From the NCBI GenBank assembly GCA_012295275.1, contig CM022670.1:12028001-12092000 (forward strand): 64,000 bases of DNA, in the 5' to 3' direction. A program made the translations under genes and the position numbers. This DNA comes from Chrysomallon squamiferum. Its lineage: Eukaryota > Animalia > Mollusca. The notes beneath the pieces are model-generated. The model did not search any database and had not been told where the DNA came from. It saw only the letters and a list, made by a program, of their open reading frames with translations. Shown here piece by piece: positions 1-64,000 of the stretch. Within the stretch, counting starts at the first letter, position 1, and each line of letters begins with the position of its first letter.

Positions 1-339
1 TGTCCTTATTTATTAGTAGTTGTTGTTGTCATGACGGTGGTCGTTGTTGCTGATGCTTGTTTATTTCCTTCTCTCTCTGATCTATCTCTAATCGAAAAGT
101 GTCACATTCTGATAATTTTTACAGTGATAATATTTGATTAATTGTATTTTAAAAAATAACAGATGAATGCAAATCAGTGGTTAGGCGCTGATCAGACGTT
201 GGCAGTTTGCCCAATCAAATCGAATTATATCAGATTATGGACGTTTTATATGTTCCAGCAGAACCTAATAACTGTAACCAATATATATATATATATATTA
301 ATTTGGCATTAAATACATTATCATCATCTTCGTCGTCAG

Positions 340-935
340 CATTAATATTGTTATTAGTAGCAATAGCATGTCAGTAGTAGTAGTAGTGGTAGTAGTAATT
401 GCAGCCGCAGTTGGAGTCGTAGTAGTGGTACAAGCAGTAGTAGTAGAAGAAGTATCAGTAACAGTGGTAGCTGCAGCAATAGTAGAGTAGAATAGTAATA
501 GTAGCAGCAATAGTAGTTACAGTAATAACACAAGCAGCAATTATTATAGTAGTAGAAGTTGTAATATTAGTAATAGAATGGTACTGCGATACAAATTGTA
601 GAAGTTGTTGTGGTAAAGAGTTACTAGTTGTGGCAGTGGTGAAAATAATAAAGAGATGGTTATGTCAATCTATGACAGTAAAAAGAAGTTAACTAATGAC
701 AGATTTAAATACATTAAGAATTAATTTACTTAGAATTATTATTATTATTAGTAGTAGTAGTAGTAGTATATTATTATTAGTAGTAGTAGTAGTAGTAGTA
801 GTACTAGTAGTACAATTATATAGAAGTAGTAATAGTAGTAGTGTAGCAGTACCAGTAGTAGTTGTAATGATAACAATAGTGTAGATCTAGTACTAGCAGT
901 AGTTTATAGTAGTAGGATTTACAATAGTAGTATTG
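340..935. repeat. Degenerate (AGT/AGC)n low-complexity tract
   Basis: Runs of agtagtagt/agcagc; similar tracts lie at ~1920-2460 and ~5835-6180. Confidence 0.85.
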
Positions 936-3285
936 TATATACAGCAACCAGTCATAAACTTTTCCAAATAATTACTCAACTGATTATGACATTATATCCC
1001 ACATCGACTAAGTTAAGGTTACTGTGCCGTGTTATTCAACATTGTACTGGCCGTAAAACAAACTCCTGTTATGACGGCTGATGATATATGTATATGAAAT
1101 TATTTTCCACTGCTGCTTCGTTTTAAAATTTAATAATAAAATAAAAAAAAATAAAAAATAAAAAAAATGAAATACAATAAAAAAAAAAAAAGAAAAAATG
1201 AAATAAAAAAAAAAAAAATAAATAAAAAAAAATAAAAAAAATGATTATGTTTAGTATCTAAACACAAAACAACAACAACCCAATAATACCAAATTATGTC
1301 TTGTTCTTTTTATATTATTAGTTATCTGAGGCAGGCGAAATTTCGGTCAATCGATAACCCTCTTCGGGTATTAACGCCACTTGGATACATTTCAGTTTTA
1401 CGCTTGATCAAAGAACACGTCTGCTTCGACTGATACCGCAGAACAATGGCGGGATTATTATGTTTTTAACGTCTGCTTTTCAGAAATAAGTAATTACAAA
1501 GTTATTTCTTTTGTATCCACAATCATGCAAATGAATCGAATTTTGATTTATAGCACAAAGTTGACTTTGATTTTTTTTTCCCCTTATTTTTTTGTTTTAG
1601 TTTTTGTTTTTCATTTTTTTTCTTCTTTTTTTTACAAGATCCAGGAGATCGACTGAAATTTGATAGTTGAAAATTATTATGGAGGATTACAATAACCGAC
1701 ATCGTTCAAAGCTTGTTTTTGTTTTGTAAATAATTTCTGAATTCAGTGGTTCAAAAATGCATTTATTCTTTTTCGATCAATAATAACCGCATTACTGCTA
1801 ATGGTCCTGACTGAGTTTTGTTGGAAATAATTCAGAATGAGTAATTATTGAGTAAAGATAGTTGTATGTAATTTGATCATAAAAAATACATTTAATTTAT
1901 AATAACTGTAAGCAGTAATATTGCAGTTAGTATAATTATTTCACTGCCATAGCAGTAATGGCAGCTGTAGTGGTAGAAACAGTAGTAGTAGTAGTAGTAG
2001 TAGCAGTAGTGGTAGCAATAGTAGTAATAGTAATAGTAGTAATAGTAATAGTAGTATTAATAGTAATAAAGTGATACTGATGTGGTTGTACTATTGTAGA
2101 GGTAAAGGTAAAATACCAGTAGTACTAGTGATAGTAATATTAGTAGTGCTAGTAGTAATTGTAGTAACATTAGTAGTGCTAGTAGTAGAGTGGTAGTGTC
2201 GTGGTGATACTAACAGTATTGGTAATTGTAAAATAATAGTAGTGATGGTGGTGGTGTCGTCATTGTACTAATAGTATTGGCAAAGGTTAATAGAACAATT
2301 TTAGTTGTAGTAGTTATACTAGTTATAGTAACAGTAGTAGCAGTAGCAGTTTTAGTGACGATAAATGTAGTGTGATAGTAACAGTAATAGTAATAGTACT
2401 AGTAATGTAAATACCGGTAGTGAGGTGATGGTAATAGTGGTGGTGACAGTAATAATACTGGAATATTTTTGACTAAATTGACGGTTATTATTAACAGAAA
2501 AAAGGTGATGGTGTCATTTATGATAGTAAGAAGGAATTAACTGACAGGAATTAATTTACATTTCCTTTGTTAAACAGGTTAAGTCATGGACTGATCGAAT
2601 TTTGATTCTTTTGTCCTCTTTACTTGATTTTTCTTTCTGTTCTTTTTCTTTTCTATATATATATATATATAAAGAGTCGTGATTCCCTGGTTAAACGAGA
2701 AACTGATCGATGGAGAAGCAGGTTCTAATCTCCTTTTCCATGGCTTTGACCTTTTTACATGCACCAAGAAATGTGCACTATTTGCAATGGCACACGGCGA
2801 TTGAATCACAGGATGTGTTGTGGGTCGTCTCTTATCCTTCCACCCTTGTTTTGGGGCTCTTATTTTAATCCTGCTTTAATGATGAAGTTAGCCGTGGGAC
2901 GTGCATTATTGCTATCTCAGAACTGCTGCAACACTATTTTCTAGTTATGATACATGAGTGAATTTAACATTTATCATGAATTTATAACCATCCCTGGTGG
3001 ATGTGCGGCGCTTACCTTTCACACAATCTGAATGTACGCCTCTGATATCTATTACAATTGTAGTTATTGATTGATGTGTTCCGTAAACAAAACAAATTAA
3101 TCAGTTTTCGCTCTAGTTTCCGGACGCAAGACAATGATTTTTTTTTTTTTTTGATTGATTATGTTAGTGGTTAGAATGAGAAACACAATGTAGCGATGTT
3201 TTTGTATGTGTTTTTGTTTCGAGATATTGTGTATGTCTTAGTAATAGTGTATGCGAATGTTCCTGAATGTGCTATATATGTTGAT

Positions 3286-3287
<2 letters not shown>

Positions 3288-3375
<88 letters not shown>
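3288..3375. repeat. (TC)n microsatellite
   Basis: Perfect dinucleotide run; similar runs at 4590-4666, 7913-7969 and 59145-59194. Confidence 0.95.
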
Positions 3376-3381
<6 letters not shown>

Positions 3382-4585
3382 CAGTCTTTGTTGTACTTAT
3401 TTTAACTAATATTGGTGTGAAAATAAATAACTTCTAACCGTAAGACTCTTAGTCTAATCCAAAGTGCACACTAAGCCGAGTGAACGTTGTAAACTACAAA
3501 CATGTACAACTTTGTCACTGTCACCAGATATTTCATGCGTTAGAAATTTATCAAAAGAAATGACGAATATTTCTGATTTTTCTTTTTTAATTTCTATTTA
3601 ATATGCAAATGATGAACTTGAAATTTAAAATCATGAAACCACAATGTCAGCATGACATTGAAAAAAAGAAGAGTCAAGACCTTTACATACTGAGTTCACA
3701 CACATAACACACATACACACACAGACACACGCCCACACAGACACACACACACAACCACACATACACAGACACACACAGGCATACATATATATACATAGAT
3801 AAGCATCAAAACAAACAATCGTAAGTTCGTATGTACATACATTCTGTTCTCATAGACATACATACATAAACACACAAAGAGAGGCATTCACTAAGAGGCA
3901 TAGATATGAATAAAAATTACCTAGGCAAACAAACAAAATATATATATATATATATTATAATAATAATAATAACAATAAAGAAAAAGAAAAGAAAGAAAGA
4001 AATTATAATACTACTGAGATAGAACATGTAATAACATGGAAGCTGTACATATCAAACATTTGTAAGTGAATGTGACATCTACACTCCCTGAGGATTTGAA
4101 CCCAGGTCATCGTATTAACATTAACAATGACTCTTCTGTCGTACATTGTGAATGACCCAACAAAGAGCTTTTTTACGATACGTTTACATTGCTGTGGATA
4201 AAAAAAAAAAAATGTAGTATAAAGTATAAAAATAAAAATATATATATATATAAAAAAAAATTCCTCACCTCTATCGTTTTTATGCAGTCACGGAACGTTT
4301 ATTAAGATTTATAAAGGTAAAATTAATTTCAGTCTGACAGCCTGACGGTCGTAATTGTCATTTAGTAAATTGGAAACCCAAATCAGAAACGTGCCAAAAT
4401 CAACAAATCCATGCTAATTGGCGTAGCCTTGATAATAACAGTTACCATGACAACATGTAAACAAATTAACAATATCAATCATGAGGGATATAATGCAGGT
4501 CGTAAAAATAAGATAAATAAATAATAAATCGAGAGTGGGAAGAATAACTGCTATTTGTATCGAGATAAAAGTGTCGGACAGACAG

Positions 4586-4669
<84 letters not shown>

Positions 4670-4697
4670 AAAAGAGAGACCCCCCCCTCATACATAT

Positions 4698-4994
4698 ATG
4701 CAAACTCACAGAACAAAATAATAGATTCCGTTTAGTTTCGACTTAGGTTAATATTCATTTATTTGTTTATTTATTTATTCATTCATTCATTTGCTTGTTT
4801 GTGTGTTTGTTTGTTTGCTTGCTTTTATTTTTTAATTTGTTTTATTTATTTGTGTGTCTCGTTGACTGTTTGTTTTTGTTTTTATTTTACATTATTTAGA
4901 TCTGTAAGTTAGAAGGTTGTCTGACATACAGTATATTTCCTATGCTATGCATGTGCCGTGGTATTTGCTTTCCTGTAATATGATATGATATGAT
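4698..4994 (+). repeat. ~300-bp inverted duplication, left arm
   Basis: Reverse complement of 7626-7913; both arms abut a (GA)n/(TC)n tract on their outer side. Confidence 0.9.
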
Positions 4995-5172
4995 ACGTAT
5001 AAAATGATAACTAGCGTTAATCAATTTAAAAAGGTTGTAGCACTAAGTCACCAATTTCAACTCTTATTATCCATTCAGCTTCAAAAATTTATTTCAGTGA
5101 GACTATCATCGTAGTTACAAAGTTACAACAGCAACAAAAACTAAATAAAATAAGCTTGAAAATGTAATAATT

Positions 5173-5203
<31 letters not shown>

Positions 5204-5247
5204 TTTTTTTTTATTTATTTTAAAAAGCCTCTAAAAAAAAAAGAAAG

Positions 5248-5279
<32 letters not shown>

Positions 5280-5481
5280 GACAAAGGCAGAAAGAAAACA
5301 TGAATTCTCATCTATTTTATATCCGCCCAGTAACCATTACATCAAAGAAAATAGGTAAATTTATCACCTGTCCCTTGTCTCTTATTGTCTCAGTGAGTCA
5401 CCAGTCAAATACAGGGAATCTTTGATCTTTCTAAACACTTCAACTACTATATGAGAACAAAACAAAAACTAAATAAAATAA

Positions 5482-5512
<31 letters not shown>

Positions 5513-6649
5513 TAAAAATAAAAATAAAAATAAAAATAAAAATAAAAATAAAAAAAAAAAAAAAAAAATAAAAATAAAAATAAAAATAAAAATGAAATAA
5601 AATAAAATTAAATTAAAACTATATAAATAAAAATTGCCCCCACTTCGTTCTCATAAAAATGTAATTATGATAGTGAATAAAAAGAAAAAGAAGAAGAAGA
5701 AAAAAGACTTATTTATTTTATCTAGTTAAGTTTTAAAAGTGAACAAGAAAACTACACACGTTATAACATTTCAGCAGGTAATAACATGTAGAAGTATTTA
5801 GTTTCATGTTTATGTAAGTTATATAGAATTTAATAATAGTGCTAGAAATAGCAGTAATATTAATAGTAGTCGTAGCAGTAGACGTAATAATGATAAAAAT
5901 AGAAGTAAAAAATATTAGCAGCAGCAGTAGTAGTATATAGTAATAGTAGCAACATCAGTAGTAGTATTGTCATAGTAACTGTAGTAGAAGTCGTAGCAGC
6001 AGTAGCAGTAGTAACAGTAGCAGTACAAGTAGTAGTAGTAGTAACAGTGATGAGATATAGTATAAATACTAGTGTTAATAGCTGCCTTAGAAGGAGCTGT
6101 AAATCAGTAGAAGCAACTGTAAGCACGAGTAATAGTAGTCGTAGCAGCACTAATAACAGTAGTAGTAGCTGTAGAAGCTGTCGTTGACTGCTGTCGTTGT
6201 TTTGCTGTTAAGCAGAGTACTACAATGACGTTGTTGACTGTTTCTGAATCTGTTTAAAGCTCATTAATAACAAACGCACGTTCTACGAGATACGTAATAA
6301 TTTTAAAATGCGAGATGTCTGAAACAACAACTGTCAGTCACTTAGATAAAACAGCACAGTTCAGCTTATCTGTCAAAAACATTACGTATTTCCAAGTTTC
6401 CTCTTATTTAAATGATGTTTACTTTACCTGACTTCGTCTCTTGTGCTTAGATTAGTTAAGTGCTTTTTTTTTGACAATGTACTAGCTGATTAAGTAGGTA
6501 GGTACATAAAACACGCCTACGTTGTTGTTGTTCGGAAGGAAAATGCCGACAGAGTACGTGGTCACACTGTGAACAATTTGTACTCTGTTCATGACATAGA
6601 CTGACACATAACAACAACAACAATAAAAATAATGATCCTTATGATGATG

Positions 6650-6702
<53 letters not shown>

Positions 6703-7625
6703 GAGAAATGATATAGATAGACATTAGGGGGTCAGCTGTACTGAAAACGAATAATGAAGGATTATTAATATCTCCTAAATTGGAAAATATATAAAAACTG
6801 AAAATTTGTTTATTTTTGTATTTTTTTATTTTTTGTATTTTTTATTTTCTGCGGAATGCTTTTTAAAAAAAAAAACATTTTTGTAATCACACTTCATCAT
6901 AAAAAAAATAAAAAAATGTTGGACTATTTATTTATTTGTGTTGGTGTGTATTTATATATTTATCAAATATATGGAATAATCCAAGAAGAAGCATTTCCAT
7001 TATTGTCGCTAAAACTCAAGAAGAAAGAAATATTCACTGAACCAAACATTTCATATTATAAATAGACCTTTAAAAATTTGTTTAATAAGCAATTAGATTT
7101 GATCATTTGTTTTTGAAAAAATTTTTGTGATATATTTTTTTTTTAGCCCGGAAAATATCTTCCATAGAAGTGCAGAGATACACACACAGGATTCAGACAC
7201 CTGTGACAAAGTCTTAAGTATTCAGTGTTAAACTACTACAGAATCAAGCAAATTAATAACTCCTAGAGAGGAAGTAAAGACGAAAACATTTGTTGGATTT
7301 CACTATCGCGCTGTGAAAACAGAATCAAAGCTAATGCACGACGTTATGTCAACATGCCTCGTGTTCTGAACCTCAGCGTCACTAATTGCCTAAGTTATAA
7401 ATCTTTCTGTTCACAAAAGGCTTTTGTATTCTATGAAAACAAATGTTAGCCTTCTGGGTATATCTTTCCTGGTTATCTATTTTTGTTAATAGATAAAGAT
7501 TACTTTTTATCCGTGGATATGATGTGTGAGTTTCAGTATATTATTTGGATTATTCTGTGTATATGTGTGTATGTTTGAATAGAGTATTTAAGCTCGTCAG
7601 AATACATTATTAATGTGTAGGTCTC

Positions 7626-7910
7626 TCATATCATATCATATTACAGGAAAGCAAATACCACGGCACATGCATAGCATAGGAAATATACTGTATGTCAGAC
7701 AATCTTCTAACTTACAGATCTAAATAATGTAAAATAAAAACAAACCAACAGTCAACGAGACACACAAATAAATAAAACAAATTAAAAAATAAAAGCAAGC
7801 AAACAAACAAACACACAAACAAGCAAATGAATGAATGAATAAATAAATAAATGAATATTAACCTAAGTCGAAACTAAAGGGAATCTATTATTTTGTTCTG
7901 TGAGTTTGCA

Positions 7911-7913
<3 letters not shown>
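7626..7913 (-). repeat. ~300-bp inverted duplication, right arm
   Basis: Reverse complement of 4698-4994 with few mismatches. Confidence 0.9.
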
Positions 7914-7975
<62 letters not shown>

Positions 7976-8705
7976 TTGTTTGTTTATATTTCTGAAACAT
8001 AATCTATATTTTTTACGATTTTTATAAGACATCTGTTCCCAGAAGGGCCTCAGAAGCGACTGTAGTCGACAGTATTTCAAAAATTTTATCAAATTTTTTA
8101 AAACCTGTCATGGAACACTGCCATAGAAGAAGATGAGACCTCGTTCTGCTTGCAAAGGGCCCCCATAACTGTCCAAGCTGCAGAGCCCCAAAATACAGGT
8201 CCGTCCCTGAAGAGGATGAGAAAAATGATAATCGTCAACTTGATCTTCATGAAGACGTTTGTACTGGATTATTGCACAAGGGAAATAACTCCAGATACTT
8301 ATAAATACACAAAAATGCACGATTTATAAAGCCAGATTTAAAATCTTCTTTTTGGGAATCTATCTCAGAGTTTACTGAATATTATTTATAGAATGAAACA
8401 GAGATTTGAAAATTAGTTTATATAGAGAAATAAATTTAAAAAATATACATACGTCACAAAATTGGTATTTATGTCAGACTGCTTAATATAAATATATTAA
8501 AATACAAAATAATAGACTTAGATGACCAAATCAGAATATAAATTGAAACTATCAGTGATGGCAAGTCACTCAGTGAAATAAAAATATATTTTATATCAAA
8601 CACCAGTAATAATCAATACATGTTCTGTAAAGAACTGTATACTATATGAAACCGATAAAAAAAAAAAAAAATAAAATAAAAAATAAAATTAATAATAATA
8701 GCAAT

Positions 8706-8738
<33 letters not shown>

Positions 8739-8877
8739 AATAACAATAATAATAATAGAATAAATACAAATTACTTTTTTTGGTTTATGTCGTCTTTGCC
8801 CTAAATTTGTGTTTGTCCATTCACCGGTTTGTAATATAAACTGTTTATGTTTATATAGCAATTATATGTAATGAGAA

Positions 8878-8934
<57 letters not shown>

Positions 8935-9052
8935 AATAAATAACCGTAAAAGATAAGAAAAGTAGCGCGTGCTTTATTAGTTTTTTATTTTCAACCCGGA
9001 CAAAATTCCAAAAGGCGTTTAAAATCCTCTACACGGTGTTATGATCAAAGTC

Positions 9053-9063
9053 GAAACCGAAAC
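9053..9063 (+). promoter_or_regulatory. ISRE/IRF-E-like motif GAAACCGAAAC just upstream of the TRIM ATG
   Basis: Matches GAAANNGAAA; motif match only. Confidence 0.35.
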
Positions 9064-9081
9064 AAGGAAATCGCTATTACA

Positions 9082-10836
9082 ATGGCGGAAGCAGATTTTA
9101 GGACGTGCAGCATTTGTATAGAGCAGTTTAAAATACCAAAACTTTTGCCGTGTTTTCATACATTTTGTTGTAACTGTTTACAACAGTATGTTTTAAATTC
9201 TGGTGACAATGGAACATTTTCTTGCCCTGTTTGCAGATTTGAGGTCACTGTGCCCGAGGGTGGAATCGAAGAGTTTCAAACGAATTTCTATATTGAGGCT
9301 GAAGCTGAGAGAAAGGATTTTAATCCCACGACATCATGCGGTGTATGTTCAAATCCCGCAACGAGAAAATGTCTTGAATGCGAACAGTTCCTTTGTAAAT
9401 CATGTGCAGCCGTCCACAATTCTCTGGTAGGAACAAGAACTCACACAACTTTGAAACTGGGAGAAGTGAGTGAAGAAACTGAAATTATTTCCAAACCTAA
9501 ATTTTGTATAAAACATAAAGACGAAATTATAAGATTTTATTGCCGTCCGTGTGAGAAACCAATATGTCGAGACTGCAAACTGACGTCACACGAAGGACAC
9601 AAAACAGAAGATCTCTGTGACCTGGTCAATGATGCAAAATCGTCTTTGACAAAAACGAAGGCTGATTTTGAAATCTGTGTACAAAATACAAACGCCAGAC
9701 TCGACTTAATTAAAGCTCGAAGAATGAACGTGGAAAGGTCACGAACAGAAATACACAGAGAGATAAATAAGAAAACGGACAGTCTAATAACGCTGATTAA
9801 TGAATGTCGCCAAAATGAAATAGAGAGAATTAATGACGTTGCTCAAACTGAAGTAAAATCTCTCAAAGATAAAGAGTCCGAAAATCTGCTTAAAAAACGA
9901 AGTCTGCTGGCTCAGATTGATCACGTAACTACAATGCTGTCCACTGGTCTAGACGCAGATGTCATGACGACAGCAGTGGAAGTTAAAAAAGTGCTGCGCG
10001 ATGTTCAACATACCCACGAGATGGATTCTCCTTTTTATACTGAAACACCAGAACAGTTCATTCTGGAAGGTCAAAATTCAAGACAATGGTTAAATACAAT
10101 TGCTTCATTGACTGCCATTATGATCATATCACAGGCCAAGAATCTGCGAATAAAAAGGATAATTCATTTTACTAACCAGTTAGTAGATGTTATAGGACCA
10201 GTTTCAGATATCGACGGTTCTTGGATCAGTTGTATCTCTGCAGGAAGCCAGTATTACTTCCTATATCTGGTCAGTGTGGAAGGCAAAATAACGAAGAAAA
10301 TTATTGTTAATAAAGACAGATACAACCATATTAGACGAATGGGAATGAAAGGATTAGCAGTTATTCCGAGTGGAGAACCTTCTAACTGTGAGAAATGCGA
10401 GGTGAACAACGACAGCAAAGAAAAAAAACAAGTCAGTTCAGAAGATGGAGCACCGAAGATTTACACATTTACTGGGAAAAACACTCCCCTGTACGACACA
10501 AAGCCAAACGGTGTGCGTTGCCGTGTAGATTTTAAAAACAACTCTGTGGAAATAACTATGTCTGATGGAAAGAAAATAAGCTGTAACAAGGATGATGGAC
10601 TGAAATACCGAACTGAATTTTGCCCACGCGACGTCTGCTGGGGTTTGAAAGATGACATCTTCATCGCAGACTGCGGTTTGAATGTCGTTCATCAATATCA
10701 CGTGACAGAAGGTTTCAAAAACAGTTTTGTGATGAAAGATAAATCGTTTTCACCTACAGCAGTTGCTGTTGATCATGTTGGGAAACTGTGGATAGGTGAA
10801 AGTAATGGTCGAATTTCCATTTGCGATATTTATTGA
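9082..10836 (+). CDS. Intronless TRIM (RBCC) E3 ubiquitin ligase with C-terminal NHL-like beta-propeller segment (TRIM2/3/56/71-like), 584 aa
   Basis: C3HC4 RING (CSIC..LPCFHTFCCNC..CPVC), B-box1 (CGVC..CLECEQFLCKSCAAVH..H), B-box2 (CIKH..FYCRPCEKPICRDCKLTSHEGH) and a coiled coil. The C-terminus is NHL-like (PRDVCW..IFIADCGLNVVHQY..SPTAVAVDHVGKLWIGESNGRI). Start context is acaATGG and AATAAA follows near 10884. Confidence 0.93.
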   Translation: MAEADFRTCSICIEQFKIPKLLPCFHTFCCNCLQQYVLNSGDNGTFSCPVCRFEVTVPEGGIEEFQTNFYIEAEAERKDFNPTTSCGVCSNPATRKCLECEQFLCKSCAAVHNSLVGTRTHTTLKLGEVSEETEIISKPKFCIKHKDEIIRFYCRPCEKPICRDCKLTSHEGHKTEDLCDLVNDAKSSLTKTKADFEICVQNTNARLDLIKARRMNVERSRTEIHREINKKTDSLITLINECRQNEIERINDVAQTEVKSLKDKESENLLKKRSLLAQIDHVTTMLSTGLDADVMTTAVEVKKVLRDVQHTHEMDSPFYTETPEQFILEGQNSRQWLNTIASLTAIMIISQAKNLRIKRIIHFTNQLVDVIGPVSDIDGSWISCISAGSQYYFLYLVSVEGKITKKIIVNKDRYNHIRRMGMKGLAVIPSGEPSNCEKCEVNNDSKEKKQVSSEDGAPKIYTFTGKNTPLYDTKPNGVRCRVDFKNNSVEITMSDGKKISCNKDDGLKYRTEFCPRDVCWGLKDDIFIADCGLNVVHQYHVTEGFKNSFVMKDKSFSPTAVAVDHVGKLWIGESNGRISICDIY

Positions 10837-10900
10837 AAAGAAATGTGTTATCTGTAGTTATTTCTTCTTCAGTTTTATACGACAATAAATAAAATAATAA

Positions 10901-10932
<32 letters not shown>

Positions 10933-11591
10933 TATGTTTCCATTGTCAACAGACTAACCAAACACACTAATCAATTATTCAGATCTTTATATAATAATTA
11001 TGCGGTAGCATAAAAAAACCAGTGACCATCATACATTTCATTGGCTAAGATTAACGGATTACTCATGTATAATTATTTATTAAATAATTTTCCGAAAAAA
11101 GAAAAAAAGATATAAGAGAAACACATTTTTTAAAAAGGTGTTGACTTATAAAAGTATAATCAACCCCTCTATTTCCGCACTAGAATGATGTTACAAATCG
11201 GTAATGTGATCACCACGAAAACATATCAACAACATGGGAGTAAAAAGGGAACTCTTTTCTTTAAAAAAAGAAAGAAAAAAACTAGATCGTTTCACTGTCA
11301 GTGAATTTGATATTGCTCAGTTTGATTTATCTATTTATTTAATGAAACTTTAATGAAAAAAAAAAAAAAAAAAATAAAAAAATGATGCAGCTTATTTTGT
11401 TTTTTGTTTGATGCTGCTGTTGTTGACTTTTTGGGGGGTTTTAAGCGTGTATCGCTGAATCGGCAAAGATCTATAGTCGCAGCCAAACAGGTCTGTACAA
11501 AACCTGTAATAAGTACATTCATGTATGCAAGATGTTTTCATGGTTATCTTTTTTTTCTTTTCTTTTCTTTTTTAAGTAAGTAAGTAAGTAA

Positions 11592-11647
<56 letters not shown>

Positions 11648-12050
11648 CAAATCTAAGAAATTATAAAATGAAATAAAACATAATAAAGAATACCATTTAA
11701 TCAGTTACATAATACAATATCTAATTGTGTGTGGGATTGAAATAGTGAAGTATAATATGCATTATAGTTTTGATTGTAAAAGCTTGGATACAGAATACAT
11801 TTTAGGAATTTTTATATTTATATAGTGTCAGTTTTCTTGAAAAGTGCTTTTGAAAAGAACATTTTAGATTTCATAACACCATATTTTAGGAGAGGTGTGG
11901 TGTGCAATTAATAATAAATACACATGGATGAAATGTGGAAGCCTTTTTGAAAAAACTATCAACATCACATCATCAGTCTGATCCAGAACTGCTAACTGGA
12001 AATTGATATTTTAAAAAAACCTTTTAAATATTATTATTATTGTTGCTATG

Positions 12051-12091
<41 letters not shown>

Positions 12092-12482
12092 TGTTATTTT
12101 TATTATTTATTATTATTTAATATAATTTAATCAGTACATTATGCCTCTTTGATGGTTATGTAGAAATGAGGTTAAAGACAATTTTTTAACAAACTGTCTT
12201 TATCAATACATTACAATTTTTGTTTCAGATGGTCAACATTTATATATGTAATTTAAATCTATGAGATATATAAATTTATTATCTTTATCAGAACAGAGGT
12301 AAATCAGAATCTCAAATTGATAATAGAAATCTGACAGAAATAAGACTGACAATTATTAAAATGGTAAATAATGTCACCATATTCTTAATTCTTCTTTGCA
12401 GAAAAATATTAAAATTATTCAAAATATTAACTTCCACTTCCCCGCAAAAAGAAAATGTTTACTTACAACAAAAAGTGAACAG

Positions 12483-12515
<33 letters not shown>

Positions 12516-13545
12516 CTTCTGCAGATGTCGTCCAGTAAAGCTTTTTGTCAAAGTGACTTTTAATATCAAAGTGACTAATTCAGACATTTTTAGTGAGCCT
12601 TGGCTGTTGTTGTTATTATTATTATTATATACACACACATGAATCTATACCATTTTTTTTTCTCCCTTTTTCCACTTGTTTCTTTACTTGTGCTTCATCT
12701 TCTTTTTTTTTTATTAAAATTTTCAGACATTTTAAACTGTCTGTGTAGAATACCATTAGCCATGTTTCTCTAATTCACATTTTTAGTCAACCTTGTTATT
12801 TTTGTCTCTGATTCAGACTTAACACATAATGGGAGATTTTAAACCAGGCATGGCAGAGAAACAAGCTTCAGATCCCTTCCCATCATGTACTAACAATGAT
12901 TAATAAAAAACATCTAACACTGAAATACATGTAAGTGTTTTATTTCAACCTCATTGCAGTTTGCAAGAGATTTGTTATAGTTTATGGCAGGCAGAAACAT
13001 ATTAATTTGAGCAGACAAATATAATTAAATCCTAGTTTTTACTGAAATTATGTCATAGTATAACTTTGGGAAAACAAGCTATCTCAATACAAAAACTAAA
13101 ATACAGTTATATATATTAAAACATTCTAACAGGACAAATCCATGTTCAGCTGGAAGTTGCATTCAGTTTAGCTTTTTATTTGAAAACATGTATTTTCAGA
13201 TCGGTGTCAGACAACTGTTACAGTTTGAATAAAAGAAAGACAAACTGTTATTTTTCACTGAAGAAATATGATTAACAATGTCAGTAACATTAATAAAACA
13301 CTGAACATGGATGGACAAAGATCAGCTGTTGGCTTGCTCCAAAGTTCATATTGTATTACTATATCTAAACCAGCATTCAATCATCTCTCACAGAATTCTT
13401 TAACCAATAACAACAACTGTTAAATAAAGTGAAAATCCTACAACAGTGTCATGCCTTTTATCTCCTTTATCCTTACAGAGGATTATACAAAAAGTAGCTT
13501 AAAGCAGCTAAACAGTTTTGACATAAGTTGCAAATCTCAGACATC

Positions 13546-14343
13546 TTATTGTTTTTTATCTTTTAATGACTGTTCCTCTTCGTAAAGTTTATTTCGAACC
13601 TCTGTAATAATTTCTCCCAGCAGATTCTTTCCTTTCCATTTACTACGGTCTCTGGCTTCAGGTGCCTTCTCACTCAGACCAATGCCCCAGATTCTGTCAC
13701 GAGGATTACATTCCACAAAATGTTTGGGGTACGTTTCAAGTAATATTTTCTTTAGATGTGGATTTTGCAAAAACTGAAATCAAATACAGAAACAAAGAAA
13801 TATAACAGAAGTGATATACAAAAATAATAATAACGCATAATAATACTAATACTAAATCTGTATATAAAATACAAGTTCAAAAGTACTTAATTATAATCTG
13901 ATAAACATTAATATTATATATATATATATATATATAAAAACACAATTTTAAATTTATTAAATATTACATTATATTGGTTTGCTGGATACATTATTTTCTA
14001 TAAAAATACTCTGATTTATATTTTTTGATGGTCAGTTGTATTGTGAATCAGTATTTGTTCTGTTTAGCTGTGCGTTTATATGAATTATTAATAATTAAAA
14101 AAGACTGTCTAATTTGTAAAATCTATAACCTTTTCTTCAGTTGCACGTTTTACAATATTCCGAGCTTTTTCCCTCCAAATCTTCACATCAAAGTTTTTAA
14201 CTTTTCTTCCGAGACGTTTTTGAATTACTGGACTTGTAGCTTTAAGAATGCTTTGTTTCATTTTTTCATCATGGAATGTAACTGTAATTAGTTATCATAA
14301 TGTATTATGTACATGTGTTTGTTGTGTGTGCATGTGCATATAA

Positions 14344-14382
<39 letters not shown>

Positions 14383-15248
14383 TTTAATAATAATAAATAA
14401 ATAAATAAATAAAATAATAAATTGAAAAAAAAAAAAAAATAATAATTGTAAAAAATATCTCGTTTGTACATCTATAAAACATTACTCCAACTATATTGTT
14501 CATTAATCTGTAAGTTCAGTTTTCATCTAGTTAAGTTTGCCAAACAAATGTTAAAAATATTTAAATAAATATGAAGTAAGGAGAAAATAAAGTAAAAATA
14601 ACACAGCCTCAATTATTGTTACCAGGGCCTGATTTCTCATATAGGCTTTCTAGGCTGGTGCCTAGGGCAACAGTTTATGTTATATCAATTCATATTTTCA
14701 CATTTAATTTATAAATAAATCATTATGTAAATGTAAAACCATGTTTTTGTTTTCAACTAGGTCATAAGTTATAACCATTCATATTATATAAACTAAGTGG
14801 GAAGGGTGAGGGGGACTTGAGCCTTGAGGAAAGGGCAGTAAAATTTCTTTAGCCTTGGGCGGCAAGCATATTAAATCGAACCCTGATTGTTACTTTAACT
14901 GTAACGTCATGTGAAATTAAAAGAAGTAATTGACGATTTACCTGCTTTCATGTACATCATGTATTGCTCAGCACAATTAAACGTGATGCCGTCGATTTCA
15001 AATTTAGCTAGATGATGCTGACTGAAAGGCGATTCTTTACCAAAAAATAAAATATATTTTTGTTTAACTTCAGATTTTGAATGATGGTGGTTTCGTTTAC
15101 CATCATGTTTTGATTCGTTTGCGATCTCGGATTTGATAAGTGATGTCGATTTCCGATTTTGGTTTCGGTTTCCATTCGTATTCTGATTATGACCCATCAA
15201 GTTATTTTCCATTATCTCACAGTTTCTGTTTTCTGTTAGTGAATCCAT
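13546..15248 (-). CDS. NADAR/YbiA-family N-glycosidase gene 1 (single domain, 3 exons, 228 aa)
   Basis: Exons 15248-14942, 14281-14130 and 13773-13546 have GT-AG introns and join in frame. Translation: FFGKESPFSQ..FNCAEQYMMYMKAVTFHD..LGRKVKNFD..W..KFLQNPHLKKILLET..VECNPRDRIWGIG..WKGKNLLGEIITEVRNKL, which contains the NADAR signature motifs. Confidence 0.92.
14623..14885. mobile_element. hAT-type MITE in intron 1 of NADAR gene 1
   Basis: Imperfect TIRs CAGGGCCTGATTT / AAATCGAACCCTG, with a perfect 8-bp TSD ATTGTTAC (14615-14622 and 14886-14893). Paralogous introns show the empty site. Confidence 0.9.
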
Positions 15249-15468
15249 GCTTCGGTTATTCAAAATATATGCGATAAAAACACTGAGGTGACAATGTATT
15301 GAGTGTTACAATCCGTAACTTCCTTACTTTTGTTATTATCATTGTTGAGGACCACTTTGTTGAATGTGGCAGAGATAACTCCAATTGATGTGTTTTCAAC
15401 GCTGTCAAATATCACAACCGACTGAGTCTCCTAATGTAGTCATCTTTGGTTATACTTTAAAGATATTA

Positions 15469-15525
<57 letters not shown>

Positions 15526-16480
15526 CTCCCTTGATTCTCTAATGTTTCTTCTGGTGTAAGAATAATAATTCAGCTATCAGACCACAGAGTACGATGTGAA
15601 CTTATTTATGTTTTTTATACCATACTTTGTTACAAACCATATTTGTTGGCTTAAAAAAGTAAAGTAATATCTCGCAGGTTTAAAGATTTTATTAAATTTG
15701 TTTATTGTTATTATTATATATTTTTTTCGCTCCCATCAAGTTCACTTTAATATTTGTTGCCAGTCATTTTATTCTTTATCGTGTAAAATATACTATTGTT
15801 ATCATTATTGCTGTTTTTTTATTGATTTCTTTGTTAATGTTGTTAATGTTATTACTATTGACGTTGTTGTTGTTGTTATTATTATTATTATATAAACATG
15901 CACACATGAATCTATACTGAAATCAACTTATGCTCTTTTTTCTCCCTTTTTCCACTTGTTTCCTACAGTTTACCATTGTGCTTCATCTTCTTTTTTTCTT
16001 TATTAGTGAAATGAGATTTCATAAAACTTATTGTCAAACTGACTGTGTAAGTTAATATCATTAGCCATGTTTCTCTAATTCAGACATTTTTAGTCAACCT
16101 TGTTATTTTTGTCTCTGATTCAGACAGATTAACACATAATGGGAGATTTTACCAGCAAATCAGGCATGGCAGAGAAACAAGCTTCAGATTACTGTTAAAC
16201 CTCCCATCATGTACTAACAATGATTAATAAAAAACATCTAACACTGAAATACATGTAAGTGATTTATTTAAACCTCATTGCAGTTTGCAAGAGATTTGTT
16301 TTAGTTTATGACAGACAGAAACATATTAAATTGAGCAGACAAATATAATTAAATCCTGAGTTTTTACTGAAATTATGTCATAGTATAACTTTGGGAAAAC
16401 AAGCTATGTCAATACTAAAACTAAAATATAGTTATATATATTAAGACATTCTAACAGGACAAATCCATGATCAGCTGGAA

Positions 16481-16596
16481 GTTACATTCAATTTAATTTT
16501 TGGATAAATCGATGTTACATTCAATTTAGTCTTAGGATAAGTCAATGTTACATTCAGTTTAGTTTTAGGATAGTTGATGTTATATTCAGTTAAGTT
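16481..16596. repeat. ~29-bp minisatellite (GTTACATTCAGTTTAGTTTTAGGATAAGTCAAT-like), ~4 copies
   Basis: About 3 copies at ~27892-27978 and a single copy at ~13156, all downstream of NADAR genes. Confidence 0.7.
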
Positions 16597-16941
16597 TTTC
16601 ATTTGAAACCATGTATATGCAGACAACTGTTATGGTTCAAATAAAAGAAAGACAAACTGTTATTTTTCACTGAATAAATATGATTAATAATATGAGTACC
16701 TTTAATAAAACAATGAACATATATGTACAATGATCAACTATCAGCTGGTTGTTCTAAAGTTTAGATTTTATCACTATATCTAAACCAGCATTCAATCATC
16801 TCACTAAATGCTTTTTAAAACCACAAAAAAACAACTGCAAAATAAAGTGAAAATCCTACAACAGTGTTAGATCTTTTATATCTATTATCCTGACACGGGC
16901 TTATGTAAAACACAGGATTAAGCTCAAAAACAGTTTTGACA

Positions 16942-17738
16942 TCATTTGCAAATCTCAGACGTCTTATCATTCAGTGGCTGTTCCTCAAGATAAAGTTTAT
17001 TTCGAACCTCTGTAATAATTTCTCCCAGCAGATTCTTTCCTTTCCATTTCCTACGGTCTATGGCTTCAGGTGCCTTCTCACTCAGACCAATGCCCCATAT
17101 TCTGTCACGAGGATTACATTCCACAAAATGTTTGGGGTACGTTTCAAGTAATATTTTCTTTAGATGTGGATTTTGTAAAAACTGAAATCAAGTACAGAAA
17201 GAAAAAACATTTTAATGCCTGAAAAGAGAAGTGATATATGAGAATAATAAAAAATTAAAGTAAAATAATAGTAATAATATATCTGTATATAAAATGGAAG
17301 TTCAAAAGAATTTAATTACATCTGATAAACATTAATGTTAATATATATATATATATATATATATTAAATTTATTAAATATCACATTATATTGGTTTGCTG
17401 GATTTTAATTTCTATAAAAATACGCAGTTTTATATTTTTGACGGTCTGTTGTATTGTAAATATGTATTTGTGCTATGTTTATTTGTGTGTGTTTACATGA
17501 ATTATTAATAATTAAAAAAGACTGTTTAATTTATAAAATCTACAACCTTTTCTTCAGTTGCACGTTTTACAACGTCCGGAGCTTTTTCCATCCAAATATC
17601 CACATCAAAGTTTCTAACTTGTCTTCCAAGACGTTTCTGAATTCCTGGTTCAGAAGCTTCGAGAATTTCTTGTTTTATTTCTTCGTCATGGAATGTAACT
17701 GCAATGAACTATCATAATGTATTATGTGCGTTTGTGTG

Positions 17739-17784
<46 letters not shown>

Positions 17785-20700
17785 TAAATAAATAAAATAA
17801 AATAAAATAAAATAAAATAAACAATAATAAAATCAAATCTGGTAGGTCTGTCTATAAAAATCTATAAGCTAGATTTTCATCTGGTTAAGCTTGTCATACA
17901 AATGTCAGATATGAATAAATACAATGTAAGCAAAAAATAAAGTAAAAAATAACATTTCTGCAACTAAATATAACACAGTAACAGTGATTGTTACATTAAC
18001 TGTAACGTTATGTGATACGGGCCGGTTCAGCAATGCAGTTATTTCGAGTTATGTCCCTTGATTTCTTGTTAGATGCCGCTGCGCTTCCGGGTAGTAAAAA
18101 CCAGATCGGCTAGTGCGAAAAACACAGCACGACGAAGCAAACTTTTATCAACAAAACATACTCTAACTACCCGCGACATAAGCCCGTTGACACGTCGATA
18201 ACTGACCAGAATCTCTCCACTCCTTACTGACTGATTGCAGAGCCAGAGGTAGGATTTCATTACGAAACAATTAAATTATTTATCCAACATACTCTGTATG
18301 TAAACAAACTCAAACAGTTACAAACTAACAAAGGGCTTTAACTTTACCCAGCGTGTCGGATGTGGTCACCTTGTCCTGTTACCTGTGGCACAGGTATAAG
18401 ATCCGCTCCAAATTGCCATATAATATTAGAAAGTTAAATGTAATAGTTAAAGGAACTAAACATTACTATAATACTTTCCTCAATTCGTCTTTCTTAAAAT
18501 CGGCATACAATTTAAAATGGTAATGCCAGACAAGTCGGTTCCGGGGACAACTCGGCCCAGAATCCAATGCCGCACAGGGACAATCTTGTCTATTGTTGGA
18601 CAAGTGTTGTTTTTTAAATTAAAGTATTCTCACCGAAAAAAAAAAAAAAAAAAAGTGTTTTTGTTAGTATTGAATTAGTTCCACCTTGACCTAAACGTCC
18701 CGAACCGAAGTGTCATGTCCGATTGATAAATTTCTGGCACACAACAGTACTTCTTACCCATCCTGTGAAAAAATATATATGTGGCAATATCGAGTTTTAT
18801 CTTTATATAATGGTATTTTATAACATTTGTAATGTTTTCTGTAACTAATTAAATTATTGTTATTTACAGGTAATCATTGTATGCATGATATGTTTTTAAT
18901 GTTTAGTATATCTAATTAATCCAATGTCTCATTCAGGTATTTCTGAAAATGATAGGTGCTACTTTAATTTAATTATTTACTTATAATATTGCTTCTTTAT
19001 TTCAGTCAGCTTGTTAACTGGTGATATGTTGATTAAAACGCAAGCATGAATCTAACTATAGCACTTGCATTCTGTAGCTGAGTCTGTCCTTAGTTCTAAA
19101 CTTTCAAGCTTGGGTCTAGTGTAAGCTGGTATTCTACCTTAGTGTTTCTGTCCAGCTTCTAATTATATAATCTTTAGCATATAATATTATCACTATTGCT
19201 GTGATTTTGTATTCTTAGAGAATTTCTAAGGTTAGTTATTTGTTGTATTCATGTTTCTTATTTAGAGTATTTATTTACAGGCAGATACTAAATGTAAATT
19301 AATGTTGTGGATTAAATCAGTACATTATAATATAATGTATTAATACATAAAATAACTCTCCTACAACTATATTTATCTAAAGTAATCAAATGACAGGTGA
19401 AGTATAAGTTCTAATGTCTAAATGGTAAAGTAATTAATATTATGATTTCTTGTAACTAAATTCTAAGCGGTTTTAACGTTAAATTAATTGTGTGATAGTT
19501 AACTGGGAGTAAGATGTTTGTACAGTTTGCATTCTCGGAAGAGACAGTTTATTTTATGCTATGACCAGTATTGCTATTAATATAATTATGGACTTTGGAT
19601 TATAGTGTTTGTACAATACTTAGTGCGTTCTATTATTTTATTTAGATCGCTATTGTTGAATGCGTGTGTTGGTTACCGGCCAGCTGTTTAATATTAGTAA
19701 CACAAACTTGGTTGTACATGATTTTGTAGCTAGCTATATGTTTATAATTTAATGACGTTGTGATGTATATGAATATGTTAAACGTTAGTAATGAATGTAT
19801 TAGGAAAATATGGACTGTATAACTGCACGAAGGAATAACATATGGTATTATGTCATATATACTGTTTGACAGGAACCATACATTAGCGATATGTGGCAAG
19901 ATAGATATGTTTAATTAATTATGACAGTCTAGGGAATCTATACGTATGCATTTGTTATTGTGATGTCATATTTTGCAGCCTTGTTGTATTTAAATTTATT
20001 GATTTGATTGTTTCAGGGTTTTAAACATACATTGTGTGTGATGTCAAATAAAAAGCCATTGTCCTGAAACTACAGCTGTTTGTCGTATTTTTGAAAAGAA
20101 ACTCAAATACAGTTACATATATTATAAATCTTAAACACAACACACAGATATATAATACATGTACATAAGAATAATCAAACTGTATGACTGGTACAACATC
20201 CCATTCCGATTTCAGTAACATGTTTTTAACAACTTTAATTACATTTACTTAAGCTAATAGTAACATAGATAGTCCAAGATCTGGTCACAGTCTACATTTC
20301 ATTGTTTTCGTAGCGCTGCTATAACCAGAAGGTAATTAATCACACAGTATCATGCAGCATCCAAGTGGATGTTTACCTTCCTGCTCCCTGGATCGTAAAG
20401 GTTGCACTTGGACTAAGTCAAATGGTTTAGGGTCAAGAGTTCGAGGTGGAAAATCATAAGGAGTTACTACAACTGCAGCTCTGATTGGTGGTTATAGGTG
20501 ACAGTGACTATTAACTTTTGTGCAAAGCAAGCGGTACCACCCGGAAGTGAGGAGGATTCGCGGAAATATGTTTTACATTGCGGAACCGGCCCAATGTTAA
20601 AAGTAAATAAATACAAAGTAACTAACTATAACACAGTAACAATGACTGTTCCATTAACTGTAATCTCATGCAAAACAAAAAGAAGTCATAGACGACTTAC

Positions 20701-21007
20701 CTGCTTTCATGTACATCATGTATTGCTCAGCACAATTAAACGTGATGCCGTCGATTTCAAATTCAGCTGGATAATGCTGACTGAAAGGCGATTCTTTATG
20801 AAAAAATAAAATATATTCTTCTTTAAATTCAGATTTTGAATGATCCTGGTTTCGTTTACGATCATGTTTTGGTTCGTCTGCGAAATCCGATTTTCTACGC
20901 GATGTCGGTTTCTGATTTTGGTTTCGGTTTCCGTGCTTATAGTGATTATGAAATATCCAGGTATTTTCCGTTTTCTCACTGTTTGTGTACCCTGTTACTG
21001 GATCCAT
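16942..21007 (-). CDS. NADAR gene 2 (single domain; 2.6 kb TIR element in intron 1)
   Basis: Exons 21007-20701, 17698-17547 and 17181-16942, GT-AG, same phases as gene 1. A small deletion near the stop alters the C-terminal tail. Confidence 0.87.
18019..20592. mobile_element. Non-autonomous TIR DNA element (PIF/Harbinger-like termini), long copy
   Basis: 17-bp TIRs GGGCCGGTTCAGCAATG / CATTGCGGAACCGGCCC (1 mismatch). No transposase ORF and no matching TSD, so the superfamily is tentative. Confidence 0.75.
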
Positions 21008-22030
21008 GCTTCGGTTATTCGGAATATATGTCATAAAATAAAATGAAATCAAGCCATTAAGGCGACAATGTACAGAATGTTGGAATCCTTAACTTCTTGA
21101 CTTTTCTTATTGTTGTTGAGCATTGCACAACTCCGTGGCATATGGAAGAAAGATAACTCCAGTTGAAGTGTTTTGCAACGTTGTCAACATATCACAACCG
21201 ACTGAGTCGCCTAATTTGATCATCTTTGTTTATGCAAGGAAACACTCATACTCCAAAGATATTAATTTTTAAAATTATTTATAATTATTATTATTATTAT
21301 TTACTTTATCTTCCTCGATTCCATAATGTTTCTTCAGGTGTTGTGTGAAAAACAATTCGGGTATCAGACCACAGAGGTCACGATGTCAACTCATTTATAA
21401 GAGTTTTGTTTTTATACCTTTTCATTGTATGTTACAAACCATATTTGTTGGCTCAAAAATAAAAGTAATATCTTGTAGGTTTAAAAAATTTTATTAAATT
21501 TTTTATTGTTATTATTATTAGTTTTTTTTCACTTCAATCAAGTACACTTTAATACTTCTTGCCAGTCATTTTATTCTTTGTAACGTAAAATATACTACTG
21601 TTATTATTTTGTTCTTGTTGGTTTTGTTGATTTCTTTATTAATTCTATTACTGTTATTACAATGTTATTGTTATTATTATTACTTTTATTCAAACACACA
21701 CACATGATTACTTATATTAAAACATTCTAACAGGATTTTCATATCTGTTTCAGACAACTCTTATAGTTCAAATAAAAGAAAGACAAACAGTTATTTTTCA
21801 CTGAATAAATATGATCAACAATATCAGTAACATTAATAAAACAATGAACATATATGTACAATGATCAATTATCAGCTGGTTGTTCTAAAGTTTAGATTTT
21901 ATCACTATATCTAAACCAGCATTCAATCATCTCTCACAGAATGCTTTTTAAAACAAGAAAAAACAACTGTAAAATAAAGTGAAAATCCTACAACAGTGTT
22001 GGATCTTTTATATCTATTATCCTGACACGG

Positions 22031-22102
22031 GCTTATGTAAAACACAGGGTTATGTAAAACACAGGATTATGTAAAACACAGGATTATGTAAAACACAGGA
22101 TT
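22031..22102. repeat. ~17-18-bp tandem repeat TTATGTAAAACACAGGA x4
   Basis: One copy downstream of genes 2 and 4, two downstream of gene 5, four downstream of gene 3. Confidence 0.8.
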
Positions 22103-22146
22103 AAGCTCAAAAACAGTTTTGACATAAGTTGCAAATCTCAGACGTC

Positions 22147-22430
22147 TTATTGCTTTTTATCATTCAGTGCCTGTTCCTCAAGATAAAGTTTATTTCGAAC
22201 CTCTGTAATAATTTTTCCCAGCAGATTCTTTCCTTTCCATTTACTAGGGTCTTTGGCTTCAGGTGCCTTCATTTTCAGACCAATACCCCAAATCGTGTCA
22301 TATGGATTGCATTCCACAAAGATTTTGGGGTACGTTTCAAGTAATCTTTTCTTTAGATGTGGATTTTGTGAAAACTGAAATCAAATACAGAAAGAAAGAA
22401 ATATTTGAATTCCTAATAAAAATGAAACAA

Positions 22431-22487
<57 letters not shown>

Positions 22488-23536
22488 CTGTATATAAAAT
22501 AAAAAATCAAAAGTTTTGAATTACATCTGATAAAGATAAATGTTATTATATATGTAAAACGCAAATTTATTACATTATATTGATTTGCTGGATCCATTAT
22601 TTTTCTGTAAAAATACAGTGAAACCTCGGGTTACGAACGCCTCGAATCACGAACAAGTCGGATTACGAACTGTGATTTCGGGCAATTTTTGTCTCGGTTT
22701 ACGAATAATGTCCCGAGTTACGAACTACAGCGACGCTCGACGACAAGCTTTCTTTTGACGTCGGTTTTGACGTCAACATCTAGCAAAGATAAGAACAAAT
22801 GCTTACGTTAAACACGAGGTGAAATAAAGGATTATAGGCAGCCCTATTGCAAATATATATCTTGAATTAGGACTTGCAGTTGCAGCTCAATAGCTTTTGC
22901 ACTGAAATTGTGCGCAACCATTTTTTGAAGTATTGCTGCTTTTATGTGTATGTTTTTCATTATACCCTATCCAATATGGCACTCTAGAAAACAAAAAGGG
23001 AAAGCGATAATGCTGGTGGAAAGTATAAACGTATCACAGTAAAGGTTAAGAAAGAAATAATTGCAAAACATGAGAGTGGCGTTCGTGTCTCTGACATCGC
23101 TTCGGTTTACGTACAATTTGGTTTACGAACCGAATTCTGGAACGAATTAAGTTCGTAACCTGAGGTTCCACCGTACTTTGTTTTATATTTTTGATGGTCA
23201 CTGTTGTATTATAAATATATAGTCGAGCTATGTTTAGTTGTGTGTTTATAGGAATTATTAATAATTTAAAAAGACTGTTTAATTTGTAAAATCTACAACC
23301 TTTTCTTCAGTTGCACGCTTTACAACATCCCAAGCTTTTTCCATCCAAATGTCCTCATTGAAGTTTCTAACTTTACTTCCAAGACGTGTTTGACTTCTTG
23401 GTTTAGTAACCTTAAGAATTTCTTGTTTGATTTCTTCATCATGGAATGTAACTGTAATTAGTCATCGTAATGAATTATGTAAATGTGTATGTTGTATGTA
23501 TATGTGCATGTGTTTATATCTATATATATATCTATA

Positions 23537-23593
<57 letters not shown>

Positions 23594-24395
23594 TAAAAAA
23601 ATATAAATAAAGAGATAAATTATAATAGATTTCTTTTCTTCCTTTCTATTATAAAAACAATAATATATAGCTATAAAACACTACTCCGCCTATACAATCA
23701 AATAGCTTGTAACATCGATTTTCATGTGATTAAGTTTGCCGTACAGTCATCAAAAAAAAGAAAACAAGAAAAAAACAACCCAAAAAAAAAAAAACCCAAA
23801 GAATAATAATAATAATAAAAAATAAAAATAAATAAAAATAAATAAATAAATAACTAAAATAATAATAATACAAAGTAAGGAGAAAGTGAAGTAAAAATAA
23901 CATTTTTAGAATTAAGTATAACACAATAACAACGATTGTTACATTAACTGTAATGCCATGATAAAGTAAAAGAAGTAATAAACGATTTACCTGCTTTCAT
24001 GTACATCATATATTGCTCAAGCACAATTAAATTTGATGCCGTTGATTTCAAATTCAGCTGGATGATGCTGACTGAAAGGCGATTGTTTACCAAAAAACAA
24101 AATATATTCTTCTTTAACTTCAGATTTTTCACATTTTGTGTCCTCTTCATAAAGTTTATTTCGAACCTCTGTAATAATTTCTCCCAGCAGATTCTTTCCT
24201 TTCCATTTACTAGGGTCTTTGGCTTCAGGTGCCGTCATTTTCAGACCAATTCCCCAAATCGTGTCGTATGGATTACATTCCACAAAATTTTGGGGTACGT
24301 TTCAAGTAATCTTTTCTTTAGTTGTGGATTTTGTGAAAACTGAAATCAAATACAGAAAGAAAGAAATATTTCAATTCCTAATAAAAATGAAACAA

Positions 24396-24446
<51 letters not shown>

Positions 24447-26199
24447 CTGTATATAAAATGAAAAATCAAAAGTTTTGAATTACATCTGATAAAGATAAAT
24501 GTTATTATATATGTAAAACGCAAATTTATTACATTATATTGATTTGCTGGATCCTTTTTTTTCTGTAAAAATACAGTGAAACCTCGGGTTACGAACGCCT
24601 CGAAACACGAACAAGTCGGATTACGAACTGTGATTTCGGGCAATTTTTGTCTCGGTTTACGAATAATGTCCCGAGTTACGAACTACAGCGACGCTCGACG
24701 ACAAGCTTTCTTTTGACGTCGGTTTTGACGTCAACATCTAGTAAAGATAAGAACAAATGCTTACGTTAAACACGAGGTGAAATAAAGGATTATAGGCATG
24801 CCCTATTGCAAATATATATCTTGAATTAGGACTTGCAGTTGCAGCTCAATAGCTTTTGCACTGAAATTATGCGCTCGCATTTTTTGAAGTATTGGTGCTT
24901 TTATGTGTATGTTTTTCATTATATCCTATCCAATATGGCTAGAAAACAAAAAGTGAAAGCGATAATTCTGGTGGAAAGTATAAACGTATCACAGTAAAGG
25001 TTAAGAAAGAAATAATTGCAAAACACGAGAGATGTTCGTGTGTCTGATATCGCTTCGGTTTACGTACAATTTGGTTTACGAACCGAATTCTGGAACGAAT
25101 TAAGTTCGTAACCTGAGGTTCCACCGTACTTTGTTTTATATTTTTGATGGTCACTGTTGTATTATAAATATATAGTTGTGCTATGTTTAGTTGTGTGTTT
25201 ATAGGAATTATTAATATTTAAAAAGACTGTTTAATTTGTAAAATCTACAACCTTTTCTTCAGTTGCACGCTTTACAACATCCCAGACTTTTCCCATCCAA
25301 ATGTCCTCATTGACGTTTCTAACTTTTCTTCCAAGACTTGTTTGATTTCTTGGTTTAGTAGCCTTAAGAATTTCTTGTTTGATTTCTTCATCATGGAATG
25401 TAACTGTAATTAGTCATCGTAATGCATTATGTAAATGTGTGTGTTGTATGTATATGTGCATGTGTTTATATATATATATATATATACATATAATAAAAAA
25501 AATATAAATAAAGAGATAAATTATAATAGATTTCTTCTTTTCTTCCTAATATAAAACAATAAAAAAAAAAAAAAAAAAAAAATTGGACTTCTATAGCTAT
25601 AAAACACTACTCCGCCTATACAATCAAATAGTTTGTAACATCGATTTTCATGTGATTAAGTTTGCCATACAGTCATCAAAAAAAGAACCCAAAAACTAAA
25701 AGAATAATAATAATAATAAAAAATATAAAATAAATAAAAATAAATAAATAAATAACTAAAATAATAATAATACAAAGTAAGGAGAAAGTGAAGTAAAAAT
25801 CACATTTTTAGAATTATGTATAACACAATAACAACGATTGTTACATTAACAGTAATGCCATGATAAAGTAAAACTAGTAATAGACAACTTACCTGCTTTC
25901 ATGTACATCACATATTGCCAAGCACAATTAAATTTGATGCCATCGATTTCAAATTCAGCTGGATGATTCTGACTGAAAGGCGATTGCTTACCAAAAAATA
26001 AAATATATTCTTCTTTAACTTCAGATTTTAAATAATTCTGGTTTTGTTTAGGATGATGTTTTGATTTGTCTGCGATCTCTGACTTATTATGTGATGTCGG
26101 TTTCTGATCTGAGTTTCGGTTTCTGTTCGTATAGTGATTGTAATCCATCGACTTATTTTCCTTTATCTCACGGTTTGTGTTTTCTGTTACTGAATCCAT
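22147..26199 (-). CDS. NADAR gene 3 (two tandem domains; middle fused exon carries two 1-bp indels as assembled)
   Basis: Exons 26199-25893, 25403-25252, 24339-23991 (fused last+first exon), 23451-23300 and 22374-22147. There is a -1 indel near 24287 and a +1 indel near 24019, so this is either a pseudogene or a consensus error. Confidence 0.78.
22616..23173 (+). mobile_element. Tigger/pogo (Tc1-mariner) deletion derivative, copy 1
   Basis: TA TSD and ~23-bp TIRs CAGTGAAACCTCGGGTTACGAAC / GTTCGTAACCTGAGGTTCCACCG. An internal remnant KRITVKVKKEIIAKHESGVRVSDIA resembles the N-terminal HTH of Tigger/CENP-B-type transposases. Confidence 0.88.
24574..25126 (+). mobile_element. Tigger/pogo deletion derivative, copy 2
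   Basis: Near-identical to 22616-23173, at the same intron position in the adjacent domain unit, with a TA TSD. Confidence 0.88.
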
Positions 26200-28340
26200 G
26201 CTTCGATTATTCGGTATATATGTGATAAAATAAAATAAAGTCAAGCCATTAAGGTGACAATGTACAGAATGTTGCAATCCGTAACTTCCTTACTGTTATT
26301 ATTGTTGGTGAGCATTGCACAACTTCGTCACATATGGAAGAGAGATAACTCTAATTGATGTGTTTCGCATCTCTATCAATTATCACAACCGGCTGAGTCG
26401 CCTAATACGTTTTTTTTTTGTTTGTTTATGTGAAGAAACACTCTAAATATTATTATTATTATTATTTTTTTTTTGTCCATTGTTTCTGTAATGTTTCTTC
26501 TGGTGTTGTGAGAAAAACAATTCGGGTATCAGACCACAAGAACGGGATGTCAAGTCTTTTATAAGAGTTTTGTTTATATACCATACTTTGTTCCAAGTCA
26601 TTAAACCCGGTCCCATCAAGTAGATTTTAATACTTTTGCCTATGATTTTATCATATAAAATATACAATATTTTATTCTTTATTCTGTAAAGCATGTTTTT
26701 AGTCTCGTGACTGAGACGTTTTTGTCGCTGACAAAATTAACTATTATTTGTAGAAAGAAATTGTAATTGAAATACTATTAATCAAAATTAAACTGAACTA
26801 AACTTGAATAAATAAATACATCTATTACCTCTTAATTAAGTAATGCTTGTAAACATTGCTTCAGAATCATGGATTTAAATTTTTCATTTTCATTTTTTTT
26901 TAAAATACACTCTTATTATTTTATTTTAATAAATTAACATATATATATATATATATATATATTGCATTGCCTAAAAATGTACAAAGTTAAGGAGACTGAA
27001 TTTGAGACAGTTATAAATTTATTATTATTATTATATATTTTTTTAAATCAAACCAATTTAAAAATTGGTCGCACTTCATAGATATTTTTCAATGAATGCT
27101 TAGTACACTATGAAATATTTTAATTTACAAATCTTTAACATATATTAATAGCCTGTTTCTCTGGAGCAAATTATTTTTAAGCTGTATAAAGGTATTTTAA
27201 TTAATGATCGTCGTATGTTATAACAGTTAAACAAGCACTAATATTAATATTCAGACTTTATTTTCATTTCAGCAGCAGTAATAGTAACAGCAGCGTTGTC
27301 GTGACATTAACAGTAGCGGCTGCAGTAGTATTATTACATTATGTATAATATAGTTATTAAAATAGAGTAGTGGCTTCTAGATGCAGTAGTATTAGCTAGG
27401 TGTAGTATAATGGCGTGGTAGTAGTAATAATAGTTATATATAGTATTTAAACAGAAATGAAGAACGTGATCGTCAGAGATATAATAAAGGCTGGTTTACT
27501 GCTAGCGTTGTTTTATCTCACAGCAAGACAAAGAAACTTTAATGCTTGGTAACAAATACAGCTGATATGGATACAGTTTGTATGCTTATATTATTAATTG
27601 TTAATAAAACATAAAACTAAAATCTAAGCTTATAATATTTATTGCACAGTAGGTGGACATATATGTAGTAAGTGTTTTATTTCAACCTCATTGCAGTTTG
27701 CAAGAGATTTGTTTTAGTTTATGACAGACAGAAACATATTAATTTGAGCAGACAAATATAATTAAATCCTAATTTTTATTGAAATTATGTCATAGTATAA
27801 CTTTGGGAAAACAAGCTATGTCAATACTAAAACTAAAATACAGTTATACATATTAAGACATTCTAACAGGACAAATCCATGTTCAGCTGGAAGTTACATT
27901 CAGTTTAATTTTAGGATAAATCAATGTTACATTCAGTTTAGTTTTAGGATAGTCGATGTTATATTCAGTTAAGTTTTTCATTTGAAACCATGTATATTCA
28001 GACAACTGTTATTCAAATAACAGAAAGACAACCTGTTATTTTTCACTGAATAAATATGATTAATAATACGAGTAACTTTAATAAAACAATGAACATATAT
28101 GTACAATGATCAACTATCAGCTGGTTGGTCTAAAATTTAGATTTTATCACTATATCTAAACCAGCATTCAATCATCTCTCACAGAATGCTTTTTAAAACA
28201 AGAAAAAACAACTGTAAAATAAAGTGAAAATCCTACAACAGTGTTAGATCTTTTATATCTATTATCCTGACACGGGCTTATGTAAAACACAGGATTAAGC
28301 TCAAAAACAGTTTTGACATAAGTTGCAAATCTCAGACGTC

Positions 28341-29119
28341 TTATTGTTTTTTATCATTCAGTGGCTGTTCCTCAAGATAAAGTTTATTTCGAACCTCTGT
28401 AATAATTTCTCCCAGCAGATTCTTTCCTTTCCATTTACTAGGGTCTTTGGGATCAGGTGCCTTCATTTTCAGACCAATGCCCCAAATCCTGTCACGAGGA
28501 TTACATTCCACAAAACGTTTGGGGTACGTTTCAAGTAAGCTTTTCTTTAGATGTGGATTTTGTAAAAACTGAAATCAAGTACAGAAAGAAAGAAATATTT
28601 TAATGCCTGAAAAGAGAAGTGATATACAAGAATAATATAAAATGAAAATAAATTAATAGTAATAATATATCTGTATTTAAAATGGAATTTCAATTTTTTT
28701 TAATTACACCTAATAAACATTAATGTTAATATGTAAATATATTTTTTAAATGTATTAAATATTACATTATATTGATTTGCTGGATCCTTTAATTTCTAAA
28801 AAATACTCAGTTTTATATTTTTGACGGTCTGTTGTATTGTAAATATGTATTTGTGCTATGTTTATTTGTGTGTGTTTATATGAATTATTGATAATTTAAA
28901 AAGACTGTTTAATTTGTGAAATCTACAACCTTTTCTTCAGTTGCACGTTTTACAACGTCCCGAGCTTTTTCCATCCAAATGTCCATGTCAAAGTTTCTAA
29001 CTTGTCTTCCAAGATATTTTTGAATTCCTGGTTCAGTAGCTTTAAGAATTTTTTGTTTTATTTCTTCGTCATGGAATGTAACTGCAATGAGCTATCATAA
29101 TGTATTATGTGCGTTTGTG

Positions 29120-29150
<31 letters not shown>

Positions 29151-29160
29151 GTAACAATAA

Positions 29161-29191
<31 letters not shown>

Positions 29192-31019
29192 ATATAAATA
29201 AATTGTAATAGTTTTCTTTTATTCCTTTCTCTTAAGAATTCAAAAAAAAAAAATAATAATAATAATAATAATAATAATGAAAAATTAAATAATAAAAAAA
29301 TAAATAAAATAAAATAAAATAAAATAAAATAAACAATAATAAAATAAAATGTGGTAGGTCTATCTATAAAAATCTATAACCTAGATTTTCATCTGGTTAA
29401 GCTTGTCTTACAAATGTCAAAAATGAATAAATACAATGTAAGCAAAAAATAAAGTTACAAAATAACATTTCTGCAACTAAATATAACACAGTAACAGTGA
29501 TTGTTACGTTAACTGTAACGTCATGTGATACGGGCCGGTTCCGCAATGCGGTTATTTCGAGTTATGTCCCTTGATTTGTTGTTAGATGCCGCTGCCCTTC
29601 CGGGTAGTAAAAACCAGATCGGCTAGTGCGAAAAACACAGCACGACGAAGCAAACTTTTATCAACAAAACATACTCTAAATACCCGCGACATAAGCCTGT
29701 TGACACGTCGATAACTGACCAGAATATCTCCACTCGTTACTGATTGATTGCAGAGCCAGAGGTAGGATTTCATTACGAAACCATTAAATTATTTATCCGA
29801 CATACTCTGTACGTAAACAGACTCAAACAGTTAGAAACTAACAAAGACCTTTAACTTTACCCAGCGTGTCGGATGTGGTCACCTTGTCCTGTTACCTGTG
29901 GCACAGGTATAAGGTCATGTATACTGTTTGGCAGGAACCATGCATTAGCGATATGTGGCAAGATAGATATGTTTAATTAATTATGACAGTCTAGGGAATA
30001 TATATGTATGTATTTGTTATTGTGATGTCATATTTTCCAGCCTTGTTGTATTTAAATTTATTGATTTGATTGTTTCAGGGTTTTAAACATACATTGTGTG
30101 TGATGTCAAATAAAAAGCCATTGTCCAGAAATTACAGCTGTTTGTCGTCTTTTTGAAAAAAACTCAAATACTGTTACATATATTATAAATTCTAAACACA
30201 ACACACAGATATATAATACATGTACATAAGAATAATCAACTGTATGACTGGTACAACATCCCATTCCGATTTCAGTAACATGTTTTTAACAACTTTAATT
30301 ACATTTACTTAGGCTAGTAGTAATATAGATAGTCCAAGATCAGGTCACAGTCTACATTTCATTGTTTTCGTAGCGCTGCTGTAACCAGAAGATAATTAAT
30401 CACACAGTATCATGCAGCATCCAAGTGGCTGTTTACCTTCCTGCTCCCTGGATCGTAAAGGTTGCACTTGGACTAAGTCAAATGGTTTAGGGTCAAGAGT
30501 TCGAGGTGGAAAATCATAAGGAGTTACTACAACTGCAGCTCTGATTGGTGGTTATAGGTGACAGTGACTATTTTGTGCAAAGCAAGCGGTACCACCCGGA
30601 AGTGAGGAGGATTCGCGGAAATATGTTTTACATTGCGGAACCGGCCCAATGTTAAAAGTAAATAAATACAAAGTAACTAACTATAACACAGTAACAATGA
30701 TTGTTCCATTAACTGGAAAACAAAAAGAAGTCATAGACGACTTACCTGCTTTCATGTACATCATGTATTGCTCAGCACAATTAAACGTGATGCCGTCGAT
30801 TTCAAATTCAGCTGGATAATGCTGACTGAAAGGCGATTCTTTATGAAAAAGTAAAATATATTCTTCTTTAAATTCAGATTTTGAATGATCCTGGTTTCGT
30901 TTACGATCATGTTTTGGTTCGTCTGCGAACTCCGATTTTCTACGCGATGTCGGTTTCTGATTTTGGTTTCGGTTTCCGTGCTTATAGTGATTATGAAATA
31001 TCCAGTTATTTGGATCCAT
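28341..31019 (-). CDS. NADAR gene 4 (single domain; duplicate of gene 2)
   Basis: Exons 31019-30746, 29081-28930 and 28568-28341, GT-AG and in frame. Exon 1 has a 33-bp in-frame deletion relative to gene 2, and the same TIR element sits in intron 1. Confidence 0.88.
29532..30647. mobile_element. Same TIR element, short copy lacking ~1.45 kb of interior
   Basis: Perfect 17-bp TIRs GGGCCGGTTCCGCAATG and the same flanks as the 18019 copy. The segment ~18401-19850 is absent. Confidence 0.78.
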
Positions 31020-32125
31020 GCTTCGGATATTCGGAATATATGTCATAAAATAAAATGAAATAAAGCCATTAAGGTGACAATGTATAGAATGTTGCAATCC
31101 TTAACTTCTTGACTTTTCTTATTGTTGTTGAGCATTGCACAACTCCGTGGCATATGGAAGAAAGATAACTCCAGTTGAAGTGTTTCGCAACGTTGTCAAC
31201 ATATCACAACCGACTGAGTCGCCTAATTTGATCATCTTTGTTTATGCAAGGAAACACTCATACTCCAAAGATATTAATTTTTAAAATTGTTTAAAATTAT
31301 TATTATTATTATTTACTTTATCTTCCTCGATTCCATAATGTTTCTTCAGGTGTTGTGTGAAAAACAATTCGGGTATCAGACCACAGAGGTCACGATGTCA
31401 ACTAATTTATAAGAGTTTTGTTTTTATATCTTTTCATTGTTTGTTACAAACCATATTTGTTGGCTCAAAAATAAAAGTAATATCATGTAGGTTTAAACAT
31501 TTTTATTAATTTTTTTATTGTTATTATTATTAGTTTTTTTTCACTTCAATCAAGTACACTTTAATACTTCTTGCCAGTCATTTTATTCTTTGTAACGTAA
31601 AATATACTATTGTTATTATTTTGTTCTTGTTGGTTTTGTTGATTTCTTTCTTAATTCTATTACTGTTATTATAATGTTATTGTTATTATTATTATATTTT
31701 TATTCAAACACACACACATGATTACTTATATTAAAACATTCTAACAGGATTTTCATATCTGTTTCAAACATCTGTAATAGTTCAAATGAAAGAAAGACAA
31801 ACTGATATTTTTCACTGAATAAATGTGATCAACAATATCAGTAACATTAATAAAACAATGAACATATATGTACAATGATCAATTATCAGCTGGTTGTTCT
31901 AAAGTTTAGATTTTATTATATATCTAAATCAGCATTCAATCATTTCTCACTGAATGCTTTTTAAAACCAGAAAAAACAACTGTAAAATAAAATGAAAATC
32001 CTACAACAGTGTTAAATCTTTGATATCTATTATCCTGACACGGGTTTATGTAAAACACAGGATTATGTAAAACACAGGATCAAGCTCAAAAACAGTTTTG
32101 ACATCATTTGCAAATCACAGACGTC

Positions 32126-34534
32126 TTATTGCTTTTTATCATTCAATGGCTGTTCCTCAAGATAAAGTTTATTTCGAACCTCTGTAATAATTTTTCCCAG
32201 CAGATTCTTTCCTTTCCATTTACTAGGGTCTTTGGCTTCAGGTGCCTTCATTTTCAGACCAATACCCCAAATCCTGTCATGAGGATTACATTCCACAAAG
32301 ATTTTGGGGTACGTTTCAAGCAATATTTTCTTTAGCTCTGAATTTTGTAAAAACTGAAATCAAATTCAAAAAGAAAGAAATATCTGAATGTCTCATAACA
32401 GAAGAAAGAAAAAACTACTACTACTAAATGAAATTCAAAAGTTTTTAATTACATCTGATAAAGATTAAAGTTATTATACATATAAAACACAATTTTAAAT
32501 TTATTATATTATACTGATTTCCTGGATCCTTTTTTTTCTTCTATAAAAATACTCTGTTTTATTTTTTTGAAGGTCACTGTTGTATTGTAAATATATATTT
32601 GTGCTACAATTAGTTGCGTGTTTATGTTTTTATGAATTATTAATAATTTAATAACACTGTTTAATTTGTAAAATCTACAACCTTTTCTTCAGTTGCACGT
32701 TTTACAACATTCCGAGCTTTTTCCATCCAAATGTCCTCATCGAAGTTTCTAATTTGACTTCCAAGACGTGTTTGACTTCTTGGTTTAGTAGCCTTAAGAA
32801 TTTCTTGTTTATTTTCTTCATCATGGAATGTTACTGTAATTAGTCATCGTAATGCATTATGTACATGTGTTTGTTGTATGTATATGTGCATGTCTTTATA
32901 TATATATATACAGACATGTAATAAAAAAATATAAAGAGATAAATTATAATAGATTTCTTCTTTTCTTCCTTTCTATTATAAAAACAATTTAAAAAAATGG
33001 ACTTGTAGATCTATAAAACACTACTCCGCCTATACAAGCAAATAGTTTGTAACATCGATTTTCATGTGGTTAAGTTTGCCATACAGTTATCAAAAAAAGA
33101 AAAGAAGAAAAAAAAAAACCAAAACCCGAAAAGAATAATAATAATAATAATAATAAATGAAAGTAAATAAAAATAAATAAATAAATAAATAAAATAATAA
33201 TAACACAAAGTAAGGAGAAAGTGAAGTAAAAATAATCTCTCTAGAATTATGTATAACACAGTAACAACGATTATTACATTAACTGTAATGCCATGATAAA
33301 GTAAAAGAAGTAATAGACGACTTACCTGCTTTCATGTACATTACATACTGCTCAGCACAATTAAACGTGATGCAGTCGATTTCAAATTGAGCTGGATGAT
33401 GCTGACTGAAAGGCGATTGTTTACCAAAAAACAAAATATATTCTTCTTTAACTTCAGATTTTGAATGATCTTCAGACTCTGCTTTAGTGTCTGAATGTAA
33501 AGCCGTCGCTTCTATGTTTTGCAATTTACTAGCTCCTGCTGAAAGAGTTGGTTTCTGATTTTGGTTATTTTTATCACCCATCTGGTCCGATTTATTTTCC
33601 ATTATTTCACATTTTCTTTCCTCATCATAAAGTTTATTTCGAACCTCTGTAATAATTTCTCCCAGCAGATTCTTTCCATTCCATTTACTACGGTCTCTGG
33701 CTTCAGGCGCCTGTTTACTCAGACCAATGCCCCAGATGCAGTCATGAGGATTACATTCCACAAAATGTTTGGGGTACGTTCTAAGTAATATTTTCTTTAG
33801 ATGTGGATTTTGTGAAAACTGAAATCAAATACAGAAACAAAGAAATATAACAGAAGTGATATACAAGAATAATAATAATTTAAAATTAAATAATAAATCT
33901 GTATATAAAATGAAAGGTCAAAAGAAATAAATTACATCTGATAAACATTCATGTTTTATATATATAAGACAGAATTTTAAATTTATTAAATATTGCATAA
34001 TATTGGTTTGCTGGTCATTTTTTATCTTTCATAAAAATATTCTGTTTTATATCTTTGATGCTGTATTGTAAATCTATATTTGTGGTAGAATTAGTTGCGT
34101 GTTTATGTTTAGATGAATTATTAATAATTTAAAAAGACTGTTTAATTTGTGAAATCTACAACCTTTTCTTCAGTTGCACGTTTTACAACATCCCGAGCTT
34201 TTTCCATCCAAATGTCCATGTCAAAGTTTCTAACTTGTCTTCCAAGACGTTTTTGAATTCCTGGTTCAGTAGCTTCGAGAATTTCTTGTTTTATTTCTTC
34301 GTCATGGAATGTAACTGTAATTAGTCATCGTAATGCATTATGTATATGTGTTTGTTTATATATATATATATCATAAATACAAAATAAATAAATAGATAAA
34401 TTATAGTAGATTCCTTTTCTTCCTTTTTATAACAAAATCAAATTAAAACAAAAACAAAAAAATTGTATAGCTATAAAACACAACTCAGACTATACAGTCC
34501 AAGAGTTTGTAACATCGATTTTCATGTGGTTAAG

Positions 34535-34621
<87 letters not shown>

Positions 34622-37124
34622 AATAAATAAATAATAATACAAAGTAAGGAGAAAGAGAACAAAAAATAACATTTCTAGAATTAAGTATAACACAATAACA
34701 ACGATTATTACATTAACTGTAATGCCATGATAAAGTAAAAGAAGTAATAGACGACTTACCTGCTTTCATGTACATCATATACTGCTCAGCACAATTAAAT
34801 CTGATGCCGTCGATTTCAAATTGAGCTGGATGATGCTGACTGAAAGGCGATTCTTTACCAAAAAACAAAATATATTCTTCTTTAACTTCAGATTTTTCAC
34901 ATTTTGTGTCCTCTTCATAAAGTTTATTTCGAACCTCTGTAATAATTTCTCCCAGCAGATTCTTTCCATTCCATTTACTACGGTCTCTGGCTTCAGGCGC
35001 CTGTTTACTCAGACCAATGCCCCAGATGCAGTCATGAGGATTACATTCCACAAAATGTTTGGGGTACGTTCTAAGTAATATTTTTCTTTAGATGTGGATT
35101 TTGTGAAAACTGAAATCAAATACAGAAACAAAGAAATATAACAGAAGTGATATACAAGAATAATAATAATTTAAAATTAAATAATAAATCTGTATATAAA
35201 ATGAAAGGTCAAAAGAAATAAATTACATCTGATAAACATTCATGTTTTATATATATAAGACAGAATTTTAAATTTATTAAATATTGCATAATATTGGTTT
35301 TGCTGGTCATTTTTTATCTTTCATAAAAATATTCTGTTTTATATCTTTGATGCTGTATTGTAAATCTATATTTGTGGTAGAATTAGTTGCGTGTTTATGT
35401 TTAGATGAATTATTAATAATTTAAAAGACTGTTTAATTTGTGAAATCTACAACCTTTTCTTCAGTTGCACGTTTTACAACATCCCGAGCTTTTTCCATCC
35501 AAATGTCCATGTCAAAGTTTCTAACTTGTCTTCCAAGACGTTTTTGAATTCCTGGTTCAGTAGCTTCGAGAATTTCTTGTTTTATTTCTTCGTCATGGAA
35601 TGTAACTGTAATTAGTCATCGTAATGCATTATGTATATGTGTTTGTTTCTATATATATATCATAAATACAAAATAAATAAATAGATAAATTATAATAGTT
35701 TCCTTTTCTTCCTTTTTATAACAAAATCAATTTAAAAAAAAAAAAAAAAAAATTTATAGCTATAAAACACAACTCAGACTATACAGTCCAAGAGTTTGTA
35801 ACATCGATTTTCAGGTGGTTAAGAAAAAAAAAAAAAAAAAAAAAATAAATAAATAAATAATAATAATACGAAAAAAACAAACAAATAAAATAAAATAAAA
35901 ATAAATAAATAAATAAATAATAATACAAAGTAAGGAGAAAGAGAACAAAAAATAACATTTCTAGAATTAAGTATAACACAATAACAACGATTATTACATT
36001 AACTGTAATGCCATGATAAAGTAAAAGAAGTAATAGACGACTTACCTGCTTTCATGTACATCATATACTGCTCAGCACAATTAAATCTGATGCCGTCGAT
36101 TTCAAATTGAGCTGGATGATGCTGACTGAAAGGCGATTCTTTACCAAAAAACAAAATATATTCTTCTTTAACTTCAGATTTTTCACATTTTGTGTCCTCT
36201 TCATAAAGTTTATTTCGAACCTCTGTAATAATTTCTCCCAGCAGATTCTTTCCATTCCATTTACTACGGTCTCTGGCTTCAGGCGCCTGTTTACTCAGAC
36301 CAATGCCCCAGATGCAGTCATGAGGATTACATTCCACAAAATGTTTGGGGTACGTTCTAAGTAATATTTTCTTTAGATGTGGATTTTGTGAAAACTGAAA
36401 TCAAATACAGAAACAAAGAAATATAACAGAAGTGATATACAAGAATAATAATAATTTAAAATTAAATAATAAATCTGTATATAAAATGAAAGGTCAAAAG
36501 AAATAAATTACATCTGATAAACATTCATGTTTTATATATATAAGACAGAATTTTAAATTTATTAAATATTGCATAATATTGGTTTGCTGGTCATTTTTTA
36601 TCTTTCATAAAAATATTCTGTTTTATATCTTTGATGCTGTATTGTAAATCTATATTTGTGGTAGAATTAGTTGCGTGTTTATGTTTAGATGAATTATTAA
36701 TAATTTAAAAAGACTGTTTAATTTGTGAAATCTACAACCTTTTCTTCAGTTGCACGTTTTACAACATCCCGAGCTTTTTCCATCCAAATGTCCATGTCAA
36801 AGTTTCTAACTTGTCTTCCAAGACGTTTTTGAATTCCTGGTTCAGTAGCTTCGAGAATTTCTTGTTTTATTTCTTCGTCATGGAATGTAACTGTAATTAG
36901 TCATCGTAATGCATTATGTATATGTGTTTGTTTATATATATATATATCATAAATACAAAATAAATAAATAGATAAATTATAGTAGATTCCTTTTCTTCCT
37001 TTTTATAACAAAATCAAATTAAAACAAAAACAAAAAAATTGTATAGCTATAAAACACAACTCAGACTATACAGTCGAAGAGTTTGTAACATCCATTTTCC
37101 TGTGGTTAAGAAAAACAAAAAACA

Positions 37125-37159
<35 letters not shown>

Positions 37160-39653
37160 GAAAAAAAAACAAATTAAATAAAATTAAAATAAATAAATAA
37201 ATAATAATACAAAGTAAGGAGAAAGAGAACAAAAAATAACATTTCTAGAATTAAGTATAACACAATAACAACGATTATTACATTAACTGTAATGCCATGA
37301 TAAAGTAAAAGAAGTAATAGACGACTTACCTGCTTTCATGTACATCATATACTGCTCAGCACAATTAAATCTGATGCCGTCGATTTCAAATTGAGCTGGA
37401 TGATGCTGACTGAAAGGCGATTCTTTACCAAAAAACAAAATATATTCTTCTTTAACTTCAGATTTTTCACATTTTGTGTCCTCTTCATAAAGTTTATTTC
37501 GAACCTCTGTAATAATTTCTCCCAGCAGATTCTTTCCATTCCATTTACTACGGTCTCTGGCTTCAGGCGCCTGTTTACTCAGACCAATGCCCCAGATGCA
37601 GTCATGAGGATTACATTCCACAAAATGTTTGGGGTACGTTTCAAGTAATATTTTCTTTAGATGTGGATTTTGCGAAAACTGAAATCAAATACAGAAACAA
37701 AGAAATATAACAGAAGTGATATACAAGAATAATAATAATTTAAAATTAAATAATAAATCTGTATATAAAATGAAAGGTCAAAAGAAATAAATTACATCTG
37801 ATAAACATTCATGTTTTATATATATAAGACAGAATTTTAAATTTATTAAATATTGCATAATATTGGTTTGCTGGTCATTTTTTATCTTTCATAAAAATAT
37901 TCTGTTTTATATCTTTGATGCTGTATTGTAAATCTATATTTGTGGTAGAATTAGTTGCGTGTTTATGTTTAGATGAATTATTAATAATTTAAAAGACTGT
38001 TTAATTTGTGAAATCTACAACCTTTTTCTTCAGTTGCACGTTTTACAACATCCCGAGCTTTTTCCATCCAAATGTCCATGTCAAAGTTTCTAACTTGTCT
38101 TCCAAGACGTTTTTGAATTCCTGGTTCAGTAGCTTCGAGAATTTCTTGTTTTATTTCTTCGTCATGGAATGTAACTGTAATTAGTCATCGTAATGCATTA
38201 TGTATATGTGTTTGTTTATATATATATATATCATAAATACAAAATAAATAAATAGATAAATTATAGTAGATTCCTTTTCTTCCTTTTTATAACAAAATCA
38301 AATTAAAACAAAAACAAAAAAATTGTATAGCTATAAAACACAACTCAGACTATACAGTCCAAGAGTTTGTAACATCGATTTTCATGTGGTTAAGAAAAAA
38401 AAAAAAAAAAAAAAATAATACGAAAAAAACAAACAAATAAAATAAAATAAAAATAAATAAATAAATAAATAATAATACAAAGTAAGGAGAAAGAGAACAA
38501 AAAATAACATTTCTAGAATTAAGTATAACACAATAACAACGATTATTACATTAACTGTAATGCCATGATAAAGTAAAAGAAGTAATAGACGACTTACCTG
38601 CTTTCATGTACATCATATACTGCTCAGCACAATTAAATCTGATGCCGTCGATTTCAAATTGAGCTGGATGATGCTGACTGAAAGGCGATTCTTTACCAAA
38701 AAACAAAATATATTCTTCTTTAACTTCAGATTTTTCACATTTTGTGTCCTCTTCATAAAGTTTATTTCGAACCTCTGTAATAATTTCTCCCAGCAGATTC
38801 TTTCCATTCCATTTACTACGGTCTCTGGCTTCAGGCGCCTGTTTACTCAGACCAATGCCCCAGATGCAGTCATGAGGATTACATTCCACAAAATGTTTGG
38901 GGTACGTTCTAAGTAATATTTTCTTTAGATGTGGATTTTGTGAAAACTGAAATCAAATACAGAAACAAAGAAATATAACAGAAGTGATATACAAGAATAA
39001 TAATAATTTAAAATTAAATAATAAATCTGTATATAAAATGAAAGGTCAAAAGAAATAAATTACATCTGATAAACATTCATGTTTTATATATATAAGACAG
39101 AATTTTAAATTTATTAAATATTGCATAATATTGGTTTGCTGGTCATTTTTTATCTTTCATAAAAATATTCTGTTTTATATCTTTGATGCTGTATTGTAAA
39201 TCTATATTTGTGGTAGAATTAGTTGCGTGTTTATGTTTAGATGAATTATTAATAATTTAAAAAGACTGTTTAATTTGTGAAATCTACAACCTTTTCTTCA
39301 GTTGCACGTTTTACAACATCCCGAGCTTTTTCCATCCAAATGTCCATGTCAAAGTTTCTAACTTGTCTTCCAAGACGTTTTTGAATTCCTGGTTCAGTAG
39401 CTTCGAGAATTTCTTGTTTTATTTCTTCGTCATGGAATGTAACTGTAATTAGTCATCGTAATGCATTATGTATATGTGTTTGTTTCTATATATATATCAT
39501 AAATACAAAATAAATAAATAGATAAATTATAATAGTTTCCTTTTCTTCCTTTTTATAACAAAATCAATTTAAAAAAAAAAAAAAAATGTTATAGCTATAA
39601 AACACAACTCAGACTATACAGTCCAAGAGTTTGTAATATCGATTTTCATGTGG

Positions 39654-39689
<36 letters not shown>

Positions 39690-42600
39690 ATAATAATAAT
39701 ACGAAAAAAAAAAAAAAATAAAATAAAATAAAAATAAATAAATAAATAAATAATAATACAAAGTAAGGAGAAAGAGAACAAAAAATAACATTTCTAGAAT
39801 TAAGTATAACACAATAACAACGATTATTACATTAACTGTAATGCCATGATAAAGTAAAAGAAGTAATAGACGACTTACCTGCTTTCATGTACATCATATA
39901 CTGCTCAGCACAATTAAATCTGATGCCGTCGATTTCAAATTGAGCTGGATGATGCTGACTGAAAGGCGATTCTTTACCAAAAAACAAAATATATTCTTCT
40001 TTAACTTCAGATTTTTCACATTTTGTGTCCTCTTCATAAAGTTTATTTCGAACCTCTGTAATAATTTCTCCCAGCAGATTCTTTCCATTCCATTTACTAC
40101 GGTCTCTGGCTTCAGGCGCCTGTTTACTCAGACCAATGCCCCAGATGCAGTCATGAGGATTACATTCCACAAAATGTTTGGGGTACGTTTCAAGTAATAT
40201 TTTCTTTAGATGTGGATTTTGCGAAAACTGAAATCAAATACAGAAACAAAGAAATATAACAGAAGTGATATACAAGAATAATAATAATTTAAAATTAAAT
40301 AATAAATCTGTATATAAAATGAAAGGTCAAAAGAAATAAATTACATCTGATAAACATTCATGTTTTATATATATAAGACAGAATTTTAAATTTATTAAAT
40401 ATTGCATAATATTGGTTTGCTGGTCATTTTTTATCTTTCATAAAAATATTCTGTTTTATATCTTTGATGCTGTATTGTAAATCTATATTTGTGGTAGAAT
40501 TAGTTGCGTGTTTATGTTTAGATGAATTATTAATAATTTAAAAAGACTGTTTAATTTGTGAAATCTACAACCTTTTCTTCAGTTGCACGTTTTACAACAT
40601 CCCGAGCTTTTTCCATCCAAATGTCCATGTCAAAGTTTCTAACTTGTCTTCCAAGACGTTTTTGAATTCCTGGTTCAGTAGCTTCGAGAATTTCTTGTTT
40701 TATTTCTTCGTCATGGAATGTAACTGTAATTAGTCATCGTAATGCATTATGTATATGTGTTTGTTTATATATATATATATCATAAATACAAAATAAATAA
40801 ATAGATAAATTATAGTAGATTCCTTTTCTTCCTTTTATAACAAAAAATCAAATTAAAACAAAAACAAAAAAATTGTATAGCTATAAAACACAACTCAGAC
40901 TATACAGTCCAAGAGTTTGTAACATCGATTTTCATGTGGTTAAGAAAAAAAAAAAAAAAAAAAAAATAATACGAAAAAAACAAACAAATAAAATAAAATA
41001 AAAATAAATAAATAAATAAATAATAATACAAAGTAAGGAGAAAGAGAACAAAAAATAACATTTCTAGAATTAAGTATAACAACACAATAACAACGATTAT
41101 TACATTAACTGTAATGCCATGATAAAGTAAAAGAAGTAATAGACGACTTACCTGCTTTCATGTACATCATATACTGCTCAGCACAATTAAATCTGATGCC
41201 GTCGATTTCAAATTGAGCTGGATGATGCTGACTGAAAGGCGATTCTTTACCAAAAAACAAAATATATTCTTCTTTAACTTCAGATTTTTCACATTTTGTG
41301 TCCTCTTCATAAAAGTTTATTTCGAACCTCTGTAATAATTTCTCCCAGCAGATTCTTTCCATTCCATTTACTACGGTCTCTGGCTTCAGGCGCCTGTTTA
41401 CTCAGACCAATGCCCCAGATGCAGTCATGAGGATTACATTCCACAAAATGTTTGGGGTACGTTCTAAGTAATATTTTCTTTAGATGTGGATTTTGTGAAA
41501 ACTGAAATCAAATACAGAAACAAAGAAATATAACAGAAGTGATATACAAGAATAATAATAATTTAAAATTAAATAATAAATCTGTATATAAAATGAAAGG
41601 TCAAAAGAAATAAATTACATCTGATAAACATTCATGTTTTATATATATAAGACAGAATTTTAAATTTATTAAATATTGCATAATATTGGTTTGCTGGTCA
41701 TTTTTTATCTTTCATAAAAATATTCTGTTTTATATCTTTGATGCTGTATTGTAAATCTATATTTGTGGTAGAATTAGTTGCGTGTTTATGTTTAGATGAA
41801 TTATTAATAATTTAAAAAGACTGTTTAATTTGTGAAATCTACAACCTTTTCTTCAGTTGCACGTTTTACAACATCCTGAGCTTTTTCCATCCAAATGTCC
41901 ATGTCAAAGTTTCTAACTTGTCTTCCAAGACGTTTTTGAATTCCTGGTTCAGTAGCTTCGAGAATTTCTTGTTTTATTTCTTCGTCATGGAATGTAACTG
42001 TAATTAGTCATCGTAATGCATTATGTATATGTGTTTGTTTCTATATATATATCATAAATACAAAATAAATAAATAGATAAATTATAATAGTTTCCTTTTC
42101 TTCCTTTTTATAACAAAATCAATTTAAAAAAAAAAAAAAAAAAAAATGTTATAGCTATAAAACACAACTCAGACTATACAGTCCAAGAGTTTGTAATATC
42201 GATTTTCATGTGGATAAGAAAAAAAAAAAAAAAAAAAAAAAATAATAATAATAATAAAAAAAAAAAAAAAAAAATAAAATAAAAAAAATAAATAAATAAA
42301 TAAATAATAATACAAAGTAAGGAGAAAGAGAACAAAAAATAACATTTCTAGAATTAAGTATAACACAATAACAACGATTATTACATTAACTGTAATGCCA
42401 TGATAAAGTAAAAGAAGTAATAGACGACTTACCTGCTTTCATGTACATCATATACTGCTCAGCACAATTAAATCTGATGCCGTCGATTTCAAATTGAGCT
42501 GGATGATGCTGACTGAAAGGCGATTCTTTACCAAAAAACAAAATATATTCTTCTTTAACTTCAGATTTTTCACATTTTGTGTCCTCTTCATAAAGTTTAT

Positions 42601-43494
42601 TTCGAACCTCTGTAATAATTTCTCCCAGCAGATTCTTTCCATTCCATTTACTACGGTCTCTGGCTTCAGGCGCCTGTTTACTCAGACCAATGCCCCAGAT
42701 GCAGTCATGAGGATTACATTCCACAAAATGTTTGGGGTACGTTCTAAGTAATATTTTTCTTTAGATGTGGATTTTGTGAAAACTGAAATCAAATACAGAA
42801 ACAAAGAAATATAACAGAAGTGATATACAAGAATAATAATAATTTAAAATTAAATAATAAATCTGTATATAAAATGAAAGGTCAAAAGAAATAAATTACA
42901 TCTGATAAACATTCATGTTTTATATATATAAGACAGAATTTTAAATTTATTAAATATTGCATAATATTGGTTTGCTGGTCATTTTTATCTTTCATAAAAA
43001 TATTCTGTTTTATATCTTTGATGCTGTATTGTAAATCTATATTTGTGGTAGAATTAGTTGCGTGTTTATGTTTAGATGAATTATTAATAATTTAAAAAGA
43101 CTGTTTAATTTGTGAAATCTACAACCTTTTCTTCAGTTGCACGTTTTACAACATCCCGAGCTTTTTTCCATCCAAATGTCCATGTCAAAGTTTCTAACTT
43201 GTCTTCCAAGACGTTTTTGAATTCCTGGTTCAGTAGCTTCGAGAATTTCTTGTTTTATTTCTTCGTCATGGAATGTAACTGTAATTAGTCATCGTAATGC
43301 ATTATGTATATGTGTTTGTTTCTATATATATATCATAAATACAAAATAAATAAATAGATAAATTATAATAGTTTCCTTTTCTTCCTTTTTATAACAAAAT
43401 CAATTTAAAAAAAAAAAAAAAATGTTATAGCTATAAAACACAACTCAGACTATACAGTCCAAGAGTTTGTAATATCGATTTTCATGTGGATAAG

Positions 43495-43566
<72 letters not shown>

Positions 43567-46500
43567 AAAAAAATAAATAAATAAATAAATAATACAAAAA
43601 GTAAGGAGAAAGAGAACACAAAAATAACATTTCTAGAATTAAGTATAACACAATAACAACGATTATTACATTAACTGTAATGCCATGATAAAGTAAAAGA
43701 AGTAATAGACGACTTACCTGCTTTCATGTACATCATATACTGCTCAGCACAATTAAATCTGATGCCGTCGATTTCAAATTGAGCTGGATGATGCTGACTG
43801 AAAGGCGATTCTTTACCAAAAAACAAAATATATTCTTCTTTAACTTCAGATTTTTCACATTTTGTGTCCTCTTCATAAAGTTTATTTCGAACCTCTGTAA
43901 TAATTTCTCCCAGCAGATTCTTTCCATTCCATTTACTACGGTCTCTGGCTTCAGGCGCCTGTTTACTCAGACCAATGCCCCAGATGCAGTCATGAGGATT
44001 ACATTCCACAAAATGTTTGGGGTACGTTTCAAGTAATATTTTCTTTAGATGTGGATTTTGCGAAAACTGAAATCAAATACAGAAACAAAGAAATATAACA
44101 GAAGTGATATACAAGAATAATAATAATTTAAAATTAAATAATAAATCTGTATATAAAATGAAAGGTCAAAAGAAATAAATTACATCTGATAAACATTCAT
44201 GTTTTATATATATAAGACAGAATTTTAAATTTATTAAATATTGCATAATATTGGTTTGCTGGTCATTTTTTATCTTTCATAAAAATATTCTGTTTTATAT
44301 CTTTGATGCTGTATTGTAAATCTATATTTGTGGTAGAATTAGTTGCGTGTTTATGTTTAGATGAATTATTAATAATTTAAAAAAGACTGTTTAATTTGTG
44401 AAATCTACAACCTTTTCTTCAGTTGCACGTTTTACAACATCCCGAGCTTTTTCCATCCAAATGTCCATGTCAAAGTTTCTAACTTGTCTTCCAAGACGTT
44501 TTGAATTCCTGGTTCAGTAGCTTCGAGAATTTCTTGTTTTATTTCTTCGTCATGGAATGTAACTGTAATTAGTCATCGTAATGCATTATGTATATGTGTT
44601 TGTTTATATATATATATATCATAAATACAAAATAAATAAATAGATAAATTATAGTAGATTCCTTTTCTTCCTTTTTTATAACAAAAAAATCAAATTAAAA
44701 CAAAACAAAAAATTGTATAGCTATAAAACACAACTCAGACTATACAGTCCAAGAGTTTGTAACATCCATTTTCCTGTGGTTAAGAAAAAAAAAAAAAAAA
44801 AAAATAATAATAATAATAAAAAATAAACAAAAAAAAAAATTAAATAAAATAAAATAAATAAATAAATAATAATACAAAGTAAGGAGAAAGAGAACAAAAA
44901 ATAACATTTCTAGAATTAAGTATAACACAATAACAACGATTATTACATTAACTGTAATGCCATGATAAAGTAAAAGAAGTAATAGACGACTTACCTGCTT
45001 TCATGTACATCATATACTGCTCAGCACAATTAAATCTGATGCCGTCGATTTCAAATTGAGCTGGATGATGCTGACTGAAAGGCGATTCTTTACCAAAAAA
45101 CAAAATATATTCTTCTTTAACTTCAGATTTTTCACATTTTGTGTCCTCTTCATAAAGTTTATTTCGAACCTCTGTAATAATTTCTCCCAGCAGATTCTTT
45201 TCCATTCCATTTACTACGGTCTCTGGCTTCAGGCGCCTGTTTACTCAGACCAATGCCCCAGATGCAGTCATGAGGATTACATTCCACAAAATGTTTGGGG
45301 TACGTTCTAAGTAATATTTTCTTTAGATGTGGATTTTGTGAAAACTGAAATCAAATACAGAAACAAAGAAATATAACAGAAGTGATATACAAGAATAATA
45401 ATAATTTAAAATTAAATAATAAATCTGTATATAAAATGAAAGGTCAAAAGAAATAAATTACATCTGATAAACATTCATGTTTTATATATATAAGACAGAA
45501 TTTTAAATTTATTAAATATTGCATAATATTGGTTTGCTGGTCATTTTTTATCTTTCATAAAAAATATTCTGTTTTATATCTTTGATGCTGTATTGTAAAT
45601 CTATATTTGTGGTAGAATTAGTTGCGTGTTTATGTTTAGATGAATTATTAATAATTTAAAAGACTGTTTAATTTGTGAAATCTACAACCTTTTCTTCAGT
45701 TGCACGTTTTACAACATCCCGAGCTTTTTCCATCCAAATGTCCATGTCAAAGTTTCTAACTTGTCTTCCAAGACGTTTTTGAATTCCTGGTTCAGTAGCT
45801 TCGAGAATTTCTTGTTTTATTTCTTCGTCATGGAATGTAACTGTAATTAGTCATCGTAATGCATTATGTATATGTGTTTGTTTATATATATATATATCAT
45901 AAATACAAAATAAATAAATAGATAAATTATAGTAGATTCCTTTTCTTCCTTTTTATAACAAAATCAAATTAAAACAAAAACAAAAAAATTGTATAGCTAT
46001 AAAACACAACTCAGACTATACAGTCGAAGAGTTTGTAACATCCATTTTCCTGTGGTTAAGAAAAAAAAAAAAAAAATAATAATAATAATAATAATAATAA
46101 AAAGAAAAAAAAAAAAATTAAATAAAATTAAAATAAATAAATAAATAATAATACAAAGTAAGGAGAAAGAGAACAAAAAATAACATTTCTAGAATTAAGT
46201 ATAACACAATAACAACGATTATTACATTAACTGTAATGCCATGATAAAGTAAAAGAAGTAATAGACGACTTACCTGCTTTCATGTACATCATATACTGCT
46301 CAGCACAATTAAATCTGATGCCGTCGATTTCAAATTGAGCTGGATGATGCTGACTGAAAGGCGATTCTTTACCAAAAACAAAATATATTCTTCTTTAACT
46401 TCAGATTTTTCACATTTTGTGTCCTCTTCATAAAGTTTATTTCGAACCTCTGTAATAATTTCTCCCAGCAGATTCTTTCCATTCCATTTACTACGGTCTC

Positions 46501-48884
46501 TGGCTTCAGGCGCCTGTTTACTCAGACCAATGCCCCAGATGCAGTCATGAGGATTACATTCCACAAAATGTTTGGGGTAATGTTTCAAGTAATATTTTCT
46601 TTTTTAGATGTGGATTTTATGAAAACTGAAATCAAATACAGAAACAAAGAAATATAACAGAAGTGATATACAAGAATAATAATAATTTAAAATTAAATAA
46701 TAAATCTGTATATAAAAATGAAAGGTCAAAAGAAATAAATTACATCTGATAAACATTCATGTTTTATATATATAAGACAGAATTTTAAATTTATTAAATA
46801 TTGCATAATATTGGTTTGTTGGTCATTTTTTATCTTTCATAAAAATATTCTGTTTTATATCTTTGATGCTGTATTGTAAATCTATATTTGTGGTAGAATT
46901 AGTTGCGTGTTTATGTTTAGATGAATTATTAATAATTTAAAAAGACTGTTTGATTTTGGTAAAATCTACAACCTTTTCTTCAGTTGCATGTTTTACAACA
47001 TCCCGGACTTTTTCCATCCAAATGTCCTCATCGACGTTTCTAACTTTTCTTCCAAGACGTGTTTGATTTCTTGGTGTAGTAGCCTTAAGAATTTCTTGTT
47101 TGATTTCTTCATCGTGGAATGTAACTGTAATTAGTCATCGTAATGCATTATGTACACGTGTTTGTTGTATGTATATGTGTATGTATTTATATGTATACAT
47201 ATAAACATATAATAAACAAAATAAATAAAGAGATAAATTATAATAGATTTCTTTTCTTCCTTTCTATTATAAAAAAATAATTAAAAAAATGGACTTGTAT
47301 ATAGTTATAAAACACGACTCCACCTATACAATCAAATAGTTTGTAACATCGATTTTCATGTTTGCCATACAGTTATCAAAAAAGAAATCAAGAAAACAAA
47401 AAAACCCGAAAAGAATAATAATAATAAATAAAAATAAATAAATAAACATAAATACATAAATAACTAAAATAATAATAATATAAAGTAAGAAGAACGTGAA
47501 GTAAAAATAAGATTTTTAGAATTAAGTATAACACAATAACAACGATTGTTACATTAACTGTAATGCCATGATAAAGTAAAAGAAGTAATAAACGATTTAC
47601 CTGCTTTCATGTACATCATATATTGCCAAGCACAATTAAATTTGATGCCGTCGATTTCAAATTCAGCTGGATGATGCTGACTGAAAGGCGATTGATTACC
47701 AAAAAATAAAATATATTCTTCTTTAACTTCAGATTTTGAATGACCTTCAGACTCTGCTTTAGTTTCTGAATATAAATCCGTCTCTTCCAGGTTTTGCAAT
47801 TTACTAGCTGCTGCTGAAAGAATTGGTTTCTGATTATGGTTATTTTTTTCACCCATCTGGTCCGATTTATTTTCCATTATTTCATATTTTCTTTCCTCAT
47901 CATAAAGTTTATTTCGAACCTCTGTAATAATTTCTCCCAGCAGATTCTTTCCTTTCCATTTACTACGGTCTCTGGCTTTAGGTTCCGTTTTATTCAGACC
48001 AATGCCCCAGATGCAATCATGAGGATTACATTCCACAAATGGTTTGGGGTACGTTTCAAGTAATATTTTCTTTAGATGTGGATTTTGTGAAAACTGAAAT
48101 CAAATACAGAAACAAAGAAATATAACAGAAGTGATATACAATAATAATAATAATAATTTAAAATTAAATAATAAATCTGTATATGAAATGTCAAAAGAAA
48201 TTAATTACATCTGATGAAGATTAATGTTTCATATATATATGAGACAGAATTTTAAATTCATTAAATATTGCATAATACTGGTTTACTGGTCATTTTTTTT
48301 CTTCTATAAAAATACTCTGTTTTATATCTTTGATGGTCACTGTTGTATTGTAAATATATATTTGTGCTACAATTAGTTGCGTGTTTATGTTTAGATGAAT
48401 TATTAATAATTTAATAAGACTATTTAATTTGTAAAATCTACAACCTTTTCTTCAGTTGCTCGTTTTACAACATCCCGAGCTTTTTCCATCCAAATGTCCA
48501 TGTCAAAGTTTCTAACTTGTCTTCCAAGACGTTTTTGAATTCCTGGTTCAGTAGCTTCGAGAATTTCTTGTTTTATTTCTTCGTCATGGAATGTAACTGT
48601 AATTAGTCATCGTAATGCATTATGTATATGTGTTTGTTTATATATATATATCATAAATAGAAAATAAATAAATAGATAAATTATAGTAGATTCCTTTTCT
48701 TCCTTTTTATAACAAAATCAAATTAAAACAAAAACAAAAAAATTGTATAGCTATAAAACACAACTCAGACTATACAGTCCAAGAGTTTGTAACATCCATT
48801 TTCATGTGGTTAAGAAAAACAAAAAACAAATAATAATAATAATAATAATAATACGAAAAAAAAACAAATAAAATAAAATTAAAA

Positions 48885-48936
<52 letters not shown>

Positions 48937-51415
48937 AATACAAAGTAAGGTGAAAGAGAACAAAAAATAACATTTCTAGAATTAAGTATAACACAATAAC
49001 AACGATTGTTACATTAACTGTAATGCCATGATAAAGTAAAAGAAGTAATAGACGATTTACCTGCTTTCATGTACATCATATACTGCTCAGCACAATTAAA
49101 TCTGATGCCGTCGATTTCAAATTGAGCTGGATGATGCTGACTGAAAGGCGATTCTTTACCAAAAAACAAAATATATTCTTGTTTAACTTCAGATTTTTCA
49201 CATTTTGTGTCCTCTTCATAAAGTTTATTTCGAACCTCTGTAATAATTTCTCCCAGCAGATTCTTTCCATTCCATTTACTACGGTCTCTGGCTTCAGGCG
49301 CCTGTTTACTCAGACCAATGCCCCAGATGCAGTCATGAGGATTACATTCCACAAAATGTTTGGGGTACGTTCTAAGTAATATTTTCTTTAGATGTGGATT
49401 TTGTGAAAACTGAAATCAAATACAGAAACAAAGAAATATAACAGAAGTGATATACAAGAATAATAATAATTTAAAATTAAATAATAAATCTGTATATAAA
49501 ATGAAAGGTCAAAAGAAATAAATTACATCTGATAAACATTCATGTTTTATATATATAAGACAGAATTTTAAATTTATTAAATATTGCATAATATTGGTTT
49601 GCTGGTCATTTTTTATCTTTCATAAAAATATTCTGTTTTATATCTTTGATGCTGTATTGGAAATCTATATTTGTGGTAGAATTAGTTGCGTGTTTATGTT
49701 TAGATGAATTATTAATAATTTAAATAGACTGTTTAATTTGTGAAATCTACAACCTTTTCTTCAGTTGCACGTTTTACAACATCCCGAGCTTTTTCCATCC
49801 AAATGTCCATGTCAAAGTTTCTAACTTGTCTTCCAAGACGTTTTTGAATTCCTGGTTCAGTAGCTTCGAGAATTTCTTGTTTTATTTCTTCGTCATGGAA
49901 TGTAACTGTAATTAGTCATCGTAATGCATTATGTATATGTGTTTGTTTCTATATATATATCATAAATACAAAATAAATAAATAGATAAATTATAATAGTT
50001 TCCTTTTCTTCCTTTTTATAACAAAATCAATTTAAAAAAAAAAAAAAAAAAATTTATAGCTATAAAACACAACTCAGACTATACATCCAAGAGTTTGTAA
50101 CATCGATTTTCATGTGGTTAAGAAAAAAAAAAAAAAAAAAAAAAAAATAATAATAATAATAATAATAATAATAAGAAAAAAAAAAACAAATAAAATAAAA
50201 TAAAAATAAATAAATAATAATACAAAGTAAGGAGAAAGAGAACAAAAAATAACATTTCTAGAATTAAGTATAACACAATAACAACGATTATTACATTAAC
50301 TGTAATGCCATGATAAAGTAAAAGAAGTAATAGACGACATACCTGCTTTCATGTACATCATATACTGCTCAGCACAATTAAATCTGATGCCGTCGATTTC
50401 AAATTGAGCTGGATGATGTTGACTGAAAGGCGATTCTTTACCAAAAAACAAAATATATTCTTCTTTAACTTCAGATTTTTCACATTTTGTGTCCTCTTCA
50501 TAAAGTTTATTTCGAACCTCTGTAATAATTTCTCCCAGCAGATTCTTTCCATTCCATTTACTACGGTCTCTGGCTTCAGGCGCCTGTTTACTCAGACCAA
50601 TGCCCCAGATGCAGTCATGAGGATTACATTCCACAAAATGTTTGGGGTACGTTCTAAAGTAATATTTTCTTTAGATGTGGATTTTGTGAAAACTGAAATC
50701 AAATACAGAAACAAAGAAATATAACAGAAGTGATATACAAGAATAATAATAATTTAAAATTAAATAATAAATCTGTATATAAAATGAAAGGTCAAAAGAA
50801 ATTAATTACATCTGATAAACATTCATGTTTTATATATATAAGACAGAATTTTAAATTTATTAAATATTGCATAATATTGGTTTGCTGGTCATTTTTTATC
50901 TTTCATAAAAATATTCTGTTTTATATCTTTGATGCTGTATTGTAAATCTATATTTGTGGTAGAATTAGTTGCGTGTTTATGTTTAGATGAATTATTAATA
51001 ATTTAAAAAGACTGTTTAATTTGTGAAATCTACAACCTTTTCTTCAGTTGCACGTTTTACAACATCCCGAGCTTTTTTCTATCCAAATGTCCATGTCAAA
51101 GTTTCTAACTTGTCTTCCAAGACGTTTTGAATTCCTGGTTCAGTAGCTTCGAGAATTTCTTGTTTTATTTCTTCGTCATGGAATGTAACTGTAATTAGTC
51201 ATCGTAATGCATTATGTATATGTGTTTGTTTCTATATATATATCATAAATACAAAATAAATAAATAGATAAATTATAATAGTTTCCTTTTCTTCCTTTTT
51301 ATAACAAAATCAATTTAAAAAAAAAAAAAAAAAATTTATAGCTATAAAACACAACTCAGACTATACAGTCCAAGAGTTTGTAACATCGATTTTCATGTGG
51401 TTAAGAAAAAAAAAA

Positions 51416-51447
<32 letters not shown>

Positions 51448-52675
51448 GAAAAAAAAAAACAAATAAAATAAAATAAAAATAAATAAATAATAATACAAAG
51501 TAAGGAGAAAGAGAACAAAAAATAACATTTCTAGAACTAAGTATAACACAATAACAACGATTATTACATTAACTGTAATGCCATGATAAAGTAAAAGAAG
51601 TAATAGACGACATACCTGCTTTCATGTACATCATATACTGCTCAGCACAATTAAATCTGATGCCGTCGATTTCAAATTGAGCTGGATGATGTTGACTGAA
51701 AGGCGATTCTTTACCAAAAAACAAAATATATTCTTGTTTAACTTCAGATTTTTCACATTTTGTGTCCTCTTCATAAAGTTTATTTCGAACCTCTGTAATA
51801 ATTTCTCCCAGCAGATTCTTTCCATTCCATTTACTACGGTCTCTGGCTTCAGGCGCCTGTTTACTCAGACCAATGCCCCAGATGCAGTCATGAGGATTAC
51901 ATTCCACAAAATGTTTGGGGTACGTTCTAAGTAATATTTTCTTTAGATGTGGATTTTGTGAAAACTGAAATCAAATACAGAAACAAAGAAATATAACAGA
52001 AGTGATATACAAGAATAATAATAATTTAAAATTAAATAATAAATCTGTATATAAAATGAAAGGTCAAAAGAAATTAATTACATCTGATAAACATTCATGT
52101 TTTATATATATAAGACAGAATTTTAAATTTATTAAATATTGCATAATATTGGTTTGCTGGTCATTTTTATCTTTCATAAAAATATTCTGTTTTATATCTT
52201 TGATGCTGTATTGTAAATCTATATTTGTGGTAGAATTAGTTGCGTGTTTATGTTTAGATGAATTATTAATAATTTAAAAAGACTGTTTAATTTGTGAAAT
52301 CTACAACCTTTTCTTCAGTTGCACGTTTTACAACATCCCGAGCTTTTTCCATCCAAATGTCCATGTCAAAGTTTCTAACTTGTCTTCCAAGACGTTTTTG
52401 AATTCCTGGTTCAGTAGCTTCGAGAATTTCTTGTTTTATTTCTTCGTCATGGAATGTAACTGTAATTAGTCATCGTAATGCATTATGTATATGTGTTTGT
52501 TTCTATATATATATCATAAATACAAAATAAATAAATAGATAAATTATAATAGTTTCCTTTTCTTCCTTTTTATAACAAAATCAATTTAAAAAAAAAAAAA
52601 AAAAATTTATAGCTATAAAACACAACTCAGACTATACAGTCCAAGAGTTTGTAACATCGATTTTCATGTGGTTGG

Positions 52676-52710
<35 letters not shown>

Positions 52711-54474
52711 ATAATAATAATAAAAAAAAAAACAAACAAAATAAAATAAAATAAAAAATAAATAAATAATAATACAAAGTAAGGAGAAAGAGAACAAAAA
52801 ATAACATTTCTAGAATTAAGTATAACACAATAACAACGATTATTACATTAACTGTAATGCCATGATAAAGTAAAAGAAGTAATAGACGACATACCTGCTT
52901 TCATGTACATCATATACTGCTCAGCACAATTAAATCTGATGCCGTCGATTTCAAATTGAGCTGGATGATGTTGACTGAAAGGCGATTCTTTACCAAAAAA
53001 CAAAATATATTCTTCTTTAACTTCAGATTTTTCACATTTTGTGTCCTCTTCATAAAGTTTATTTCGAACCTCTGTAATAATTTCTCCCAGCAGATTCTTT
53101 CCATTCCATTTACTACGGTCTCTGGCTTCAGGCGCCTGTTTACTCAGACCAATGCCCCAGATGCAGTCATGAGGATTACATTCCACAAAATGTTTGGGGT
53201 ACGTTCTAAGTAATATTTTCTTTAGATGTGGATTTTGTGAAAACTGAAATCAAATACAGAAACAAAGAAATATAACAGAAGTGATATACAAGAATAATAA
53301 TAATTTAAAATTAAATAATAAATCTGTATATAAAATGAAAGGTCAAAAGAAATAAATTACATCTGATAAACATTCATGTTTTATATATATAAGACAGAAT
53401 TTTAAATTTATTAAATATTGCATAATATTGGTTTGCTGGTCATTTTTATCTTTCATAAAAATATTCTGTTTTATATATTTGATGCTGTATTGTAAATCTA
53501 TATTTGTGGTAGAATTAGTTGCGTGTTTATGTTTAGATGAATTATTAATAATTTAAAAAGACTGTTTAATTTGTGAAATCTACAACCTTTTCTTCAGTTG
53601 CACGTTTTACAACATCCCGAGCTTTTTCCATCCAAATGTCCATGTCAAAGTTTCTAACTTGTCTTCCAAGACGTTTTTGAATTCCTGGTTCAGTAGCTTC
53701 GAGAATTTCTTGTTTTATTTCTTCGTCATGGAATGTAACTGTAATTAGTCATCGTAATGCATTATGTATATGTGTTTGTTTATATATATATATCATAAAT
53801 ACAAAATAAATAAATAGATAAATTATAATAGTTTCCTTTTCTTCCTTTTTATAACAAAATCAAATTTAAAAAAAAAAAAAAAAAAATTTATAGCTATAAA
53901 ACACAACTCAGACTATACAGTCCAAGAGTTTGTAACATCGATTTTCATGTGGTTAAGAAAAAAAAAAAAAAAAAAAAATAAAAAAAATAATAAAAAAAAA
54001 AAAAAAAAAATAAAATAAAATAAAAATAAATAAATAATAATAATACAAAGTAAGGAGAAAGAGAACAAAAAATAACATTTCAAGAATTAAGTATAACACA
54101 ATAACAACGATTATTACATTAACTGTAATGCCATGATAAAGTAAAAGAAGCCATAGACGACTTATACCTGCTTTCATGTACATCATATACTGCTCAGCAC
54201 AATTAAATCTGATGCCGTCGATTTCAAATTGAGCTGGATGATGCTGACTGAAAGGCGATTCTTTACCAAAAAACAAAATATATTCTTCTTTAACTTCAGA
54301 TTTTGAATGGTCCTGGTTTTGTTTAGGATGATGTTTTGATTCGTCTGTGAACTCCGATTTTCTACGAGATATCGGTTTCTGGTTTTGGTTTCGGTTTCTG
54401 TTCGTATATTGATTATGACCCATGCAGTTATTTTCCTTTTTCTCACGGTTTGTGTTTTTTGGTACTGAATCCAT
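32126..54474 (-). CDS. NADAR gene 5: poly-NADAR gene with 17 tandem domains (35 exons, ~3000 aa if homopolymer indels are errors)
   Basis: First exon 54474-54168 and terminal exon 32353-32126. Seventeen ~152-bp middle exons have low ends at 53587, 52308, 51037, 49754, 48445, 46973, 45689, 44412, 43126, 41846, 40572, 39291, 38022, 36739, 35454, 34163 and 32682. Sixteen fused exons of ~349 or 493 bp have low ends at 52895, 51616, 50343, 49061, 47601, 46274, 44995, 43718, 42433, 41152, 39879, 38598, 37330, 36046, 34760 and 33326. Internal units lack their own start region and stop codon; a short unit is 501 nt (167 aa). Confidence 0.82.
33560..54300. repeat. Tandem array of ~1.28 kb coding units (about 16 periods)
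   Basis: Near-identical exon+intron units recur about every 1.28 kb and differ mainly in poly-A/(AAT)n tract lengths. Confidence 0.95.
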
Positions 54475-56130
54475 GCTTCGGTTATTCGGTATATATGTCA
54501 TAAAATAAAATAAAGTCAAGCCATTAAGGTGACAATGTACAGAATGTTGCAATCCGTAACTTCCTTACTTTTATTATTGTTGGTGAGCATTGCACAACTT
54601 CGTCACATATGGAAGAAAGATAACTCCAATTGATGTGTTTTGCATCGGTATGAATAATCACAACCGACTTAGTCGACTAATACGTTTTTTGCTTGTTTTT
54701 TTTGTTTATGTGAAGACACACTCTAAATATTATTATTATTATTTTTTGTTATTAATATTTATCTCCATTGTTTCTATAATGTTTCTTCTTGTTGTGAGAA
54801 AACAATTCTGGTATCAGACCACAAGAACGGGATGTGAACTCTTTTATAAGTATTGTTTGTATACCATACTTTGTTGCAAGTCATTAAACTAATACTTGTA
54901 ATATTTAAAGATATTGATTAAACTTTTTTCCCCACTCCCATCAGTTAGACTTTAATACTTGTTACCTATGATTTTATCATATAAAATATACAATATTTTA
55001 TTCTTTATATTGTAAAGTAAGTTTTTAGTCTCGTGACTGTGACGTTTTTGTCGCTGACTAAATCAGCTACTATTTGTATAAATAAATTGTAATAATAATA
55101 CTATTAATCAAATTTAAACAGAACTAAATCTGAATAAATAAATACATATATTACCTCTTAATGAAATAATGCTTGTAAACATTGCTTCAGAATCATGGAA
55201 TTAAATCTTTCATTTTTATTTTTTAAAATACCTTCTTATTATTTTTTTTTTTTTATCATACCAATTTAAAAATTAGTCGCACTTCATAGATACTTTTCAA
55301 TGAATGCTTCGTACACTATGAAATATTTTAATTTATAAATCTTTAACATATATTAATAGCCTGTTTCTCTGGAGCAAATTATTTTTAAGCTGTATAAAGG
55401 TATTATAATTAATCGTATGTTATAACAGTTAAACAAGCACTAATATTAATATTCAGACTTTATTTTCATTTCAGCAGCAGTAATAGTAACAGCAGCGTTG
55501 TCGTGACATTAACAGTAGCGGCAGCAGTAGTATTATTTTATTATGTTTTATATAGTTATTAAAATATAGTAGTGGCTTCTAGATGCAGTAGTAGTAGCTA
55601 GGTGTAATATAATGGCGTGGTAGTAGTAATAATAGTTATATATAGTGTTTAAACAGAAATGAAGAACGTGATCGTCAGAGATATAATAAAGGCTGGTTTA
55701 CTGCTAGCGTTGTTTTATCTCACAGTAAGAAAAAGAAACTTTAATGCTTGGTAACAAATACAGCTAATATGGATACAGTTTGTATGCTTATATTATTAAT
55801 TGTTAATAAAACATAAAACAAAAATCTAAGCTTATAATATTTATTGCACAGTAGGGACATATACTTCTTTTGTATTCTTTTTTTCATTATGTCATTATAA
55901 ATGAATAAATAAAAAGGAATATTTTCAAAAATAATTCTGAAGTAGAGAGAGAGAGAGAGAGAAAGTGTCGTCATTCATACCTTCTTAGTATCTCGTTATT
56001 TTCTGTATTGTAAAAAAGTCTTTACTTCGAAATATAAAAATATATTTAAGCTATGTAATAATATTATTAAAGATATATATATTTTTTAAACAAATATATA
56101 CAAATTTAATTTAGAGTTTAAAGGCAGATT

Positions 56131-57902
56131 TCATTTATACACATCACACACTGAAATTCGACCGTTATTTTCACCTATCCATAACTTCCCACGACTATCC
56201 ATAGCAACTGCCGTCGGCGAAAATGCTAAAAGTTCGGGTAAAAAACTGCTTTTGAAACCCTCTGTCACCTGATACTGATGAACGACATTCAAACCACAGT
56301 CAGCGATGAAGACGTCATCTTTCAAACCCCAGCAGACGTCGCGTGGATAAAATCCAATTCTGTGTTCCAAGTCTTCCCCTATATTGCAAGTGAACTCTGC
56401 TCCATCTGCTAAACAAATCTGTACAACTTTGTTAGTGGTATCTACCAAACACGTATCACCATTTTCTTTTTTATGAAACACTGGAACATTTTTGCCGGAA
56501 ATCTGTAAGCCTTAGGAAGAGATAAATCATCACCAGAATCTGGCTTGAACTCGACCTGTTTTCTCACGTTTGATTCGCTCGTCTGGCAACTGGAACCTTC
56601 CCCGGTCAAAAGGGAGAGAAGTCCCTCCATTCTGACCTTATTGTACAGGTCTTTGTGTAGACTCATTCTTTTGGAGATGACTCCAGTTTCACTGACTAGA
56701 TACACGTCATTATTTCGACACCCTTCGCTTTTACAGCCGATCCATGCACTGCTGGTGTTAGACAGAGGACCTATCAGGTCTATCGAGTGACTGATACAGT
56801 GAAAGGTCGAAGTCGGTTTCAGGTGGTCAGAGTTCGATGCAACCACTTTACTTGCGAAAACAGTGGCTATGTTTGTGAAAACGTTCATCCATTGTTTCGC
56901 AGCAGGATTTTTAATAAACATTTTTTCAATGGATGGCCTAGCTGCAGTATGGGCTTCTTTTTCGCATTTCACATCTTTCTGAAGCTTCTTTATTTCCGAT
57001 GCCGCTGTCACAGTGTCAGCCTCAAGTCCATTGGATAAAGCCATAGTGACGTGGTAAATCTGGGCTTGCAAATTCTGTTTATTTAATAATATTTCGTTCC
57101 ACGATTCTCCGAGAGTTTCCAAGCAGGCTACTTCTCGTTGTACAATGTCGTCAATTCTGTTCAGTTCACTAGTACGGTAATCATTAACTTCAGCAATAAT
57201 ACGATCAGCTAATTTGTTAATATCTGCGTGCATTTTTAACCTTTTGTTTTCCATGCTATTTTTTCTAGCGTCCATTATCCGAAGCTTAGTATCTAAACAT
57301 TCTATGCAATGTTCTAAATGTACCTTCGTTTTCGTCAAATACGATTTTGCATCATTAACCAGGTCACAGAGATCTTCTGTTTTGTGTCCTTCGTGTGACG
57401 TCAGTTTGCAGTCTCGACATATTGGTTTCTCACACGGACGGCAATAAAATCTTACGATCTCTGCTTTATGTTTCATACAGAACTGAGGTTTGCAAGTTAT
57501 TTCACTTTCTTCACTCAGTCCACCCAATTTTATAATCGAGTGTGTTTTAAAAGCAGTCAGTGAATTATGATTGGCAGTGCAAGATTGACAGAGAAACTGC
57601 ATACAGTCAAGACATTTTCTTGTTGCATGATTCGAACAAACATGACATGAAGTTTTCAAAGCTTCAGCACATGTATCACCGTCTCCCTCGATGTAAAAGT
57701 TTCTTTGAAACTCTTCGACTCCACCCTCGGGCACCTTGACCTCAGCTCTACAAATCGGACAGGAAAACCTTCCGTTTACCGCAGAATTTGATACATAATG
57801 TTTTAGACAATTACAACAAAATGTATGAAAACACGGAAGAAGTTTCGGAACTTTAAACTGCTCAATACATATTGTACAAGTTCTGTGATCTCTCATAGCC
57901 AT
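56131..57902 (-). CDS. Second intronless TRIM paralog (~590 aa), with a 1-bp frameshift near 56500 in this assembly
   Basis: ORF 57902-56442 (RING, 2 B-boxes, coiled coil) and ORF 56481-56131 (NHL-like end) are together colinear with the 9082 gene. Adding one base at TTT-CC-GGC gives F-S-G-K-N-V-P-V-F, matching F-T-G-K-N-T-P-L-Y in the paralog. Confidence 0.88.
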
Positions 57903-58359
57903 TGAAATGGGTCAAGTGCTTTATAATCAACTCCGTAATGTGAAACGTTTCCTTGCTAGTAATTCGGTTCAGTTGTGTAACATCTCATTAGTTCGCCCTG
58001 TAAAATGTTCCGGGATAATTAACTTTTTAATATAACGTTTATATTTAACTTTTTTTGCAGGTTTCAGATTAAAGCAAAGTTAGTTATGTTAGATCTCTTC
58101 AAAATTTTCTACATTAAATTATGTAATGCATTTTATTCATTCTTATAATTATACTCGTGCTGAATTGCGTTTTAAATATACATTTGTACACATTTTTTGA
58201 TAAATGTTTATTTGGTTATCTCACATCTCCGACAATTTTGGTGTTTCTCGTTTTAGATGTTTTTCTTTATACAAAGATTAAAAACAATAATAAAAAGAAC
58301 AAACAAATTTATCACATTTCTTTTCTTTTTCAAATTATATAATGTATGAGTGTGATAAA

Positions 58360-58625
58360 CTATGTAACTGCATGGGTCATGAGACCTTCTTCCATCATCA
58401 GGTCATTCCTTACTTCCGTTAAAATGTAACCAAGGAGATTTTGTCCTCGCCATGTACTTTCGTCCCAAGCGTAAGGATCATCTTCAACATAACCAATTCC
58501 CCATATAACGTCCACTGGACTCGCTTTTACTAATATTTTAGGAAATGTATCAAAGAGTAGCTTCTTTAAACTTTGATTCTGCGAAAACTGGAAAAAAAAA
58601 AAAGAACAAGAACACAGAAAAAAAA

Positions 58626-58672
<47 letters not shown>

Positions 58673-59141
58673 AACTATAGATAGACACATTTAAGGGATA
58701 CACACAGACAGATAGACAGAGAGATAGATGATAACAGTGAAATAATTATCTTTTTAGTAATGACATGTCGCATAATGCAGACACAGAGAGATACTTCATT
58801 ATTTGATAAACTAGTCTCTGTTTGGAACGGGATATAGCTCAGTCGTCACACTGAAACAGAGTGATATTTCAACGGTTTCTTACCTTCAGAATCGATGCTT
58901 CTCTAACAATCTGCTTGCACGAGCTGTCCCACATATCTTGGTTCCAGTTGCGAACTTTACGTCCTAAATATTTGTGCTCTTTGGGATCAGGGGACCAAAG
59001 AATTATTTTTGCAATCTCCGAATCTCTGAACAAAACTGTAACATCAGAAAAACTAATTCTATAATAATGAATTGGTCCAAGAATTATTATCTATTTAAAT
59101 TATATATATGTAATCTTACAGCAGGCTGGAAGAGAGAAATA

Positions 59142-59197
<56 letters not shown>

Positions 59198-59366
59198 TAC
59201 CTGCCTTTTTGTACATCATATACTGTTCGGCGCACACATATTCGCGATTTCCATCTTTGAATTTAACCAGATATCCCTGACTAAACGGCGATTCTTCTTT
59301 CCAGAAATACTCGTATTTTGTTTTTGCTTCTGCTAAAGTTGTCTTAGATTCACATTCGGATTCCAT
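58360..59366 (-). CDS. NADAR gene 6, divergent single-domain paralog (~181 aa)
   Basis: Exons 59366-59201, 59035-58884 and 58587-58360 have the same intron positions and the same 152/228-bp exon sizes as the array genes. Translation: YFWKEESPFSQ..CAEQYMMYKKAVLFRD..LGRKVRNW..KFSQN..LVKASPVDVIWGIG..WRGQNLLGYILTEVRNDL. The start codon is uncertain. Confidence 0.9.
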
Positions 59367-59369
59367 TTT

Positions 59370-59847
59370 TCGTCTGTTAGATATTTTCACCCTAAACACT
59401 GTTAATATATGAAGCCGAACATCAGTGTTTACATCCTCTCGTTTATTTAAACCTGGAGGGCTCTCCAAGGAAACATAATACGTATTGAGTGCTGTTTACA
59501 AAAATTATTACGTATTTCCTGGTTCCTTGCGAAAAATTTGCGGAAGTGCTTTTATATGCCCGGATCAAGAGGGTGCCCTTGGTTTATTGCTAACCCATAC
59601 CGTTTTGGGACGGTTCTGATATTTGTTTCTTTTCCTTTCTTTTTTCGTTTTTTCTCTTTTTTCTTTATTCTTTCTTTCATTAAAAGAAAGAAAGAAAGAA
59701 AGAAAAATATAATTATATAATTTCATTTTGAATACTAATGAATGTATGTATTAAAGAGCAACAATCATGAAAAAAAATATTTTTCTTGGAACCCACGTAT
59801 CAGATTTAAAATGTATATGAAGACTACAACATTTTGTATTGATTGTC

Positions 59848-59931
<84 letters not shown>

Positions 59932-60878
59932 TGCAATAACTGTTCTCATGTTTTCCCCTGCCTTGAAATATCGTTTAGTTATCATAGTCTTACGCAATAA
60001 AGCATGACGTCACTCAAGTCTAGTGAAACCAGCTCAGCTTGGTCTTGCAGAGCGACACCAATGTCTACAAGTGACACGTCAACTCAGGTTGCCATAAAAG
60101 TAATCGAAAAATTTCCAATCAGTTTTTGTTTTACATACGTAACAAAGGTGCCCATTTACACCATATATGGGCATATAAAAAAGTGGTAGGATACCGTTGG
60201 AAATGTGTAGGCAGGATATTTTCTATTAAAATGTGATCCATTTAAAAATAAAATAAAATAAAATAAGAAAAATTAAAAATTAAGTAATTAAAAAAAAAAA
60301 AGAGTTATAAAATGTAGTAGTAGTAATAAAATTAATAAATAATACACACTGTCGATCATTTCTGTAACTAGGTCTAACCAGCAGATTTTTGTCATCTGAT
60401 TTATTTTTCTTTATATCTTCAACATGGTGATAAGCTACCTGGATCGACAGATATTCCAGCTCACACTGATAAGGAAGTTTGCATTTTCGACCTCGTCATA
60501 ATTAATTCATATACTATTCTGAATATATAAACAAATAAAATATATTTGACAAACTCATCCAGCGTCCGTTATAAAAAAAATCCATTTCAGAGTTAATCCG
60601 CGATTATTGTAAAAAGACTTCTGTGATGTCAGAGACATTTTAAAAATGACCATAGAATAAAACAACACACAAACACACAGACTCACACAGTCCATACAGC
60701 TTGATCATTGATCTTTAAACTATTTTTAAACTATCTTTAAAAATCCCTTGGCCTATGCGATCGGTGAACAGAAGAAAAGGTTTCTGCAATTAATATTTTG
60801 ATTGTGAACCCAGTTGGTACATCTCTCTCTCTCTCGAAGTTATTCCCCTTCGCCCACAAGGTAGCGTAGTTGACAACA
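59370..60878. promoter_or_regulatory. Divergent intergenic region between NADAR gene 6 and PPP1R8 (possible bidirectional promoter)
   Basis: Head-to-head ATGs are 1.5 kb apart; perfect CRE TGACGTCA at 60005-60012 and ETS-like CGGAAGTG near 59541. Confidence 0.35.
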
Positions 60879-63618
60879 ATGGCGGCTCGTCCTCTTGTAA
60901 ATAATTTCGAAGTCCCTTCATGGTAAATATGTTATCTCTGAGCCATTTTTAATGCATATAAAGATAGCATTTATCTAAATAAAAGTAACAATAATACGAT
61001 TTCTATGCTTGTTGTTCTAGACGTTTTAAGTTACTGGCTGAAGGAAATTGAAAGTGTGCTCTTGATTATGAGATTGTTGATATCGACTACAGTTACTTTC
61101 CGTAAATTCCAGAACTTACCATTTTATGCAGTCACATTTTAGGTAGATTAATTATTAGAAAAAAATACAATAAAACCACGACAGTATTTTAAACAGTTCA
61201 AATACCTGGATGGTTTTTAACTTTTTACGCTCATGACAGATGTGTTGGCCTTAATTATTTTTAAATGCATTATGATTATCATGATTATGATTATAACGCT
61301 AATTAGGACTACAAGTATTACTTGAAATAACAACATGAATGTAAACATTAAAATTAAATGTAGACATAATGGTAATGTCATGGACAGACTAAAACATATC
61401 TTCAAATAGGAAATTAAAATGTGTTCTATCTTGTTTAGATTTACTTCTATCTGTGCTGTAACTATTTGATTACAATAAATGTTTACATGATGACGTTTTA
61501 TGATTTATAATGTATTTTATTTATTTATTTATTTATTTTGTTGGTTTTAATTTAATGATTACTTTTGTTGCAGGGCTGGAAAGCCACCACCTGGTCTTCA
61601 TTTAGATGTAATGAAAGATGGTAAAATGGTTCAGGTTTGTTCCACTGCTAGAATAAAACATATATATATTATTTTAATTGAATAACAGTATTTAAAATTA
61701 ATAAATCTTTTCCTATTTTCTATTTTGTTATTAAAAATACAAGTAAAATTGAAAAAGATATTAATATAACCATTCAAATGTTGCATTTAATCATGGGTTC
61801 ATGTGGATATTTTATCAAGATAAGTTAGCCCATTTATGTTCACTTTTAAGCTAATATATCATTTGTGCAGACTGCTACCAGTCATCAGTTGAGCTTTATC
61901 AAATTACATAACAACATGCAGTTATTTCCCATTAGTTTTATAATAATCAGTATTCCTGAGAAACATATAAAAGATATAATAATAGTTACCTCTTAATAAT
62001 GATACTTATATTAAATTTATTTTTCTTTTTTCTCCCATCTTTATTTTATTTTATTTTTTCCAGAAATTAATGATCGATGAAAAAAAGTGCTATTTTTTTG
62101 GAAGGAATAAACAACTTTGTGACTTTTGTATTGACCATGCTTCATGTTCTCGTGTTCATGCTGCGTTAATGTGGCACAAAAGACTTTCACGACCTTTTCT
62201 GATGGATCTTGGCAGCAGTGAGTTATACTTGTTATCATGTTTCCTAAGTTCTGAATCTGCTGTACTTGTTATCATGTTTTCTGAGTTCAAAATCTGTTGT
62301 ACTTGTTTATGTTTTCTAAGTTCAAAATCTCTTATATTTGTTATGTTTTCGATGTTCAAAATCTCTTATATTTGATATGATTTTTTAAGTTCAAAATGTG
62401 TTATATTTATTATCATCGTTTTTTTAAAGTTCAAAATCTGTTATATTTGTTACCATGATTTTCTAAGTTCAAAATGTGTTATATTTATTATCATTGTTTT
62501 TTTTTAAGTTCAAAATCTGCTGGACCTGTTATCATGGTTTTTCCAGCTTCATAATCTGTTATATTTATTACCATAATCTTTTAAGTTCAAAATCTATTTC
62601 TCAAAGTAAGATAATTATCTCTGTGTTTTTTTGTTTTTTTTTTAATTCAGCACATGGCACATACCTTGGTCAGATAAGATTAGAGAAGAAAAAACCGCAG
62701 AATGTTCCCATAGACAGTGAAATTCATTTTGGTGCATCTACAAGAATATACATAATCAAAGAGAGACCACAGCCCATTGCAAACCAACCTCTTGAAGATG
62801 GGAAGCGATCAGATGATCATGATGTCAGCTTATTGGGTTTGCCTGAGTCAGAAACTGAACTAGATGTAAGATTTAGGATTATAGGATATATATATGTAGA
62901 TATATAACTATAGTTGTTTTGAGGCAATTTTTCTTATAAATACATTAGAAGCAAACTGAACATGATTTATTGTTAATCACCTAAATAATATAATTTAATA
63001 TGTTTTTAATGCCTTTTAACTACTTTATTTTTACCTGACTATTAATTGACATAGTACATATACAGGGTATACACTTGATTTTTTTCTTTTGACTGGTCAA
63101 TTAGACCACTCACAAGAACACTTTGACTTGCCTGTAGCACTTTGAATTTGTTTTTCTTTAAATGGCACTTTAAAAATGTTATAATGCTATAATAACAACA
63201 TAAAAGAATGAACCAGAACTTGTTTTAGTTTTATTATAATATGTTGTAATACAAAATGTGGGACATTTCGGTCATCGGGGGTGGGGGGGACACACAAGAT
63301 ACTGTTTTGACTTTCCTGACACTGTTTTGATTTGCTGTATGTGTATATGTTGTTTTAGTTGAATAATTTTTGAAAATTTTAGAATCTAACAGAATTTAAC
63401 ACTGCACACAATCGACGGATAGCCTCACTTGTTGAGGTGGCTGATGTGCCCAATCCTCTCAAAAGAAAACATAAAAATGTTAGTGTGAGCTTCTTTGAAG
63501 AAGATGAAATTATCAATCCAGGTAAAATATTTTTATTTTTTCAGTCAGAGATTGTCACAGCATTTTAGAGACTTGGAGAATTTTGTTTTTTGAAATTGTT
63601 AAGTTTCCAAATCTGAAT

Positions 63619-63649
<31 letters not shown>

Positions 63650-63651
63650 TT

Positions 63652-63690
<39 letters not shown>

Positions 63691-63924
63691 TATACGTATA
63701 TGTATATATATTTTTGGAATGTTTTAAGATTTTATAATTGTTTTAATTATAAAAAAGTATACCTTTTCAAAGGAAATTCTCTGAGATACAAACCTAGTAG
63801 CAAATAGGACCCAGATTGAAGAATGATTTTTTAGTTAATGGAATTTTTATTTATTTCAGAGGACATTGATCCAACAGTGGGCAGATTCAGAAATCTTGTC
63901 ACCACAATGGTTATTCCAAAAAAG
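60879..63924 (+). CDS. PPP1R8: Nuclear inhibitor of protein phosphatase 1 (NIPP1), 5' part; continues beyond window
   Basis: Exons 60879-60922, 61574-61634, 62064-62217, 62651-62865, 63383-63521 and 63860-63924. Translation: PSWAGKPPPGLHLDVMK..FGRN..DHASCSRVHAAL..STHGTYLG (FHA domain)..LLGLPESETELDNLTEFNTAHN..DEIINPEDIDPTVGRFRN, colinear with vertebrate NIPP1 as recalled. Confidence 0.96.
62222..62600. repeat. ~33-35-bp minisatellite in NIPP1 intron 3
   Basis: Recurring TTGTTATCATGTTTTCTAAGTTCAAAATCTG-like unit, roughly 10 copies. Confidence 0.8.
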
Positions 63925-64000
63925 GTGAGTGGTTCTACACAGTATAAAAATATAGAGCAGGAGTTTAAAATTTTAAAATACATAATCAGATAAAAAAAAT

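What the first reader, a model, noticed from the sequence alone, without database searches (positions are those of the whole stretch)
9082..59366. TRIM-NADAR island: 23 NADAR domains interleaved with two TRIM E3 ligases as a candidate animal defence locus against nucleic-acid ADP-ribosylation
Seen: convergent intronless TRIM paralogs bracket five NADAR genes, and a sixth NADAR sits just upstream of the right TRIM on the same strand. Known: animals lack riboflavin synthesis, so the YbiA role is unlikely. NADARs reverse guanine ADP-ribosylation, guanine-N2 DNA ADP-ribosyltransferases occur in animals (clam CARP-1, butterfly pierisins) and bacteria (DarT1, ScARP/Scabin), and TRIM56-like ligases act in innate immunity. 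Inference: a fast-evolving immunity or antitoxin cluster coupling de-ADP-ribosylation with ubiquitination, against microbial toxins or for self-protection. No ART toxin gene is visible in this window.
Basis: partly seen in the sequence, partly recalled or inferred. Interest (0 to 1): 0.85.

Follow-up and report, generated by a model that had tools for sequence, protein, structure and literature searches.

The report
Snail 17-domain NADAR array beside TRIMs
A genome that is likely a snail's carries 23 copies of an enzyme domain (NADAR), 17 of them chained in one transcribed gene, predicted to strip ADP-ribose from DNA and RNA bases and likely guarding against microbial toxins; abalones multiplied the same domain separately, probably beside the same ubiquitin-ligase gene, but no working link between the two is shown.

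Summary
In detail: 23 NADAR domains in six minus-strand genes, two convergent TRIMs, PPP1R8 beyond. The best relatives come from the gastropod Gigantopelta aegis. Gene G5 chains 17 domains (about 3,000 aa) from a 1.28-kb unit. The array looks real: DNA depth is 10-15 times single copy in two runs. G5-type exons are spliced in RNA-type libraries of two studies. The right TRIM's frameshift is an assembly error. 20 of 23 domains keep the catalytic E/K/E set; G6, next to the right TRIM, has E125K. Abalones carry related TRIMs on the same scaffolds as NADAR clusters (within 3.5 Mb in H. rubra), and H. rufescens has its own recent 8-domain array. One RNA contig runs from spliced G6 into the right TRIM. 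Against coupling: no TRIM-NADAR fusion was found, TRIM paralogs lie on other chromosomes, background synteny is unmeasured, and paralog dN/dS is about 0.55. Animal NADARs as toxin defence are already proposed in print. Verdict: a new variant of a known kind, an old TRIM-linked NADAR locus amplified in parallel. Defence is likely; ubiquitin coupling is unproven.

The parts
9082..10836 (+). TRIM-L: RING, two B-boxes, coiled coil and a C-terminal beta-rich domain that resembles NHL repeats; 584 aa, intronless coding region
   Evidence: ORF; Pfam; model pLDDT 71, pTM 0.40; top Foldseek hits are TRIM2 NHL domains, E 5e-7, low TM
13546..15248 (-). G1, single-domain NADAR gene (3 exons), catalytic E/K/E intact
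   Evidence: its 3' end matches RNA contig ends in X8 and X9
16942..21034 (-). G2, single-domain NADAR gene, E/K/E intact
22147..26199 (-). G3, two-domain NADAR gene; one 1-bp indel per domain in the assembly; first domain has W at the E43 site
   Evidence: indels not checked against reads
28341..31046 (-). G4, single-domain NADAR gene, E/K/E intact
   Evidence: its 3' end matches RNA contig ends exactly
32126..54501 (-). G5, 17-domain NADAR gene (about 3,000 aa if in frame), built from a 1.27-1.29 kb unit in which exon C of one domain is fused to exon A of the next; two longer linkers; unit 6 has W at the E43 site
   Evidence: DNA depth 10-15x single copy; spliced exon-only cover and linker bridges
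56131..57902 (-). TRIM-R, paralog of TRIM-L (50% and 62% identical in two blocks), 589 aa; the assembly lacks one base near 56496
   Evidence: extra base in 4 of 4 runs
57903..58359 (-). 458-nt spacer between G6 and TRIM-R, crossed unspliced by one RNA contig; holds three AATAAA/ATTAAA hexamers
   Evidence: X8 record 21
58360..59366 (-). G6, single-domain NADAR of a separate, conserved ortholog group (71% identical to G. aegis P0008 over 182 columns), with K in place of the catalytic E125 (codon 58525-58527)
   Evidence: an X9 contig matches 58373-58585 with no difference
61547..63930 (+). PPP1R8/NIPP1-like gene (FHA domain), head-to-head with G6; neighbour, partial in the window
   Evidence: Pfam FHA; exon translations; gene name assigned from recalled motifs

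Best explanation
This is an old gastropod NADAR locus beside a TRIM gene in which one NADAR was recently multiplied, likely by unequal crossing-over, into five genes including a transcribed 17-domain chain that is predicted to remove ADP-ribose from guanine (and perhaps cytosine) bases and likely raises the dose of a defence against microbial nucleic-acid ADP-ribosylating toxins, while the TRIMs are long-standing neighbours with no shown role in that reaction. Shown: anatomy, spliced transcription, extra DNA depth, catalytic residues, scaffold-level linkage in abalones, separate recent arrays. Inferred: enzyme activity (from residues and family data), the amplification mechanism (from tandem near-identical units), and the defence role (from published animal precedents).
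For: Array real and expressed: a DNA contig over the unit has depth 819.5 against 55-69 for single-copy contigs in X1, and 60.1 against 4.2-6.1 in X2. Four libraries from two studies cover exons only, with zero intron depth, spliced B-C and A-B ends and no indels. X6 contig ends match the long linkers unique to G5 exactly. Residues: alignment to Phytophthora NADAR 8BAU maps E43, K50 and E125 onto the motif positions kept in 20 of 23 domains. All NADAR families tested remove G-ADPr, including a sponge enzyme (PMC12945103; PMC11833690). Selection: 36 of 36 paralog pairs have dN/dS below 1, mean about 0.55. Recurrence: H. rufescens has an 8-domain isoform with six 642-aa repeats 97-99.7% identical, only 40% identical to the G5 unit; Patella vulgata has a 4-domain protein. 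Precedent for immunity: ladybird RNAi (cited in PMC12945103, not read); irg-1 listed as DUF1768 and induced by PA14 (PMC3527274).
Against: No activity, induction or substrate data exist for these proteins. No toxin partner was identified and the genome could not be searched. dN/dS of 0.55 fits relaxed constraint as well as adaptation. Three window domains and the amplified abalone repeats (M at K50) have lost catalytic residues, so dose of enzyme activity cannot explain every amplification. In vitro activity does not predict protection in cells (PMC11125620). A full-length 17-domain mRNA is not shown. The 93-nt linker bridge in X7 is identical in G3. The G5 frameshifts were not checked copy by copy. 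The tool warns that contig depth is not a copy number, and X1 may be the assembly's own source.
Confidence: 0.45

Rival explanations
1. Coupled module: the NADARs and the TRIM ligases work together. G6, which lacks the catalytic glutamate, would bind ADP-ribosylated nucleic acid or protein and bring in the co-transcribed TRIM-R to ubiquitinate the target, while G1-G5 erase the mark.
For: One X8 RNA contig (1,543 nt, depth 14.2) has both G6 introns spliced out and runs unspliced through the spacer into the TRIM-R coding region to 57409; X9 pieces cover 57409-58241 and 58373-58585. G6 has E125K, against E in 291 of 298 motif matches among fetched relatives. TRIM and NADAR share a 3,528,375-bp contig in H. 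rubra with accessions 14-16 apart; they share one scaffold in H. rufescens (14-52 apart), one in H. cracherodii and one chromosome in G. aegis. An ENA TRIM and an ENA NADAR piece have the same longest-contig length, 748,444 bp. The abalone TRIM falls in the same 99%-supported clade. The TRIM tail resembles NHL folds, some of which bind RNA.
Against: A contig across two genes does not prove one transcript. Intron-covering pieces occur in the same libraries, the spacer has polyadenylation hexamers, and both libraries come from one study. G6 orthologs in G. aegis and Haliotis keep E125, so the pseudo-enzyme state is lineage-specific. No RING or B-box fusion among 118 longer homologues or 38 long representatives. 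Sister TRIMs lie on five other G. aegis chromosomes. Accession gaps are 470-600 in G. aegis and H. cracherodii, so accession order is only a rough proxy. Background microsynteny between these snails was not measured.
Confidence: 0.2
2. Tandem-repeat hotspot: once duplicated, the 1.28-kb unit expands and contracts by unequal crossing-over and gene conversion with little benefit, and many copies are decaying.
For: Units are nearly identical in introns as well as exons. dN/dS is about 0.55, one pair 0.99. Catalytic substitutions occur in G5 unit 6, G3 domain 1 and G6, and a stop codon in unit 6. The inverted TRIMs show conversion-like patches of 92-100% identity. Two RNA contig ends match no copy in the window, which suggests variable alleles or further paralogs.
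Against: Reading frame and splice sites are kept in the expressed majority. All 36 pairs have dN below dS. Separate amplification in abalone, probably at the same locus, and in Patella is more than a single accident would give.
Confidence: 0.15
3. Housekeeping role: the enzymes clear endogenous ADP-ribose from nucleic acids, detoxify N-ribosyl metabolites (including riboflavin intermediates supplied by microbes), or act in RNA processing like the three-domain nematode SNA-3.
For: These roles are described for other NADARs (PMC11125620; PMC9503650). G6 has one conserved ortholog in G. aegis and Haliotis. The Haliotis ortholog has an N-terminal extension that looks like a mitochondrial presequence by eye (untested).
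Against: Lineage-specific, repeated amplification is more typical of conflict genes than of housekeeping genes (general knowledge). The G1-G5 group, not the conserved G6 group, is the one that expanded.
Confidence: 0.15
4. Assembly artefact: the 17-unit array is a noisy long-read expansion of a gene with one or a few domains.
For: 13 coding indels in 8 of 17 domains, nearly all in mononucleotide runs. The assembly has 1-bp errors in single-copy DNA too.
Against: The depth ratio is 12-15 in X1 and 10-14 in X2, from different studies. Units carry distinct, shared substitutions (0-2.4%, up to 8.8% for the two variant units). G5-specific linkers appear in RNA contigs.
Confidence: 0.05

Closest known systems
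Stand-alone eukaryotic NADARs with shown activity: Phytophthora nicotianae NADAR (PDB 8BAU) and Amphimedon queenslandica NADAR (PMC11543638, PMC12945103)
   Same: Same family (PF08719); best solved-structure match, E 5e-33 with the profile of relatives; E43/K50/E125 kept in 20 of 23 domains.
   Different: Those are studied as single domains. Here 17 near-identical domains are chained in one gene, within a six-gene cluster; activity is untested.
Immune-linked animal NADARs: ladybird HGT NADARs (PMID 40929802, seen only as cited) and C. elegans irg-1 (DUF1768; PMC3527274 table row)
   Same: Animal NADARs tied to bacterial challenge; the toxin-defence hypothesis is stated in PMC12945103.
   Different: The snail genes have introns and group with mollusc sequences, not with the bacterial ones in the tree. 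No challenge data here.
Multi-NADAR proteins: C. elegans SNA-3 (3 domains, PMC11125620); unstudied database entries in Haliotis rufescens (LOC124129589, 7-8 domains), Patella vulgata (4), Branchiostoma (2), Mercenaria (2)
   Same: Tandem NADAR domains in one animal protein.
   Different: 17 domains exceeds the highest count among the 150 best hits from 1.84 billion representatives (7; 8 in a cluster member). Short linkers and an intact catalytic set contrast with the abalone's 480-aa acidic spacers and K50M repeats.
DarT1-NADAR (DarTG1) and YarT-YbiA toxin-antitoxin pairs
   Same: NADAR as the predicted eraser of guanine ADP-ribosylation.
   Different: No ART gene in the window; the catalytic residue is the glutamate type, not the DarT1-linked aspartate type.
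TRIM-NHL / TRIM56-like ligases of molluscs
   Same: RING, two B-boxes, coiled coil and an NHL-like tail; RefSeq names the relatives TRIM56-like or TRIM45-like.
   Different: A gastropod subfamily; no Pfam match for the tail; orthology to vertebrate TRIM56 untested; no reported link to NADAR in the searches made.

Membership tests
NADAR superfamily (PF08719), glutamate-type (YbiA / stand-alone NADAR) | Profile match to PF08719 | tested here: met
   G5 C+A exon 95.2 bits and G6 exon C 70.1 bits, cut-off 35.1
NADAR superfamily (PF08719), glutamate-type (YbiA / stand-alone NADAR) | Catalytic E43, K50 and last-strand E125 (8BAU numbering) | tested here: met
   20 of 23 domains; W at E43 in G5 unit 6 and G3 domain 1, K at E125 in G6
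NADAR superfamily (PF08719), glutamate-type (YbiA / stand-alone NADAR) | Hydrolysis of guanine-ADP-ribose | not testable with these tools
   needs an in vitro assay
DarTG1-type toxin-antitoxin system | Adjacent ART toxin gene | tested here: not met
   No other coding ORF recognised in the window; the rest of the genome could not be searched
DarTG1-type toxin-antitoxin system | Aspartate (D171-type) catalytic residue | tested here: not met
   Glutamate type in 22 of 23 domains, lysine in G6 (definition)
TRIM (RBCC) E3 ligases | RING, B-box(es), coiled coil | tested here: met
   Pfam in both proteins; 110-residue helix in the model
TRIM-NHL / TRIM56 subfamily | C-terminal NHL beta-propeller | tested here: inconclusive
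   No Pfam hit; Foldseek top hits are TRIM2/3/71 NHL domains at E 5e-7 to 2e-5 with target TM about 0.35-0.44 on a model of pTM 0.40
TRIM-NHL / TRIM56 subfamily | Orthology to vertebrate TRIM56 | not tested
   No vertebrate TRIM was in the tree
   Same 3.5-Mb contig in H. rubra; same scaffolds in H. rufescens, H. cracherodii and G. aegis; scaffold level only, gene order not seen
   No eukaryote genomes held; the paper search gave no base rate
   One RNA contig crosses from G6 into TRIM-R; no fusion in 118 plus 38 proteins

The most novel reading that the evidence does not exclude
Gastropods keep an ancient TRIM-NADAR immune locus that works as a reader-eraser-ligase unit against nucleic-acid ADP-ribosylation: a catalytically dead NADAR co-transcribed with the TRIM reads the mark and directs ubiquitination, while multi-domain NADAR chains, amplified separately in this snail (17 active domains) and in abalone (six dead repeats), erase or soak up the mark in an arms race with microbial toxins.
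Probability: 0.15. Interest if true: 0.85.

Novelty: new variant of a known kind. Interest (0 to 1): 0.58.

Why it matters
The physiological role of animal NADARs is an open question named in the recent papers (PMC11125620, PMC12945103). A locus where the domain was amplified recently and separately in at least two gastropod lineages, once to 17 intact domains in one chain, points to selection on nucleic-acid de-ADP-ribosylation in molluscs and gives concrete enzymes to assay. If the G6-TRIM read-through is real, it would be a link between base ADP-ribosylation and ubiquitin in an invertebrate. I found no paper on it in searches for NADAR with 'tripartite motif', with 'Haliotis', with 'irg-1', or for 'N-glycosidase YbiA'; the library lacks most subscription journals.

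Tried and rejected
No genome is held for this window, so no search for CARP-1/pierisin-like ART genes or further NADAR loci was possible. A scan of JGI metagenome contigs with the ENA TRIM gave 3 short, distant loci with no NADAR. Rfam found nothing at gathering thresholds. An AU test holding window and abalone repeat domains in one clade was borderline (p 0.055); separate amplification therefore rests on within-array near-identity against 40% between arrays and on different unit designs, or on continued homogenisation of older arrays. Both trees are quick searches with SH-aLRT only; the careful TRIM search did not finish. In the NADAR tree I left out three near-identical abalone repeats and domains covering under 120 profile positions. 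The residue read-out printed was off by one; residues were read from the printed peptides and checked again. The first G6 model had wrong splice sites and was corrected. One paper search was swamped by mollusc terms. A supplement search in PMC11125620 found no mollusc names in the one 6,068-character file held; its tree table may not be fully held, so mollusc entries there may have been missed. The earlier-findings look-ups by place, sequence and first word set were empty.
Full report
Anatomy. The window is AT-rich animal DNA (29% GC). Between 13.5 and 59.4 kb lie 23 NADAR domains in six minus-strand genes. Each domain is split over three exons with GT-AG introns. In G3 and G5 the last exon of one domain is fused in frame to the first exon of the next, giving 2 and 17 domains. 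G5 spans 22.4 kb and would encode about 3,000 aa. Its 14 short units differ by 0-2.4% including introns; two variant units differ by up to 8.8%. TRIM-L (+) and TRIM-R (-) are convergent RING/B-box/B-box/coiled-coil genes with intronless coding regions. The AlphaFold model of TRIM-L has a beta-rich tail whose best Foldseek matches are TRIM-NHL domains, at modest confidence. G6 ends 458 nt upstream of TRIM-R. A PPP1R8-like gene lies head-to-head with G6. The best named hits for both gene types come from Gigantopelta aegis, so the host is likely a related gastropod (inference).

Is the array real? The assembly shows a frameshift in TRIM-R, 13 indels in 8 of 17 G5 domains (one domain also has a stop), and one indel in each G3 domain. 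All 4 of 4 runs laid have one more base at the TRIM-R site, and further 1-bp differences from the assembly recur in single-copy DNA, so the assembly has residual indel errors. The G5 indels are probably of the same kind but were not checked copy by copy; contigs drop rare variants. A 534-bp DNA contig over the unit has depth 819.5 against 55-69 for single-copy contigs in X1, and 60.1 against 4.2-6.1 in X2, ratios of 10-15 that fit the 14-15 near-identical units. The tool warns that depth is not a copy number and that X1 may be the assembly's source; X2 is from another study.

Is it expressed? Laying four libraries on one unit gave exon-only cover, zero depth over the intron, spliced B-C and A-B ends and no indels. 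X8 and X9 are recorded as RNA. X6 and X7 are guessed as DNA by the tool but behave as RNA and come from another study (inference). The domain-to-domain linker is bridged in X7 (93 nt, no difference, but identical in G3) and X9 (118 nt, 1 difference; 9 G5 junctions differ from the reference by 1, G3 by 2). X6 ends match the long linkers unique to G5 exactly, and other ends match G1, G2 and G4; 2 of the 8 ends checked match nothing in the window. A full-length 17-domain mRNA is not shown.

Catalytic state. PMC11543638 (passages) identifies E43, K50 and E125 of Phytophthora NADAR (E88, K95, D171 of E. coli C7). The alignment to 8BAU (chain numbering offset by 2) places them in the CAEQY..K and VE motifs. 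20 of 23 window domains keep all three. G5 unit 6 and G3 domain 1 have W at E43; G6 has K at E125. An X9 contig matches the G6 site exactly. Among fetched relatives 291 of 298 motif matches have E there, and the equivalent E167D/Q mutants of SCO5665 are inactive (PMC12945103, passages and Discussion). Paralog dN/dS averages about 0.55 over 36 pairs, none above 1: purifying but relaxed, with no evidence of positive selection.

Relatives. G. aegis has one G1-G5-type and one G6-type single-domain protein among the hits, and the closest TRIM, all on a 102.9-Mb chromosome. In H. rubra the TRIM (XP_046578095) and a two-domain NADAR (XP_046578079-081) share a 3,528,375-bp contig. In H. rufescens the TRIM (XP_046361617 / XP_048255684), a 7-8-domain protein, a 3-domain protein, a 1-domain protein and the G6 ortholog share a 79.7-Mb scaffold, with accessions 14-52 apart. 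In H. cracherodii TRIM and G6 ortholog share a scaffold but are 470 accessions apart; in G. aegis the gap is about 570-600. An ENA TRIM and an ENA NADAR exon have the same longest-contig length of 748,444 bp. One H. rubra NADAR protein lies on a different contig. I saw no gene order; linkage is inferred from scaffold lengths and accession numbers. The abalone TRIMs, the window clade and a group of dispersed G. aegis paralogs form one 99%-supported clade. The split between abalones and the Gigantopelta lineage is Palaeozoic (recalled). The abalone array has six 642-aa repeats 97-99.7% identical, 40% identical to the G5 unit, with M at K50, so both arrays were amplified or homogenised recently and separately. 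The highest domain count among the 150 best hits from 1.84 billion representatives is 7, 8 in a cluster member. No RING, B-box or ART domain is fused to NADAR in 118 longer homologues or in 38 long proteins scanned.

TRIM link. One X8 contig joins spliced G6 to the TRIM-R coding region, and X9 pieces cover most of the spacer. This allows a read-through or two-gene transcript, but overlapping transcripts or pre-mRNA give the same contig, the spacer has three polyadenylation hexamers, and both libraries are from one study. With conserved linkage this lifts the coupling idea above chance, but background microsynteny is unmeasured and sister TRIMs lie on five other G. aegis chromosomes. Binding was not modelled.

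Literature. PMC11125620 (parts 1-3 of 6) lists NADARs in molluscs, cites three-domain SNA-3, and shows that activity in vitro does not ensure protection in cells. PMC12945103 shows an active sponge NADAR, proposes defence against microbial genotoxins and cites ladybird RNAi data (PMID 40929802, not read). PMC11833690 (passages) extends the activity to RNA. PMC9503650 (passages) covers viral NADARs. PMC3527274 (one table row) lists irg-1 as DUF1768, induced by PA14. PMC7750550 (passages) reports TRIM56-like genes up in symbiont-bearing mussel cells. Searches pairing NADAR with 'tripartite motif' (40 papers, 15 listed), 'Haliotis' (9 of 9 listed) and 'irg-1' (0), and for 'N-glycosidase YbiA' (3 of 3 listed), showed nothing on this locus by title or abstract.

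Verdict. The defence role is the likeliest function but is a published hypothesis for animal NADARs, untested here. What is new is the 17-domain, mostly intact, transcribed chain, its parallel in abalone at what is probably the same TRIM-linked locus, and the dead-site NADAR that may be read through into the TRIM. New variant of a known kind; interest 0.58; coupled reader-eraser-ligase reading about 0.15-0.2.

Noticed in passing
window 9562-9621 and 10614-10673 against TRIM-R: The two inverted TRIM paralogs share patches of 92-100% nucleotide identity in otherwise about 55% identical DNA, which suggests gene conversion.
   Followed up: partly
window 4623-4993 and 7626-7969: Inverted repeat, 91% identical over about 370 bp, including a TC/GA microsatellite; possibly a small transposon.
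   Followed up: no
window 27025-27663 and 55233-55863: A 639-bp non-coding block, 95% identical, lies upstream of both G3 and G5, showing that upstream regions were duplicated with the genes.
   Followed up: no
window 18072-18275 and 29585-29788: Related GC-richer inserts in intron 1 of G2 and G4, probably a mobile-element fragment.
   Followed up: no
P0238 / P0381 (Haliotis G6 orthologs): N-terminal extension that looks like a mitochondrial presequence by eye; the window's G6 has an open upstream frame without ATG.
   Followed up: no
P0367, P0369, P0232, P0226, P0227 (Haliotis, Patella): Multi-domain mollusc NADAR proteins mix intact domains with domains lacking E43, K50 or E125.
   Followed up: partly
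P0114, P0116, P0118, P0121 (oyster and unnamed): NADAR fused to a protein kinase domain (Nek4-like name) in oysters.
   Followed up: no
run X8, loose ends at window 53031 and 53740: Two RNA contig ends continue into sequence absent from the window: further NADAR alleles or paralogs.
   Followed up: partly
window 62222-62595: 35-bp tandem repeat, 10 copies, in an intron of the PPP1R8-like gene.
   Followed up: no
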